In this document: piece after piece, positions 1 to 64,000 of the stretch
How positions within the stretch are numbered: the stretch's first letter is position 1
Layout: each line of letters starts with the position of its first letter
IMG/VR virus record: IMGVR_UViG_3300037067_025869
Coordinates: 10,850 to 74,849 of that record
Length of the DNA: 64,000 bases
Reading direction: 5' to 3' (one strand)
Source: a virus
Taxonomy: Duplodnaviria; Caudoviricetes
Notes under the pieces: generated by a model
What the model was told of the DNA's origin: nothing
Database searches by the model: none
What the model saw: only the letters and a program-made list of their open reading frames with translations
Position numbers and translations under genes: made by a program

Positions 1-1482
1 TCCGTTATTATAAAGAGTGTTTCCTGTAATTCCGATCTCATGTGCATTATGCAGATATATTCCGGCGGTATTGCAGTTTGCCAATGTATTATTTTGTAAA
101 AGAACATTTTCTGTACGGTCATCCAAATAGATTCCAAATGTCAAAATATCATCACCCGGAGAAGCCTCTGGATATCCCATTCCATTTAATACTATATTGC
201 TAGTTACTTTCTGGCCGGTGCATGCAGTGCCTGTCCCGACATATGTATAAATACCACCGCCATCATCCTTAATAAGATTAAAACCATTGACGAAGTTATT
301 GGATACAATAGTGTTATCACCAGCAAAATGAATACCGATATATCCAGTTTCCTCGATTATGTTATATTGTATTAGACTATTGTCCCCTCCGATATTTATT
401 GCATTATATGTTCCATCACCGCTATCTCCCATACCGATAAGAACCCCTGATTTCCTGATTGTATTTGATGTTACCGCGGCATAGGTGTGATCCCCCCTAA
501 GCGAGATCGCATTGCTGTTGCTGTTTGTGATTGTGTTGGAGGTAATTTTGCAATACGGTGATGTACCCCACCAAGGTCCGTAGATGGCAGTTCCTCCGGT
601 AAAGTTGATATTGCAGTTCTGGATGGTAATATAATCGGAGTTACGTACCTGAATCGCATTAACATTGGCCCCTTCAATTGTAAGGTTGTCGAAGGTGATA
701 TAGTTTTTATCGTCAAGGTAGGCAATCTCATCAATGGTGCTGACCTTTACAGTATAATTTGAAGGACTTGCGCTTCCAAAGTACATGTAAAAGTTTGAAC
801 CGTCGTAATACCATTCACCAGTTTGGTCGAGTGTTGAGAGGCTATTCTGTATGAAATATCCATATCCGTCGCTGGCACCGTAATATGAGCCGCTGGTGTA
901 ATATACAGTACTGCCCGAATGGGACGTAATGGCATTTCTGTCCCATATATATAAATTCTTTCTTATAACAATCTCAGCTCCTGTCCAATCAGGACTCGAT
1001 GACAATTGAGCATCATAAATGGAAGTATTCGAAGAATGGGAATCGATCGACATGTATCCCGAATTTGGCCATCTGCCCATAGGAGTATTTGCCCCGTTTA
1101 CGGTAATCATATTCGGATCAGATTCACATGAAAGCGATTTATAATAAATCCCTCCGCCATAATTAACCCAGCCGCTGATAGTCGTGAACCCGGTGATAAC
1201 CGGATTGTTCCCGGAGCCATAGGCACTTATTGTAATAGGACTCCCGGCTGATCCGGACCGGGAAATTGACAAAGAACCGTAAAAAGTTTCTCCGCGTTTA
1301 AAGAGAATCCTGTCGCCTGCGTTAAGATTTGCAAATTCTGAATTTACTTTGGAAATGCTTTCCCACGGAGTAGAGGATGAAAGCCCGGTTGAAGAATCAT
1401 TCCCTGCTGAGCTGACATAATAATCCGTAGCTGAAGCAACCATGGAAATGTAGAATAATAGCATCATCAATAATTTTCTCAT
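1..1482 (-). CDS. Secreted right-handed parallel beta-helix (pectate-lyase-like) protein, Bacteroidota type; truncated by the window edge
   Basis: Not in the ORF track because it runs off the left edge. Manual translation from ATG 1482: MRKLLMMLLFYISMVASATDYYVSSAGNDSSTGLSSSTPWESISKVN...AGDRILFKRGETFYG... with no stop to position 1. Sec signal peptide and many N-x-I beta-helix coils (SNTI, YNII, NNFV, NNTL). Visibly more GC-rich than the rest of the window. Confidence 0.85.
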   Translation of the reverse strand, partial: MRKLLMMLLFYISMVASATDYYVSSAGNDSSTGLSSSTPWESISKVNSEFANLNAGDRILFKRGETFYGSLSISRSGSAGSPITISAYGSGNNPVITGFTTISGWVNYGGGIYYKSLSCESDPNMITVNGANTPMGRWPNSGYMSIDSHSSNTSIYDAQLSSSPDWTGAEIVIRKNLYIWDRNAITSHSGSTVYYTSGSYYGASDGYGYFIQNSLSTLDQTGEWYYDGSNFYMYFGSASPSNYTVKVSTIDEIAYLDDKNYITFDNLTIEGANVNAIQVRNSDYITIQNCNINFTGGTAIYGPWWGTSPYCKITSNTITNSNSNAISLRGDHTYAAVTSNTIRKSGVLIGMGDSGDGTYNAINIGGDNSLIQYNIIEETGYIGIHFAGDNTIVSNNFVNGFNLIKDDGGGIYTYVGTGTACTGQKVTSNIVLNGMGYPEASPGDDILTFGIYLDDRTENVLLQNNTLANCNTAGIYLHNAHEIGITGNTLYNNG

Positions 1483-1524
1483 AGATCATATCATCGTGAT
1501 TTTAAATTCTAATGAAAAATTATT

Positions 1525-2382
1525 TTAAAGTTCTTCAGCTCCCGGTTCTTCTTCTGGTGGTAATGGTTCTGGTGGTTTTTTAGATTCTACCTCTTCCTGA
1601 GGTAGTAAAATAGTCGTTGGTTCTTCTTCTGTTTTAGGAACCGGAGCTCCAATAGGTTTAGTAATAAATATCTTCTTTCTTCCTCTTTGTATTTCTTCCT
1701 TGGGAACTATTTCTCCTATGTTTCGAAGTCTAGCTTCCGGGACTTTGAATAAAGCATTATCTGCTGTAGTTCGAGCATAAACTGATCCGTCATCCCCTAT
1801 TCTAATAATTTCAATCTGTATATTTTTACCATATCTATTGAGGTAATTTCTGACATCGCCAACCTGGAGCTCATCGATTGGTTCTTCATATTCGGGTTTA
1901 ATCGCGGTAACATCAATTGGCTTTGTCGGTTTTTCTTCTCTGCGAACTTTCTTAGCTTCCTTATCTTTGTCCTGAACAACTACAATAGGTCTTCCCTTCT
2001 CCTCATCTTTCTTGAGAACAATTTCTTTGCTTCTTTGAGAAACACTCCTCCAAGCCATTTTATCTAAATCAAAGAAAGTAGCTACTTTTGTAGAAGAAGG
2101 GCGTATTCCTTTTGGATGATCTTCTCGAGGAATATATTTCATCATAGTTGTTCCAGTAGCTGGACGGACTTCTCCATCCAACTTAATAAACTCAAAATTA
2201 ATAATTTTTTGGCGTAAAAGCTTTCTTAATTCCGGAATTGTGATGGGTTCTCCATATAAAAATTTCTCACATAAAAATTCTTTATAAAAAAAATCTACTA
2301 TTTCTTTATCCTCTAGGTTTTCACAAATTTTATTTCCGAAAAGCTCTTCAGTTAATATATTTTTTATAAGAAATTCTGTCAT
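1525..2382 (-). CDS. Phage SH3/Sm-like barrel (WYL_2-like) protein with Pro/Glu-rich tail
   Basis: FIKLDGEVRPATGT...VATFFDLDKMAWRS pattern resembles the small phage SH3-fold family; acidic low-complexity C-terminus. Confidence 0.6.
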   Translation of the reverse strand: MTEFLIKNILTEELFGNKICENLEDKEIVDFFYKEFLCEKFLYGEPITIPELRKLLRQKIINFEFIKLDGEVRPATGTTMMKYIPREDHPKGIRPSSTKVATFFDLDKMAWRSVSQRSKEIVLKKDEEKGRPIVVVQDKDKEAKKVRREEKPTKPIDVTAIKPEYEEPIDELQVGDVRNYLNRYGKNIQIEIIRIGDDGSVYARTTADNALFKVPEARLRNIGEIVPKEEIQRGRKKIFITKPIGAPVPKTEEEPTTILLPQEEVESKKPPEPLPPEEEPGAEEL

Positions 2383-2457
2383 CCGTTTATAAACGTTTTA
2401 TTATTTATTCAAGTTCGGGATTTAACCCTCTTCCGAAATTTGAACTTTATTTTACTA

Positions 2458-3258
2458 TCATACAAATAATTTAGCCCCTATTTTTTCTTCAGCTCTTTCA
2501 ATATATTTTTGATAGTTTGGGTTCTTTAAAGATTTTTGTATTGCAATAATTTCTTCTTCAGAAGGAATTTTTAATTGATCTTTTTCCTTTAATACTGTAT
2601 CAGTTACAATTCCTAAGTGAAAATATGCTATTTTAGGATGCCCAGCAACCTGCCCAATTTCTAGGCATCTAATAACCCGCACGTCATTTCCTATCAAAAG
2701 AGGTTTATCCGTAATGCCCTTAAATGCAAGAATACGATGAAAATTATCATTATCATTTATAACTAGTATTTGGCCGGGCCTCCATCCAAATAATTTTTCC
2801 TTAATCTCTCTTTCTGATGATGATCTTTTAAATTCCATCGCTTCATTGAGTGAAGGAACTAATCCAGTCTCCTCTGCTATTTTTTCCAGATATTTAGGCA
2901 ATTCGGAAAGGGCTTTTCGAACTTTGTCAATTTCTTCATTAGTCAATCCTCTTTTTCCCTCAGCCCAGAGATCAGTTATTCCAAAAACTTTCGCACTTCG
3001 AACTAAAAAATGGTTTAATTTTCCATCCTTTCGAAAAAGCGCCCCAATATAGCAAACAGCAATTGGAATCCCATCCCCCTCTAAATCATCCTCTCTTGCT
3101 CTTTTGATAAACATATAAACTTCTTTATATGGTTTATTCTTTGCCCAGGGTTCATCATAAGTAATTAATTGGCCTGGTCTAAATCCTACTAATCTGTCTT
3201 TAATCTCTCTAGAAGAAAGACCTCGTTGGAAGTTGATACTTTCTCGAACCATTCCCAT
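2458..3258 (-). CDS. Hypothetical protein made of two tandem ~130-aa modules
   Basis: ESINFQRGLSSREIKDRLVGFRPGQLI is repeated as EAMEFKRSSSEREIKEKLFGWRPGQIL; both repeats end in similar EEI...KY(L/I)E helices. Confidence 0.75.
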   Translation of the reverse strand: MGMVRESINFQRGLSSREIKDRLVGFRPGQLITYDEPWAKNKPYKEVYMFIKRAREDDLEGDGIPIAVCYIGALFRKDGKLNHFLVRSAKVFGITDLWAEGKRGLTNEEIDKVRKALSELPKYLEKIAEETGLVPSLNEAMEFKRSSSEREIKEKLFGWRPGQILVINDNDNFHRILAFKGITDKPLLIGNDVRVIRCLEIGQVAGHPKIAYFHLGIVTDTVLKEKDQLKIPSEEEIIAIQKSLKNPNYQKYIERAEEKIGAKLFV

Positions 3259-3259
3259 T

Positions 3260-3955
3260 TTATTCTGTTGTTTCCCCGCCGAATTTTTCCGAACTTTCTT
3301 CAGCTTCTTCTTTGGTTTTAAAACTTATTCCATCCTGATGATTTGGAGGGGAATAAAGAGTATATAATTTTAAAGCTCCTTCGCCGGTATTAATAATATT
3401 ATGCTTAGAACCTGCAGGAACGATTATACCACTTCCATCTTCAACATCATATTCTTCATCATTAATAATGACTGTTCCTTCTCCCTCTTCAAATCTAAAA
3501 AATTGATCAATATCAGAATGAACTTCTTCCCCGATGTCTTCTCCTGGTTGTAAGATCATCAATACAAGCTGAAGATTCCCACTTGTATACAATACTCTTC
3601 GAAAATCTTCATTTTCTAGGGTAGCTTCTTCGATATTTTCGTGGAATCCTTTTTTAGCTGATCCGTCTTTTGATGTTTTATCTTCAGTAGGTTCATCCTC
3701 GCTAGATTCTTCTCTAGCCATATTATAAATATATTCTTCTACTTCTTCTGCTTCAATACCCATTTCATCTGCAAGATTATGAATATCTTCGTCTTCAAAA
3801 CCCCCCTGATATTCGGAAACAAAAGCTTCGATTGCTTTCTTTTGCGCTGAAGTAAATTTGATTTCATCTACTTCGGGTTTTCCATCTATTTGTTCATCCT
3901 CGACAAATACCTCCGATAGAAATTCTTGCAAATTTTCATTGACAATTTTTTTCAT
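3260..3955 (-). CDS. Cupin-domain protein with acidic N-terminal extension
   Basis: C-terminal IEEATLENEDFRRVLYTSGNLQLVLMILQPGEDIGEEVHSDIDQFFRFEEGEG...HNIIN is a typical bacterial cupin_2; N-terminal ~105 aa is acidic with VNE/LQE/LSE motifs. Confidence 0.85.
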   Translation of the reverse strand: MKKIVNENLQEFLSEVFVEDEQIDGKPEVDEIKFTSAQKKAIEAFVSEYQGGFEDEDIHNLADEMGIEAEEVEEYIYNMAREESSEDEPTEDKTSKDGSAKKGFHENIEEATLENEDFRRVLYTSGNLQLVLMILQPGEDIGEEVHSDIDQFFRFEEGEGTVIINDEEYDVEDGSGIIVPAGSKHNIINTGEGALKLYTLYSPPNHQDGISFKTKEEAEESSEKFGGETTE

Positions 3956-3970
3956 AATTATGCTATATTT

Positions 3971-3983
3971 TATTTATATATTC
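3971..3983 (-). promoter_or_regulatory. Putative late promoter GAATATATAAATA (contains the T4 late -10 TATAAATA)
   Basis: 16 nt upstream of the cupin-fusion ATG; the same motif recurs upstream of many virion-type genes. Confidence 0.55.
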
Positions 3984-3988
3984 CAATA

Positions 3989-4015
3989 AAAAAACGGGTG
4001 TTTATCCCGTTTTTT
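3989..4015. terminator. Bidirectional intrinsic terminator
   Basis: AAAAAACGGG-TGTTTAT-CCCGTTTTTT hairpin just downstream of nrdJ. Confidence 0.75.
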
Positions 4016-4039
4016 AATAGATCCCTTTTATAAAGAGCA

Positions 4040-6631
4040 TTAATTGCATTTTGAATATCCGCAATTTTTACATGAGCTACATCCAGACTCTTTTATTAGA
4101 GGTTTTCCACATTCCGGGCATACCTCTCCAATAATTTCTTCTATAATATACTTAGAAAGGCATCTTCTAATAACTGATGAAAAAGAAGTAATATTTTCAT
4201 CTATTTTAGTAATAATATGATTAACATATCGAATTGGAGCACCGTGTCTTAAAAGCATCGAAGCAGATAGTGTTAATGTTTTTTCTTCAATCCTACTTGA
4301 AGTTAAATTGATATCTCCTATTTCAAATTCTCCATTAATAAATTTATATTGCCCCTTTTTGAGTTTAATTATTTTTCCGCGGGTATTTTTTAACACAGGG
4401 GGGTTTTCAAAAGCAAATACTTCATAAGGGCGATTAGTTCCCGGCCATAATCCAACTATGACAGCAAATTTTATTCCTTTTGCAGTTACGGCATAATAAT
4501 CTGCTTCAAGAACACGCGGTCTCTTGGGAGCAGTAGTTTCTTTAAATTCGGATTCATCTTTTTCTTTCTTTGATAAAAGAACACCTGCTCTTGACCCCTC
4601 CCTGTAGATTGTTAATCCTTTGCAGCCTGCTTTCCATCCCTGAAAATAAATATCATTAACCTCTTTTATACTTATCTTTTCAGGAAGATTGTGTGTTACT
4701 GAGATCGAATGATCTATCCACTTTTGAATAGCCCCCTGCATGTGAACTTTTTCAAGATAATCAATATTATGCGATTCAGCTCCGGCCCAAGGGGATTCTT
4801 TTATTAATTCATTAAGAGTTTCTTCTGGAAGGGATTTAAATTTTGCTAATACCTCTTCAAATGACAAATTCTCAGAAACTTGTCCCCCCCTATCCATTAA
4901 TTCCTGCAAATTTTTAATCTTATGCTGAATATACCAATCAATAAATGGATAATGAATGACATTGTATTCTTCAAAGGAATCCCCGTTATCGTCAACAAAT
5001 GAAACTTTAACCCCCTTCTCACCGGGATTAACTTTTCTTCTTCTACGATAATAAACCTTGAAAACAGGTTCTATACCTGATGTTGTTTGCGATAAAATAG
5101 CTAATGATCCTGTAGGAGCAACAGTTAAATTAGCAATATTTCTACGCCCGAATTTTAAATAATCATCATATTCTTTATTATCGAAATTTTGACCAATGAC
5201 TCTCCTAATAAATGGGTTTAAAGATTCTTTATCAACATTCCAGATCGGGAAACATCCCCTTTCTTTAGCAAGATTTATACTTTCCCTATAAGAATTAATA
5301 GCTATAACCTTATGAATTTGTTCGGCTAATTCCGTAGCCTCTGAGGTTCCGTACTTAATTCCGAGAGCTGCAAACATATCGCCAAGCCCCAAAATACCTA
5401 CTCCTGTACGTCTTCCATTGCGAAGAAATTTAAGTATTTTTGTCCATACTTCTTTTTCGGTTCTTTTAAATTCTTCAGGCTCCTTATCATTAGTGATTTT
5501 ATTTAATATTTGAAGTATTTTCTCTTCCTCTGCATCAATAACATCATCCATAAATCTTTGAGCATATTTTGCCCTCTTTGCAAGTTCTGCCCAATCGATT
5601 CTTGCATCTTTTGTAAATGGATTTTCAACGATGGTATAAAGATTAATACTGCCTAACCTGCAGCTATCGTAGGGGGATAATGGTAATTCTCCGCAAGGGT
5701 TGGTTCCCAATGTTCTGAAACCCATGTCATTATACATATCGGCTGGGGATTCTTTCAATATATTATCCCAAAATAATACCCCCGGCTCTGCGTTCTTGTG
5801 TGCTTGTTTTATTATAGCATTCCAAATCTCCCTTGCTTTTACCCTACGAACATAGCATCCTTCTTCGGTTCTATAAAGTTTATTGTAAATATATTTTTCA
5901 AAAACTTTTGGCTGAATAGATTCTGCTGGCCACCGAAGAAGATAATCTTCATCTCGTTCGACAGCGGTCATAAATTCATCTGTAATCTTTACTGAAACAT
6001 TAGCTCCGGTTACTTTTGTAAGATCCTCCTTTTTCATGATAAAATCCATGATATCTGGGTGGTTGACATGACAAGTTATCATAAGGGCCCCCCTTCTACC
6101 ATCTTGAGCAACCTCTCTTGTAGAATTAGAATACCGCTCCATAAAAGAGGTAGCTCCAGTTGAAGATTGAGCAGCATTGTTTACAGAAGCGGTTGCAGGG
6201 CGAAGATGTTCAAGAGTTATTCCGACCCCTCCTCTTCTTTTCATAAGTTGGACAATGGATTCGTCAATATTGAATATGCCTCCATATGAATCTGAGCCAT
6301 TATCAATAAAAAAACAATTTCCTAATGAAGATATTTGCCCGGTATTTCCTAATCCAAATTGGATTGACCCGCCAAATATAAATTTCTTAAAGTTTTTTAA
6401 AGAGTCATATATTTCTTCATAGGGTAGGGGGTTGGGATATTTTTGTTCGATCCTGTAGATTTCTTTTGCTAATCTTCGAATCGTATCATCCGGGGTTAAT
6501 TCTAGGTAATAATTTTCATTTTTTAATTTTAATGCGTATTTTTTTATCCATACATTCGTTGCTAACAAATCCTGCTGAAAATATTTTAATCCAGCCTCCT
6601 TTAATTGATCCTCCGTATACTTATTTTCCAT
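4040..6631 (-). CDS. nrdJ: Class II (adenosylcobalamin-dependent) ribonucleotide reductase
   Basis: LGNCF, TNPCGELPL active-site motif, APTGSL, C-terminal TSCPD-like domain and CPECG...CSSCKNCGYSKC zinc ribbon; N-terminus (YFQQDLLATNVWIKKYALK) resembles Bacteroidetes NrdJ. No intein seen. Confidence 0.93.
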   Translation of the reverse strand: MENKYTEDQLKEAGLKYFQQDLLATNVWIKKYALKLKNENYYLELTPDDTIRRLAKEIYRIEQKYPNPLPYEEIYDSLKNFKKFIFGGSIQFGLGNTGQISSLGNCFFIDNGSDSYGGIFNIDESIVQLMKRRGGVGITLEHLRPATASVNNAAQSSTGATSFMERYSNSTREVAQDGRRGALMITCHVNHPDIMDFIMKKEDLTKVTGANVSVKITDEFMTAVERDEDYLLRWPAESIQPKVFEKYIYNKLYRTEEGCYVRRVKAREIWNAIIKQAHKNAEPGVLFWDNILKESPADMYNDMGFRTLGTNPCGELPLSPYDSCRLGSINLYTIVENPFTKDARIDWAELAKRAKYAQRFMDDVIDAEEEKILQILNKITNDKEPEEFKRTEKEVWTKILKFLRNGRRTGVGILGLGDMFAALGIKYGTSEATELAEQIHKVIAINSYRESINLAKERGCFPIWNVDKESLNPFIRRVIGQNFDNKEYDDYLKFGRRNIANLTVAPTGSLAILSQTTSGIEPVFKVYYRRRRKVNPGEKGVKVSFVDDNGDSFEEYNVIHYPFIDWYIQHKIKNLQELMDRGGQVSENLSFEEVLAKFKSLPEETLNELIKESPWAGAESHNIDYLEKVHMQGAIQKWIDHSISVTHNLPEKISIKEVNDIYFQGWKAGCKGLTIYREGSRAGVLLSKKEKDESEFKETTAPKRPRVLEADYYAVTAKGIKFAVIVGLWPGTNRPYEVFAFENPPVLKNTRGKIIKLKKGQYKFINGEFEIGDINLTSSRIEEKTLTLSASMLLRHGAPIRYVNHIITKIDENITSFSSVIRRCLSKYIIEEIIGEVCPECGKPLIKESGCSSCKNCGYSKCN

Positions 6632-6705
6632 TAAACATATTTTATTTTTATTATTTTTATCTCATTTTAAGCAAGTTATATATCCATTTTTAACGGTTTT
6701 CGATA

Positions 6706-8358
6706 TTAAGAAGAAAAATTATAATTTTTTTTATATTTTAAATTGCCAGAGTCAAAAGCTCTAATGAATCCTTTTTCGTGCATTATTTCTATCTCAGTTT
6801 TCTGTTTATTTGATTCATTTATAATTTTATCTTTCCTATAAGAAAACCTATGCTTTCTACATCCATTTATAATCCAGTAATAGCCTGGGTCACATTCTTT
6901 TTCCTTTTTAAATCCTATTTTCTCATAAAATTTTCCATTAGAATAATCTCTTTTAGCATAAGTTATAATACAATTTGGTTTATAAGTTTTTTCAAAATAT
7001 GTTAATATTTTTGAAGCACCCCCGACAATTACGGTATTTAGAGCAGAACAAAATCGATGAAGTTCGTAATTTCCTTCCGCATATTTTGAACCTAAAGAAA
7101 TTCTATTTTTTCCGAATCCCATTACCGAAACCAATTGATCTGAATAGAAAAGCCCGATTTTAATAGAAGAATTTATAGCTCCTTGTAAATGGTTTTTTAT
7201 TAAAAATTCTTTATATTCATAAGACCCTATTTCTCTAATATAAGTTTTCCTTGCGAAAATTATATTTTCAGTTTTATTTAATTTATTAGAAATTAAAGAT
7301 TTAATTATTTCTTTTTTATTATAAAAATCGTCTTCCCATATTTGAATTAACTGTATTCCCCTTTCCTCGCATTTTTTTAATTTATTTAAATGATATTTTT
7401 TATTTTTATAAATTTCAGAATGCCAGTAAATGCCATTTAGTTCAATAGCTAAATTAAATTCCGGAATAAAAAAATCTATTTCTTCTGGCTTTATAATTAA
7501 TCTGTCATTTTTAAGATAATTTATTTTTAGATCTCTTAAAATTTCTTCAAATTCGCTTTCAAACGAAGAAAATGAATTTAAAGGATTACATATAGGACAA
7601 ATTACGCCATTTCTGTTTCGAGCAGCTCTATTATAAAAAGTTATAGCATCTATTTTGAACTCAGGATGCTTTTCACATGCATTAAAAATTTTCAAAGAAT
7701 TTGTATCCAAATACTCTACTTTATAACCCTTTACACACCACTGATTAATAGAGTTTTCTTTTTTATTTTTCCCGTTATCTCTATATTCTTTTAATGAAAA
7801 TATATTTCTTACCCCATATTTTACTAATAACGTATTTTCGGCTTTTTCTTTTATCTCCTTTATTTCGAATGGAGATTTAACATTTATCCCATACTTTTTA
7901 TAGAGAGTTTTATTTCTTTTCTTTTTAATGAAATCCCCATTTTCTGAATAAATTTTTTTTAAGGATTTAGAAACCGATAAACTATTTTTATTTATAATCT
8001 CTGGATCTTTATTAGCGCATGATCGGGAACAATAAATCCCATAATTATATTTAAATTTTAGAGGGGTTTTACAAATTTTACAAAGAGGGCGTGTTGATAA
8101 GTCATGGGTTAAACAATATATTTTCTCCTGTAAAGAAAAAGATGAATCAAAAGAGGAATTTATGAAATCCCATAAATCATATTTCAAGAGAAATTTTTTA
8201 TTTGTTCTAGAAGGAATAATTAATTTTTTTCCATTTAATAGCAAAGACTTAATTCTATCAATCATACGAGCATTTTCTCTATATATCCCTTTACTATGAG
8301 AGGGATTTAGATATTTTATTTTCTCTTTCCTTAAGTATTTTTTGTAATTCAATAGCAT
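6706..8358 (-). mobile_element. Free-standing Hef-like endonuclease (variable DNA-binding N-terminus + PD-(D/E)xK nuclease + GNAT-like C-domain), copy 1
   Basis: EIDFFIPEFNLAIELNGIYWHSE...IQIWEDD, followed by FARKT...NHLQG...YELHRFC...GGASK...SNGKFYEKIGF; same module as 47480..49048 and 50372..51877. Confidence 0.8.
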
Positions 8359-9742
8359 CTAATTCAGCATCCTTAGCCTTTTTCTGAGCTTTCTTCCTCT
8401 GAGCATAATAATCTGTTAAGATCTCTGGGAGCAATGGTTCATAAGACGCATCAAAAACTGCGCCAGAAGAACACTTTACCCGCTTATCATTCGCTTTATA
8501 ATTTTTATCTTTTGTAATAAAATTCTCAATAGAAATTTTAAATTGTCTCATTATAGTAGGATACAGAGAATTAAAATCAAAGGATCCTACCCATCCATAT
8601 AAATCTGGAGTGGGATTAAATACAAAAGCTCCTTCATAAGATTCTCTCGTTCTCTCTCTCCTTTCTTGGGGAAATACCAAATTTCTACCATAAGCATATC
8701 TAGCTGCAATAGCTTCAAGCATGTATATCGGGGAAAAAGCATTCATGGCTTCAACCCTTGTAATATTGCTTAATCCTAGAAAGATACCAAGAGTTTTAAG
8801 TTTATAATGAATCTGTTCTACAAGTATAGAATCTATTGCATTATAAAAAACATATTGATCAAAATCCTTATTATATTGTTCGGAAAAAGATCCAGGGTAT
8901 TTAACTTTAGTAACCCCAAGAGTTGCTTCAGCTGTAAAATCTAAAGACATGTTTTCTTTTGGATCAATTACTCGATCCCATTTTTTATAGATCTCCATAT
9001 AGTCTACAATAAGCTTATGCTGGGGGAGAAGAATATCAACCCTTTCATTTTTATCCATAATCTTATGTTTATACCATTGTTTGGTCGGGCTCATCCAAGA
9101 AATGTCTATATGTAATAGATGACAACGATTAGAGATGTATCTCCAGTCATAATTCCAAAAATTCCATCCAATAATAAGGGGGGCATGACGTGCATAATTA
9201 TAAAGGAAATCATAAAGCATATCTGCTTCGTTATTGAATTGCTTATAAACAAAAGAATATCGGATACCCAATTTTTCTAAGTGTTTATTGATATTTGATT
9301 CAATTTTATCAATCTCAGGAGCCGATAAAGGTTTTAATCCAAAAACAATGACTTGATCTTTATGACTCCATGAAATGGTATTAATTCGACTCATTGCATC
9401 TCTTGGCTCAGCAAATCCGCTATCTTCATCAACATCTACTTCAATATCACATGAATAAGCATTGGGTTTGTTCATCTCAAATAATGGGCCAACCAATTCT
9501 TCCCCTGCATCTACAAAAAATTCCTGTATTCTGTATCGGGAAAGAAACTCACTCGGAGTTTTTCTGACTGGACGATTATCCCAAGACCTCACTTTTGGGT
9601 CAGATCCGGATTGTGATCTAGAATAAGTATAAATATATTGATGAGATGGAGGAATATTTAACTGCATAAAAGAAATATTTCCTTCCTTGTTGATATAAGA
9701 AACAATTAATTTTCCGTGTCTTTGTTCGATATTAATTATCAT
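8294..9742 (-). CDS. polB: Family-B DNA polymerase, N-terminal subunit only (3'-5' exonuclease + motif A)
   Basis: Exo I CDIEVD, Exo II GWNFWNYDWRY, Exo III YNAIDS, motif A SFDFNSLYPTIM. The ORF stops in the fingers helix; motif B (KxxxNSxYG) and motif C (YxDTDS) are absent. Confidence 0.88.
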   Translation of the reverse strand: MIINIEQRHGKLIVSYINKEGNISFMQLNIPPSHQYIYTYSRSQSGSDPKVRSWDNRPVRKTPSEFLSRYRIQEFFVDAGEELVGPLFEMNKPNAYSCDIEVDVDEDSGFAEPRDAMSRINTISWSHKDQVIVFGLKPLSAPEIDKIESNINKHLEKLGIRYSFVYKQFNNEADMLYDFLYNYARHAPLIIGWNFWNYDWRYISNRCHLLHIDISWMSPTKQWYKHKIMDKNERVDILLPQHKLIVDYMEIYKKWDRVIDPKENMSLDFTAEATLGVTKVKYPGSFSEQYNKDFDQYVFYNAIDSILVEQIHYKLKTLGIFLGLSNITRVEAMNAFSPIYMLEAIAARYAYGRNLVFPQERRERTRESYEGAFVFNPTPDLYGWVGSFDFNSLYPTIMRQFKISIENFITKDKNYKANDKRVKCSSGAVFDASYEPLLPEILTDYYAQRKKAQKKAKDAELDAIELQKILKERENKISKSLS

Positions 9743-10181
9743 TTTTATTTTTTATTTTATTTCGATTTTTATAAGCTCCATTTTCCCAAGCTTTATGAAT
9801 TTTATTTGTATTTCCTATTTTAGATATTGATATATTTTTCTTGGCTTCTTCTGACAAAATCATTCCTAATCCGCCATCTCCTCCTTTTGTCATATTATAT
9901 CCATATTCTGATAAATTCGTTTTGTCTTTATCAATCCAATAAGTTTCTCTTTCGCATAAAATTTTATGTAACTCTATTTTATTATCTGCTATATGTTCTT
10001 CAATAAGCTCCCATAAAATCTTTTCCCATCCATATTTTTTGATTGCGGAATAAAAACTGCATTTTCTTCCTTTCAAAAAAGAATATCTATGTTTGATTTT
10101 TCGTTCCTCGAATCCCAAAGATGAATATCCATAATATTTTTTACCTGAAGGCGATGTAGCACAATAAATTATACCTTTCAT
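9732..10181 (-). mobile_element. GIY-YIG homing endonuclease with short NUMOD3-like tail
   Basis: GIIYCATSPSGKKYYGYS...RKIKH...AIKKYG...ERETYWI...GYNMTKGGDG...SEEAKKNIS; overlaps the polB start. Confidence 0.85.
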
Positions 10182-10235
10182 CTTAATTATTTTATATGCG
10201 GGGGGAGGGGAAGAGTTTATATAAAAACGTTAAAT

Positions 10236-10257
10236 AAAAAAGACCCCTCGCGGAGCC
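10236..10257 (-). terminator. Intrinsic terminator with GNRA loop
   Basis: Minus strand GGCTCC-GCGA-GGGGTC followed by TTTTTT. Confidence 0.6.
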
Positions 10258-10275
10258 AGTTTTGCATGGAGATTT

Positions 10276-10686
10276 TTATACTCGTTCGAGATTTGGATTC
10301 CAGAATAAACACTGAAGCCTAAGCCTATCAGTAGTTTCCAGAAAATATTTTAATTGTTCAATACTAATAAATTCCAAAAATGGAATATTCAATCTTATAG
10401 CTTCTTCTTGTTCCATATCCGCTCCCAGAGAAGGGATTTCAGCTCCAAAATTATCTCTTGGACGAATGCGAATAATTCCCTGACACATCTTAAGAATTTC
10501 AAAATCATACTCAAGCCATTCGGAAGCAGATCTTTCCCTGATTTCGTTTATATAATGAGTTAGAAGAGGAGCAATTGGAATATAGCCAAAATCTTTTAAT
10601 ACATTCCACACGTCAATTTGTAATTTGACCATTTTTAATTTATCCCCATTTGTATACGGTGAAGCAATATAGATCTTTTCTTTCAT
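10276..10686 (-). CDS. Nucleoside 2-deoxyribosyltransferase-like (DUF4406/DUF1937-type) protein
   Basis: KIYIASPYT...WLEYDFEILKMCQGIIRI...SLGADMEQEEAIRLNIP pattern. Confidence 0.7.
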   Translation of the reverse strand: MKEKIYIASPYTNGDKLKMVKLQIDVWNVLKDFGYIPIAPLLTHYINEIRERSASEWLEYDFEILKMCQGIIRIRPRDNFGAEIPSLGADMEQEEAIRLNIPFLEFISIEQLKYFLETTDRLRLQCLFWNPNLERV

Positions 10687-11045
10687 TTAGGTAAAACCCC
10701 AATTTTTCTAAAAATTTTTGTTAATATGGATTTATCGTCTAAAAGAAATTCCGAATGATTTTTACTGACTTTTTCTTGTTTTGATTTGATCTTAGATTTC
10801 TCATGAAACGATCTCATTTTAGACTCTATTATATCCTTAAGCTCTTGATAATGGATTTCTTCGAAATCCTTGTCATAAAAAACCTGAATATTTGAATCCA
10901 TAGTTACAGGGAGAAGAAATGTATAATATTCATCGTTAGCATTGGATTCATTAACTACTCGTTGAAGCTCATTCAGATTTTTTATAATTATATCCATTGA
11001 CATTCCTTCAACACAATAATTTATAACAAGAATTGGCTTTGCCAT
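10683..11045 (-). CDS. Hypothetical protein
   Basis: 120-aa ORF with ATGA overlap to the next gene; phage-like composition. Confidence 0.7.
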   Translation of the reverse strand: MAKPILVINYCVEGMSMDIIIKNLNELQRVVNESNANDEYYTFLLPVTMDSNIQVFYDKDFEEIHYQELKDIIESKMRSFHEKSKIKSKQEKVSKNHSEFLLDDKSILTKIFRKIGVLPK

Positions 11046-11047
11046 TT

Positions 11048-11278
11048 TTATGAATTTAATTTCTGATATTTTATTTCTTTTTTACCTTCATCCATCTCTA
11101 AAATGCCTAGTTCTTTTAAAGTACTAATCGATAGGATAATGTTATTTGGTGCTAAAGTAAATGGCGCTTCTTTAAAAGCAATTACTTGTTGAAGCATAAG
11201 ATGAAGGGTATAGTTGGGCAAGCCCTGCTCCCTATACTGTTCTTCAACCTCTTTAAGTTTTTCTAAATTGAGTCTCAT
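11048..11278 (-). CDS. Hypothetical protein
   Basis: 76-aa ORF tightly packed in the operon. Confidence 0.65.
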   Translation of the reverse strand: MRLNLEKLKEVEEQYREQGLPNYTLHLMLQQVIAFKEAPFTLAPNNIILSISTLKELGILEMDEGKKEIKYQKLNS

Positions 11279-11498
11279 ATATTTTCAATAATTTTATTTA
11301 ATCTCTTTACCATTTCTTCCATGCCCCATGTTTTTTCTTCTGATCCATTTAATTTTTAACTATTAATCGAGGTGTCATAAAATCTCTTATCATTATTTCT
11401 TGAATAAGTGTTATGGATTTAACCCCGATTTTTTCAAGATTCTCTTGGGTAGCTTTCTCCAAAAATATTAATATAGTTAATATATTTCTGCTTGCTTA

Positions 11499-12026
11499 TC
11501 ATTTTTTGTCTGTGCTTCCGAATCCATCAGCTCCTCTTGTAGTAGTTTTTTCTTCATAGAATTTTTCGAGAGTTTTTCCTTCTTCAACTTCTATATCTGA
11601 ATTGTATATTGGGATTTCGAGAAATTGGATGGCTTTCATCCCAGGGGTAATCATAGCTGGAATTGGAATATTACTAGTATTAATAAGACTAATATGTATT
11701 TCCCCCTGATACTCATAATCTACTACACAAGCACCCACAATTAATCCTGTTTTTGTAGCAACGCCAGATTTATTAGCAGCAATTAATGCTCTTCCAGAAT
11801 GTGCCATTTGGCAATGAATCCCCGAAGGAATAAGAATTCTATCTCCTTGTCTGAGATAAATTCCATCTTTTGAAATTTCGTTATTGTTCGGATTTTTTGC
11901 CTTTAGATCTCTAATGAATTCGGGGGTAAATTCAGGAACATAAAAATCTATTCCTGCATCATATTTATTAGCACGGCTGGGTGATTTAACGTCTCTTGTT
12001 TTAAGAAATTTTATTGATTCGATCAT
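11499..12026 (-). CDS. dut: Trimeric dUTPase
   Basis: DAGIDF, NKSG, ACVVDYEYQGEI and C-terminal RGADGFGST motifs. Confidence 0.93.
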   Translation of the reverse strand: MIESIKFLKTRDVKSPSRANKYDAGIDFYVPEFTPEFIRDLKAKNPNNNEISKDGIYLRQGDRILIPSGIHCQMAHSGRALIAANKSGVATKTGLIVGACVVDYEYQGEIHISLINTSNIPIPAMITPGMKAIQFLEIPIYNSDIEVEEGKTLEKFYEEKTTTRGADGFGSTDKK

Positions 12027-12067
12027 AATATATTTTTTATATTATAATCCTTAAAGAAGGAAAAGTT

Positions 12068-12274
12068 TTACTTAACGCCTATTTTTTGCATAAGTTTTTT
12101 TACAATATCCCAAGATATGAGGGTTCCATCTTTTCCTAATAGACCTTCTTTGCCAGCAAAAACCCTTGAAATTCCATCAATTTTGAAACCCTCATAATTA
12201 TGACCACCCATTTGAATAGTTTCATTAACGGGTTCGTCAATAGATTCTTTTACTAGTTTAACGGATTTTTTCAT
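12068..12274 (-). CDS. Small putative virion internal protein
   Basis: MKKSVKLVKESIDEPVNE leader rich in xxE sites; ends with KKLMQKIGVK. Confidence 0.6.
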   Translation of the reverse strand: MKKSVKLVKESIDEPVNETIQMGGHNYEGFKIDGISRVFAGKEGLLGKDGTLISWDIVKKLMQKIGVK

Positions 12275-13041
12275 TTTATAGTCTGTTTCATCGAATTTTG
12301 ATTTTCCTTGGCTTTTTTCTTCTTAAATGGAAGTTTTACCCCCATTTTTTTAGCTATTGCCACCCCCAATTTATCGTATGGCGAAATATTTGTTTCATTA
12401 AGCGATTCTTTAACCAGTTTTACTTTTTTTCTTTTCCTTTTCTTTTTCTGTTTCTGATTACCGCTTCCCCAGATATCTCCGGATCCTTTAACCCCCGATT
12501 GATAAAATTGATTCCCAGTAGTAGCAACTTGCTGAGCTGGTACAGCATTACTCATTCCTGGGACACTTCCCGCCCCGGTCATAGGAGCTCCCGTATCTTC
12601 ATTTATTGGATTTCCTTTTTCGTCATACCCCCAAGCTTTTCTCCGATATTTTTCTTCATATGGCTGAGAATAAATTTCTCTATTTAGAAAATCATCAATA
12701 GCTGATTTATAAGGAGGACTAAAATAATAAGGTCTCCCATTATAATTGATGAAATCTTCTAATGTAGCCCATGGTTTATTTGTATCCGTACTATAATCCC
12801 CTGAATTATCAGCAGTACAACGCATAAGTTTGCTTCTAAGGATATTTTCAATATCAAATGGGGTGTATTTTTCTTTTAAAAGCCATCGAATAATCCTCAT
12901 CCATTCATTATCACTATAGTAAAGACCATAAGAATAAGCCCGATTATCTCCAGATGTAGTTTTTTTAAAAATAACATTAGCAATACCAATACCCATGGTT
13001 TTTTTAGGGTCCTGACCCCGTAAGAATCCTGCTTTAGACAT
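12271..13041 (-). CDS. Modular putative virion internal protein with FxRGxDP leader
   Basis: Starts MSKAGFLRGQDPKKTMGIG; internal INE and VKESLNE junctions separate distinct sequence blocks. Confidence 0.7.
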   Translation of the reverse strand: MSKAGFLRGQDPKKTMGIGIANVIFKKTTSGDNRAYSYGLYYSDNEWMRIIRWLLKEKYTPFDIENILRSKLMRCTADNSGDYSTDTNKPWATLEDFINYNGRPYYFSPPYKSAIDDFLNREIYSQPYEEKYRRKAWGYDEKGNPINEDTGAPMTGAGSVPGMSNAVPAQQVATTGNQFYQSGVKGSGDIWGSGNQKQKKKRKRKKVKLVKESLNETNISPYDKLGVAIAKKMGVKLPFKKKKAKENQNSMKQTIK

Positions 13042-13052
13042 GAGAGCTAATT

Positions 13053-13505
13053 TTATGCTCCTCCAAAGGTTGTATGACCGCTGGTTCCACCGCTAGCAAA
13101 TGCAGTTTTAAGATTTACGGCTTCCATATTTTTCCATGCAACTTGAAGTTTTCCTTGAACATAGGTAGGGCTAGTTCTCCCATAGAATTTTGCAGAAGCT
13201 GCTTTTTCGAGATATTTCTGAAGCATTTCCAATGGAGCTTTTTCCGCCCATACCTTAAGTGTTTTTCTTCCAGCTTCGGGTGAATCAGCAACATAAGTTT
13301 TGAGAGCTACCCCCCAGGCAAATTTTCTAACGGATTTTTCATCATCTTTATTAAGACTCTCATATTCCTTATTTAAACCCTGAAATGCTTTTTTAAGCCC
13401 GGCAACAAAATCATTTACGATTGATTCGGAAACAGCATTCATTTCTTCGTTTAATTTTGCATAAGCACTCTCATTGAGAGATTCTGCTACTAATTGGATT
13501 TTCAT
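13053..13505 (-). CDS. Putative virion internal protein
   Basis: MKIQLVAESLNESAYAKLNEEMNAVSES leader; GAATATATAAA motif at 13521..13531 upstream. Confidence 0.65.
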   Translation of the reverse strand: MKIQLVAESLNESAYAKLNEEMNAVSESIVNDFVAGLKKAFQGLNKEYESLNKDDEKSVRKFAWGVALKTYVADSPEAGRKTLKVWAEKAPLEMLQKYLEKAASAKFYGRTSPTYVQGKLQVAWKNMEAVNLKTAFASGGTSGHTTFGGA

Positions 13506-13566
13506 AATAATTATTTTTATTTTATATATTCATTATTTTACAAAACTCTTAATATAAAGATAATTT

Positions 13567-14544
13567 TTATAGATTAAGAGAATCTATTAAGCGAGTTCTA
13601 ATTTTGCTAATTTTTTGAGCTATTTTAATATTTTCAGGATTATCGTCAAAAAATGTTATATCATCATATTTGTCTGCTAAGCTTTGTAGAATCTTTCTTT
13701 TCTCCTCCGGTATATTAATTTCCCCTTTATCATCACCAATAGTTATAATATGATCCTCAGGAATATCAATTCCATTTCTTCTAAAAAAAGTCCAAATAGG
13801 TATTTTAGCAATAGCTGATCTAGCTGTAAGTATAAAAATTTCTGAAGTGCTTCTTCCCTGTTTAATAGCTGCATCCATATTTTGAAGAGCAGGCCACATT
13901 TTATATGGTTTTGCTTTTAAAATTATTCTGGGGTCCTTAAATTCAGAAACATCTATTTCTTCATCTTCAGCTTTCTGATAAAAATTAAATTCTTCCGGGG
14001 TTAATGATTTTAGGAACTTACCTGCTTTATAAACATGAACTTTTGCATCAGTTTTTACCAAAGTATCATCAAAATCCCAGATATACGCCTTGGTCTTTCT
14101 ATTTACTGTTTTTGCTCTCATTCTATTTTCTTTAAGAGGAAAAGATTTAATTTTTTCTATTTGTTCTTTAATTTTTTCAAGTCTTCGAACAGTTCTCCAT
14201 TCATGATTAGCATCAGCATTTTTAATTGCCCCCTCAAGGTCTGCTCCTCTTTTTTGAATTATATGTATTGCTACCTCGTCATTTTTTTCCCAAGCTAAAA
14301 CTTTCAATATTTCATGCTCCTGAGAATTTATATCAAGGCCTTGCGATAAAAGATAATCCATAAGATCAGATCTTTTTGCTGTAGCACAACTAATGAAATA
14401 TCCTATTTCGTCCATGCTTTCAGTATTTTTCTCTTGAGATTTAGCCAATTGTTTAATTTGACCCATCATTCCTATGCCAATAGCATTTTTTGGATCTATG
14501 TCTCGGCTAAAATTCAATACTTCGCTGATAATTATAGCTCTCAT
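13567..14544 (-). CDS. FxRxxDP-leader protein fused to a HAD-family phosphatase
   Basis: N-terminal MRAIIISEVLNFSRDIDPKNAIGIG plus a short helical (ankyrin-like) region; C-terminal WDFDDTL...ILTARS...FFDDNPEN are intact HAD motifs I, II and IV. In-frame internal ATG at 14121 (MRAKTVN). Confidence 0.8.
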   Translation of the reverse strand: MRAIIISEVLNFSRDIDPKNAIGIGMMGQIKQLAKSQEKNTESMDEIGYFISCATAKRSDLMDYLLSQGLDINSQEHEILKVLAWEKNDEVAIHIIQKRGADLEGAIKNADANHEWRTVRRLEKIKEQIEKIKSFPLKENRMRAKTVNRKTKAYIWDFDDTLVKTDAKVHVYKAGKFLKSLTPEEFNFYQKAEDEEIDVSEFKDPRIILKAKPYKMWPALQNMDAAIKQGRSTSEIFILTARSAIAKIPIWTFFRRNGIDIPEDHIITIGDDKGEINIPEEKRKILQSLADKYDDITFFDDNPENIKIAQKISKIRTRLIDSLNL

Positions 14545-14580
14545 ATTTTATATATTTCAACTCTAAATGCGGGAAAACAA

Positions 14581-14605
14581 AAAACCCTCTAAAAAAGAGG
14601 GTTTT
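14581..14605. terminator. Bidirectional intrinsic terminator
   Basis: AAAACCCTCT-AAAAA-AGAGGGTTTT. Confidence 0.75.
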
Positions 14606-14626
14606 TCTATATTTTAATTTTATAGT

Positions 14627-16069
14627 TTATAGTTTATCAACGATCTTCTGAGCAACTTTATCAGCAATTTTATCTGCTAAAGTATCAGCTGGAGCATCCA
14701 TTACATCTGCCGGGCCTTCTGTAGCCTCTTCAAGATCAAGTGAGAAATCATCGGATTTTTCCCCCGCTTCTTCGCCATCTCCAAGATCAAGGTCAAAATC
14801 CTCTGTTCCTTCTTCGTCTTCTCCCTCCTCGCCTTCGGGTTTTTCTTCATCTTCTACTTCAATTTCACCGCCAAACATTTCTTCAACGTCTACGCCTTTT
14901 TCCTCAAGCCACCCTTTGAGTTTTTCCCAGTAGTCAACAGAAACTTTAATCTTTTCTTCTGTGGTAGGTTCCTCTTCACCTTCGGCTGCTTCTCCTAAAT
15001 CGGGACTTTCTGTATGTTTTTCTTCGTCTTCGTCTTCTTTTTCTTCGCTTTCTGTATTTTCTTCTTTTTCTTTTTCATCTTCAACTTTTTCAGCAGGAAC
15101 TCCAAGTTCATCGAGTTCTTTGACTGCTTCTTCAGCATTAGTTACAGTGATAATGAACTCTGTAATTTCTACCTTTTCGTCTTCAGATTCTTCACCTTCT
15201 GGTTTTTCTTCTTTTTCTTCGCCCTCTTCACCTTTAGATTCTTCTTCTTTTTCTTCTTCACCGCCGAGATCTAAATCATCAAATGAGAGTTCGTCCTCCT
15301 CTTTCTTTTCTTCTTCAGCTTCATTTATCTTTTTACCACCTTTTTCTTCTGGAAATTTGGAAAATTCATTTTCGTCTTTATCCTGTTCTGGCTCTAATTG
15401 ATTATGAAGATTTTTATCAAGTTTACCATCTAATTTATCTTTTCTTTTTTCAGTTCTAGCAATAGGATCTTTTCCCATAATTTCAGCTTTTTCAGTAAGT
15501 TCTTGAGCTCTCTTAGCCTTTATTCTTTCAATGATAGCTTCAATTTTAGCTTTTCTAAATTCGATGATAGATTCTTTACATTCGCATTTTTCTTTTTCCT
15601 TTCCGCATGTTTCGCATTCTTCTTCCCCTTCGGTACCATCATAAATGCCTTTTCTAGGATAACCTTTCTTAGTATCTACAAAATCATAATCATCTTTGAT
15701 CTCTGTTTTCTTTTCCGTAAGAGGGGTGGAGACAAAACGATCAGCTAATCTTTTACCTACTGGTGATAATTTGAAGAATGCTTGCCCTTCTTTAGATTCA
15801 GCTACAAAGAACTGAGAATTTCTTTTTAACCACATAATAGCAGAAGCATTTGGATTTTTACTACATTCATTTAAGTCAGCAATAAATCTTTTTAATTTCC
15901 CCTTAGATACACGCTGATTTTCAGCTACATAAGCGAGAACCTGATTCCTAATTGGAGCATTAACTCCAACTACTACTGGTTTTTTTTCACCATATCCCCT
16001 TTTAAGTGTTATAGATTTTGACTCATTTAAATATTGATCAAGAGTCATTGGAACATAATTCATTTTCAT
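14627..16069 (-). CDS. Highly acidic putative prohead core/scaffold-type protein
   Basis: Glu-rich C-terminal two thirds; many LNE/LTE/INE/LEE sites; GAATATATAAATA motif at 16135..16147 upstream. Confidence 0.55.
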   Translation of the reverse strand: MKMNYVPMTLDQYLNESKSITLKRGYGEKKPVVVGVNAPIRNQVLAYVAENQRVSKGKLKRFIADLNECSKNPNASAIMWLKRNSQFFVAESKEGQAFFKLSPVGKRLADRFVSTPLTEKKTEIKDDYDFVDTKKGYPRKGIYDGTEGEEECETCGKEKEKCECKESIIEFRKAKIEAIIERIKAKRAQELTEKAEIMGKDPIARTEKRKDKLDGKLDKNLHNQLEPEQDKDENEFSKFPEEKGGKKINEAEEEKKEEDELSFDDLDLGGEEEKEEESKGEEGEEKEEKPEGEESEDEKVEITEFIITVTNAEEAVKELDELGVPAEKVEDEKEKEENTESEEKEDEDEEKHTESPDLGEAAEGEEEPTTEEKIKVSVDYWEKLKGWLEEKGVDVEEMFGGEIEVEDEEKPEGEEGEDEEGTEDFDLDLGDGEEAGEKSDDFSLDLEEATEGPADVMDAPADTLADKIADKVAQKIVDKL

Positions 16070-16192
16070 AATTTTAATATTTTATTTTATAATATTTTTT
16101 AATTTAGAATAATCCAACATTAATTCTTTAGATATATTTATATATTCACACTTATTTATAATGATTTGTGACTTTTAATTAACATTAAAGTT

Positions 16193-17005
16193 TTAAAATT
16201 TCCCCTCTTCCCAATCATATTTAGAATCATTCTCTGCTTTATCGTCTAGTAGATCCTTATATTCTTCCATCGATATTTCTTCAACATCATCATATATTTC
16301 ACCAATTTTTTCAATAACATCTACAAATTCCATATCTGGATCAAATTGCATGGTTTCGAGAGGTTCTTCATCCCCTTGAACAACTCTTATCTTCCAAAAT
16401 GAGTCTTCTTTATTTCTATAAACCTTTGCAATAATTTCATCTTCTTCATCGGCATTAATTCTAATTGCAAAAACATAATCAGGATTTAGATCCTCATCTG
16501 TAGCTTGTTGTTCATCTTCGATATCTCTATAATCTAAAAAATCCTCTTCATCTGCACTGTCCTCAAATTCTTCATTCATTTTAAGAAGCCAATTCCGATC
16601 CATTTCATTTAGTTCGTTAAATAAATCCGATATTTTTTCTGATTCCACTGTTGTCGAAGTTCCAGCTGATACTGGCTCTTTATTTTCAGGTTTGGTTGTT
16701 TCCCCTGATTGAACCTGAGCATCTTTTCCCTGCAGTTGAGCTGCTTTGGTTTCAATAGCAATGAGATTTTTGGTGAGAATATTTATTTCATTATCTTTTT
16801 GATTCATTTGTTTCATAAGAAGATCTTTTTGTGTTTGTTTATCAGCTATTTGTTTTTTAACTGCTAAATACTGATTCGATAGGGAAGCTGGAATAACAAC
16901 ATCTTCATTTAGCCCTTCCAATATTTCTTCCCCCAACATTATCATATGATCATTTTCCCAAGCTTCCCCATTCATTTCTTCTATGATTTTATCAAGATTT
17001 ATCAT
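16193..17005 (-). CDS. Acidic coiled-coil hypothetical protein (likely head-associated)
   Basis: LNE sites, coiled-coil segment, acidic C-terminus. Confidence 0.6.
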   Translation of the reverse strand: MINLDKIIEEMNGEAWENDHMIMLGEEILEGLNEDVVIPASLSNQYLAVKKQIADKQTQKDLLMKQMNQKDNEINILTKNLIAIETKAAQLQGKDAQVQSGETTKPENKEPVSAGTSTTVESEKISDLFNELNEMDRNWLLKMNEEFEDSADEEDFLDYRDIEDEQQATDEDLNPDYVFAIRINADEEDEIIAKVYRNKEDSFWKIRVVQGDEEPLETMQFDPDMEFVDVIEKIGEIYDDVEEISMEEYKDLLDDKAENDSKYDWEEGKF

Positions 17006-17023
17006 AATAATTCTTTATTTTAT

Positions 17024-18814
17024 TTATTTTCGAAGTATCTTGCCATTCCAGGTCTTCCATTCACTTTGAAAGGAATCCCATAATCCCCATATACTTTGGG
17101 GGGTTACTGTCTTAAAAGTAACAAAATCCATATCTTCAATAGCTCTAAATGCATGAAATTGATCCTTATTTTCCAATTCCCCAATATTTAGATTCTTTTC
17201 CACAGCAATTCTTTCATCCATAACTTCTTCTTCAAAATAAAGTTGCAAAGATAATTCGCTTTTCTTTGTTGAATCCGTTATAATTACAATAGGTTCATAT
17301 TTAGGCCGGACAGTATCAAAAATACTATATAAATCCCAGTCATTTAATAGAAAGAATGCGGGGACAACATCTTTGTTAGAATTAGCAAATGCTTTCATTT
17401 GAGCCCGGACAAGACCATCCGTAAAGAAAAAATTCTCTCCCCTAACTCTTCTGGAATTGCCTACGGAAACAATAATTACAGGACATTTCCACATATTTTG
17501 AATTGAGCGTATATTATCCTCCTGAGATTTTGTAAATGGTTTGAAATCTGTAATATAAATAGCACATTTTTCTAATCCGGGTTTTCCTTTTTTCCCTTTA
17601 GGCTCAAAAGTTTTCTGGATAGAAGCAATAACTCTCATATTATCAACATCAGAAGCGACCTTTCTAGCTATAGCATCTACAACAATATTATCAGATTTTT
17701 CAGTAATCATTTGGGTATCAGCAAATGGGCTCTCCCGAATAGGGTTAAGAATTTTCTCGCTTATTAGATAAACATAACTATTAAATTTATTAATGGCTGA
17801 TTCATTAAGAAGACCATATTCTTTTTTATACTTTCGAAGAGAGGAAAGTATAACTCTAAATATAGACTCATAAAGTTTTCCCCCGCTTTCAAGAAGTTCA
17901 AGGGTTTTTTTATTTTTGATTAATAATAGATTTAATCCTCCAGCATATCCAAAATTAGGAGGGGTAAGATATTCCGGCTTCATCCCTTCCGTAACAGAAG
18001 GACTTTCACAATAATGATTAAATATATCACACACTATTTCTAGATACATATCATCGGGATTTTTGCCTTCCAATATGGGAAACGGGTATCTTTCTAGAAA
18101 ATTATTAAGGCTTAATATTGTAAGATCATAAAAATCCCTAGAGAATTCAGCTTTTTGATAAGACTCATTCAAAAGTTCAAATTCATAAGAAACAATTTGA
18201 GCTAATCTTTCCCCGTCTGAAATTATAATTCCTTCAATAATATTTTGTTTAGAATAAGTTCCATTGAATCTATTGATTAGAAGTTCGCTTAAATTATCTT
18301 CGATATTATCATAGTCCCCATTAGCATATTCCAATAGAGCTTTCTTTTGTTCCTTGGATAATTTGCCCTTAAATATTACAGGGGGTCTTCCTAGTTGAAG
18401 TATTTCAGCCCACTGTTGTAATTCATTATAATCAAAAGATTCAACAACTTTATTATTTTTTCTACGAGTTATATCTGTAATAAGATATTTTGGCAGTTTA
18501 GTATAGGGAATTCTTATTGGCCTTTCAACCGGTGTATAAGCTAATCCGAAACAAATTCCTTCTGGTATCTTTGCTTCATTCAAAATAATGGAAAGCTCTA
18601 TAATAGCATCCTCCCAAACATTGGTGAGAACTCTTGAAATTAATCCTAACTCTGTATTATCTTTCTTATAGAATTTAATTTCCCCATTTACATTTTCAAA
18701 AAGAATTCTATAAGTATCGAGTTTTTCAGTAATGATTAGTTCTTCATTTAGAAATTCATCAACGTACTTAGATCCATTTTTTTGTAAAATCTTCTGTAAC
18801 GTATTTAATGCCAT
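17024..18814 (-). CDS. Fusion of a ligase-like nucleotidyltransferase fold and a HIGH-type nucleotidyltransferase fold, both with degenerate motifs
   Basis: ITEKLDTYRI (motif I KxDG with G->T) and EGIII (motif IV-like); C-terminal IYITDFKPFTKSQ aligns by eye with GxFxPxHxGH but has lost both His residues. Confidence 0.55.
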   Translation of the reverse strand: MALNTLQKILQKNGSKYVDEFLNEELIITEKLDTYRILFENVNGEIKFYKKDNTELGLISRVLTNVWEDAIIELSIILNEAKIPEGICFGLAYTPVERPIRIPYTKLPKYLITDITRRKNNKVVESFDYNELQQWAEILQLGRPPVIFKGKLSKEQKKALLEYANGDYDNIEDNLSELLINRFNGTYSKQNIIEGIIISDGERLAQIVSYEFELLNESYQKAEFSRDFYDLTILSLNNFLERYPFPILEGKNPDDMYLEIVCDIFNHYCESPSVTEGMKPEYLTPPNFGYAGGLNLLLIKNKKTLELLESGGKLYESIFRVILSSLRKYKKEYGLLNESAINKFNSYVYLISEKILNPIRESPFADTQMITEKSDNIVVDAIARKVASDVDNMRVIASIQKTFEPKGKKGKPGLEKCAIYITDFKPFTKSQEDNIRSIQNMWKCPVIIVSVGNSRRVRGENFFFTDGLVRAQMKAFANSNKDVVPAFFLLNDWDLYSIFDTVRPKYEPIVIITDSTKKSELSLQLYFEEEVMDERIAVEKNLNIGELENKDQFHAFRAIEDMDFVTFKTVTPQSIWGLWDSFQSEWKTWNGKILRK

Positions 18815-18850
18815 AATTTAAATTTATTTGTTATAATTTATATATTAAAA

Positions 18851-18873
18851 AAAGGGATGCTCTGCGTCCCTTT
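18851..18873. terminator. Intrinsic terminator
   Basis: AAAGGGATGC-TCT-GCGTCCCTTT flanked by A/T runs. Confidence 0.65.
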
Positions 18874-18879
18874 ATATCT

Positions 18880-19002
18880 TTAACCCCCACAGCATTTACG
18901 TTTTCTGGGTAGAATAAACCTGAAATTTTTTAAGAGAGGTTTTTGTCTTTCCGGCGGTTTTGGCCCTGGTTTTTTATGAAGTTTTGGCCCCAGTATTTTC
19001 AT
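18880..19002 (-). CDS. 40-aa basic Pro/Lys-rich peptide
   Basis: Below the track cut-off. ATG overlaps the upstream TAA (TAATG): MKILGPKLHKKPGPKPPERQKPLLKNFRFILPRKRKCCGG. Confidence 0.55.
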   Translation of the reverse strand: MKILGPKLHKKPGPKPPERQKPLLKNFRFILPRKRKCCGG

Positions 19003-19511
19003 TACTTGCTTTCTTTAAGTTCACAATTAATTTCATGCAATAATTCTTTAATGTTTTTAACAAAAGATTCTTTAAATGTTTCGAAAATAACTTCAGAAGG
19101 GAGAACACCAGATAAATCCGAAGCTTTTACTTCGTTATATATTTCATCTACCACATTGTATAATTTATATTTTAACTCACTTTGACGAAGGGTTTCACTA
19201 ATAACAATGTTGGCTTTTTCTTTCAAAAAATTCTTTTTTTGATCTGCAGAAGAATGCTCATTAAGAGCACGTCCTCTCGTATTTAAAAACTTAATTCCCA
19301 TTTCACTTATGCCTTCAGATTCGGACCAGTAGGAATTAAGTTCCAATAAAAATATATTCTGAGCTTTTTCAGAAAGCTGTTTAAATTCTGGTATTCCATA
19401 CTTTTCTAAGAGAGTATTATAAACCTTTGTAAACTGCCCAAGAACCTTACTTTCAACAAGATTATCTTCTTTAGTTTGCTTCTCCTTCAGTATAGTATTG
19501 AATTTTCTCAT
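19002..19511 (-). CDS. Putative virion internal protein
   Basis: MRKFNTILKE...LVES leader; doubled AATATATAA motif upstream. Confidence 0.65.
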   Translation of the reverse strand: MRKFNTILKEKQTKEDNLVESKVLGQFTKVYNTLLEKYGIPEFKQLSEKAQNIFLLELNSYWSESEGISEMGIKFLNTRGRALNEHSSADQKKNFLKEKANIVISETLRQSELKYKLYNVVDEIYNEVKASDLSGVLPSEVIFETFKESFVKNIKELLHEINCELKESK

Positions 19512-19661
19512 AACAAGAGGATTTTATTTTATATATTATATATTTGTTCATTTTTTTATAAATTGCGATTTTTTTGCTTTAAATGAAAATATATGACTAT
19601 TTTTAAATTTCGGCATAATATTCTCATATATTATAGTAAAAACCCAAATAATATTTTAACT

Positions 19662-20642
19662 ATGAAAAAACTAATATCAATTTTAATAGGGTTTCTCTTT
19701 TCTTATATATCTTTCTCTCAGATTGAGAGATCAACCCCCACCCAGCAGAGGTCTAATTATGAAATATATGTTATAAATAAGGATAAAGGTATTTCCCAAA
19801 ATACTATAGATCCGCAAAAAAAGGAATGGGATGATCTATATTATATTCCTTCAAGAGATGAATTAAAACGTAAAGCAAAGAATATTAACCTTCGAAAAAA
19901 AGGGATAAGAATAGAACATGATTCTTTATATTACGATGCAAAAAAAGAAGTTTATGAGGATCTTTCTTTTACAGCACAGATTTATAGATTTCATCGTCCT
20001 TATTATGGATTTGGTTATTATAATTATTATTGGGATCCATTTTGCAATCTGACGTTCTTAAAGTCATGGTATTATGGGTATTATCCTTATTGGGGATTTA
20101 GATTTGATTATAATAATTGGTATAGCTGGGGGTATACATATGATTCATATTATCCAAATTGCTATTTTGGTAGAAATACTTATTACAGCCATTACTATAA
20201 TTCCAAGATCCAATACGGAAGGCGAGAAAAGCCTTCAAATTTATCTTCTTCTTTTAATACAAATATTAAAAGACAACCTTCTAAAATTGATAGAACCCCG
20301 ATCAGACCCTCTGCAATCCAAGAAAATAGAAGGGTTAATAATTTGCAAAAAATAAATTCATCTAATGAAAGAAGAGTAACTACAAATCGATCTAACTATA
20401 ATCCGGCGAGAAATAATCAAATACGAAGTTATACTCCAAATTACTCACAGCCTCACTCTCGTTCTCAGTATAACAATACGAATATAAATAGAAGTTATTC
20501 ACCCGTAGAACATAGAAGTTATTCTACCCCTTCTGGGAATTATAACTCCGGGTCTTCTTATTCTGGGGGATCGAGCGGATCTAGATCAGGAGGGGCTTCA
20601 GGCAGATCAGGTTCTTCCAGAACTACATCACGAAGGAATTAG
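19662..20642 (+). CDS. Bacteroidota-like secreted Tyr-rich protein with disordered Arg/Ser/Asn-rich tail
   Basis: Likely start is ATG 19662 (MKKLISILIGFLFSYISFSQ signal peptide) within track ORF 19593..20642; WDDLYY, QIYRFHRPYYG, Tyr/Trp-rich block, YGRR, then a low-complexity tail. Isolated plus-strand gene. Confidence 0.75.
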   Translation: MKKLISILIGFLFSYISFSQIERSTPTQQRSNYEIYVINKDKGISQNTIDPQKKEWDDLYYIPSRDELKRKAKNINLRKKGIRIEHDSLYYDAKKEVYEDLSFTAQIYRFHRPYYGFGYYNYYWDPFCNLTFLKSWYYGYYPYWGFRFDYNNWYSWGYTYDSYYPNCYFGRNTYYSHYYNSKIQYGRREKPSNLSSSFNTNIKRQPSKIDRTPIRPSAIQENRRVNNLQKINSSNERRVTTNRSNYNPARNNQIRSYTPNYSQPHSRSQYNNTNINRSYSPVEHRSYSTPSGNYNSGSSYSGGSSGSRSGGASGRSGSSRTTSRRN

Positions 20643-20670
20643 CAGAAAGGAGCTTAAAAAACTACTTTTT

Positions 20671-22113
20671 TTATTTCTCAGTCAAAAGTTCAGCAACTTT
20701 ATTCTTAAATCCTTTATATGATCCCCAGTCGGATCCAAATCTTAGACCTTTTGTAGGTTTGTTTGGGTCTACGATCCAGGGTTCAATATCTTCTCCCGAC
20801 ATGCCAAGTCTTTTTATATCTCGAACTAAAATATTTAAGGGGCCAATAGCATAATATCTTTCAATAATTTTTTTACCGATAGATTCTACTCTGCTTACTC
20901 TTCCCACTTTAAAATCTACTTCTAAATCTTCAGCAAGAGGTTTAAGTATTTCTTCCTCAAAGCGTTTAAAGTTTATTCTATGGGAAACCCCTTCATTCAA
21001 AGATTCATATATATTTCCTAATTTACTGAGTTCTTCCTCCTTTTGATCAATTTGATGCTGCAATTCTTCTTCTTTATCTTTTTCCCCGGGGGTGTAATAT
21101 TCATGGTCGTTTAAAACAGATTCGGGATTTCGAATTTCCTTAGATTTTTCATCTTGATGTAAATTCCATTCTTTAATGGCCTTAAGTTTTTCTTCTTTAG
21201 AAAGCCCGGAATTTAACATATCTAAGAAATCCCACCCATATCTTTCAATTATATCTGAGCTATATTGTTCTGATTCATTGTATTTATTTCTGCTATCACT
21301 TTGAATATCTCTTAAATGCTGTCTTAGGTCCCGAATTTCATCTTCTAAATTTTTCATTTCTTCAATGGCTTTCTTTGTAGGCTTTTTCTTTTTAGGAGAT
21401 CTTACTTTTTCTTCTTTATATCCAGGTTGAGCTTCTGGCTTTTGATACCAATTTCGTAAATGCATAGGAATATGAGTATATTTGTCTTCAAAAGCTTCAT
21501 CAATTTCCCCCTCCATTTTTCCTTCAACGACTGTCATTACTAAATGATCCAATATTTCCATTTCTTCATCTGTAGCATCCTCCATATAAATGGTAGCCAA
21601 ATCTTGTAATTCTGATAATGTCATGTCATTTTTTTTAGCATAATCGCTAAGAGTCGAAAAGGTTAATGGGGTATTCTTAACAATCCATCTGATAAAAGAT
21701 TCTTCTCCGGGTCCTTTTAATATAAGTTCTTTAACAGCTCCTTCGTTGAGGGATTCATCCATTTTTCCATAAGCAATTTCCTCTGCCTCTTCAAGAACTG
21801 CTATCATATTGCCTACTATCCAATGAGATACATAATCTATATAAATAGAATCGCTTTTTAATCTGCTTCCATAATCATCATATCCTAAAAGGGTGTCTAA
21901 GTACCAGCTGCCAGCGGTTATGCTGAGGCCATTATCATCGATTAATACGATTTTAAGAATCCAAGCACCATCAAATCCTTTTTCATAAGATTTCTCGGTA
22001 TCTGAATGCTTTCTTTGAAGAATCGCTTTATATTGATATTTTCCTCTTGGGTCTGATGGCTCGGTATCTAACACAATAACACCAGGGGTTTTTAATGGAT
22101 TATCTAGTTTCAT
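20671..22113 (-). CDS. Multi-module putative virion protein (polyprotein-like)
   Basis: Distinct blocks separated by MDESLNE|GA, EIDE|AF and YESLNE|GV; GAATAAATAAATAAAAA upstream. Confidence 0.65.
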   Translation of the reverse strand: MKLDNPLKTPGVIVLDTEPSDPRGKYQYKAILQRKHSDTEKSYEKGFDGAWILKIVLIDDNGLSITAGSWYLDTLLGYDDYGSRLKSDSIYIDYVSHWIVGNMIAVLEEAEEIAYGKMDESLNEGAVKELILKGPGEESFIRWIVKNTPLTFSTLSDYAKKNDMTLSELQDLATIYMEDATDEEMEILDHLVMTVVEGKMEGEIDEAFEDKYTHIPMHLRNWYQKPEAQPGYKEEKVRSPKKKKPTKKAIEEMKNLEDEIRDLRQHLRDIQSDSRNKYNESEQYSSDIIERYGWDFLDMLNSGLSKEEKLKAIKEWNLHQDEKSKEIRNPESVLNDHEYYTPGEKDKEEELQHQIDQKEEELSKLGNIYESLNEGVSHRINFKRFEEEILKPLAEDLEVDFKVGRVSRVESIGKKIIERYYAIGPLNILVRDIKRLGMSGEDIEPWIVDPNKPTKGLRFGSDWGSYKGFKNKVAELLTEK

Positions 22114-22210
22114 CTAGTCTTTTTATTTATTTATTCAAATAAAAAAGCGAAGCTGTTTGAAAGAATTTGACCCCGGAATTATGGGTATTATCATGATGAA
22201 AAATGCAAAT

Positions 22211-23752
22211 CTAAAGTTTAATTTTAAATTTTTTAAAAGGGAATTTTTTATCTTTATAAACTCGCTCTCTTTCCGAAGCATGCCGCATAAGATAGTTTTT
22301 TCTCTGGAAATGATTTGGACCATTCCAAAAATAGCTATCGCTAAAATCCACAACAACTACCTGGGTTTTTCCTTCTTTTAAACGCATAGGCCTTCCTAAA
22401 ATTTGTCTTATAATTATCTCAGAGGCATGACTTTCCGTTATGAAAAGATTGTGGATATTAGGTAAGTCAATTCCTTCCGAGAATGTTCCGGTGGAAGCAA
22501 CAAGCACGGTATCTTCTTCTTCCTCCATCTTTCGTTTGAAGAAGTCTCTGTTGTCCACTTTCGTATTACCATCAATATAATAAACATTTTTTTGTGTGTT
22601 TTCTCTTAACCAATCATAAATTTTTCGGCCATATTCATGTTTAACGTCAGCAAATAAAACTAATGAATTCTTTTTCGTCTTATTTATCATCTCGCAAATA
22701 TATACAAGTCTTCTTCTGTCATTTCTAGCAATTTCTTTTTCCGTATTCAAGAGTTTTACCCCATCTTTTTCATCTGCTTTAACATCTCTTAATAGATAAA
22801 GATCTTTTTTCTTATCTGAGGAAAGATAATCCAGTTCAATGCAAATAACATTTACTGGGGTGGCTTTCCCTCTTTCTATCAGTTCTACAGATTCAAGGGT
22901 AAAAACTTTTGGTCCTAAATACGCCTGTATTGTAAAAGAATTGCATGTTCCTTCTTTAGGAAGAGTTCCCGTTAATCCTATTTTATAATAGAGAGCATTA
23001 TAACACTTAACTACAATATTTTTAATTGAATTGGATTTTGAATGGTGACATTCATCTATTAAAACCGAATCAAATTGGGAAAAGTATTCTCCAGATCTTT
23101 TTGTTAAGCTTTGATAAGTTCCAAAAACAATATCAGCATTTTCTTTTTCCTTTCCCGCTCCTGAATAAACGCATTGGCTTTTCCATGGTGGGGTGCCATC
23201 ATTTACTTTACTCTCGTATTCATAAAATTTTTCCTGGGTCTGAGTTACCAAATCAATATTTGGAACAACATAAAGCATCTTATTTATTTTCTTCCTATCG
23301 AAAAGATAGCGAAAAAGAGCAAAGGCGATGATAGTTTTTCCTCCTGAAGTAGATATTTCTTCTGTGCAAAAACGAAATTTAAGAGCTTTTAAACAAGCTT
23401 CTATTTGATAATCTCTTAATGTAAATTCTTCTGGATCTGGAAAGAATTCATTCATCCAATTCGTAAAATCCTCTTTGACAAATTCTTTATCTATAAGAGT
23501 TTCTGTATCATCAATAAAAAAAGGAAAATTGTATTTTTTTGCAAGAGCTCTGACTTCTCCCCAAAGTCCAATTGGAATCCGCTGATATCTATCAATAAAT
23601 TTAATCTCTCCGTCCCAGTGAGGGATTTTCTTTTTGATAATAAACCAGTTGTCCACACGCTTAGTAAATGAAGATTCCAGCTGAGAGTATTCCAATTCCG
23701 TACAATCATCTAAAATCAAAAATTTTTTATCTTCTGAAACTTTTAGTTGCAT
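22211..23752 (-). CDS. uvsW: UvsW-like SF2 helicase
   Basis: RDYQ, STSGGKT (Walker A), DECHH, GLTGT, STGTFSEGID, QILGRPMR motifs. Confidence 0.9.
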   Translation of the reverse strand: MQLKVSEDKKFLILDDCTELEYSQLESSFTKRVDNWFIIKKKIPHWDGEIKFIDRYQRIPIGLWGEVRALAKKYNFPFFIDDTETLIDKEFVKEDFTNWMNEFFPDPEEFTLRDYQIEACLKALKFRFCTEEISTSGGKTIIAFALFRYLFDRKKINKMLYVVPNIDLVTQTQEKFYEYESKVNDGTPPWKSQCVYSGAGKEKENADIVFGTYQSLTKRSGEYFSQFDSVLIDECHHSKSNSIKNIVVKCYNALYYKIGLTGTLPKEGTCNSFTIQAYLGPKVFTLESVELIERGKATPVNVICIELDYLSSDKKKDLYLLRDVKADEKDGVKLLNTEKEIARNDRRRLVYICEMINKTKKNSLVLFADVKHEYGRKIYDWLRENTQKNVYYIDGNTKVDNRDFFKRKMEEEEDTVLVASTGTFSEGIDLPNIHNLFITESHASEIIIRQILGRPMRLKEGKTQVVVVDFSDSYFWNGPNHFQRKNYLMRHASERERVYKDKKFPFKKFKIKL

Positions 23753-23827
23753 GCAATTTGTTCTATTTTATATTTTTGAAGATCTTTGAAGAAGGGTTTT
23801 TTTAGTCATAATATCTTTCTCTTTTAC

Positions 23828-24124
23828 TCAGCTCTGACCAATGCAATATGATGTTCCAAATCCGTAATAACAGCTTCTTGACTTACTAGGACAAATTCCA
23901 ATGGTGTTTTTCCCTAAATAAATACCTAATCTAAATTCTTCCTTTCCCCATTTTTTATCAAATAGGCGATATTTATCGTTCAATTTAAAATTTATTCTTT
24001 GTCCAATCTCATATCTTTTTGGAATAAAAATAAGAAGAATTTTATTCCATCTTAAGATGATTGTAATAATTGTAGTAATTCCTACGATGCTGGAAATAAT
24101 TCAATAAAGAATCTATATTTTCAT
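23828..24124 (-). pseudogene. Possible decayed membrane-protein gene
   Basis: ATG overlaps the upstream TGA (ATGA). 99-codon frame reads MKI*ILY*IISSIVGITTIITIILRWNKILLIFIPKRYEIG... with two early in-frame stops (TAG codon 4, TGA codon 8) and a TM-like segment. Confidence 0.35.
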
Positions 24125-25006
24125 ATTTTTTGTTTACAGTCATAAAACCCTCTTAAAATTCTAGCTATACATGATATGGAAAATTTGTATAAATTTGCTA
24201 TTTCTTTTTGAGTTTTTCCCCCATGATATAAAAATTTTATATCTAAAATAATTTTTTCATTAATATTCAAAGAGGTTTTGTTCTTATTCCATACATCATA
24301 GTTTTTTGGTTTTCCTATTGCCGACAAAGACATTTTGATTTTTGTTTCCTCTGAATTTTTTCTCCCTTTGTGTTTTGCAGCTCTTTTATTTTTCGTTTTT
24401 TCGGATTGTTTGTGTCCCAATAAAGCTATTTTATTTTTTTCCCCTATTTTTCTTTTTGTCTCTTCTGTTCTTATTTTTCCTTTATTAGCTTTACTTATTT
24501 TTATTTTTACCTCCTCATTAAGAGAAGCACATTTTTCTCTCATTAATCTTTTAGTTTCTTCTGAATGCTTTCTTCCCTTGATTTTTTCCAAAATTAATTT
24601 TTGCCATTCAAAATATTTAATTTTTCCATTATCTTCCCCATATTTTTTAATATAGTAATTTATTTTTGTAATTCCTTTTTGCTTATTTTTTATTTTTTCT
24701 ATAGTTTCTAAAGAAGGGCTAGCTCCATTAAATCCCAATCCTCCTAGTGGAGCTAAATTATATCCTGATGGAATTAATGTATTATATTGAATAATATATT
24801 TTTCTTCTAATCCTCTTGCATCTTTAATTGTTTCACATGTTTCCAATATTTCTCTTTTGAAATTCCCCTTTCCATATTTTTTTATAGCTTTTAAAAAATA
24901 TCTCCCACTTCCAATATATCCATCATTTATATTTTCTGTTTTGTGAGATCCAGCATATTTTTTCCCATTTATCAAATTAGTAGTTGATATAAACAAAATT
25001 TTGCAT
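24121..25006 (-). pseudogene. GIY-YIG/NUMOD3 homing endonuclease with a 1-nt frameshift near the start
   Basis: ATG 25006 gives MQNFVYI then hits TAA; removing 1 nt gives MQNFVYITTNLINGKKYAGSH...YIGSG, the canonical GIY-YIG start. Several (H)SEETK NUMOD3 repeats follow. Promoter-like GAATATATAAG at 25012..25022. Confidence 0.75.
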
Positions 25007-25046
25007 TTTATCTTATATATTCATGCAAAATTTATTGAAATACCTA

Positions 25047-25553
25047 TTATTTACCATTTAATAAGTTTTCTATATCAATTCTATTTTTTATCCCAAATAT
25101 TATAGAATCCAAGGATTTTATTGTTTCAGATATAAACTTGGAATGGTTTTCGATTTGCTCTTTTAAGAAAACAGTTGGAGATAAATCAGCTAAAATTTGA
25201 ATTTCTTTTACCTTTTCATTAGGAAATCTCTTTTGAGATTTGTAAGTATAAAAATCATATTTTTCGGTAAATTGCTTACGATAAGTTTTTCCTATTTTAT
25301 ACAGGAGAGACATTAAATAATGATAATATTCAACAGCACGTTGACGCTCTGTATAAATGTTTGTCATTAATTCAGCAACGTCAGGAAGTCTCTTCATCAT
25401 AGTTGACATATTCTTTACTTTTTCAGTCCACTCTACTCTTTCCTTAGCAAAGCGAACTTCCATAGTATCTTCCCTCTCTTTATTTTCGGGAGGATTCTCT
25501 TTTATAAATTCGTCAAAAGAGTCCGGAATTATAGGTTGAAGTATCTCGTCCAT
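25047..25553 (-). CDS. uvsY: UvsY-like recombination mediator
   Basis: Helical protein ending ETIKSLDSIIFGIKNRIDIE, UvsY-like; lies between primase and uvsW. Confidence 0.6.
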   Translation of the reverse strand: MDEILQPIIPDSFDEFIKENPPENKEREDTMEVRFAKERVEWTEKVKNMSTMMKRLPDVAELMTNIYTERQRAVEYYHYLMSLLYKIGKTYRKQFTEKYDFYTYKSQKRFPNEKVKEIQILADLSPTVFLKEQIENHSKFISETIKSLDSIIFGIKNRIDIENLLNGK

Positions 25554-25685
25554 TTTTCACCTTTTTATGAATAACAATTTTAGTTTTCTTACTTTCTTTT
25601 TTTTCCAAAGGAATCTCAATATTCAAATTGGGGATTTCCCCATCAAATTCAAATTTGAATTTTAAACCAGGGGCAATTTTTCCTT

Positions 25686-26822
25686 TCATAAATCTATTAC
25701 ATCCATTGGGTCATCACTAAAGTATTTATCCCATAATGGAACGGGAATGTTTTTATTATTAAACCAAATAATCACATTATTAAGATCCCATTTTTTATCA
25801 TTTTCTGGTTTATATGGAAGACCATACTCATGCTTAAATCTTTCCCATAAAAATATAGGATATCCTTCATTTATTCTTTTTATAGCATTTTGGCTTCCCG
25901 CCTCATCATCATCATAAAAATATCTTCTCGGTATCTCTAATGGGAATTGTTTATTTGCTCCCCCGTTTCCAATGGAATTGCGAAAGAGAAAAGAATCAAG
26001 TGGTCCTTCGAAGACTGTTATCAACTGATTAAAATTAAGCGCACAAATGCCAAAAAGTTGGGAAAGAGTATCGATTTCATCAGGGACTTTTTCTTCCTTT
26101 TTTAACAGATTATAAATTCCAGATAAACTATATGTAAGGTATTTAGAACTTCCTCTAAATGTTTGAAATGGTCTTTTCTGAAATCCAAGTATTTTACCGG
26201 ATGGAGTTAGATTTAATATTAAAAGATAATTTCCAGTTGGATGGTAAAGAAATTTTATTGCATCAAATTGTAATCTTTTATTTAACCATAGCCAAGCAGA
26301 GGACTCTTTAGCCTCTATCAAGCCAAAAGAATTTTTGAGTTCCTGCCTTTCGATAGCATATTTTTCAATAGTGATAGCATCTAATAAAAGAGATATATCA
26401 TAAGCACCCCTGCTTGATGTAAAATCCCCTTTATTATTTGAGATATAAGAAATAGCGTCTAGACTTAAATCGATTTTGAAATCTTTAAAAAAATGGTCTG
26501 CTCTTTTGAATTCACCACAATTAAAGCATTTCATATAATACTTATGCTTTCCCTCCAATATAATATTTCCCCTCTGCTTCCAAGAATTTTGCATAGAATC
26601 ACCACAAACTGGGCAGCTAAAAGTAATTCTTTTATTTTTATGAATTCTAACCTTCCTTTTTATTGGATTTTCGGGAAATCTTTGATCTACGATTTTTTGA
26701 ACATAAGAAACCAATATTCTCTCAAAATCTTCTTGAGACAAATTATTTAAACCAAAAAAATCAAAATCCGTATTATCAATTTTTACCGAACTATCTTTTA
26801 TAATTTCTAATTGCTGCTGCAT
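25686..26822 (-). CDS. DNA primase (T4 gp61-like)
   Basis: Zn ribbon CPVCGDS...KRG...CFNCG; TOPRIM VFEGPLDS and YDDDEAG; DLNN. Confidence 0.88.
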   Translation of the reverse strand: MQQQLEIIKDSSVKIDNTDFDFFGLNNLSQEDFERILVSYVQKIVDQRFPENPIKRKVRIHKNKRITFSCPVCGDSMQNSWKQRGNIILEGKHKYYMKCFNCGEFKRADHFFKDFKIDLSLDAISYISNNKGDFTSSRGAYDISLLLDAITIEKYAIERQELKNSFGLIEAKESSAWLWLNKRLQFDAIKFLYHPTGNYLLILNLTPSGKILGFQKRPFQTFRGSSKYLTYSLSGIYNLLKKEEKVPDEIDTLSQLFGICALNFNQLITVFEGPLDSFLFRNSIGNGGANKQFPLEIPRRYFYDDDEAGSQNAIKRINEGYPIFLWERFKHEYGLPYKPENDKKWDLNNVIIWFNNKNIPVPLWDKYFSDDPMDVIDL

Positions 26823-26911
26823 TTATATTTTATGATTTGAACTCGGAATTATAAAAAAATCAGGAGGAATAAATCACTTTACCCCTCCTAAAAAAATTTT
26901 TTGGGCTTTAG

Positions 26912-27895
26912 TTACATTGTCCCGATAATATCATCTAAATTTCCAGGAATTCCTGGGGATCCTGCTATATTTCCTAAATCAAGATCCGGAATATTAAGCA
27001 CTTCATCCGATCCACCCACGCCGAGATCAAGGTTGTCTATAGAAATATCTGATGATGTTATGCCTGTATTAGAGGACTGTTGAGACTTAGCATTATCCTT
27101 GGTAACAACATTTGCATATTTGGCTGAAACCTGGCCTTCTCCGGTAACTGCTACAATTACATGGTTAACGTAATCATATGTATCCTGATCCCATTCTTTA
27201 TAAGCATATCTAGAAAGATCCGGGGAATTAGTTTTAACCCATTCAAAAACCTCTTTCTTATTACTTTGAGGTGTAATTGGTATAAGTTTGCCATCAGCAT
27301 TTGGCAAGCAAAGGGGAATTCTCTTGTCAACGAATTTAGATTGATCGTAGTTATTGTAACCAGAAACCTTGGTAATAACAAGAGCAAAAGCCTTCCCCCC
27401 TATTATATCAAATGGATCATGAGGTTCGCCAATAACAGGTTTAAGTTCAGCATTAATTTTTTCCCAGATTTTAACGCCATAGCGGAAGACCATAATTTTT
27501 CCTTCTGCTTCTGGATTGTTTTCATCGCGAATAATCTGAACAAGAGAAGCATAAGAATGTCTTCGTGAGAAGTTTTGCGCAAGTTTCTGCATTTGAACGC
27601 TTTCGCTCTTACGGAGTTTCCAGTAAATATCCTGAAGAGGAGAGGGTTTACCCACAGAAGATGGGCAATCGATATATCGACCTCGCTGTGTTATCGGATC
27701 CATCAAATAGGAAACCCATTTTTCCTGGATTGAACCGTGTTTTGGATCTGCATGCCAAGGTATAAGTCTAATGATAGACTGATAAATTCCGCCCTTCCCC
27801 TTATCAGAAGTTGGATTATACTCTTCAGTTTGTTTTGCTGAAACTACAGGAGCTTCTACCCCCGGATTAAAAAATGCGTCATAATTTTCACTCAT
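26912..27895 (-). CDS. Single-stranded DNA-binding protein (T4 gp32-like)
   Basis: IIRLIPW...CPSSVGKP, GKIMVFRYGVKIWEKI, PFD...GKAF...NYDQSKF, acidic C-terminal tail. Confidence 0.85.
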   Translation of the reverse strand: MSENYDAFFNPGVEAPVVSAKQTEEYNPTSDKGKGGIYQSIIRLIPWHADPKHGSIQEKWVSYLMDPITQRGRYIDCPSSVGKPSPLQDIYWKLRKSESVQMQKLAQNFSRRHSYASLVQIIRDENNPEAEGKIMVFRYGVKIWEKINAELKPVIGEPHDPFDIIGGKAFALVITKVSGYNNYDQSKFVDKRIPLCLPNADGKLIPITPQSNKKEVFEWVKTNSPDLSRYAYKEWDQDTYDYVNHVIVAVTGEGQVSAKYANVVTKDNAKSQQSSNTGITSSDISIDNLDLGVGGSDEVLNIPDLDLGNIAGSPGIPGNLDDIIGTM

Positions 27896-27966
27896 AGTTT
27901 TTAGTCTTTTTAGTTATTTTAGTTATTTAATTATTCTCTATACTATTAGTTCTTTCTTTAGTTTTA
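27896..27966 (-). repeat. ACTAA-repeat unstructured leader upstream of the SSB gene
   Basis: Minus strand: aaACTAAagaaagaACTAAtagtatagagaataattaaataACTAAaataACTAAaaagACTAAaaACTATG (five ACTAA copies plus ACTAT into the start codon). Confidence 0.7.
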
Positions 27967-28072
27967 TAATATCTCGTTAAAAATTCTTTCATATATAAGA
28001 TTTCCCGTATTGAAGATTTTAAAATAACCTCTTTCATACATTATTTGATTCCCAGATTTATTCTTATCCTCT

Positions 28073-28351
28073 TCATTTTTTATTATTTTCTATTTTTAAA
28101 TTTATATATTTTTTATCCCCACAAGTAGAATATAAATATTTTTTATATTTTAATGGTTTCCCGCAGGAACACAATGGCATTTCTAAAATATTATTCTTTA
28201 GACAAAAAATACGAAGAGATAAAGAAGAATCCGATGATAAAAAGGAGGTTTTGTCCAAAACCTCTTTATATAATTCAGGTTTAGATTTAACGAAGTTAAA
28301 TATTCCTAAATTTTTTCCATTTAATATTTTTAATAAATCTTCTTTAGACAT
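28073..28351 (-). pseudogene. Solo N-terminal fragment of a Hef-like endonuclease
   Basis: TSFL...SLSLRIFCLKNNILEMPLCSCGKPLKY matches the SFSLQEKIYCLTHDLSTRPLCKICKTPLKF block of 6706..8358; no nuclease domain follows. Confidence 0.6.
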
Positions 28352-28412
28352 TTTAGATAGTAAGACAATTTAGCTTTTTAGATATCTTTAATATATTCTA
28401 TATATCTACGAA

Positions 28413-28441
28413 AAAAGGTAAAGTTTTTGACTTTACCTTTT
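28413..28441. terminator. Bidirectional intrinsic terminator
   Basis: AAAAGGTAAAG-TTTTTGA-CTTTACCTTTT. Confidence 0.75.
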
Positions 28442-28466
28442 TATTTTATTAATATTTTATTAAAAA

Positions 28467-28805
28467 TTACATTGATAAATATTCCTCCATTTTTCTTTTT
28501 GCTTGCCCCAGTTTAGGAAAAGTATTCTGAGCTCCCCTTTCCCCTTCTTTACTCCAAGCTGCAATATAATATTCTAAACCCGAATCTACCCATGCTAAGT
28601 GATATCCTGTTGCATCTAATGATATAGATACCACTACTATTTCAAGGTCAGGATCTTTTTCTGTTTTATCATCAGTTATTCGAGGATTTAGATTTGGGTT
28701 AATTTCTTTAAAAGCTGCTATAAGTTTTTGTGCTTCTCTAGCATGTTTATTCCCAATATTCATCGAATCTTTAGGATCTACCCCCCTTACAAACTGCGCT
28801 CTCAT
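28467..28805 (-). CDS. FxRGxDP-leader protein
   Basis: MRAQFVRGVDPKDSMNIG followed by an unrelated small domain. Confidence 0.75.
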   Translation of the reverse strand: MRAQFVRGVDPKDSMNIGNKHAREAQKLIAAFKEINPNLNPRITDDKTEKDPDLEIVVVSISLDATGYHLAWVDSGLEYYIAAWSKEGERGAQNTFPKLGQAKRKMEEYLSM

Positions 28806-29119
28806 TATAATAAAAGAAGTTCTATTTTTTTAACGAAAGATTGTTTATTTCCAGCGCCAATTTTAGTATCAAATACTTCTCCTTTTTTTATAAAAAAAAC
28901 AGAAGGTATACTTTTTATTTTGTATTTTTCGCATAATTCAGGATTTTCATCTACATTACATCTAACTATTTTTACTTCATTTCTATATTCTTTTGATAAA
29001 TCCTCTAAAATGGGGGAAATAATTCTGCAAGGGCCGCACCAGTCAGCTTCGAATTTAATGATTAAGTTTGGAGCATTTTTTATGATTTCATCGTAATTTT
29101 TATTGGTTAATTCTTCCAT
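28805..29119 (-). CDS. trxA: Thioredoxin
   Basis: FEADWCGPCR active site, NVDENP, IKSIP. Confidence 0.95.
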   Translation of the reverse strand: MEELTNKNYDEIIKNAPNLIIKFEADWCGPCRIISPILEDLSKEYRNEVKIVRCNVDENPELCEKYKIKSIPSVFFIKKGEVFDTKIGAGNKQSFVKKIELLLL

Positions 29120-29210
29120 ATTTCTTCATTTTTATTTTATATTCCAAATAATTTTCCCTCTTTATTAATTTATCTGCATTTTGAACCCCTTATTTTCCCC
29201 CATTGAGCGA

Positions 29211-29447
29211 TCATTTCATTTGCATTCCATATCCGTATTTAGAAGATTCGGGTGTCCAAGTAGCCTTAACCCCGGTTTCTAGGGAGCTAAGAGCTTTATA
29301 AACTCTTGACCTTCCCCCATACTCTTTGACTATTCTGTCAAAAATTGATTTAAGCTGAGCTTTAGCTTGATCAAGTTGTCTTTCGTGAAATCTTCCGAGT
29401 TCCATAGAATCCATTGGATCTACTCCTCTTACAAAGCGAGCATTCAT
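29211..29447 (-). CDS. FxRGxDP-leader protein
   Basis: MNARFVRGVDPMDSMELG followed by a short helical domain. Confidence 0.7.
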   Translation of the reverse strand: MNARFVRGVDPMDSMELGRFHERQLDQAKAQLKSIFDRIVKEYGGRSRVYKALSSLETGVKATWTPESSKYGYGMQMK

Positions 29448-30625
29448 TCTTTGTCTCTTCCAAAGCGGAAGAAGCTGATTATTTTAAGTAGAGGAAGATA
29501 ACTTCCAGTAAGTTTAAATAATTTTCCTTCATAATTGAAAACAACCCCCTCTATTGGTGCTATCGAGTCGAATCCCCCCGCTCTAAGAAATCTTTCATAT
29601 TGAGCTTTTAGAAACTTGGATTTTTCTCCACGGTATTCACTCATCTTATTTATCGCATCATCAGTTTTATCTATTATGGATTTTTGGGCTTTTGAAGGGT
29701 CGGAAGAAGCTATATTCTCCGAATTTAATAGTACTTTTGATCCAACTCTAGAAAATATTTCAATTATTTGTTCCAAAAATACTGTTCGGATACTATCTAT
29801 ATTTTTATCTGTTTCTTTTACCCATTTAACGGTTTGCTGATTTTTTCCAGCTAAAAGTTTAGTAATAGATGTTGATTTATCCAGATATGCCCATCTTCGA
29901 ATAAGACTTTTTATTAGGTTAAAATCCCTTTCCCTAATTTTTGAAAATTCGAAATCGATAAAATCCCAGAATTCAATTGCTAAAAAATCTTCAATAGTAT
30001 TTCTTTCTGCCAGATTAAAATTTTCCATCAGGGAATCCAGATCTTTTAAAAATTCTGTAGGATCCATAAATTTAAGTGAAACCTTATTAGTCTTATCGAT
30101 TTCAAAAGTTTTTGAAATTCCCTCTTGAGCAACTTTTATTAGTTTCAATAATGGGTCAAAATTAATATCTATAACCCCATTTTCAGTTTGCACATTATGA
30201 ATTCGGAGTTGATTTTTATTATATGGAATAATATTTTCCATTAAAGGTGTCAACAATTCCATATTCAGCCAATATTTTCCATTTAGAAAGAAATTTTGAA
30301 GAATTTCTTCATCTATAGTAAATAAAACGTTTTGTAAATCCTTTGCGGCGGTTGAATAAGCTTCTCGGGATTCTAGAGTTTTCATATATTCTCCCACCAG
30401 ATCCCAGCGCATCGCTTCAGCACCGTTATCCCGGACTTGTTTTAGGGAACGAGCAATATAGACATGACCGCTCTTATAAGTTGCTAGAATATTTACCCCA
30501 TCCAATTTTTCTTTTGCATTCTCTAAAGTACCTAAACACGATTTAATGATAATCTCTCTAATCTGTCCAAATGTTAAATCCATATTCTCCCATGGAGATT
30601 GGATATGTCCTGCTGCACCGCTCAT
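29444..30625 (-). CDS. Ligase-like nucleotidyltransferase-fold protein (T4-like DUF6267-type)
   Basis: Probable start is ATG 30625 (MSGAAGHIQSPW) within track ORF ending 30661; AKEKLDGVNI (KxDG), WLNMEL, PIEGVVFNYEGKLFKLTG (motifs IV/V). Confidence 0.65.
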   Translation of the reverse strand: MSGAAGHIQSPWENMDLTFGQIREIIIKSCLGTLENAKEKLDGVNILATYKSGHVYIARSLKQVRDNGAEAMRWDLVGEYMKTLESREAYSTAAKDLQNVLFTIDEEILQNFFLNGKYWLNMELLTPLMENIIPYNKNQLRIHNVQTENGVIDINFDPLLKLIKVAQEGISKTFEIDKTNKVSLKFMDPTEFLKDLDSLMENFNLAERNTIEDFLAIEFWDFIDFEFSKIRERDFNLIKSLIRRWAYLDKSTSITKLLAGKNQQTVKWVKETDKNIDSIRTVFLEQIIEIFSRVGSKVLLNSENIASSDPSKAQKSIIDKTDDAINKMSEYRGEKSKFLKAQYERFLRAGGFDSIAPIEGVVFNYEGKLFKLTGSYLPLLKIISFFRFGRDKE

Positions 30626-30706
30626 ATATTTTTTCCGATTAATTTTTCCATTATTTTTCAATGATATATTGACAAATTTGGATTGTCGCCGCCATTATGG
30701 TTCCTG

Positions 30707-31027
30707 CTAAATAAGCCGCAGCGATCTAAACCAATTTAAAATCCTATTTTTTTTAGTCTGAGGATAAAACCAGCTTCCTGTAATTAAAAACACAATTGGC
30801 AATCCGATGAGCATTAGCAACATTAAAATAATTGCAAAGGGTAGTGTAAATCTCAGCCATGTTTTTACAGGGGTTTCATTTTCGGTATAAAAATCAATAC
30901 CTAATAAAATCCATCTATCACACATTTCTTCGCTTGAAACTTTCTTAAGCTCTGGAAATGTTTCTTTGAATTTTGGTATGTAGTTCATATCATTATGAGA
31001 CCATACTCGTTTTAATTTCCTGTACAT
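30707..31027 (-). CDS. Hypothetical membrane protein
   Basis: One long hydrophobic segment LPFAIILMLLMLIGLPIVFLITG. Confidence 0.65.
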   Translation of the reverse strand: MYRKLKRVWSHNDMNYIPKFKETFPELKKVSSEEMCDRWILLGIDFYTENETPVKTWLRFTLPFAIILMLLMLIGLPIVFLITGSWFYPQTKKNRILNWFRSLRLI

Positions 31028-31077
31028 TTTTATCTAATTTTAGGTTAACAATTTAATTAAAAAACACGAAACCAAAG

Positions 31078-31917
31078 TTATTTTTTACGTGTCCAAGTTT
31101 TCTTTGTCTCATTCCATTCCCAATCTTTGAGAGGTTCTTCATCCTCGTCTTCATCTTCTTCCTCCGTAATAGGAAATTGGGATTTATAATTATATCCTGC
31201 TTGATAGCGATCATATCCTAATGGGGAACTTTCTGATGGGGTTCCAGATGTATGTAAAGCTTCGGTAACTTGATCCGCAGCAACGTCAGATTCTGGTAAA
31301 CTAATATTTTGTTCCAGAGTATCCCAAACGAATGAAACTTGTTCTTCTGTTGAGTCAGGGTATCCTGTCATAAAATTTTCTAAATCGCCATTAATTAAAT
31401 CTTGTCTTAGAACACTTGCAGAGATAGGTTCGCCTTCATGTTCATCTGTTCTACCTTTGAATCTTAAAGGCTCAATATTGACAGGCAATTCAACTATATT
31501 GATTCCCCTTCTATAAAATTTGCCTTCTAAAGAATGTTTCCAAGCAAAATCTGAAATTCTTTTAGCATTTTCTTCTTCCTTGCTGGAAGCTGCTAAAGTA
31601 TATTGACCCGGATCTGCTTCTTGAACAATCTTATAAGCTGCTAATATTGGAGAAGCCCAAGGAACTGCTTCGATTGTTGCTTTTTTAATATTTTCAGTTA
31701 GTTTTTCAATCATTTTTACAGCTATATTTTGGGTGATTCCCCCTCGAACACCTGGCCCAACAAGAATTCTGATTTCTTCAACTTCAGGAAGTTCGGCATA
31801 TTTTTTAATAAGGTCAATATGCCCGCCGCTACACGGTTTAAAACTCCCCGGAAATAAAACTATTACGTTTTTAACTTCTGATTTTTTATTCATAAATTTG
31901 AATTTTTTATATCGCAT
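31078..31917 (-). CDS. HIGH-family (cytidylyltransferase-like) nucleotidyltransferase
   Basis: VLFPGSFKPCSGGHIDL and ISASVLRQ (SxS-x-R) motifs; acidic tail. Confidence 0.7.
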   Translation of the reverse strand: MRYKKFKFMNKKSEVKNVIVLFPGSFKPCSGGHIDLIKKYAELPEVEEIRILVGPGVRGGITQNIAVKMIEKLTENIKKATIEAVPWASPILAAYKIVQEADPGQYTLAASSKEEENAKRISDFAWKHSLEGKFYRRGINIVELPVNIEPLRFKGRTDEHEGEPISASVLRQDLINGDLENFMTGYPDSTEEQVSFVWDTLEQNISLPESDVAADQVTEALHTSGTPSESSPLGYDRYQAGYNYKSQFPITEEEDEDEDEEPLKDWEWNETKKTWTRKK

Positions 31918-32759
31918 TTTTTTAAAACTTCATTTGGTAGGGGAAGATTTTGCTCCTCTATGCACTCGATAAATCTATTAATGATATCTGCTCGTTTATT
32001 TATCCATTTAAAATTAGGGGACATAACTATATGCCATAGCTTTTCAAATGTATCAATATCTGATGGAATAAACTGGCTTCCCACAGTCAGATCTAAAATT
32101 TCCATAGGTTGATCTGTAACAAAATATTCGGATCCATTGACATTCGTTCCACCCTTAACCAATTTTCCTTTCTTCCCCATAAAATTTTTGCGAACCCTCC
32201 AAACCCCCCACGGAAATTTAAGTATGTTTACTTCGATTTCTTCTATTCCCCCTATATCAGTAAACTTAATTATTTCTTTTTTTGATTCTGTAATAATAGC
32301 CATTAAAAGAATATTTCGATAAAATCCTTTGTATTCAGATTCCCCTTTGCGAAAATCCGGAGAATGATAAATGAATTCTGACCACTCGAGATTGTGTGTT
32401 ATCATAAAATCCACTTGAACAATCCCCATTTCATGATTCCCTGCAATAGGACAGCCGAAGGAAACAATTCTAAATCCATAATTAATAGCTGAATCAAATC
32501 CCAGTGTTTCTAATTGATGCTGCAGCATATTTAATTCAGTATTTTTAGGAAAAGAATTGGGGTCTGGTTTAAGAAGAACGGCAATATCAATATCCCCATA
32601 AATTTCCCCGTCTTTTTTCTTTCCATAAGAACCCAATAATTCAATATCCTGTTCTCTGATTAGTAAATGCCGAAGAACATTTTCTTTTAGCCATTTAACT
32701 GTTTCTTGAGCTTCGTCAAAAGTAACCGGACGAGAAGTTTTAATTGCATTCCCTCCCAT
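31890..32759 (-). CDS. Pol-beta-superfamily nucleotidyltransferase
   Basis: Probable start MGGNAIK (ATG 32759) within track ORF ending 32786; LLGSYGKK...GDIDIAV...VQVDFM match the GS/DxD/D catalytic signature. Confidence 0.75.
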   Translation of the reverse strand: MGGNAIKTSRPVTFDEAQETVKWLKENVLRHLLIREQDIELLGSYGKKKDGEIYGDIDIAVLLKPDPNSFPKNTELNMLQHQLETLGFDSAINYGFRIVSFGCPIAGNHEMGIVQVDFMITHNLEWSEFIYHSPDFRKGESEYKGFYRNILLMAIITESKKEIIKFTDIGGIEEIEVNILKFPWGVWRVRKNFMGKKGKLVKGGTNVNGSEYFVTDQPMEILDLTVGSQFIPSDIDTFEKLWHIVMSPNFKWINKRADIINRFIECIEEQNLPLPNEVLKKCDIKNSNL

Positions 32760-32806
32760 GATAATATTTTTTACAAATATACACAAAAATGGGATAAGTT
32801 TTATTC

Positions 32807-33088
32807 TTATCCCGTTATGATTTCGTTAAACCCCCATTCTTGAAAGCTTTCGAATGCTTGTTTTTGGGTGGGTTGTAAATCCCTTTGGAGAATACTGATT
32901 AATTTCATGGAAGGCTTTCGAACTAATTCCCCTTGCGTCTGATATATCTTAGGATCTACTTTACCTAAATATTTCCAACGCATAAGTTGATTAGGAGTAA
33001 TGTGAACTTGATAAAGATCCTCTCCTTTTAAAACAGTATGGGAATAAATGTAATTTCCCCTATTTTTGTATATTTGGAGGTAAGGCAT
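32807..33088 (-). CDS. Hypothetical protein
   Basis: 93-aa ORF overlapping the upstream gene end. Confidence 0.55.
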   Translation of the reverse strand: MPYLQIYKNRGNYIYSHTVLKGEDLYQVHITPNQLMRWKYLGKVDPKIYQTQGELVRKPSMKLISILQRDLQPTQKQAFESFQEWGFNEIITG

Positions 33089-33689
33089 CTTCTTTTGGAG
33101 CTTCTTTTTTAACTAGATTAACTACCTTTCGAGAGGTTTTGTCTGGATCTTTATCTTTATTGGGATGCCAGGAATAAACCCCTTTCGTAAATGTAATCTG
33201 GAAAGGCTCCCGAAGCTCCCTTTTATATTTTCCCCCCTTACCTGATAAAACATAGGCAAGAGTGAGATGAGGATGAAATTCAGGGAAAGTCTGGGTATTT
33301 GGAATTTGCATAAAAAGATCCCGATATTTTTGTAATTGACCGGTTAGAGGAACATTATATTTTACAACATCATATTCTTTTCCGGGAAAAACATCAACTT
33401 CCTTGATTGTAACGGTTACCGGTTTCATATAGTATTCAATTAGATCGGCCATCCTCTGAGGATCAACTTCTTTTTCGTGGATGCCATAAAGAATTGTTAC
33501 GTGGGGTTGTTCTTCCAACCCATAGGAATCATCATAAGGTTTTAAATAAATATCTTCCCTTTCAATTCCTGCTGTATGAAATTCTGTCCAATTTTTTATA
33601 TCGGCATCCATCATAACACAGCCAAATTTTTCATCATTAGCTGAAGTGTCGGATTCATTTAACCATTGCAAAAAACTTTGAAATTTCAT
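33060..33689 (-). CDS. 2H phosphoesterase (Acb1/LigT-like)
   Basis: Two HxT motifs: PHVTILYG and PHLTLAY. N-terminus MKFQSFLQWLNES resembles a T4-type capsid-targeting leader. Confidence 0.8.
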   Translation of the reverse strand: MKFQSFLQWLNESDTSANDEKFGCVMMDADIKNWTEFHTAGIEREDIYLKPYDDSYGLEEQPHVTILYGIHEKEVDPQRMADLIEYYMKPVTVTIKEVDVFPGKEYDVVKYNVPLTGQLQKYRDLFMQIPNTQTFPEFHPHLTLAYVLSGKGGKYKRELREPFQITFTKGVYSWHPNKDKDPDKTSRKVVNLVKKEAPKEDALPPNIQK

Positions 33690-33718
33690 CTTTTAAATAT
33701 TTTTAATTTTATTTTAAA

Positions 33719-34498
33719 TTATATGGTTTTTAACATCCCGATTAAAGATGGATCCGGGTGGCAATCAGATTTATCCTTACGATATGATACATGAGTCCAT
33801 ACTCCAGGCATACCAGATAGAGCATCCTGGGAAAGATCCCACATTTTCTCATGATACATGAGAGTAATATTATATTTCTGTTTCCAAAATAATAAAAGTT
33901 CCCCTATAGTTTGTATCTGTTCATTTGTATATTTTTCATAGTAGTTATATCCGCGAAATCCGCTTGGATAATATTGCATTGCAACATCAACGGCATTACC
34001 ATAGTAGGTATAAAATTTTCCTACTTCAGTATGAATATTTTTAGAGGGATTTCCAAATTTTTTAATGGTTCCATCACCAGGAATTAATCCCCCCCAGTTA
34101 TCAATCTCAATACCAATTGATTGAGAATCTCTAAGTTTGTTTCCTATTCCTAAATGCCAAGCCCAGTATTTTGAAGAGAATAACTGATGCGGAATTCCAT
34201 TTCGATCGATAATCATAGCGGTTCCTACAACTGTTGGATCGTCTTCCCAAGTTGCAATATCTCCGGTAACACCATTGCCACTTATTGTATGATGCAAGCA
34301 AATTTGTTTTTTCAGACACTCCTCATGAAAATATTGATCTTCTGGAAAATCAATAACTTTGATTTTGTGAAGTTCAATGGGTTTTAAATCTGACCGCATA
34401 TTAGAAATTATTTTAGTTGCAGAAGCATCTTCTTCTGGCGTATGCTCATAAAACTTCCAATCTTTGATCCAAGACCAATAAAAAGGAAATGATAGCAT
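33719..34498 (-). CDS. N-acetylmuramoyl-L-alanine amidase (endolysin)
   Basis: ICLHHT, AWHLG, SIGIEIDNWG, YTNEQ, THVSYRKDKSDCHP Zn-amidase motifs. Confidence 0.88.
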   Translation of the reverse strand: MLSFPFYWSWIKDWKFYEHTPEEDASATKIISNMRSDLKPIELHKIKVIDFPEDQYFHEECLKKQICLHHTISGNGVTGDIATWEDDPTVVGTAMIIDRNGIPHQLFSSKYWAWHLGIGNKLRDSQSIGIEIDNWGGLIPGDGTIKKFGNPSKNIHTEVGKFYTYYGNAVDVAMQYYPSGFRGYNYYEKYTNEQIQTIGELLLFWKQKYNITLMYHEKMWDLSQDALSGMPGVWTHVSYRKDKSDCHPDPSLIGMLKTI

Positions 34499-34508
34499 AA
34501 GTTTTATT

Positions 34509-35003
34509 TTATTTATCCATCATTTCATTTCTTATTAATCTATTGCACTTACTTTTCCAATTAGCCCCAATTGAATTAATTGCTTTAGTTTTAGTATATT
34601 TGAGTATACATCTATTCTCAATCCAATCATTATCAAGATGCCATAAAAAATCATTCCAGAATTTAAAAAATGGCCATTTATCATCCATATCTGTAAAGTG
34701 AATCCTTTCTTTGGGAATTCTTAGTCGTTCAGCTATTTCAAAAAGATCTTTATTTGTTAAGCCAACAGCAGCTGTATTTTGGAAAAAAGATTTATATCTT
34801 TCATCATCTCCAAATCGAGAGGTTACAATCCACACTTCAATTCCCTCATCAACAAGTTCTTGAGCATATTTTTGAACTGATTCCCTCGATAGGGTTTCAT
34901 CGAAACCAAAGCTTACACGGATTGTTTTTTCCTTTTCCATGTTTTTAGAAAAAATTAAGAAGCTTAGGCCTGTTTTTAATATGTCTAAGCTCCTTAGATC
35001 CAA
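34509..35003 (-). CDS. HAD-like protein lacking the catalytic Asp
   Basis: VSFGFDETL (DxD motif with first D->G), IVTSR, HLDND. Confidence 0.65.
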   Translation of the reverse strand: MDLRSLDILKTGLSFLIFSKNMEKEKTIRVSFGFDETLSRESVQKYAQELVDEGIEVWIVTSRFGDDERYKSFFQNTAAVGLTNKDLFEIAERLRIPKERIHFTDMDDKWPFFKFWNDFLWHLDNDWIENRCILKYTKTKAINSIGANWKSKCNRLIRNEMMDK

Positions 35004-35008
35004 AAAAA

Positions 35009-35335
35009 TTAATAGGGTTTAATATGGGGGAGAAGTTTTTCCCCTCTAGGAGTAACTGCCCAACCAGATTCTGTTTTTTCTACTATTCCGACTTTTGAAA
35101 ATAAAGCTAAAGATATTGCTGCTACTTCTTTAGCATCGTGAATAGCATTTTTTATTTCTGATTCTGTTAAAACAGGAGTTCCCCCTGTTTCGAGTTTCTT
35201 TACTACACGAGCCTTCATAGACGCATAAATTGATTCTCTTTTCATAAAAGGAACGGTTATTTCCTTATCATATTCCCCCTTATCAATTTTATCCTTCATT
35301 TTATTTAGAAAGACATGTGATGATTCTGCATTCAT
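35009..35335 (-). CDS. Hypothetical protein, possible winged-helix C-terminus
   Basis: SLALFSKVGIVEKTESGWAVTPRGEKLL resembles a wHTH wing. Confidence 0.55.
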   Translation of the reverse strand: MNAESSHVFLNKMKDKIDKGEYDKEITVPFMKRESIYASMKARVVKKLETGGTPVLTESEIKNAIHDAKEVAAISLALFSKVGIVEKTESGWAVTPRGEKLLPHIKPY

Positions 35336-35571
35336 AATTTATCAGGTTTTTCGTATTTATTTCTTATTATACCCGAAAAAGCTACGATAATTTTCTATTA
35401 ACGAAGATTTAACACTAAAATTATAGCTCAAAAAAGAATTTAACTAATTTTTAACGAAAAAATAAAAACTATCATTAGAGAAGTCATACAATAAGTGTCC
35501 AAGAGAAAAAGAAAGAATTTACTCTAATAGAAAGAAAAGAAAAAAGAAAGATAAATAAATAAAAATATATT

Positions 35572-35946
35572 ATGAATCTAATCCCCGAATCTTTAGAAGA
35601 ATCTCTAAATTTTGAAAGAGGGCAAGATCCCAAGAAAAGTATAAGGATCGGTTTAAAATATCCAAGAAGATTTGAGACTATTGACGAATTTGTTGATTAT
35701 ATCATATCTGCTATGCCCTTAATTTTTAATGGTGAAATCCCTGATGATATTTTAAACTCCGAAGAACATTTATGGCTTCCCATAGCATATTTCCAAAAAA
35801 TAGCTACTTGGTTGAAGAAAGAAAAATTTGAAATGCCCAATGGAAATACTAATTGGGACTATACATTTGGCATGTCCGATGAATTCGCGCATTGGCCTAA
35901 ATCAATTGCTTTAAGATTAGAACAAATGCTTGATCAGAAGAGGTGA
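35572..35946 (+). CDS. FxRGxDP-leader protein, isolated on the plus strand
   Basis: MNLIPESLEESLNFERGQDPKKSIRIG; GATAAATAAATAAAAA at 35550..35565 upstream. Confidence 0.8.
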   Translation: MNLIPESLEESLNFERGQDPKKSIRIGLKYPRRFETIDEFVDYIISAMPLIFNGEIPDDILNSEEHLWLPIAYFQKIATWLKKEKFEMPNGNTNWDYTFGMSDEFAHWPKSIALRLEQMLDQKR

Positions 35947-35971
35947 AATGATAGAATTAATTGTTTAAATA

Positions 35972-36592
35972 TTAATTTTTAGCTAAATAAGTTTCAACTG
36001 CCCAGTAACTATCAACTAAATCATCAAGGTGCTCTATCCAAGTCCCTGTTTTCTTTTGAAATAAAGAAGAGTTTGAAGATATAGTCTTTGCTAAATCGCA
36101 AGATGAGGATTGGACAAAAGCATCAATCATATCTTTTTTATTTTTGCCTTTTTGAGAGCATCCGGCAGTTTTTTTTATTGTAATCGGAGAATAAGTAGTC
36201 ATATTTTCAAAAGGAACACATTTATCAAATAAATCCCTCATTATCATATACTTATATGATCCTAGCTGAATTCCCATATTCCCAGATGAATTAAAAGAAA
36301 GACCTTCAAAAACTATTTGCCATTTGCTTATATCCCCATCGGGTAGGCTAGTAATAATTAAATTTGAAAGATACATGGAGTTGGATACTTCCCATCGCAT
36401 TTTTTCAGAAGAATCTTTTCCTTTATATTTTTTATCATCTCTATCTATAAGATTAACGCCCGCGTCGCGATAAATTTTTTTAAGTTTTTCACTTAAATCA
36501 AAAGGCCAAGAATAAAAGATATATTTATTATTTTGGTAAAAACATGCAGCGGGTTTATTAATTGAAAAGTCAAACCCAAATATTGGATTCAT
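35972..36592 (-). CDS. RuvC-like Holliday junction resolvase
   Basis: GFDFS, FEGLSF, PITIKKTAG, KKDMIDAF, DDLVDSY. Confidence 0.8.
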   Translation of the reverse strand: MNPIFGFDFSINKPAACFYQNNKYIFYSWPFDLSEKLKKIYRDAGVNLIDRDDKKYKGKDSSEKMRWEVSNSMYLSNLIITSLPDGDISKWQIVFEGLSFNSSGNMGIQLGSYKYMIMRDLFDKCVPFENMTTYSPITIKKTAGCSQKGKNKKDMIDAFVQSSSCDLAKTISSNSSLFQKKTGTWIEHLDDLVDSYWAVETYLAKN

Positions 36593-36635
36593 TAATTTAG
36601 TTTTAAATGATTATTAATATGGTGGTTTTTATAAA

Positions 36636-37019
36636 TTATCTAAGAGCTGTATAAGTTATAGCAGATAGGACTAATTTGCTGGTTAGCAATTTACCGAGGG
36701 TTCCATTTTCATCTATTCCCAATGCTTTACACAATGCTTTCATAATACTGGGTCCTACTAAAGCCGAAGCTCCCGCACCAGCTATAGCTCCTAGAAACCC
36801 CTCATCCATATCTTCTCCTTTATTAAGTTTTTCCAAAATTTGATAATAAGTTTTTTCAGCTTCTTGTATTTGATCCGGGGTCATATCCTTTATCTCCTCG
36901 GATTCAAAAATCTTTGATGATTGCGAATATTTAATATCGTAGTAAGTAGGAAAATCAAATTTTTTTGATTCTTCTAAACGGATTCTGGATTTAATTTCTT
37001 TTTCCATAAGAAAGCTCAT
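36636..37019 (-). CDS. Putative virion protein
   Basis: LEES and MDE|GFLG junctions, Gly/Ala-rich hydrophobic C-terminus; TAATATATAAATA at 37021..37033. Confidence 0.6.
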   Translation of the reverse strand: MSFLMEKEIKSRIRLEESKKFDFPTYYDIKYSQSSKIFESEEIKDMTPDQIQEAEKTYYQILEKLNKGEDMDEGFLGAIAGAGASALVGPSIMKALCKALGIDENGTLGKLLTSKLVLSAITYTALR

Positions 37020-37030
37020 TTATTTATATA

Positions 37031-37591
37031 TTAAAGTCCTTCTGGGGTGTCTGTTCTTCTTTTAATTGTATATCTATTATATTTTATATTCATTGAAAAA
37101 GTATTAAATTCTGCTGCAGTTGTAGCATATGAAATTTCAAATTGGGATAAACTCGTAGGAATAAGTTTTGTAAAGGTAAATTCCACTAATTCAAATCCAT
37201 GATGATCTAAAAAGGAAACAAACATAGGGGGCCAAAAAGGAACTCTATCTGAGTATTCCACAAATTTTTCAATTTGCTCAAAGAGAATCCAATAAGAAAT
37301 AAATCCCTCTGATAATTTAAAAGTAATACTTAAATTTTTATCTAAGACTGCTTCAAGCTCTTTTCCCCCTCGATAAGCAATTTTATATTGAGATTGCTGC
37401 TGCTCTGCTGTTGGAAGATCAACGGCAGGAAATGTGATATTTTGAACCGAAGCATTAATAAAATCCTCAACACTTTCGTAAGGGAGTTTTAGCCTTTTGA
37501 TAATAGGAGTCCACCTGGTATGAATTTCTGGATAAAAGAAATTCTTAGGAAAAACTACGACGAATTGGTTAGACAAACTGTTAATTAGCAT
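37031..37591 (-). CDS. Tail-tube-fold protein (tube paralog / baseplate or terminator)
   Basis: VQNITFPAV...LSITFKLSEG...FTFTK...SLSQFEISY...FNTFSMNIKYN resembles the gp19 fold. Confidence 0.6.
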   Translation of the reverse strand: MLINSLSNQFVVVFPKNFFYPEIHTRWTPIIKRLKLPYESVEDFINASVQNITFPAVDLPTAEQQQSQYKIAYRGGKELEAVLDKNLSITFKLSEGFISYWILFEQIEKFVEYSDRVPFWPPMFVSFLDHHGFELVEFTFTKLIPTSLSQFEISYATTAAEFNTFSMNIKYNRYTIKRRTDTPEGL

Positions 37592-37847
37592 TTCGAATAT
37601 AATTTAAATATATATTCATTATGAAAAAAGAAAAATTTATTTGCAAAATTTATTCAAAAGAATATCTCTCTTTATCCATCTATCTAGGCATGTTAGTATT
37701 CACAATATTTCTATAATAGATCCATTAAAGAAAAAAACTGTATTAAATACAGAATTTCAATTTATAATGATTATAGATAAAAAATATGATGAATTTGAAA
37801 AACTTATTTCCCCCTCTATACTATAATTTAAAAATAATGTAAAAAAT

Positions 37848-38486
37848 ATGGCAGAACTTGAAATTAATAATGCAGAGGATCTTAAAAAAGAGCTTAAAAA
37901 AGCCGTTGAAAATAATCCAAATAAACCAACTGAGGAGGAGATTAAAGCTGCAGCAGCTGAATTCGAATCTGCTTCTAAAACTTTCCCTTCTAAATTATGG
38001 GAAATAGGCAAGGTTAAAGATGCTAGAACTTTTTGTGACTATCTCAAACACTATGTAAGAAATAGATTATTTTGGACTAAAAATGGCTGGATGGGAGTCG
38101 TAAAATTAAACGAGGAGCTTCAAGCAGCTGAAAATCTATTAAATGGGAAAGAACCTCTTAAATTGGGATATCAAGCACTGGAGTTTGTTTATTATTCCTT
38201 AATGAATCCCGGAGGGATTGGTCTTCAAACAGCACAGGATTTTGAATCGGAAAGTGAAAATTATCTTCCTCTTATGGAATCGGTTTCTATCTCTCTAGAA
38301 AAAGCTAGAATTGAGCTTAAACAAATTCAATTCTTGCAAGATAAGTATGCAGCTATGCAGCAAGGTTTTTATCTTGAGCTTGAACCTACAGAAGGAGATC
38401 CTGCATCGGAGTTAGAAACACCCCTTAATTTAGACGAACCCATTGCTGTAGATCCCGGGGATCTTGCTATTCATCCTGCTGAATAG
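37848..38486 (+). CDS. Hypothetical protein
   Basis: 212-aa ORF followed by a strong hairpin. Confidence 0.75.
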   Translation: MAELEINNAEDLKKELKKAVENNPNKPTEEEIKAAAAEFESASKTFPSKLWEIGKVKDARTFCDYLKHYVRNRLFWTKNGWMGVVKLNEELQAAENLLNGKEPLKLGYQALEFVYYSLMNPGGIGLQTAQDFESESENYLPLMESVSISLEKARIELKQIQFLQDKYAAMQQGFYLELEPTEGDPASELETPLNLDEPIAVDPGDLAIHPAE

Positions 38487-38510
38487 TTACTTTTCCTTTA
38501 ATAAAACTAT

Positions 38511-38534
38511 AAGGATCCTAAAACTAGGATCCTT
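38511..38534 (+). terminator. Intrinsic terminator
   Basis: AAGGATCCTA-AAAC-TAGGATCCTT perfect stem. Confidence 0.75.
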
Positions 38535-38612
38535 TGTTCTGATATAAAGTATAATAAAAAGTTTACATCTACTTTAAAATAAGAATATATAAAAATAAAA
38601 TGATCAATTATT

Positions 38613-38969
38613 ATGACAACAACTCCAGATCAATTTTTCTCTAAAAACATGAAATGGATTACTTTAATCCTATTCTTTCTTCTTTTATTCAGTTCGGTAA
38701 GAAGCTGTAATAGGAAAATGCAATTAGATATAGGAACAAAACAATATATTGAACAAATAGATTCTTTAAAAACCCTTATCAATAAAACTAGACAAGAGGG
38801 CCAAGACAGCATCAAAAAGCTAAATTTTGAATTAAAATTTACTTCTGAACAAACAAGAGCTGCAAATGATCGAGCTCAAGCAGTTCAAAATGCTGTTGAA
38901 AAGATTAAAACAAATACCACTATTACAGTAAAGGGTGTGGAAGAAATAAAGGATGCATTTAAAAAATGA
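38613..38969 (+). CDS. Membrane-anchored coiled-coil protein (spanin-like)
   Basis: N-terminal TM WITLILFFLLLFSSVRSC then coiled coil; GAATATATAAA at 38583..38593. Confidence 0.5.
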   Translation: MTTTPDQFFSKNMKWITLILFFLLLFSSVRSCNRKMQLDIGTKQYIEQIDSLKTLINKTRQEGQDSIKKLNFELKFTSEQTRAANDRAQAVQNAVEKIKTNTTITVKGVEEIKDAFKK

Positions 38970-39193
38970 AAAGCAAAGTTTATAAGCACATTACCATCTC
39001 TGAAGCAGATGAGACTCATAACGATAAACTTGTTTATATAGTAGTTAATACTAAAAAGGGTGATCCGCTTGAATATATCTATTATGAGCCTAGCTGGAAA
39101 CAATATGTTCTTACTACTATAAATGATATAATTTTTAGCGTATCCTGTTTAGAAAATATTATTGATTTTATCAAAAATGAAATTAAAAAGTAA
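38966..39193 (+). CDS. Hypothetical protein
   Basis: ATGA-coupled 75-aa ORF. Confidence 0.6.
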   Translation: MKSKVYKHITISEADETHNDKLVYIVVNTKKGDPLEYIYYEPSWKQYVLTTINDIIFSVSCLENIIDFIKNEIKK

Positions 39194-39348
39194 TGGAATC
39201 AACAGTTAAAAAATCAGAAAAGGAAAGATGCATTCATTGTGGAGCAAAAACCCCTTATTTTATAGATACCCCTGTTAATCTTAGAAATTACTATATTGAT
39301 GGAGCAGGTCAATTATGCAAAAAATGTTTTGAAAAAATATATAATTAA
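39193..39348 (+). CDS. 51-aa zinc-finger protein
   Basis: Below the track cut-off; TAATG-coupled: MESTVKKSEKERCIHCGAKTPYFIDTPVNLRNYYIDGAGQLCKKCFEKIYN (CxxC...CxxC). Confidence 0.8.
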   Translation: MESTVKKSEKERCIHCGAKTPYFIDTPVNLRNYYIDGAGQLCKKCFEKIYN

Positions 39349-39352
39349 AAAA

Positions 39353-40615
39353 ATGAATTTTAAAAATTTTAAAATAACTAATAAAGGGTTATATTGGGGG
39401 TTGATTGCAACATTTGCAATTTTATATTTATGCGTTGGATTTGTAAGTACTTTACATAGCATAACTTTTTTTCATCTTGCTAATAGTTTAGGTCTTGCTA
39501 TATTGCTTGGATTAACCTATGAATTAGGCCAAGCTAGTGTGCTATTCGGACTTCTAATGACAAAAAACTCGAATAAATTTTTGCCATGGGCGTTAATGAT
39601 TTTATTGACTGCTCTTCAAGTCACGGCAAACGTATATGCTTCATTTAAATTTATGGCCAATTCAGGAAGTAATGATTGGCAGTATTGGCAAAAATCTATA
39701 TTGATTGGTGTTCAAGCAGCAAATCCCGAAATGTATCAAGTTATTATCTCTTGGATTGCCGGTGCTTTACTTCCTGTAGTTGCATTAGGTATGACAGCTT
39801 TAGTTGCTCAAAATATGAGATTTATTGCTGAAGAAGGGGAGGAAGAGGAAAAACCTAAAGATGTTGTAAAAGAATTTCTAAATCATGAATTTAAAAAATC
39901 TGAGGAAATTAAAGATGAAGAATCCAAACCTGTTGAAATGCCTTCAGTAGAAGAACAATTAGATAAATTTAAAAATAAACTTCTTTCGAATGCTAGTCCC
40001 CAAACTGAATTAGAAGAAAATTCAATTATAGGGGAAGGCGGTGTCGAAGTTATTAAACCGGAATTTCAAACTTCCTTACAAGGTAAAAAATTCGTTGATG
40101 GCAAAGGAGTAGAATGGGAAGCTGGGGAACACCCCAAAGTAGATTTTCCCCCATTTAAATTTGTCCCCGAAAATATAGAAATGACAGCTGAAAATCCGGA
40201 TGCAATTGTTGGAGATGAGATAAAAAGAAGAATTAAAGAATCTGCGGATAAGAAAAATCTCGAGGATCTGAAAAAGGATGTACAAGATGCTAAAGATTAT
40301 CTGGATGAAGAAATAGAAAGACCTGTTCCCGAAATAAATCTTCCTAGAGAGACAAAGCATGTTGAAGCAGAAGTAGCTCAAATTCCAACCTCTATTATAA
40401 CTGAAATAGGAGAACCTGAAGTTGTTATCTCTAAGAAAACTCTAAAAGAAGCAGAAGATGCTACAAGAAGAGAACTTGGAGAAAAAATTCCATTTATTAA
40501 AACTAGGGGATGGCATTTGAAAAAGACTTATATCGATTCAAATGGTGATATTTATCATTATGGCAAATTCTGCCCTCCAGAAAAGGAACAATCCAAGAAA
40601 TCAAAAAAAGTTTAG
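39353..40615 (+). CDS. Multi-pass membrane protein with long acidic C-terminal tail
   Basis: Likely start is ATG 39353 (the track start 39296 lies inside the zinc-finger gene); about four TM segments, then a Glu-rich region. Confidence 0.8.
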   Translation: MNFKNFKITNKGLYWGLIATFAILYLCVGFVSTLHSITFFHLANSLGLAILLGLTYELGQASVLFGLLMTKNSNKFLPWALMILLTALQVTANVYASFKFMANSGSNDWQYWQKSILIGVQAANPEMYQVIISWIAGALLPVVALGMTALVAQNMRFIAEEGEEEEKPKDVVKEFLNHEFKKSEEIKDEESKPVEMPSVEEQLDKFKNKLLSNASPQTELEENSIIGEGGVEVIKPEFQTSLQGKKFVDGKGVEWEAGEHPKVDFPPFKFVPENIEMTAENPDAIVGDEIKRRIKESADKKNLEDLKKDVQDAKDYLDEEIERPVPEINLPRETKHVEAEVAQIPTSIITEIGEPEVVISKKTLKEAEDATRRELGEKIPFIKTRGWHLKKTYIDSNGDIYHYGKFCPPEKEQSKKSKKV

Positions 40616-40908
40616 GAGCGAGCACTGGAAACAGGGGTAAAAATGAGCCCGCTCCTAATAATCAAGAGATAAACCCTATTGAAGAACTTAACAAGCCTTC
40701 TCCGGGAAAAGAACTTATCGAAAGAATTAAAAAAGAAGATTCTGAAAGAAAAGCTAAGAAAGAAACCAAAATTGAAGAATATGTCCCATCTACAATTATT
40801 GATGGGGTTGAAATTATTGATGCAAAAGCAGTTCCTAAAGAAAAAAGAAAAACCGATAAATTCGGAATCCCCGCATCTGAAACCAGATTAAATTGGGATA
40901 GGATCTAA
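40609..40908 (+). CDS. 99-aa start-less -1 frame extension of the membrane protein
   Basis: Open from the A7 run at 40603..40609: SLGASTGNRGKNEPAPNNQEINPIEELNKPSPGKELIERIKKEDSERK...RLNWDRI*. No ATG/GTG/TTG in this frame back to the previous stop. Confidence 0.55.
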   Translation, partial: SLGASTGNRGKNEPAPNNQEINPIEELNKPSPGKELIERIKKEDSERKAKKETKIEEYVPSTIIDGVEIIDAKAVPKEKRKTDKFGIPASETRLNWDRI

Positions 40909-40967
40909 CTATATTGAAATGCTTAAGACTCCTTGCTAGAACTTATAGGGATACGCCTGTTAAGCTT

Positions 40968-41005
40968 AAATCCCCTAGACATATTAACCTATGTCTAGGG
41001 GATTT
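40968..41005 (+). terminator. Intrinsic terminator with 15-bp perfect stem
   Basis: AAATCCCCTAGACAT-ATTAACCT-ATGTCTAGGGGATTT followed by TCTTTTT; it lies after the -1 frame extension, not after the frame-0 stop. Confidence 0.8.
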
Positions 41006-41097
41006 TCTTTTTAAAAATGAATCTAATAAGTTTCTTCAAAAATTTATTCCCTCCGATTTAATCTTGAATAAATAGATAAAATAATAAGCTAATTATA

Positions 41098-42645
41098 ATG
41101 GCTACAACTGACGTATTCAATAACAGCAACAATAACTATGTAAATCCCGGTTTTTCCCCATGCGTAGGAACTGGGGATGATTCTTTTTTGGAATTTCTTC
41201 CAAATAAATCTATTGCAGTCATAAATGGAAGTAATACTCTTGCAGGGATTTCTTTTTCAGATATACAAATTCCGGTTTCAGCTTATAGTTCTCAGAAAAA
41301 AATTCTCGAACCAGGCGAAGTATCTTTTATCCCCGGATTATCAAAGGGATTAAATTATAGATCACAATATTTTACATTACCTGAATTTGATGAGGATCCT
41401 GGGGGTCTTCAGCCATATTATATGACTATTGATCTTTCCATTGCATTTTATAAAAATTTCGGGTATAAAACTTATAATTTGTATGCTACAGCAGATGCTT
41501 CAAATAACGTCAATATAAATGAAGCTCTTGATATAGCTCTTTCAAATATTCAAGCAAAAATAACATCTGTTTATGATCCAAGCGATATGGGATTTATCGG
41601 AACTCAGTTAGGATGGGATTTTAATATATCCAATGTCAAATTAACCCTTATTGATGCTTCGGAGAATTCGGACTCCCCATTTCCTTCTATTATCATAGAC
41701 GGGGTAAATGTCCCTCAATCTTTTTCTTTAGAAGAGGATTTAGAAAAAATGATTCTTTATGCTAAATATCCTAATTCAGCAATGCAGGGAATTATACTTA
41801 AAGCAACCTATCCAGAAACAGAATCAGATTATAATAAATGGTTTGAAATTAATCACGTTCCGGATATAGTAGCAATTTATGAACCAATTGAAATAAATAA
41901 TTTCATTAGTTCATTGGACCTTGCAATTAATTTTGATCCTTCTATTTATTTTGGACCTTTTATTACGGACTTTTCTGGCGCAACTTATGGGTTGGATGCA
42001 AGTAATGGTTCTGGATCATATATTGCTGGAGTTGTAGATTCATCTTTTGCAACTTATAATCTTTCAAATTCATTAGTTTACAGCTCTAATTTAACGTTAA
42101 GCTCTACCCTGATGAACGGAATACTGGAAAAATCCTGGACAAATAAGGATTATCCTTTGCTTCCATATGGGGATCCTTCTGCTAGAGTAGAAATTAATTT
42201 ATCAACAATAAATGAATGTTCAATTTATAACACTTTTATTAGAGATACTTCGATATATAAATCTCTTTTAACCGATGTTTCTTTATCAAACTGTACACTT
42301 TATAATTGCTTTTATGATTCTAGCTTAATTGGATTAGAAAATTGTACGATTATAAGAATAAATGAAAATATAGAACCATCAGCTGCCTATGATTCTTCAA
42401 CTTATTATCGCCCAATTATTAAAACCATTGAGGTAGGTATGAGCGGCTGTTCAAATTCATCCCAAATGAGCGCGGGGGATTATCTTGAATGGATAACTAC
42501 TAATGATGCTTGGGAAAAAGTCGGAGATATGTATATTCGAACATCTGCTCCGGATGCTGAAGATACAAGAAATTTAATCGACGGCTTCTATGCTTTTAAT
42601 CCTCAGGTATTTTCAATTCAGCTTGAATATTTAATATTTGTATGA
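41098..42645 (+). CDS. Putative virion structural protein
   Basis: Asn/Ser-rich beta-type composition with a short beta-helix-like stretch; GAATAAATAGATAAAA upstream. Confidence 0.55.
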   Translation: MATTDVFNNSNNNYVNPGFSPCVGTGDDSFLEFLPNKSIAVINGSNTLAGISFSDIQIPVSAYSSQKKILEPGEVSFIPGLSKGLNYRSQYFTLPEFDEDPGGLQPYYMTIDLSIAFYKNFGYKTYNLYATADASNNVNINEALDIALSNIQAKITSVYDPSDMGFIGTQLGWDFNISNVKLTLIDASENSDSPFPSIIIDGVNVPQSFSLEEDLEKMILYAKYPNSAMQGIILKATYPETESDYNKWFEINHVPDIVAIYEPIEINNFISSLDLAINFDPSIYFGPFITDFSGATYGLDASNGSGSYIAGVVDSSFATYNLSNSLVYSSNLTLSSTLMNGILEKSWTNKDYPLLPYGDPSARVEINLSTINECSIYNTFIRDTSIYKSLLTDVSLSNCTLYNCFYDSSLIGLENCTIIRINENIEPSAAYDSSTYYRPIIKTIEVGMSGCSNSSQMSAGDYLEWITTNDAWEKVGDMYIRTSAPDAEDTRNLIDGFYAFNPQVFSIQLEYLIFV

Positions 42646-42673
42646 GAACCATATAATTAATGATAAATAAAAT

Positions 42674-43174
42674 ATGAAAGCAAAGACTATACAAGAAGCA
42701 CTTAATGAATTTGGGGGAGCAGGTTATGCAGTATACGGCGGCGCTGCTAATTATGGCAATCCCGGACGAGGAATTGGTTTTGGCCAAAGCTCCCAGAATA
42801 AAGGAGGTCCAAATTTAATGTACACCTATGATGTTAAGGATTTAAATCAAGCATTGCAACCCCCTCCAACTACTCAAGGAGAAGAAAAATACATACATAT
42901 TGGTTCTCATGTTAAAGCTAAATCATTGGAATCAGAAAAATGGGTAGAAGGAAATATACTTTCTACTAAATTTGATGCGGATGGAAATATCCTTCATTAT
43001 GAGGTTTTAAATCCTGCATCAGGACAATCTGAAAAAGTAGATCCTACCTCAATTGAACTTATTGAAAATGATCTGCTTCCCGGGTTAGCAACTTTAGATA
43101 GAGATATCGTGGGAGAATCTCTTTTTGTCTCCGAATCCATAGAGCAATTATATGAAAATAAAAAAAGAGGCTAA
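42674..43174 (+). CDS. Putative virion internal protein
   Basis: MKAKTIQEALNE|FGG leader; C-terminal VGESLFVSESIEQLYE. Confidence 0.65.
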   Translation: MKAKTIQEALNEFGGAGYAVYGGAANYGNPGRGIGFGQSSQNKGGPNLMYTYDVKDLNQALQPPPTTQGEEKYIHIGSHVKAKSLESEKWVEGNILSTKFDADGNILHYEVLNPASGQSEKVDPTSIELIENDLLPGLATLDRDIVGESLFVSESIEQLYENKKRG

Positions 43175-43188
43175 ATAACCTCTTTTTT
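43161..43188. terminator. Bidirectional terminator overlapping two convergent stop codons
   Basis: AAAAAAGAGG-CTAAATAA-CCTCTTTTTT. Confidence 0.75.
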
Positions 43189-44040
43189 TACATTCTCTGG
43201 TTGTTTCAATCTCCATTGCTCCATTTCTTCTTCTACCCATGGAATTTTTATGGATGTTATTCTTTTTTCTAACTTTTTAACTATCACTGAATTCTCTGGA
43301 ACATTAAATAGCATAATTGCTGGGTCACCTTCGTGCCAATTTTCAAACTGTTTAACAGCTTTGTTAATTAGATTTTGATCAAAATGATCTTTAGCTGACC
43401 AGTTATCTAATTTCTTACGAATGTTTTTTCTAACCCACGCAAGATGTTGCATTCTGATTTCATCATCTTCAAAAACATAAGTTCCTATATTTAATGGGTT
43501 TAAAATTCTTCTTGTCGGATCTGTTGGGCCGGGAGCAGGACCGTTAAATGTGTATGTAAAGAATGTTGAATGGATACCAGGAACAAAAGGTCTAAATGGA
43601 TATACCAAATAATGTTCTAGGTCTCTAAAATAATTTACATAACTCCAGTATGTGATTGGACAACCTTTTTTATTTATTATATCTTTGGCATTTCTGAATT
43701 GATCAGCATCATAAAATTCATCTGCATCGATATTTAAAATATGAGAGCATCCTCGTTGTTTTGCTAGCTCGATACCCATATTTCTTTTATCCGTTTCCTG
43801 CTCTCTTGAATATTTGAGATAATTTGGTTTAAATTCTATTAACTCATCAATAAGCCCGATTTTTTTTAATCTATTCAACTCTTCCATATCAGCTGGATCC
43901 ATTGGATTTTTCCAATAAGATTTTTTCTGATAAAATCCTGCAACCCAATCCACTTGATCCCTTATCTGAGAAATTAAGTCAAATAAAAGTTCACTCGAGT
44001 CAAAGCAGTTTACAGTAACACCTAATCGCTTTATCTTCAT
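43171..44040 (-). CDS. GT-A (family 2-like) glycosyltransferase
   Basis: LGVTVNCFD, ETDKRNMGIELA, HILNIDADEFY (DxD), MQHLAWVR. Confidence 0.75.
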   Translation of the reverse strand: MKIKRLGVTVNCFDSSELLFDLISQIRDQVDWVAGFYQKKSYWKNPMDPADMEELNRLKKIGLIDELIEFKPNYLKYSREQETDKRNMGIELAKQRGCSHILNIDADEFYDADQFRNAKDIINKKGCPITYWSYVNYFRDLEHYLVYPFRPFVPGIHSTFFTYTFNGPAPGPTDPTRRILNPLNIGTYVFEDDEIRMQHLAWVRKNIRKKLDNWSAKDHFDQNLINKAVKQFENWHEGDPAIMLFNVPENSVIVKKLEKRITSIKIPWVEEEMEQWRLKQPENVKKEVI

Positions 44041-44088
44041 ATACTTATATCCTTATTTATATCTTTTTATTTCTCTAAATATATTGTG

Positions 44089-44325
44089 CTATTTATCAAT
44101 CTCCTCTTTATTAAATAAACTTATCCATTCCCTTTCAAAACGAATCCATCTTTTTTCCCTTTCCTTTCTCTCTTTTTTATTTTGAATAATAATTTTAATA
44201 ATATAAATAAAAAATAAAATTAAAGCTATGTATGTTAAAGCTGTAATCGCATTTGAATAAAAAGCATCCTGTATATTTAATATTCCTTTTACAAGATCAT
44301 CTCTAAATTGCGAAAATGGATTCAT
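44089..44325 (-). CDS. Small single-TM protein
   Basis: AITALTYIALILFFIYIIKIII followed by a basic tail. Confidence 0.6.
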   Translation of the reverse strand: MNPFSQFRDDLVKGILNIQDAFYSNAITALTYIALILFFIYIIKIIIQNKKERKEREKRWIRFEREWISLFNKEEIDK

Positions 44326-44340
44326 TTCATATTTAATATT

Positions 44341-45042
44341 TTAATATGACAAATCATCGAAAATGATTGGGATCTTTGATTTAAAATCCGCTAATAAAGG
44401 AATCGTTATTTCTCTCATCTGCGGGTGAGCAGGTGCATCGCATCTCATGCGAAAGAAATGTCTCCATTCGCGAAGATTATATTTACAATTGATCTCTGTT
44501 TTAACAGAATTAGGCAGCACACTACGAGCTAATTGAGCCGGACAATATGCGTTAGTAAGATTATGATAATGCCTTTCGGAATCTTCCATTGCTTTATACC
44601 ATTCATCATACCAATATAGAATGTCTTCTTCAGCTATTTCTTTTGTATTTCCAGAAATAGGATGACTAAATTCCTTCCCAATTTGTAATTTAAATATATT
44701 ATTAATATCAATGAATGTAATTCCATGATCATATTTGTCCTTAGAATAATTACAATATCGAGTACTTTCTTGAGCATAAGATGCAAGTCGATGACGTACA
44801 ATTTCATGGGAAATTCCTCTGTCGCAAGTAAATTTAACAATGATATCGTAAAATTCAATCATTGCTTCATGTTTTCTCTTAATAAGATTATTAATCATTT
44901 TTTCGGCAGAATCCTCTGCTATTTTATCTTCTGATTTATAGCAGGTTCTTGCGACTCTTTCGATAGTTCGCATTAGACATTTTACTTCTTCCGGATCGTC
45001 AATTGGTGTGATGATCTCATAGGAGGGTTTAATTAAATTCAT
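44341..45042 (-). CDS. thyX: FAD-dependent thymidylate synthase
   Basis: RGISHEIVRHRLASYAQESTRY signature; ARSVLPNS, WRHFFRMRC...HPQMR. Confidence 0.95.
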   Translation of the reverse strand: MNLIKPSYEIITPIDDPEEVKCLMRTIERVARTCYKSEDKIAEDSAEKMINNLIKRKHEAMIEFYDIIVKFTCDRGISHEIVRHRLASYAQESTRYCNYSKDKYDHGITFIDINNIFKLQIGKEFSHPISGNTKEIAEEDILYWYDEWYKAMEDSERHYHNLTNAYCPAQLARSVLPNSVKTEINCKYNLREWRHFFRMRCDAPAHPQMREITIPLLADFKSKIPIIFDDLSY

Positions 45043-45094
45043 AAAAATAATATATAATTTTTTATTATACAGTTTTTATCCTTTATAGTTTTAA

Positions 45095-47455
45095 TTAATC
45101 AAAACTTAAAACTCCTTTTCCTGGGGATGACGGGCTAAATTCAAATTTAACTTGGCCTTTTTTCATAGCATCTAATAATTGGGAACCAACAGCAACTCCT
45201 ATTTGAGCAGAGATTACATCCCAATTTGTTGTTGGAATAGAGGATTCATTGACAACTTTGGAGGTTGTTTGAATTTTTTCAGCAGTAGTTCCTCTCGTAG
45301 TTCCATCGGAAATTCCGCTAGTTACCCCAGCACTCACAGAAATAGCAGCAAGTTTTGAAAGTTTTGCCGTATCAAATCCATCGAGACTTACAGAAAGATC
45401 ATTGAGAGATTTAGCTAAATTTGAAATGGTATCATTAGTTTTTTCTAAAGCTGATAATGATTCTGAAAATTTAGAAAGTTCTTCTATAACCCCGCTATAT
45501 TTTTGGATGGCTTTTTTAGCATCTTTTGCACTAGATTTTTCTAATTTTGTTGCGAGAGTATCCGAAAAAGTTGTAAGAGCGGAAACAATATTTTGAGCAA
45601 TAATGCCCATCGAAAGTATTTTGGGTTTTCCGTTTTCCATTACAGGTTTACCCTCTGCATCCAGAATCGGAATTTCATTATTAGGGCCAAATTCAGCAAA
45701 CATTTTTAAAGTATCGGCGAATTGCATAACTGCTCCAAGAATACCATTTCTTCCAACAAGAGCTTTAGACATTCTTTTCATTCTTCTTTTTTGCTTACCC
45801 GAAATTCCCTTCCCCTCAGGCTCACCATCCCCAAACTCGCTTTCTGATTTCGAAAATAGTTGTTCTGTAAAATATAAGAAACTACTAATCATATTTTTAA
45901 CAACAGTCTTGGCTGCAACCTTTTTCCTTATCTCGTTTCCTTTATCGTCATAATCAATATATCCTATTTCATTTTTTTCCCCAAATTCGGCATATATTTT
46001 CATCGCATCTGCAAATTGAATAACTGCCGAAAGAATACCTCTTCTTCCGGTAAGCGCTCTACCCATTTTTCGAATGGCAATAGCTTTTTGCTTTGTAAGT
46101 CCTTCTGTAGATTCAAGAAGAGCAGTTAAAAAAGTACTAATTGAATAAGATATGTTATCGGCAACTTTTGATAAATTAACTTTTTCGCCGAATATTGGCT
46201 TTCCGTTCTTATCATATCCTTCAATAATTCTCATACTATTTAGTTCGGCAAAAGCAGATACCGCTCTTGCAAACATCGAAAGTGCAACAGACATTGCCAT
46301 TAATACCACTATTCCAGCAAATATCTTAGCACTATTTTTTATAAATTCCCCAATACCTGCGAATCCTTTCTTCCCCCCGGAAAGAACTGAAATACCGTCA
46401 ATCATGCCGCCAAGAACCCCTCCGATTAAATGCCCGAGCGTTTCCCTAATATCTACATCTTTTAATTCATTCGAAATGCCAACAATTTTTTTAATCATTA
46501 CTGCAAGTAAAAAGAAAGTTCCTCCAAGCATTAAAATAGTCAAAGCACCAAGAGCTACTTCAACAATCATAGTTCCTAATAAAGCAAATATAAGAGCAGA
46601 TCCAACGATAACTCCTCCGATAACTAGCATAGATTTTAATAATCCCCCGCCGGTTTCCTTCCCCAATATTTTAGGAATTAAACTAACTGCTAAAGCAAAA
46701 GAAACTAATCCAAGTGCCAATGCAGCCATCCCGATACCCATTTCAACAAGGGTGGAGCTTCCTTTTTTAATGAACTTATTAGCTAAAGCAAGAGCTCCAA
46801 ATACTACTAATAATCCTAATATAGCAACCCCAAGGAAAATAAAAACATCTTTTGGGCTAGCTAATTTCATGATCATTGCAGTTAATAGTAATGACCCGGC
46901 AAAGGCAAGTATTCCTATACCTAAATATGCAAAGCTAAGAGAAATATCTTTAATTGGTTTAGCTATTTTTTGAAGAGATTTAGCTATCTTATCAAATGTT
47001 TTAACAGCTTTATCTACTTTTCTAGTACTTGAAGCATCCCCTTTTTCCTCCATAAAATTATAAAGAGATTCTAAAGTAGTAAGAGCCATATGAACTTGTC
47101 TCTGCTTGATCCTACCTAAAGCATCTAACCCTGTAGCTAATCCAGGCAGACCTTGACCTAAAAGATTTAACGATTCTGCTAGATTTTTTAAACCTTTTGC
47201 CCCCTTCTGACTTTTGGCGCCAATAGCTACAAATTGCTCAATAAAAGTAAAAAAATCTTTTATTGTTTTGGGCTTAACCCTGCCAAATGATAATAGAGAA
47301 GGTCCTAAATTAGATAGTACTGAAATTTTATTTTTTATTTGCGATCCTACTTCTTGAGGAGCAGGACCACCTGACCCTTTAGCAGATCGGGTATTCTCCT
47401 CAATTTTTCCGAGGGTTTTTAAAATACCATATAAAAGTTCATTAGCTTGAAGCAT
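45095..47455 (-). CDS. Tape measure-like protein
   Basis: Long Ala/Gly/Leu-rich helical protein with a hydrophobic centre; follows tube and chaperone genes; GATATATAAATA at 47468..47479. Confidence 0.65.
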   Translation of the reverse strand: MLQANELLYGILKTLGKIEENTRSAKGSGGPAPQEVGSQIKNKISVLSNLGPSLLSFGRVKPKTIKDFFTFIEQFVAIGAKSQKGAKGLKNLAESLNLLGQGLPGLATGLDALGRIKQRQVHMALTTLESLYNFMEEKGDASSTRKVDKAVKTFDKIAKSLQKIAKPIKDISLSFAYLGIGILAFAGSLLLTAMIMKLASPKDVFIFLGVAILGLLVVFGALALANKFIKKGSSTLVEMGIGMAALALGLVSFALAVSLIPKILGKETGGGLLKSMLVIGGVIVGSALIFALLGTMIVEVALGALTILMLGGTFFLLAVMIKKIVGISNELKDVDIRETLGHLIGGVLGGMIDGISVLSGGKKGFAGIGEFIKNSAKIFAGIVVLMAMSVALSMFARAVSAFAELNSMRIIEGYDKNGKPIFGEKVNLSKVADNISYSISTFLTALLESTEGLTKQKAIAIRKMGRALTGRRGILSAVIQFADAMKIYAEFGEKNEIGYIDYDDKGNEIRKKVAAKTVVKNMISSFLYFTEQLFSKSESEFGDGEPEGKGISGKQKRRMKRMSKALVGRNGILGAVMQFADTLKMFAEFGPNNEIPILDAEGKPVMENGKPKILSMGIIAQNIVSALTTFSDTLATKLEKSSAKDAKKAIQKYSGVIEELSKFSESLSALEKTNDTISNLAKSLNDLSVSLDGFDTAKLSKLAAISVSAGVTSGISDGTTRGTTAEKIQTTSKVVNESSIPTTNWDVISAQIGVAVGSQLLDAMKKGQVKFEFSPSSPGKGVLSFD

Positions 47456-47479
47456 CTGTAAGGGTTTTATTTATATATC

Positions 47480-49048
47480 TTATGCTTCAATATATTCCCA
47501 TTTTATATTTCCCGAATTCCATATTTTATGAAAATCCCTTTCCCCCATTAATTCATCCCCTGTTTTTTCTGAATTCTTGCAAATTTTCCATTTTTGAAAA
47601 TTTCTTCTATTGTATTTATGATGATTATCACTCCACCAAAAACCAGGACCAGTTTCCCCTAAATTTTTAAATCCTAATTTTCCATAAATATCACCAGAAA
47701 ATATATCTAAATCCGAATATGATATTATTTTATTTGGTTGAAAATTTTTTATAAAATATTTAAATAATTTTTGTGCTCCCCCAATAATGGATATATTTTT
47801 TTTATTACAAAATCTTAATAATTCCCACCCCTCAGAATTTCCCCTGTTTTTTGAAAAATTCATCACAGAAATTAAATTATCATTAAAAAATAGTCCCAGA
47901 TTTACAGATCCATATATTTTTCCTTGCAGATGATTGTCATCCAAAAACTGCACTATATCAGAGGATTTTAATTCTTTTATTATTGTTTGTCGTGCATATA
48001 TTCTTTCAGTTTTGCCAAATTTATTTTTTATGAGGGATTTTATAATTTCTCTCTTAAAATTCCAATTATCTTCCCATATATAAAAAAGATCTATACCTTG
48101 TTTTTCAAAAAAAGCTTTTTTATCTCGATGATATTTTCTATTTTTAAATACATCACTATGCCAATATAAACCATTAAATTCAAACCCCATTTTATATTCG
48201 GGAATAAAAACATCGATTTCAGCATTATTAACTCTATAATTTCTAATAATTTCTATATCCGGAATGGTGTCTTTTATAAAATTATATAATTCTATCTCTC
48301 CAGAAGAAGTTCTATGTAAGTTTGCATGATAATCACAATATAAATTATAAATTTTTTTTGACTTACAAAATTTTACTTCATTGGAACATTCTAAACATTT
48401 TGGCCTACTTGAAATATTATTTTTAAAAGCAAATACTTTTTCCTGAAAATCTCCAAACGGTATATTTAGTATAGATTTGTATAAGGAAGGAAAATAAGTA
48501 GATATATATTTTTCTTCTAATTGCTTTGGATATAAGATTTTTTTAATATTTTCTTTGTCTAACGACGTATTTTCCAGAATGCTTCCGCGACAGATGGGGC
48601 AAAATTCCCCATTTAAGCTATAAATTTTTTTAAATAAGATCTTTCTGATAGTAAAACTTCCATGGGAACAATAATTAGAAATTTCATAAAAATATCTATC
48701 CTTTATTTTTATATTTCCTTTAAAATTAATATATTTTTCATTAATTTTATTTTCCTTGCCTATTTTCATATTTTTCCGCTTTTCTTCGGATATATTATAT
48801 CTATAATAATAAGAAAGCGGGTTCATAATATATTTTTCTTTGTAATATTTGTATTTAACAATTAACTCCTCCTTATCATTAATTTTTTCAACTATCTCTG
48901 TAGAAAAATTTTTATATCCAATTTTTTTTATATCTTCTTTTAATAATTTATTAGAAGAATATCCGATTTTAATTCTATTATCAGAATTATTTCTGGCATA
49001 TAAAAATCTTCCCGATATATTATTGGTTACTTTATAAATATAATACAT
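47480..49048 (-). mobile_element. Hef-like endonuclease, copy 2, with a degenerate GIY-YIG-like N-terminus
   Basis: YYIYKVTNNISG...KEDIKKIGYKNFSTEIVE at the N-terminus; EIDVFIPEYKMGFEFNGLYWHSD...WEDN, ARQT...NHLQG...WELLRFC. Confidence 0.8.
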
Positions 49049-49095
49049 GTATCAAATCTTTATTATCATATATATCGCAAAAAAGTTTGAAAAAA

Positions 49096-49119
49096 AAGAG
49101 GATAATAATTTATCCTCTT
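49096..49119. terminator. Intrinsic terminator
   Basis: AAGAGGATAA-TAAT-TTATCCTCTT. Confidence 0.7.
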
Positions 49120-49426
49120 AAAATTTAGACTTTGAAATATTAGGTAAACCCATCTTCGGGATTTTAAACCCCCCATAGTCCGTTTTTTGGGAAGGCTTCT
49201 GAGCTTGAGCTTTTTTCATCTCTTGCTCTTCTTTCTTATATCTTTTCTCCTCCTCCTTATCGTGTTCTTCTAATTCCTGAAGAATATATTCGATTTCATA
49301 AAAATCCATTTGATATAAATCCATCGGGGAAATATGGAATCTATTAGCAAATATAAATTCTATTTTAATCCAGTTGAGAAAACGGATCTGAAATAAGGAA
49401 AATAGATTTAATCCCTCCTTGAAAGT
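49118..49426 (-). CDS. Tail assembly chaperone second ORF (gpT / gp51-like), overlapping the upstream gene in the +1 frame
   Basis: The frame is open 34 codons upstream of the track ATG (49324): ...SLFQIRFLNWIKIEFIFANRFHISPMDLYQMDFYEIEYILQELEEH, with no canonical start there. Confidence 0.65.
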   Translation of the reverse strand, partial: TFKEGLNLFSLFQIRFLNWIKIEFIFANRFHISPMDLYQMDFYEIEYILQELEEHDKEEEKRYKKEEQEMKKAQAQKPSQKTDYGGFKIPKMGLPNISKSKF

Positions 49427-50294
49427 TTAGCGGGATAACCCGCTCACCTCCGTTTTCATCTTTATATTTAAGTACAGGATTAATAGCTTCAGAGAAGATC
49501 TTTTTTACTTCTGTTAGCATTGAAATTTCTCCAGCAGACCAATTGTTGGAATCCATGACGAATTTTTCGTAAGAAGCATCATTTAACCCTCTCCAGTCGC
49601 CTATTACGAAGGGTGCATAGCTAATAAAATCCTCATCGAACATTTCACCAGCATTTCTTTTTCTATTGATATATTGTTTTAGCCAGTTTGTAACACCAGC
49701 TGTTGGCAGATGAACTCTGATTTTCTTTCCAGACTTAAAAGGAAGAACTATACATCTTTCATCAGGGGAATAGTATTTCATAACTCTATCATCAAAAGTG
49801 ATATAGTTTACCATATCCTTAACAACATCTATTTTTGCCGTTTCGGATACCTTTGCTTGAAGCTTGTTATCCCCCTTAAGAAAGGTTCTTTCCCTGATTG
49901 CAAGAATAATATAGAAACGATCTACTTCTTTAATATCCCTCCAGGAAGATAATTTATTATCTGGATATTTTACATTGCAGCATCTTTCCAAAACATAATT
50001 CAACATATCATCAAGAACAAAAACATCATCTTCATTTAATGTTGACCAGTGTCTTATTTCAGCTGCCGTTGCTGAACGAATTATAATTTCAGTTTGCTCC
50101 GGGTAAAACAATCCCTGGGTAGGAAGATCTGTTGTTTTTAATTTTTCCCATCCCAATTCATTTTGAGGATCCTTTGACTGTGCAAATGGAAATGGAACAG
50201 CTCCAACGGGTATCGGAGTTATTAAAGGGCCGATTTGTCCTTCTTTTGACTCTGCAAATTCTCTTAATTTTTCTTCATTAGCATTTTCTGACAT
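49365..50294 (-). CDS. Tail assembly chaperone / baseplate hub assembly protein (gpG / gp26-like)
   Basis: LPTQGLFYP...IIIRSATAAEI motif; position between tail tube and tape measure. Confidence 0.7.
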   Translation of the reverse strand: MSENANEEKLREFAESKEGQIGPLITPIPVGAVPFPFAQSKDPQNELGWEKLKTTDLPTQGLFYPEQTEIIIRSATAAEIRHWSTLNEDDVFVLDDMLNYVLERCCNVKYPDNKLSSWRDIKEVDRFYIILAIRERTFLKGDNKLQAKVSETAKIDVVKDMVNYITFDDRVMKYYSPDERCIVLPFKSGKKIRVHLPTAGVTNWLKQYINRKRNAGEMFDEDFISYAPFVIGDWRGLNDASYEKFVMDSNNWSAGEISMLTEVKKIFSEAINPVLKYKDENGGERVIPLNFQGGIKSIFLISDPFSQLD

Positions 50295-50371
50295 AGTTTA
50301 TATAATTTTATACAATTTATCTATATATTATTATATGTCAAAAAGCTCGTTAGTTTCGAATAAATATTCAT

Positions 50372-51877
50372 TTATCCTCTTTTTTCAAATTTTATATTGC
50401 CATTCCCCCATAATTTGATAAACCCTCTTTCTCTCATAATTTGATCTTCCGATTTATTTTTGTCAAACCCTTCTTTGACTAATTTATGCTTCATAAAATT
50501 ACTTCTATGATATTTTTTCCCATCTTTTATCCACCAATAATTTGGATCAGTATCTTTAATGTGGGAGAATCCTAATCTATAGTATAAATCCCCTTGAGAT
50601 ATATCTCTATTTGCAAATGAAATAATGTTTTCTGAATTATATTTTTTTACAAAAACCGAGAATAATTTACTGGCTCCACCAACGATACTTGTATCCAATT
50701 TATTACAGAATCTTAATAGCTCATAGCCTCTGGCATTTCCTTTGAAAATCATTCTTTTTTTGCCAAAGGTCATTATAGAAACTAGTTCATTATTATTATA
50801 TAATCCTATATTTATGGAAGAGAGGCAATCCCCCTGTATATGATTTTTTAACAAGAAATTTTTTTTGTTTATAGCATTAACATATTTAATTTCGCAATTT
50901 CTTGCGAATATTCTAAAGATATTTTGTTTTAATTTATTTCGCAAAATTGATTTAATAATTCCGTTTTTATATTTCCAGTCATCCTCCCAAATAGTTATAA
51001 TATGAATGCCTCTTTCCTTAAAAAAATTCGTTTTTCTAACATGATCTTTTTTATTTTTAAATTTTTCACTATGCCAATAAAGCCCATTATATTCTATTCC
51101 TAACTTTTGATCCGGTAAATAAATATCCAATTCGATATTTTGAAATCCCCTAAAATTTTGCAGAATTTCCCCTTTATAAATTTCTCTCAAAAAATTAAAA
51201 ACTTCTTTCTCACCATCACTTGAAAAGTCAAGATATTTATGTTTTTTACAATATTTCGTAAATCCAAATGAAGAAGTAGATACTAGCAATTCTTTATTTT
51301 CAGTGCATCCATTTTTTTCACAGATAGGTATTTTAGAAATATTATTTTTTATAAAATATATTTTATCTGAAAAACGTAGATTCAAATGGGGTAAAGAAAA
51401 ATTATTAACTATTTTAAAAAATTGAGGCATATATTTTTTAAAATATAATGGAGTTTGCTGGCTAGAAGAAACAAAAATAATTTTTTTTAAGGCTTTTTTA
51501 CATGCCTCAATCTCTTTGATTGATGGAATGTACTGATCACTCAGATAAAAATCACGGCATTTAGGACATAGGATTTTAAATTCTTCCGGGATTTTAGCAC
51601 TTCTTAATCTTTTTTGATTTTCTACTATTTGTTTCCCATGTAAATTACAATTGAAAAAATGCTTTGCTTGAGCTACAAATAATTCTTGGGAAAATAATCG
51701 GGGATCATCCTTGAAAACCGTAAATTTATTATTATTGAAATCTTTTACAACCACTTGATATTTAGAAGACTTAATGATATCCTCTGATTTTTTTTCATAT
51801 TCTTCTTTAGAAAGATGGATGATTTCTTTCTTTTTAAGATCGTAGCATCGAATTTTTCCGGGTATATATTTTGGCAT
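50372..51877 (-). mobile_element. Hef-like endonuclease, copy 3
   Basis: ELDIYLPDQKLGIEYNGLYWHSE...IWEDDW, FARNC...NHIQG...YELLRFC...GGASKL; N-terminus differs from copies 1 and 2. Confidence 0.8.
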
Positions 51878-51992
51878 TTTTTAATTATTTTAATTATACG
51901 CCCAAATGGTTTAAAAGTTTTATTTTAGACAACAAAAAAGGCTTAACCGTTAGAGTTAAACCTTTAGCTTATATAGACTTTATATCTTATTA

Positions 51993-52592
51993 TTATACAA
52001 TAGTCTCATCCCAGGAATCACATGCTAAAACGTAACCTTCGATTCTGTAAATTTCTTCACTCATGTAAGCAATTTCAGGAACATTAAGGGGGGTTATGGG
52101 AAATACGTTATATAATTTCCATTGCCAATAAGGATTATTAGCTCTATCATAAAGAGTTATTAAAACCCATGGAGCGACATAATCGGCTTTAATACCGGTT
52201 CTACCAGTTAACGGATCATAAACTAAATCATTCCATTTTCTAAGGGTTTTTAGAACATAAGCACTTGGTGTACGATTCAAGTTAACTTCAAATGAAAGCG
52301 CAACATCCATCGTGGTCTTATCGGGTTTAGCTCCTGCAAATCTTCTTGCAGCCCATTTATAATTCTGTTGCTGCGGGGTTGTTGGAAATGAGTTTGATTC
52401 AAGACCGCCGATACTTATAATATTTTCAAGAAGAAGATTCGTGTTCTCTTCTGTAGAGCCGACGCCAACAGGAAGAGAGATCTGAACTGTAAATAAATTA
52501 AGGTATAAGGGTTCATATAATTCGGCTGCAGCTCTTGAACTTCTCCAATGAGGTATTCCGAATGTTCCTTGCGATTTTGAAAATTCTGCCAT
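51993..52592 (-). CDS. Tail tube protein (T4 gp19-like)
   Basis: YEPLYLNLFTVQI...LRKWNDLVYDP...WKLYNVFP...LACDSWDE; directly downstream of the sheath gene. Confidence 0.85.
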   Translation of the reverse strand: MAEFSKSQGTFGIPHWRSSRAAAELYEPLYLNLFTVQISLPVGVGSTEENTNLLLENIISIGGLESNSFPTTPQQQNYKWAARRFAGAKPDKTTMDVALSFEVNLNRTPSAYVLKTLRKWNDLVYDPLTGRTGIKADYVAPWVLITLYDRANNPYWQWKLYNVFPITPLNVPEIAYMSEEIYRIEGYVLACDSWDETIV

Positions 52593-52731
52593 TTTTATTT
52601 ATTTATTTTTTCTAATTTTCTTTATTTAAATTTTTATAGCAAACTCTACTGCCAACATATTTTTTATCATTTAATGTATTGGTTATTATGTATGTATAAA
52701 TATGCTTTATCCCTCTCGTATTTATTATTTA

Positions 52732-55251
52732 TTAAAGTGAACTAAAACTACCTGAACTGGATCCTCCTGTTTTGTATACTGTAATTCTCTGAATAATCTT
52801 TTCCATGCCTTTAGTAATCCAAACACCAATATCGATAATAGCAAATCCTTCATCGATAATATCGGAGGTATTGTTTGTTTCATCCATCACGATTTCGTAT
52901 TGGGTAAGAGCTCCAGCATCCTGAATACTTTGAAGGATCGGGGTAATTGTATTAACAATAGTAAGTCTAGTTACAGCATTATTGAAATCAAATACAAAGT
53001 TTTTAAGAACTTCTTCCACCTGTAATTCAATTGTATTCAAAAGTTCCCTAACATGTAAGTAGTTATAATCACTTTTTACAGTTTGAAAAGCAGTTCTGTT
53101 AGAATAGATAAGTATTTCACCGGTTGATGTTCTTTCGACTATTGAATTGTATCCAAAAGGTTCAAGATAATTTCTATCCTGAACATCTAACTTATATTCT
53201 ACTCCAGCCAAGTTTGGATTAGAAATAATGCCATTTTTATTTGCAACTATAGCATATGGATCCCCACCCAAGAATTTTCTTATAAAGCTATTTGCTACGT
53301 CAGCTGCTGGTGGAACAGAAATAATTTTATCTTGCTCTGTATAATTTAAAAAAGGCCCGAAAACCCCGGTAAATTTAGATCCATTATCTTCGTCGGGAAG
53401 AGAAAATTGAAAACTTCTCGGCATATCTGGGTTACCCCCCTGAGGAATATACTCAGTGCTAAATATTGGTTTTGGATCTACCCCATTAATAAAGGATTCG
53501 CAGAAATAAGGATCTTGACTTGCTGCAAATTGAGCTATTGAAGGTGCACTTAAAATAGCAGTACATTTTTCTCTCTTTTTAGCAAGCCTTGAAAGATAAA
53601 CTTTACCTCCAAGATTAGGTCTTAATCCATAACCCATAGTATCAATTACGTATCTATAATTAATCATATCTGGATTAATTAATCCCCTAATGATTCCTTC
53701 ATCTTCGAGCATTCCATAAATCTTAATAATTCCCTCTTCTGCATTTGGGGAGCCATTAATATCGTATCCGGGCAAATGATTTGAAGTAAGTTTAAGTCCT
53801 GTAAGAGGAAGAAATTTATAGCAAGTAGATACTGAAGCATCATCAATAGTCATCTGAGTTGTTATTGAAGCAGCTGTTACCCCTCCACTAACGGCTTCAG
53901 CCGTTTGAAGAACATAAACACCATTTGGAGAAGCGATAGTAGATACATCAGTTGTAAATGTTTTAGATGTTACATATGTTACACCCGGAATGCCATTATC
54001 GGATAATGCTAAATCTTTTTTAACTAATGTCCCTATACTGATTTTTGCAGAATCAGATGCATCATTTAAATAAAATTCTTTCCCCGTTGTTATTCCGGTT
54101 TTATAAATTGTAATATCTAAATCATTATGGAAAAAACTTGCGCTAACATCTATTTGATAACTTAGAAAAGCAGTAGAAACATCACCTACACTAATATCAA
54201 TAAGTCCGTGTCCTACCAAATCTATAATATGACTTGCCCCTTCGGTCGAACTTCCGTCCCCCATTTCCCATTGACCCTGATTCTCGTCCCATATAAGCTG
54301 ATCAAGAGCATCTTGATTAACATTAACCATAACTCCTGTTAAGGGGGTAGATGAATTTATAATGTCTTCAATGTTTTGATTAGACCCGGTTTGATCCCGG
54401 AATTCAGGAATAAATGTTCCGATCCAGGATCCTACCAAACTAACCTGTGGTAAATTTACGAAATCATTTAATTTTGAAGGAATAACTCCATTGGCATTAA
54501 AGTAAGATGAGAAAAATGGATCAGAAGCTAAATTAGAATAATTTGTCCAATCCCCTTCAACAGCAATAACCTGTATAAAATAATCTTTCATTAGGTCATT
54601 TGGACGTATCCATTCATAAGGAATAGCAGTTAGGGAGCCATACCAATCTTTAGCAGTTACACTATATCCCTGGATCCCAATAGCTTTTCTTACAATAACT
54701 GAAAGAGTTTTAGTCCCCACATTTGCAACTTGCAAAAGGGAAGTTCCTAAAATCTGATTTGCTCCGGATACCCCTTCTTTATTTCCAGCTACTCCCAATA
54801 AATAATCAGGATCAGCTTTCCAAAATCTTTCTCTATTAAAGAAATTGATATATTTATCCGCATATATCCCTTTATTCGCAATAGATGAATCTAATGATAA
54901 TGAAACAAATCCAGTACTTTCAGCAGCTGCTACTGAAGGGTCTCCGCTACTTAAAGTTTTTAGATTAAGAAGGTTAAGAGCAAATACGGGTGCTTGAAGT
55001 AAGCAAGTATCTATCGATCTCTGAAAGAATGATCCTTTCTTCTCTAGTTTTTTGTCTATATCCCCAAAAAATCTGAAGCGATCCCTTGTAGAGCGAATGA
55101 ATGTAGGAGCATTAAATGGCCCTGTTTTTGAAAATCCAACCACTAATCTCAAGGACTGGGTAGAAACTGTAATTCTTTCGGATTGATCTACTTCGACTGT
55201 ATATACCCCGGCTGATTTAAACTGTGATAGATCTAAAGAAAGTTTTGCCAT
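52732..55251 (-). CDS. Tail sheath protein (T4 gp18-like)
   Basis: SAGVYTVEVDQS, VVGFSKTGPFNAP, YLEPFGYNSI, LHVRELLN...FVFDFNNAVTR; GATATATATAAAA at 55275..55287. Confidence 0.92.
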   Translation of the reverse strand: MAKLSLDLSQFKSAGVYTVEVDQSERITVSTQSLRLVVGFSKTGPFNAPTFIRSTRDRFRFFGDIDKKLEKKGSFFQRSIDTCLLQAPVFALNLLNLKTLSSGDPSVAAAESTGFVSLSLDSSIANKGIYADKYINFFNRERFWKADPDYLLGVAGNKEGVSGANQILGTSLLQVANVGTKTLSVIVRKAIGIQGYSVTAKDWYGSLTAIPYEWIRPNDLMKDYFIQVIAVEGDWTNYSNLASDPFFSSYFNANGVIPSKLNDFVNLPQVSLVGSWIGTFIPEFRDQTGSNQNIEDIINSSTPLTGVMVNVNQDALDQLIWDENQGQWEMGDGSSTEGASHIIDLVGHGLIDISVGDVSTAFLSYQIDVSASFFHNDLDITIYKTGITTGKEFYLNDASDSAKISIGTLVKKDLALSDNGIPGVTYVTSKTFTTDVSTIASPNGVYVLQTAEAVSGGVTAASITTQMTIDDASVSTCYKFLPLTGLKLTSNHLPGYDINGSPNAEEGIIKIYGMLEDEGIIRGLINPDMINYRYVIDTMGYGLRPNLGGKVYLSRLAKKREKCTAILSAPSIAQFAASQDPYFCESFINGVDPKPIFSTEYIPQGGNPDMPRSFQFSLPDEDNGSKFTGVFGPFLNYTEQDKIISVPPAADVANSFIRKFLGGDPYAIVANKNGIISNPNLAGVEYKLDVQDRNYLEPFGYNSIVERTSTGEILIYSNRTAFQTVKSDYNYLHVRELLNTIELQVEEVLKNFVFDFNNAVTRLTIVNTITPILQSIQDAGALTQYEIVMDETNNTSDIIDEGFAIIDIGVWITKGMEKIIQRITVYKTGGSSSGSFSSL

Positions 55252-55399
55252 ATTTAAAGTTATTTTATATTCTTTTTTATATATATCCTTTAAACATTCT
55301 CAAAAAATACAACATTTTATTTTTCGAATTCAAATAAAAAATAAAATATTAATAAAATTGAAAGAGACAATTTAAATCTGAAATAGCAAAACAGATAAT

Positions 55400-57427
55400 T
55401 TAGCCCATCCTCCACGGAAGCCCCGATTGAGATCCTCTGCCGGATCCACCATTATTTTTTTCATGAGATATCCAGATTTTTCTAATCTCTTCTTGTTCAT
55501 TTGTAGTATCTGTCTGCTCGTAAAAAGCTTTAAACTGATCGTCTGTTACTTCGGCTTCACTATCTATAGGCTCCTGAAGTATTTGAAAAATATAGTTTTT
55601 TAAGGCAGATGCAGGCATCTGTTCTAAAAAATCATAAAGCCAGTCATTATATTCTGGTTCCTCATATAATCTAGAAAGATTTAAAGTGGACATAGCTATA
55701 TCATCATGTTTCCCTATTCCCTTATAAGAATTTTTAGATTTGCCAAACGATCCGAATTCCGCGAGGGTTTCCTTCTCGTTAGGAATGATAGTTTTTTGGG
55801 AGATAAGTTTCTTTCCTAATTTGCAAAAATATTCTTTATTGGATGTAACTTTAAATCCCGCTTTTTTTCTTGGCAATTTTTCCCCGGGAACGGGAGCAGT
55901 GTGATAAGAACGCATTACCATATCTTCGGAATAATCATCATGTTCCATGAGTTTATTAAGATATGCTTTTCCATTAAAGTTCATCTCGATAACCCATTTA
56001 GATGTTTCCTTAGGAAACTGATCGAATACAATAGCCTTATTTACTTTCGCCATTACATCTTCGTCTCCTATATTATCCCTAAAAATCCCTATTTGTCTTA
56101 AACGAAATAAATTTTTTATAATTCTTTCATCTTTCCTTAATTTTCTTATTTTAGCTATAGATTTTGGCTCAACTGCCCAGATGGTTGTGATATTATAATC
56201 ATTATCTTTACCCTCTTCATCGCTATCTTTTCCATCAGCAATATCATTCGAAAGAACAAAACGGATTAGTTGGGGATCTATATCTCCATTGGGATCAAAT
56301 TTAGGATGCCATTTTAAAAGATCCCTATAAATAAGTTCATCTAAGTTTGTTTTTTCCAATTCATAGTATTTGTATTTAGTGGAAAGTCTTCTAATCCAAG
56401 CAAGATCCGATCCAGATAGAAGAAGATTGGATTTTCTATCAAATGATAATTCATATTCCTGGGCAAATTCCTCTTCTCCAAAGTCTGCTTTTTGCTGTTT
56501 AGCCCAAGCATCATCATGCCCAGGAACCTCCCAATAATCAACACGTTTAAATTTAAAACTATTTTTCCCTTTATTAGCTTTATCCCAGATTTCAAAGAAT
56601 AAATTATCAACCCCATCTGGTGTTGATGATATAATACATTGAGATATTTTAGAACTAGAAAGAGTTGGATAAACTGATCTCCAGAATGAACGAGCTAATT
56701 TTTGATTAATATGAGCAAACTCATCAATGTAAAGTACATGGATGGTAAAACCGATAGCTGCTGTCTTTGTCGTTGCTTGAGAAGTAAGAGTACATCCATT
56801 ATCCAGTCTTAATCCTAATGCTCCAATTTGAATGATACCAGGTTTCAAAAAGAAAGGTAGACCTCGGAATACGTTTACAACCTTTGAAACAATTTCTGTA
56901 GTTGTTGCCTGTTTATTAGCCAAAATAAGCATGTTACGATCTGTATGAAAGCAAAGATACCAAGCGAAAAAAGCAGAGATTGTTGTTGTGTTATGACTTA
57001 AAATCCCATTTGAATAGAATCTATGATCTGAAGAATTTACTGTAGCATCAAACATAGAAATTTTATGTTTGAATTTTTTTATTTTAATAATTTTAGATAA
57101 TCCATTTTTTGTTTGTATCTCGTCTCCTATTTTTAAATTTTTAATAAATACTTCTTGCATTAATTTATTAAAAACTATATGATTATCAGCTCCTTCTAAC
57201 CACATTCCATTTTCAAGTTCTATTCTCCAAATAGTGTATGGCTGGGTTTTATGAATATGCGATATAGGTTTAAATCCGCTATCTGTTTCAATTTCCAAAT
57301 TCTCTATAGGTATGCTTTCAATAATTTTCTTACTATTATCCTTTTCATCTAAACTTAAATGACGATATTCCCATTTTTCAATAAGCTGAATTAAAAATAA
57401 AATAATATATTTAAGTGTTTTTTTCAT
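55400..57427 (-). CDS. terL: Terminase large subunit C-terminal part preceded by a 146-aa C-intein
   Basis: Residues 1-146 end in DATVNSSDHRFYSNGILSHN (blocks F/G) and contain block B GADNH. Then TTTISAFFAWYLCFH, LANK, Walker B LYIDEFAH, ISSTP, nuclease NDIADG and HDDIAMS. Confidence 0.93.
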   Translation of the reverse strand: MKKTLKYIILFLIQLIEKWEYRHLSLDEKDNSKKIIESIPIENLEIETDSGFKPISHIHKTQPYTIWRIELENGMWLEGADNHIVFNKLMQEVFIKNLKIGDEIQTKNGLSKIIKIKKFKHKISMFDATVNSSDHRFYSNGILSHNTTTISAFFAWYLCFHTDRNMLILANKQATTTEIVSKVVNVFRGLPFFLKPGIIQIGALGLRLDNGCTLTSQATTKTAAIGFTIHVLYIDEFAHINQKLARSFWRSVYPTLSSSKISQCIISSTPDGVDNLFFEIWDKANKGKNSFKFKRVDYWEVPGHDDAWAKQQKADFGEEEFAQEYELSFDRKSNLLLSGSDLAWIRRLSTKYKYYELEKTNLDELIYRDLLKWHPKFDPNGDIDPQLIRFVLSNDIADGKDSDEEGKDNDYNITTIWAVEPKSIAKIRKLRKDERIIKNLFRLRQIGIFRDNIGDEDVMAKVNKAIVFDQFPKETSKWVIEMNFNGKAYLNKLMEHDDYSEDMVMRSYHTAPVPGEKLPRKKAGFKVTSNKEYFCKLGKKLISQKTIIPNEKETLAEFGSFGKSKNSYKGIGKHDDIAMSTLNLSRLYEEPEYNDWLYDFLEQMPASALKNYIFQILQEPIDSEAEVTDDQFKAFYEQTDTTNEQEEIRKIWISHEKNNGGSGRGSQSGLPWRMG
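56990..57427 (-). mobile_element. Split intein C-fragment (IntC, 146 aa)
   Basis: Terminal His-Asn codons end at 56990; +1 residue Thr at 56989..56987. Confidence 0.9.
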
Positions 57428-58514
57428 AAATAAAATCCATACATTTTTTCACTGCATTAGAAGGATTTTTTAAATATTCGTCTTCCCATATAGTCAATAC
57501 AGAATATCCATAACTATTTGCTAATTTATTCTTTTCCTCGTCATATTTCCATATGTCTTTTGCATACATTCGTCTTGGGGTATTATAAAAATTCTCATCA
57601 TATAATCCTGGTTTGCAATGCCAAAATATACCGTTTATTTCAATTATTTTTTTATTATTAATATGTGTTAAATCGTATTTTCTTGCACCAAAATCCCCCT
57701 TCCCTCTAATAAATTTTTCATTTTTGCCATATAAATATTCTTTAGTGGAAGGACTATTTAAAAGTATTTCTTGAATTATATTTTCGGCTAGCATAGATCG
57801 ACCCCCGCCTATATAAGTTTTATCATTAAAAACTTTTTTCTTCCATTTTTCTTGTCTATCTTTCCATTTTTTTAATCCTTCTGCATCTCCATATTTTTCT
57901 ATGCATTTTTTTAAAGAAAAAGTAGTCTGTCTTTCCTTTAACTTTTGCTTTGCTTTTTCTTCCGAATATCCTCGTTTTAAATAATATTTTAAGGTTGTAT
58001 CAAATTCTCTATCTTTTAAAGCATATTTCAGAAAATCGGCATAATCGGTTTCTGATAAATTTCTTTTTTTATAAAAATCTTTGCTAAATGGAGATAGTTC
58101 CTTTCTTTTTTGTTCCGGCATTTTATAAACTGGATTTTTTTCTCCTTTGAACATCTCCGAAAACATCTTTCTATATTTTTCTTCCTTCATATGTTTACCC
58201 GAATTAATGGATATATTTCTTATATCAGCTTCTGTGCAAACAGGAGAATTTGGGAATTCTTTTTTGTAGTCTTCTATAGTTTTATCTGGGTGAGAAAATT
58301 TTATGTGTTGACCATAAATTCTCGTAACTTTTTGACCACACCATTTACATATGATATAGTCTTTTCCTTCTACACCAGATAATGATCCTTCCCTCTTTTT
58401 ATTCGAATAGTTTTTCTTGTATTTGTCTTTACATTCCTGAGAACACATCTTAACTCTTCCATCAGAAGTTGTAAATTCTGTTCTGCAAATAATACAGTGT
58501 TTTGTAGATTCCAT
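57411..58514 (-). mobile_element. Free-standing Vsr/PD-(D/E)xK-like endonuclease inserted between the terL halves
   Basis: Zn fingers CIIC...CSQEC and CKWC...H...H; C-terminal KYDL...IIEINGIFWH...LTIWEDE; own GAATATATAA motif at 58533..58542. Confidence 0.82.
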
Positions 58515-58540
58515 GATTTTATAATTTATGCATTATATAT

Positions 58541-59074
58541 TCATGGCTTCTCGGAAAGTTTTGAATTTATTTTATAAAGCAGAAATTTTATCCTTGATAA
58601 AATGCTTTTTTTTCTGCTTAATCGATTATATATTAAATAAATAGGAATTTCTATTATCTCGCTATGCTTTGTATTTTTTAACCTAATTTTAACGTTAGGA
58701 GAAAGACATTTACCCGTCTGCCTGCTCGCCATTAAAATATAATTTCTAACTTTAGGCCCGAAATCCTCAATATCTTCGATCCACACCTCTTCTCCAATAG
58801 TATTGAGAATATCCTTTTGAAAATCCCTTAAATCGACCGTTTTACGGCCATAGTCAGTTAAGAATTGACAATACTTTTCAACAAAGTAATCTATATCCTG
58901 AGAACACCGTATAAATTCAGCTTCCTCTTCTTCAGATAGTTGAAATAAAACATTATTCGCTTTTAATTCTGGATCCCTTTGATGAAAACAATCTAGATTA
59001 GCATCAGCTCCATAGCGAAGTTGTTCCAAAGTTTTATTAACGGATTCCGTTGTCCAAATTGTACTATATGACAT
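58541..59074 (-). CDS. terL: Terminase large subunit N-terminal part followed by a 55-aa N-intein
   Basis: RCSQDIDYFVEKYC, LRDFQ, ILMASRQTGK (Walker A up to Lys), then block A CLSPNVKIRL... Confidence 0.92.
   Translation of the reverse strand: MSYSTIWTTESVNKTLEQLRYGADANLDCFHQRDPELKANNVLFQLSEEEEAEFIRCSQDIDYFVEKYCQFLTDYGRKTVDLRDFQKDILNTIGEEVWIEDIEDFGPKVRNYILMASRQTGKCLSPNVKIRLKNTKHSEIIEIPIYLIYNRLSRKKSILSRIKFLLYKINSKLSEKP
58544..58708 (-). mobile_element. Split intein N-fragment (IntN, 55 aa)
   Basis: Cys1 codon at 58708..58706 immediately after GGT AAA (Gly-Lys). Confidence 0.88.
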
Positions 59075-59110
59075 TTTAATGAATTTTTGATGTATATATC
59101 ATAATTTTAT

Positions 59111-59770
59111 CTAAATTGATGAGTTAGATTTATCCGGAGAGGCGTATTCTATAGGTATAGCTTCAATATCTTGAATATGGCTTTTCAATTTTTTTGTTTC
59201 CCGAATAAGTTCTTTAGTTCCCAAAGCAACAAGTCCATAACCATTTCTTATCATTCCATTCTGCCCTGGCCCAATAGCTTTCAATTCATTTTCTTTTTCC
59301 CTAACATCAAATTTAATCTCTTTATATGTGGATTTTATAGCTTCGATAGTTTGCAGTAGCTGTTTATTTAGATCACCAATAGTCTTGCTTAATTGACCGA
59401 ATACTTCAAAATTGCGATTATGTGTTGCACCATTACGGACCTCCTCCATAAGAGTTTCTTGCATCATTTCATTTACTTTCAACTGATAAAGCATTCCTGA
59501 AAGAGAAATAACATCCACCTGCATTTTATTCTTCATATAGGGATTCTGATGAATTATTTCATCGGAAAGAACAAATCCGGTAGCATTCTTAATCATTTTT
59601 TTTGCCTCGCCATCACATTTTCTATGAAGTTTTTTAAAATCCATAGTAAATCTCGGCTCCATCATTAATTCCGGAACTACATCCCCAGGGGGGATTACAT
59701 TTTTATCAAGACTGCCATCAGCTGCATCAATCATTTTCTGCAATTCGTCAGCTTCTTCTTTAGCTTTCAT
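59111..59770 (-). CDS. terS: Terminase small subunit (T4 gp16-like)
   Basis: HNRNFEVFGQLSKTIGDLNKQLL...ALGTKELI resembles gp16 motifs; directly upstream of terL-N. Confidence 0.7.
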   Translation of the reverse strand: MKAKEEADELQKMIDAADGSLDKNVIPPGDVVPELMMEPRFTMDFKKLHRKCDGEAKKMIKNATGFVLSDEIIHQNPYMKNKMQVDVISLSGMLYQLKVNEMMQETLMEEVRNGATHNRNFEVFGQLSKTIGDLNKQLLQTIEAIKSTYKEIKFDVREKENELKAIGPGQNGMIRNGYGLVALGTKELIRETKKLKSHIQDIEAIPIEYASPDKSNSSI

Positions 59771-59856
59771 AATTTATTATATTTATATGAAAGGGCAAAG
59801 ACCTTTCATGGTTTTATATATTTTCTATATTATTTTAACTAATTAGTTTATCGTCA

Positions 59857-61506
59857 TTATCTCTGTTTTGAAATATATGAAGCTGAAAAACGCAAATCGC
59901 AGTTATCCCCTATAATGAGTTGGTCACTATCGCGAGAAAAATAAGATAACAACTCTAATGACTGTTTTTCTTCTTCAATCGTAGTTTTAAATAGACGAAT
60001 ATTTGTTATATATGAATCCGAACGGTTTAATGAGTATTCATTTATAAATAATTCTTCCGGGATAAAACTAATGGTCTTATAAAAAATCTTTGTTAATTTA
60101 TCTATACCCCCCGAAACGCTAGGTTTCCACACATAAGCGTTATATTGACCCCATACATTTCCTATATTAACCACAACTCCATACCAGGAGTTATCGAGCA
60201 TTTTTGTATCCATTGCTATAACATGTTCTTGAGAACCATATAAAATCTTAATGTATTGATTTGCACATACATATGCTTTAAATCCATAATTTGCTTCATT
60301 TATTCCATCGATCAAATTTATCGGTTCTTGAACTTTCATTTTATATCCCCCCTTTGTTGTCCATGCAGAGGTAATCGAATTTAAATATGCCTCCACGTCT
60401 TCATCTATTTTGCAATAATATCTTCCCGAAACAGAATTATTGTCATCTAAAACTTTTGCATAAAAATTTAAAGCTCCAGGGCGAGAAATCGTAAATACGT
60501 CATCATTAAAAAATCTTTTTGAATTTGGACTTAACTTAACCACATAATTAGCTGGATAGATTAAATCATCTTTCGTAATTGATTCAACGTTATATTCTTT
60601 GGCTAAATTTCTAGGCATAATCCATGCAGTTATAGATCTATCTTCTGTAGGTGCAATATAATCAGAAGAATTAATATATTTAACTGCATTGAAAAGACCC
60701 GAGCTTTTTGCATCATAAACAGATTGAGCCGCTATAATTCCACCAATATCCAAATTATAATTTACAATTCTTAAACTTGGATCAAGAGATTTAAATTTAT
60801 CTTGTGTTGTAGAGTTAAATGGAGACATTTGTTTTTTATCTGTAAGTTTTTCGATATCATTTGCAATAGCTTCTCCAAATAATTCAGCTTCTCCAACAGT
60901 ATAGTTATCAATAGTTTGTTTAAGAGCTTCCCCCTCCCTTCTTGAAGCTTCCTGCTGGTATTTTCTAAGATTTACAATCCAAGTAGTTTCTTGTTCCATA
61001 AATCCTCTTTTTAAATAGGAGCTTTCAACTTGATAAAGTTTATTTGGCAGAGGAAGATAAACAATATCTTTCTTTTGCGGAGCTGTACCAAATCCCGCGA
61101 TTTCTTCCCAATACTTTTTATCAATTTCTATTTGTGTCGGAACCTCATATTCAAGCCCCATAAGATCAAATTGGTACTTGCTATCTGGAAATCCATTCGA
61201 TCCTACTAATACTTTAATACAAATTGGGGTATCTTCTACACACGATAGAGTATATTCCTGAAAAATAACATCTTTAGATCTTTGCTGAGGAACTGCTCTA
61301 AACCACCTTGCTTCTATTCCAAACATTTTGTTAGCAACATTATTCAATGTATTGAAAGTTTGTACAGCAGCAAGAGCAGCATTGGGATTGAATATAGCAC
61401 TTGCAGCTTCTGTAAGATTTACTTGAAGTACTCCCGTATTTGTTCCCTGCTGAATAGGAAAAGCCCCGCTTATCTGCTGTTCCTGAGGATTAGTACAATC
61501 TGCCAT
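59857..61506 (-). CDS. Neck / head-closure protein (gp14-like) with C-terminal beta-sandwich
   Basis: FGIEARWF...IEIDKKYW...PQKKDIVYLP...LYQVES; GAATATATAAA at 61521..61531. Confidence 0.65.
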   Translation of the reverse strand: MADCTNPQEQQISGAFPIQQGTNTGVLQVNLTEAASAIFNPNAALAAVQTFNTLNNVANKMFGIEARWFRAVPQQRSKDVIFQEYTLSCVEDTPICIKVLVGSNGFPDSKYQFDLMGLEYEVPTQIEIDKKYWEEIAGFGTAPQKKDIVYLPLPNKLYQVESSYLKRGFMEQETTWIVNLRKYQQEASRREGEALKQTIDNYTVGEAELFGEAIANDIEKLTDKKQMSPFNSTTQDKFKSLDPSLRIVNYNLDIGGIIAAQSVYDAKSSGLFNAVKYINSSDYIAPTEDRSITAWIMPRNLAKEYNVESITKDDLIYPANYVVKLSPNSKRFFNDDVFTISRPGALNFYAKVLDDNNSVSGRYYCKIDEDVEAYLNSITSAWTTKGGYKMKVQEPINLIDGINEANYGFKAYVCANQYIKILYGSQEHVIAMDTKMLDNSWYGVVVNIGNVWGQYNAYVWKPSVSGGIDKLTKIFYKTISFIPEELFINEYSLNRSDSYITNIRLFKTTIEEEKQSLELLSYFSRDSDQLIIGDNCDLRFSASYISKQR

Positions 61507-61553
61507 ATATAATTCATTTCTTTATATATTCACTGAAAAAAACTACTAGGTTT

Positions 61554-61808
61554 TTACCATTTTTCAGCAAAGCAATCCTCAATATTATCGGTTTTACTTT
61601 TCACGTCCATAAAACAGCCGCATAAGGAGCATATTCGAAAGGAACGGTCGAAGTATTCGCATTTTTCACAAATTTTTATTCTTCTTTTTGCTTCTTCTTT
61701 CTTTTTATCCCTATAAGGTTTATAAAAATAATACAAAAGTAAAAGAACATATGCTTTAAGTATATGCTTTATAATTCTAAATATCATTACCACTTTTTTA
61801 CCGGACAT
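61554..61808 (-). CDS. Small Cys-rich protein, paralog 1
   Basis: RIKICEKC...CSLCGCFMDVKS...CFAEKW. Confidence 0.7.
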   Translation of the reverse strand: MSGKKVVMIFRIIKHILKAYVLLLLYYFYKPYRDKKKEEAKRRIKICEKCEYFDRSFRICSLCGCFMDVKSKTDNIEDCFAEKW

Positions 61809-62083
61809 ACGTAATTCCTTTCTCCATTTAGCGAAATACTATTAAAAGCTTTCCCCTCATTATCGAGAGGATAAATCATAGAAACCTTACGGGTTAGAAA
61901 ACAACCGCACAATCGACAAGCAACTTTATCAGATCTTAAATGTTCGCATTGATTACAAATATTTAATCTAAAATCAGAAATTTCTTTCTTCGTTTCTGGA
62001 TCTATAATATCAAAAGAGAGACTCACCTTTTGATCTTTAAAAATAAAACCCGAAGGCATTCTTCTATTTTTATTCTCTTCCAT
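61787..62083 (-). CDS. Small Cys-rich protein, paralog 2
   Basis: RLNICNQC...CRLCGCFLTRKV...CPVKKW. Confidence 0.7.
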   Translation of the reverse strand: MEENKNRRMPSGFIFKDQKVSLSFDIIDPETKKEISDFRLNICNQCEHLRSDKVACRLCGCFLTRKVSMIYPLDNEGKAFNSISLNGERNYVCPVKKW

Positions 62084-62097
62084 AATTTAAACACTAT

Positions 62098-62430
62098 TTA
62101 AACACATGCAGATGGATATTGAATAATAACAGTAGTAGAATATGAATTAAATGAAACACTTTTTGCAAAAGCAGCGGATGCAATGGAAGCATTTGTAGCA
62201 TAAATACCCATTGAAGCATTACTAGCAGCTAATGATCCATCTACATAAGCTGTTACGAAATATTTATTTGCTGCATCGGAAGAATTTATAGGGGTAGCAA
62301 TTCCAGTAATTTGTTGATTTTTAAAACTTAACGAACCGTCAATGAAAACCGATCCGGATGCGTGGAAATTGCCAGAAATATCCAATTGATATTCGCTCAA
62401 AAAATCCTTGCCCACCACCAATTTTGACAC
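62098..62430 (-). CDS. Short tail-fibre-like protein
   Basis: QITGIATPINSSDAANKYFVTAYVD fibre-shaft motif. Confidence 0.55.
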   Translation of the reverse strand: MSKLVVGKDFLSEYQLDISGNFHASGSVFIDGSLSFKNQQITGIATPINSSDAANKYFVTAYVDGSLAASNASMGIYATNASIASAAFAKSVSFNSYSTTVIIQYPSACV

Positions 62431-62465
62431 TATTAATCCCTCTTTCCTTCCCCCTTTTATTCTAT

Positions 62466-64000
62466 TTATCTGAATGGATATGTCAAACCATTTCCATTGT
62501 TGTAAAGCCTGCTAACATCGTCGCTTGTTAAAGCTTTAGCCCATATACCTACTTCGTCAATATAACCATTGAAAGGATGCGCAGTAGCTGAATATGACCC
62601 TATACTATACACTGTATTATGGCAAGGGGATGGGTTAACCTCTGAGTTTTTTCGTATTGCTAATATACTTCCGTTAATATAAAAAATTACTTCTCCCGTT
62701 GCATAATTATGTGTAACTGCCAAGTGAACCCAGGTATTTAAGGGGATAACATATGCAGCGCCAACCCCATAAAATCCTTTAGTGTTAAAATTCGAGGTCT
62801 GCCAGTTTAAAGAATCTCCTATAATATATAGCCAATGAAATGGTGAATTCCATTGCGCCCCGATCCTTATAATAGTGTCATACGCTATAGATCCAAATGA
62901 ATTAAACCAGCAAGCACAAGATATTCCTGTTTGAGTTGTAATTCCTTTACTACCAAACACCAGCTGATCAGCTGTCGCATCATTAAACTTATAGCAAGTT
63001 CCTATCTTTCCTGGTTGCAAAGGAGTCGCTCCATCATTAACCCCATTTCTCCCATTTCCCGTTACATCAATAATGTTATTTGATGAGTCATTAAGAGGAT
63101 AGTATGCTTGAATCCTATCGAGCAGAGGATCAACTAACTTAAGCTGGGCAGTTTGCGACTGAGAGCCTGTGAATGGGAAAGCCTTGCCTGAACCTGCATT
63201 ATAAAGTTGTTTGATTTCATAGGGAGAAAGTAAGCGAGACCAGATGCCGAACTCGTCCATGTTTCCTCGCCAGCATATTCCAGGATTATCCAGTTGATTT
63301 GAACCTATATACTTTTTACTCAAATAATGATCTGTAAATATTTTTATATTTTTTGTCACACTCGAATATAATGTCCCATTTCTATAAAATTTTACAGTGC
63401 TTGTTGAGTAATTCACTACAATAGTTGCCATTACCCAGGTATTAATAAATCCTAAGAAAAAATCAGTTGAAAAAAAGGTATCTTTAGAGCCGCCTGGCGC
63501 ATATTGAAACACAAGATTATTATTTTGCATATAACTAAATAAAAATCCAGTAGTTGATGATTGATGACCATCACAAATAATAGTAAATAATCCTGCAGAA
63601 GAAGGATAAAGCCATACATTAAAGGATAATTCCTCCACAAACGAAAATTCGGGGGTAACTAAATAATTGTTAGATGTAATAGAAGAATCCCACTTAAATC
63701 CTGTATTTATTACTCCAGATGAATCTTGATAAATTAATCCGTTTATAGATGCATCCCGGTGTTTGGGACTATAGTCTTTAGCATAACCCAGCGAGCCATC
63801 CATTGCATAATAGCATTCTAAATCTGTAAGTAGATTTCCAATTTTAATAGCTGGTGCAGAGTTAACTGTATTAGGAAATGGATAGCTTTTTCCTGCAGAA
63901 TTGTTATAAAGTTGTGTGACCTCAGATTGTGAGAGTACTCGATTCCAAATGCCGAACTCGTCCATATTTGAGTTGAAGTTAGCATAATAAGTTGTAGAAT
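62466..64000 (-). CDS. Tandem LamG/concanavalin-A-like domain protein (tail fibre / receptor binding); begins beyond the window
   Basis: The frame is open to the right edge (STTYYANFNSNMDEFGIW). Repeated MDEFGIW..LS..E...LYN...G..(Y/F)PF domain ends occur three times; YY(A/P)(M/L)D domain starts. Confidence 0.85.
   Translation of the reverse strand, partial: STTYYANFNSNMDEFGIWNRVLSQSEVTQLYNNSAGKSYPFPNTVNSAPAIKIGNLLTDLECYYAMDGSLGYAKDYSPKHRDASINGLIYQDSSGVINTGFKWDSSITSNNYLVTPEFSFVEELSFNVWLYPSSAGLFTIICDGHQSSTTGFLFSYMQNNNLVFQYAPGGSKDTFFSTDFFLGFINTWVMATIVVNYSTSTVKFYRNGTLYSSVTKNIKIFTDHYLSKKYIGSNQLDNPGICWRGNMDEFGIWSRLLSPYEIKQLYNAGSGKAFPFTGSQSQTAQLKLVDPLLDRIQAYYPLNDSSNNIIDVTGNGRNGVNDGATPLQPGKIGTCYKFNDATADQLVFGSKGITTQTGISCACWFNSFGSIAYDTIIRIGAQWNSPFHWLYIIGDSLNWQTSNFNTKGFYGVGAAYVIPLNTWVHLAVTHNYATGEVIFYINGSILAIRKNSEVNPSPCHNTVYSIGSYSATAHPFNGYIDEVGIWAKALTSDDVSRLYNNGNGLTYPFR

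Follow-up and report, generated by a model that had tools for sequence, protein, structure and literature searches.

A virus-only tag on unrelated phage proteins: a candidate retained docking signal for capsid cargo

The window (the whole stretch of viral DNA that was analysed, 64,000 nucleotides in length) encodes five proteins that open with the same short element, hereafter the tag, and the data support its being a portable, protein-level element carried by unrelated payloads. In its full form, the tag reads [L/I/V/M]-x-E↓[S/A/N]-[I/L/V]-[N/D]-F-E-R-G-x-D-P-K-x-[A/S]-M-x-I-G (approximately 18 residues, with the arrow denoting a putative cut). That cut would come before every one of its six near-invariant residues (F, R, G, D, P and G) and, therefore, the tag would stay on the mature protein rather than act as a removable leader. 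In our judgement, there is an even chance that capsid cargo is docked through this motif, which would lie downstream of a head-protease cut and be retained. The source is an uncultured giant phage with a genome of about 400 kb, of which the contig containing the window (74.8 kb) is estimated to be 18% complete.

The core of the element, F-x-R-[G/D]-x-D-P-x5-[I/L]-G, is present in the translations of all five ORFs, 5–14 residues from Met1, and is followed in each by unrelated sequence; a sixth ORF bears degenerate copies:
12271–13041, minus strand: P0001, 256 aa, pI 9.8; tag FLRGQDPKKTMGIG at 12985–13026, behind the five-residue leader MSKAG
13567–14544, minus strand: P0002, 325 aa; 11-residue leader MRAIIISEVLN containing I-S-E↓V, tag FSRDIDPKNAIGIG at 14470–14511, then a HAD-type/polynucleotide-kinase-like phosphatase domain
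28467–28805, minus strand: P0003, 112 aa; tag FVRGVDPKDSMNIG at 28752–28793, behind the leader MRAQ
29211–29447, minus strand: P0004, 78 aa; tag FVRGVDPMDSMELG at 29394–29435, behind the leader MNAR
35572–35946, plus strand: P0005, 124 aa; 13-residue leader MNLIPESLEESLN containing L-E-E↓S, tag FERGQDPKKSIRIG at 35611–35652, then a helical domain
2458–3258, minus strand: P0006, 266 aa; two units with two degenerate half-tags

A six-frame scan of the window with [FYW]x[RK]xxDP gave eight matches, five of which are the tagged ORFs, where each match opens a long reading frame; the 10.8 kb of the contig outside the window added no further match. A profile composed mostly of tags from other phages (two of the five window tags were in its training set, the remaining matches being independent) recovers all five, with E-values from 1.7e-14 to 6.7e-7; the independent matches among the five are those to P0001 (3.4e-8), P0003 (1.3e-8) and P0004 (6.7e-7). 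It also finds the first half-tag of P0006, to which it aligns only at positions 2–16 (E 4.6e-5). The two half-tags begin E-S-I-N-F-Q-R-G (ESINFQRGLSS...) and E-A-M-E-F-K-R-S (EAMEFKRSSSE...), and the D-P...I-G half is absent from both. The tails behind the five tags fall into five separate BLAST clusters. Thus far, the original prediction is upheld: the shared N-terminal motif has exactly the sequences and positions claimed, divergence thereafter is complete, an x-x-E site shortly precedes the motif in two ORFs (I-S-E↓V and L-E-E↓S), and both variant copies within 2458–3258 are there, as half-tags.

Beyond the window, the tag defines a large, virus-only and unnamed family. A search of 1.84 billion representatives matched it in 1947 protein clusters, and a DNA pattern for it matched 88 IMG/VR stretches, often in several copies each, but gave just seven single matches, the chance level, in 596 Gb of cellular genomes. 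Tag-bearing contigs of 66–137 kb, estimated to be 16–34% complete, hold 6–36 copies. In none of the six window proteins is the tag covered by a Pfam or PHROG match; phrog_2423 matched one polyprotein weakly (24 bits) and had no match to the window's contig. The original prediction knew of no description of the motif, and we likewise found neither a family in these two collections nor a published account.

The tag is not confined to N-termini. Long ORFs carry 206 of the 505 distinct tags at internal positions, which runs counter to the N-terminal restriction on which the original prediction, as worded, had staked itself; of its two expectations for a profile scan, diverse C-terminal domains (254 clusters of tails) were found, but a uniformly N-terminal position was not. 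The IMG/VR loci contain 40 multi-tag ORFs with 2–9 tags each, the maximum among database proteins is 12 tags in 1511 aa, and the median spacing between tags is 119 aa. The same unit families occur in both settings: that of P0005 stands alone in the window and is internal within the polyproteins of relatives, and the tail family of P0004 recurs as internal polyprotein units, for example in a 1167-aa ORF of locus L074. Ahead of the tag, [LIVM]-x-E-[S/A/N] precedes nearly all internal copies and nearly all those with leaders of at least eight residues. When the site is scored as [LIVMF]-x-E at positions −6 to −4 relative to the tag Phe, the Glu at −4 is present in 201 of the 206 internal tags, accompanied by a hydrophobic residue at −6 in 180; N-terminal tags show this pair in 149 of 171 cases when the leader spans 8–30 aa, and in none of the other 109, whose leaders span 1–7 aa. 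Leader length varies from 1 to 30 residues, or there is none. If the site ahead of each internal tag is cut, these tags too would be N-terminal on the mature modules. [LIVM]-x-E is a low-information site, and a longer binding motif that includes it could account for its conservation.

[quoted passage not shown] Another tag-rich contig from the tag-bearing phage group, G002 (36 tags in 133 kb), has a gene in which a Peptidase_S77 (T4 gp21-type) domain is joined to a scaffold-like tail and, after it, a gene for a Gp23-family capsid protein. The protease-scaffold has nine [LIVM]-N-E sites versus 1.15 expected (none of 2000 shuffles reaches nine) and 36 [LIVM]-x-E sites versus 19.4 expected; the capsid protein starts M-K-Q-L-N-E↓A, and H-A-L-N-E↓A-E-M-G-G precedes its N-arm. 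Tagged genes are scattered among replication genes, apart from the head module; in G002, the head genes lie at 60–65 kb and the tags at 24–32, 47, 75–80 and 99–128 kb. The window's own contig holds neither a protease nor a capsid gene and, consequently, this link comes from G002. Both genes are also missing from G001, the one contig for which relatedness to the window phage is shown: the two tail sheaths share 70% identity.

P0001 provides a further connection to the capsid. Behind its leader and tag come a helical domain (residues ~20–148), I-N-E, a mimic of the capsid N-arm, a poly-Lys stretch, S-L-N-E and a C-terminal peptide, a layout common to 28 homologues. The elements concerned are:
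12598–12606, minus strand: I-N-E before the N-arm copy
12469–12588, minus strand: capsid N-arm copy (residues 152–191), from BLASTP against the G002 capsid protein
12394–12405, minus strand: S-L-N-E site, dividing the basic stretch from the C-terminal peptide module

The copy is identical to residues 51–90 of the G002 capsid protein at 26 of 40 positions (E 1e-12), and these capsid residues come directly after the L-N-E↓A site. The family consensus lengthens the match to MGGVSAP, and includes an I-N-E↓..M-G-G-V-S-A-P junction. Some homologues (P0173 and P0184) have their C-terminus at, or two residues past, S-L-N-E, and others (P0191) carry the P0001-type C-terminal peptide behind a different N-terminal domain. 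A comparison of the P0001 fold with the PDB gave no match.

The support for a capsid role is circumstantial: it consists of the site before the tag, the T4-type protease and capsid protein in G002, and the N-arm copy in P0001. Because the tags lie directly behind apparent head-protease sites, the modules are probably loaded into the capsid and cut apart inside. Diverse small modules would be encoded one per gene or strung into polyproteins of as many as 12, and the flexible tag would bind a part of the assembling prohead, be it the core formed by the protease-scaffold or the inside of the gp23-like shell. The gp21-type protease would then cut after the Glu four residues before the tag Phe, freeing the modules inside the head with the tag 2–4 residues from each new N-terminus; genes with leaders of 2–5 residues would already have this geometry without a cut. 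At infection, the modules would exit with the DNA, like the T4 internal proteins. The wider scheme, in which a clade of giant T4-like phages (~400 kb) runs a generic loading system that docks tagged modules, cuts chains of up to 12, and delivers dozens to more than 100 effectors per genome, drawn from at least 250 unrelated families, with the DNA, we rate at slightly below an even chance. The original prediction was of a capsid-addressing leader like that of T4: the portable tag on diverse cargo survives, but it is not a removable leader of the T4 kind, as the conserved part follows the putative cut. By analogy, a tag that would be retained counts against the cargo reading, since the T4 precedent removes its targeting peptide. 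Also against it, T4 internal proteins are basic and these units are not (median pI 5.8, with 52% below pI 6, slightly more acidic than other ORFs), there is no late-promoter enrichment, and the genes are not adjacent to the head module.

If the scheme is correct, roughly a tenth of the coding capacity in tag-rich regions (such as the 36 units in the 133 kb of G002) would be given over to pre-loaded, rapidly diversifying proteins, hundreds of unknown huge-phage genes would be read differently, and the tag would be a sequence rule that predicts virion cargo straight from metagenomes. It would amount to a swappable, polyprotein-based virion payload without a described phage counterpart, and the first known polyprotein strategy described in tailed phages; moreover, the short retained tag could be tried for the packaging of foreign proteins. 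Should the capsid reading prove wrong, the linear motif, found only in viruses, conserved across some 1950 protein clusters and subject to a strict junction rule, would still point to an undescribed processing or docking system.

Two other accounts merit attention. Cleavage at the junction may take place in the infected cell through a protease of the phage or host, not necessarily the prohead protease, with the tag as a prime-side recognition element or shared regulatory handle and the modules as unpackaged host-takeover or anti-defence effectors, active in the cell that makes them. The position of the tagged genes among early/middle-type replication genes, the lack of late-promoter enrichment, the non-basic units, and payloads (Ank, LRR, GNAT, 2H and phosphatase) that are typical effector or anti-defence domains all suit this account. 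We nevertheless think it rather unlikely: sites of the junction type are enriched in the G002 protease-scaffold and occur at the N-terminus of the capsid protein, P0001 bears the N-arm copy, and a second dedicated protease was not noticed, albeit without a systematic search. We give similarly little credence to uncleaved beads-on-a-string, in which the tag would be a linear motif for one host or phage hub, the polyproteins multivalent scaffolds, and the upstream Glu and hydrophobic residue part of the binding motif. As docking motifs are, the tag is disordered and far better conserved than its surroundings, and its invariant F, R, G, D, P and G hold more information than a protease site requires. 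However, the bimodal leaders (seven residues or fewer without the site, eight or more with it) fit a near-N-terminal tag better than plain binding, the same unit families are found both as separate genes and fused, and some natural C-termini lie at, or two residues past, S-L-N-E.

Ordinary paralogues, of a single fold in which the N-terminal element is conserved and the rest evolves fast, are very improbable, even though the tandem arrays of similar-sized units (about 120 aa) look like paralogue expansion. The 791 distinct tails form 254 clusters, and comparison of the profiles of the 24 largest (hhalign) gave a probability above 50% for only three of 276 pairs; the simple-paralogue alternative to the original prediction is, thus, not borne out. 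Moreover, clearly different known folds lie behind the tag: a HAD/PNK-like phosphatase in the window (P0002; Pfam Hydrolase at E 2e-4, under the curated cut-off, and the polynucleotide kinase family phrog_415 at E 9.6e-12), and Ank, LRR, GNAT and 2H phosphoesterase domains in relatives. The tail of P0003 belongs to a small cluster of three members, and P0005 and P0008 agree in leader and tag, with unrelated sequence thereafter. AlphaFold packs the tag into neither of two unrelated, confidently folded domains, leaving it disordered (pLDDT below about 50–58): in P0001, the domain scores 87–95, and the tag and residues 149–217 score below 50; in P0005, the domain scores 85–92 and residues 1–25 below about 50.

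An element acting at the DNA or RNA level (a mobile promoter-plus-leader cassette, recombination hotspot or translation enhancer) has next to no plausibility and is already contradicted by the data, because, for all that the motif stands at gene starts in the window, 206 copies are internal to long ORFs, the tags use different Arg and Gly codons, and the upstream DNA of tagged genes neither aligns nor shares a notable k-mer. Unalignable upstream DNA and codon variation within the tag imply selection at the protein level only. The promoter half of the original prediction is also unsupported: TATAAATA is absent within 100 nt upstream of all five tagged starts, so that the late-type promoters proposed for some of them are not confirmed, and TATAAATA precedes 1.6% of tagged genes versus 5.2% of other genes, which leaves no support for a portable promoter-and-leader cassette.

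Among known systems, the T4 internal proteins (IPI–III and Alt) are similar in that a short N-terminal signal is common to unrelated, fast-evolving small proteins (PMC9026906, PMC3012670, PMC5694885), and in that a hydrophobic-x-Glu site of the prohead-protease type adjoins the signal. The S77 protease and gp23-like capsid protein of G002 would add further points of likeness, and the size of a tagged module (about 13 kDa) is within the range of T4 internal proteins. The T4 capsid targeting sequence comprises residues 1–10 of IPIII, with processing determinants at positions 8 and 10 (PMC9026906, PMC5694885); the tag has ~18 residues and six near-invariant positions. In contrast to T4, the conserved element follows the cut and would be retained, modules are often chained (up to 12), payloads are not basic, and payload families number in the hundreds, with tens of tags per partial genome where T4 has a handful.

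The ejection and inner-body proteins of phiKZ, 201phi2-1 and SPN3US (with gp175/gp245-type proteases) likewise represent giant phages packaging many proteins, with cleavage after Glu behind a short motif and several cuts per precursor; in SPN3US, gp53 and gp54 are paralogues with identical N-terminal peptides (PMC5694885). However, their long propeptides (at least 100 residues) are removed, the literature cited reports neither a universal retained tag nor beads-on-a-string polyproteins of unrelated modules, and the head genes of G002 are T4-like, not phiKZ-like.

The targeting peptides of Family 1 encapsulins (consensus SDGSLGIGSLKRS) are also short and disordered, and dock diverse cargo inside an HK97-fold shell; their core, S-[L/M]-G-I-G, is similar to the stretch S-M-x-I-G with which the tag ends, a likeness in sequence only, over five residues (PMC8346489). 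These peptides usually lie at the C-terminus, whereas the tag occupies the N-terminus or the start of a unit; nothing in them corresponds to the F-E-R-G-x-D-P half, they work without a protease, and the binding pocket uses an N-terminal helix not known in T4-like capsid proteins. Membership of Family 1 was ruled out, as the tag is not C-terminal and only S-[M/L]-x-I-G overlaps SDGSLGIGSLKRS.

Finally, picornavirus-like and Gag-Pol polyproteins share the arrangement of one long ORF, unrelated modules, a repeated short junction and an available virus-encoded protease; to our knowledge, no polyprotein cut by a viral protease has been described for tailed phages. Unlike in those systems, the junction here has a long conserved prime-side tag, and the same modules also occur as single genes with mini-leaders.

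On translation of six ORFs in the window, the motifs described in the original prediction were reproduced: five carry a full tag of ~18 residues of the form F-x-R-[G/D]-x-D-P...[I/L]-G, and the sixth carries two partial copies.

ORF 12271-13041, minus strand (protein P0001): tag FLRGQDPKKTMGIG, 5 residues ahead of the tag's Phe
ORF 13567-14544, minus strand (P0002): tag FSRDIDPKNAIGIG, 11 residues ahead of the tag's Phe
ORF 28467-28805, minus strand (P0003): tag FVRGVDPKDSMNIG, 4 residues ahead of the tag's Phe
ORF 29211-29447, minus strand (P0004): tag FVRGVDPMDSMELG, 4 residues ahead of the tag's Phe
ORF 35572-35946, plus strand (P0005): tag FERGQDPKKSIRIG, 13 residues ahead of the tag's Phe
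ORF 2458-3258, minus strand (P0006): two degenerate half-copies of the tag, E-S-I-N-F-Q-R-G and E-A-M-E-F-K-R-S

Among real ORFs, the core F-x-R-x-x-D-P was found by six-frame scanning in the five tagged ORFs only, and a profile derived mainly from other phages matches all five tags and the first half-copy of 2458-3258. In both units of the latter, the second half of the tag is missing, and the first half is followed by a common S-S-(R/E)-E-I-K-(D/E)-(R/K)-L; they may represent a decayed or alternative class of tag.

The tails, i.e. the sequences after the tag, are as unrelated as had been predicted: 791 distinct tails fall into 254 BLAST clusters, just 3 of 276 pairs among the 24 largest tail families exceed 50% probability in hhalign (LRR-LRR and two others), and the Pfam domains behind the tag include Ank, LRR, GNAT, 2H phosphoesterase and others, with most ORFs lacking a match; the tagged proteins are, therefore, not simple paralogs. 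P0002 carries a HAD/polynucleotide-kinase-like phosphatase, and P0005 is near letter-identical to P0008, a protein of the comparison set, through leader and tag, after which the two diverge. In AlphaFold models built with family alignments, the domains of P0005 (residues 30-124; pLDDT 85-92) and P0001 (residues 20-148; pLDDT 87-95), which belong to separate tail clusters and have no usable match in the ESM Atlas or, by Foldseek, in the PDB, are confidently predicted, whereas the tag has pLDDT values below about 50-58 in both and forms no more than a single turn of helix, at D-P-K. Given this behaviour on two different domains, the tag, which is the best-conserved segment, would appear to act as a linear motif for a partner, outside the fold.

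The tag had also been proposed to travel with a late-type promoter, for which the box TATAAATA was taken here. No alignment is obtained among the 100-nt stretches upstream of the five tagged starts, the Arg and Gly codons inside the tag vary between copies, and the window contains 22 copies of TATAAATA versus 16 expected, which is no enrichment, with none just upstream of a tagged start; in related DNA, it precedes 1.6% of 124 tagged ORFs versus 5.2% of 599 untagged ones. A mobile late-promoter cassette is thereby rejected and, judging from these comparisons, it is the peptide that is under selection. The stretch 14545-14626 (minus strand), which separates ORF 14627-16069 from the tagged ORF 13567-14544, holds a clear hairpin and T-run (CCCTCT-TTTTTA-AGAGGG, then TTTTTT) that is likely to be an intrinsic terminator, and so this tagged gene may possess its own start signal.

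Nor is the motif restricted to N-termini, as the original prediction had expected of a profile scan. Related DNA contains 40 ORFs with 2-9 tags each (polyproteins), and database proteins reach a maximum of 12 tags in 1511 aa; the median tag-to-tag spacing is 119 aa (5-95% range, 93-253). Unit types of the window are internal units elsewhere: the P0005 family occurs in 1-4 copies inside polyproteins, and the P0004 family within a 1167-aa ORF of another stretch of tag-related DNA (L074). The extended consensus, [L/V/I/M]-x-E-[S/A/N]-[V/L/I/Q]-[N/D]-F-E-R-G-x-D-P-K-x-[S/A]-M-x-I-G, includes a hydrophobic-x-Glu element, the distribution of which was analysed across 505 distinct tags.

Residues preceding the tag, with positions counted from the tag's Phe
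Internal tags (n = 206): Glu at -4 in 201; Glu at -4 with hydrophobic at -6 in 180
N-terminal tags with a leader of 8-30 aa (n = 171): Glu at -4 in 149; with hydrophobic at -6 in 149
N-terminal tags with a leader of 1-7 aa (n = 109): Glu at -4 in 0; with hydrophobic at -6 in 0

Hence, the tag lies either a few residues from Met1 (M-N and M-R-A-Q being common among the short leaders) or behind hydrophobic-x-Glu; a cut at the latter would place the tag of each module 2-4 residues from a free N-terminus.

A candidate enzyme is encoded by another tag-rich contig (G002; 36 tags in 133 kb); the kinship to the window through the tail sheath is that of a second contig, G001, the sheath of which is 70% identical to the window's and from which both the protease and capsid genes are missing. 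In G002, an 844-aa protein combines a Peptidase_S77 (T4 gp21-type) domain with a long scaffold-like tail, and is directly followed by a Gp23-family capsid protein.

ORF 5769-8303 of L175 (G002:C1:55000-70000), at 60768-63302 of G002: Peptidase_S77 fused to a ~650-residue scaffold-like tail, with 9 [LIVM]-N-E sites

These 9 sites compare with 1.15 expected (none of 2000 shuffles reaches 9), and [LIVM]-x-E sites number 36 versus 19.4 expected. In T4, gp21 cuts the core and scaffold proteins to small fragments (PMC5694885). The capsid protein itself begins M-K-Q-L-N-E↓A (arrow, presumptive cut) and has H-A-L-N-E↓A-E-M-G-G ahead of the region that aligns to mature T4 gp23. From this enrichment and the capsid L-N-E↓A sites, the tag junction is most plausibly a site of the kind used by the head protease of this phage group.

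A direct connection to the capsid is made by P0001, residues 152-191 of which are 65% identical (E 1e-12) to residues 51-90 of the capsid protein, namely the N-arm just past its L-N-E↓A site.

12469-12606, minus strand: 40-residue copy of the capsid N-arm with I-N-E ahead, in the basic tagged ORF 12271-13041
12271-12393, minus strand: C-terminal peptide module of the same ORF, behind S-L-N-E; its consensus begins E-N-I-N-P-Y-D-K-L-G and has a Lys-rich end

The copy is conserved across the P0001 family (n = 28), the consensus of which (I-N-E-D-M-G-G-V-S-A-P-M-A-T-L...) reproduces the capsid protein's junction too. In P0001, S-L-N-E lies downstream of a poly-Lys stretch; some homologs terminate at this site or 2 residues beyond, and the C-terminal module (P0001 and comparison proteins P0191-P0194) occurs behind N-terminal parts of at least two unrelated kinds. 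The N-arm copy may serve to anchor P0001 in the shell, or may compete with the N-arm of the capsid protein itself, and provides the best indication that the tagged proteins include at least one component of the head. Leaders of the M-K...L-N-E↓S or F-L-S-E↓V type are also found in neighbouring ORFs 14627-16069, 13053-13505 and 3260-3955. The first and last of these, which are preceded by two and one TATAAATA boxes, respectively, belong with 16193-17005 to a very acidic trio (all minus strand; pI 4.1-4.4; net charge -14 to -18 per 100 aa), each member of which adjoins tagged genes.

Overall, the most likely mechanism, to which we would give an even chance, is that the tag is a retained capsid-cargo tag exposed behind a head-protease cut, with chaining of cargo in polyproteins. 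Of the original interpretation, the portable peptide on unrelated payloads is supported and the capsid link gains circumstantial support, whereas the promoter cassette and the N-terminal restriction are not supported. The system would be a variant of T4 internal-protein logic, with the difference, which counts against it, that the T4 peptide, a propeptide of 10 residues whose processing is determined by residues 8 and 10 (PMC9026906), is removed, whereas the tag would be retained. Also against a capsid role, the window's 74.8-kb contig (64 kb of which is the window) lacks both the protease and the capsid gene, albeit it is estimated to be 18% complete, implying a genome of ~400 kb; the tagged genes are scattered, away from the head module; no late-promoter signal is enriched ahead of them (124 tagged versus 599 untagged ORFs); and the tagged units are not basic but mildly acidic. 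Two alternatives, processing in the cytoplasm and an uncleaved, multivalent docking motif, each seem rather unlikely, at similar levels. Asparagine autoproteolysis at N↓F is rejected, as Asn occupies -1 in only 57% of internal tags; an N-degron exposing Phe has no fitting protease logic and is implausible across so many genes; and Sec, Tat and T9SS signals are rejected by composition and position.

Searched as a degenerate DNA pattern, the tag has matches in 88 IMG/VR stretches, many of them hit 2-6 times each; across 596 Gb of bacterial and archaeal genomes, there are just 7 matches, all single, which is about chance level for a ~36-bit pattern. A 38-column profile (alignment A2), searched against 1.84 billion cluster representatives, matches 1947 proteins at E ≤1e-3 and 558 at E ≤1e-10; those looked up are all metagenomic and unnamed, with clusters called only 'hypothetical protein'. 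Contigs carry 6 (window contig, 75 kb), 20 (137 kb), 36 (133 kb), 25 (78 kb) and 19 (66 kb) tags; P0008 is encoded on a contig of 46.7 kb, and P0173, also of the comparison set, on one of 376 kb. The tag-bearing contigs originate from anaerobic digesters, activated sludge and sediments. With P0005, P0013 (a further comparison protein) and P0173 as tblastn queries, the 50,697 deposited phage genomes yielded ankyrin similarity but no match to the tag, and Pfam and PHROG scans of six window proteins gave nothing over the tag. A weak phrog_2423 match on one polyprotein is treated as noise (0 in the window contig; 9 of 14 control bacterial/archaeal genomes match). As far as our literature search shows, the tag system is undescribed, as the original prediction had supposed; 'FERG' matches refer to nanobody hallmark residues.

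The window contig derives from an uncultured myovirus with a tail sheath and T4-like replication genes (ribonucleotide reductase, family B DNA polymerase, UvsW and gp32). Its gp32 is 35-38% identical to those of Lak and other huge phages, and the tag is absent from four such genomes at about this identity (Lak-A1, Lak-B5, LR756500 and LR756504). The polymerase ORF (8294-9742, minus strand) comprises no more than the exonuclease part and the beginning of the polymerase part, and the ORF after it (550 aa) matches DUF7487, which suggests that the gene is split or interrupted (6706-9742, minus strand). ORFs 47480-49048 and 50372-51877 match homing/HNH endonuclease PHROGs.
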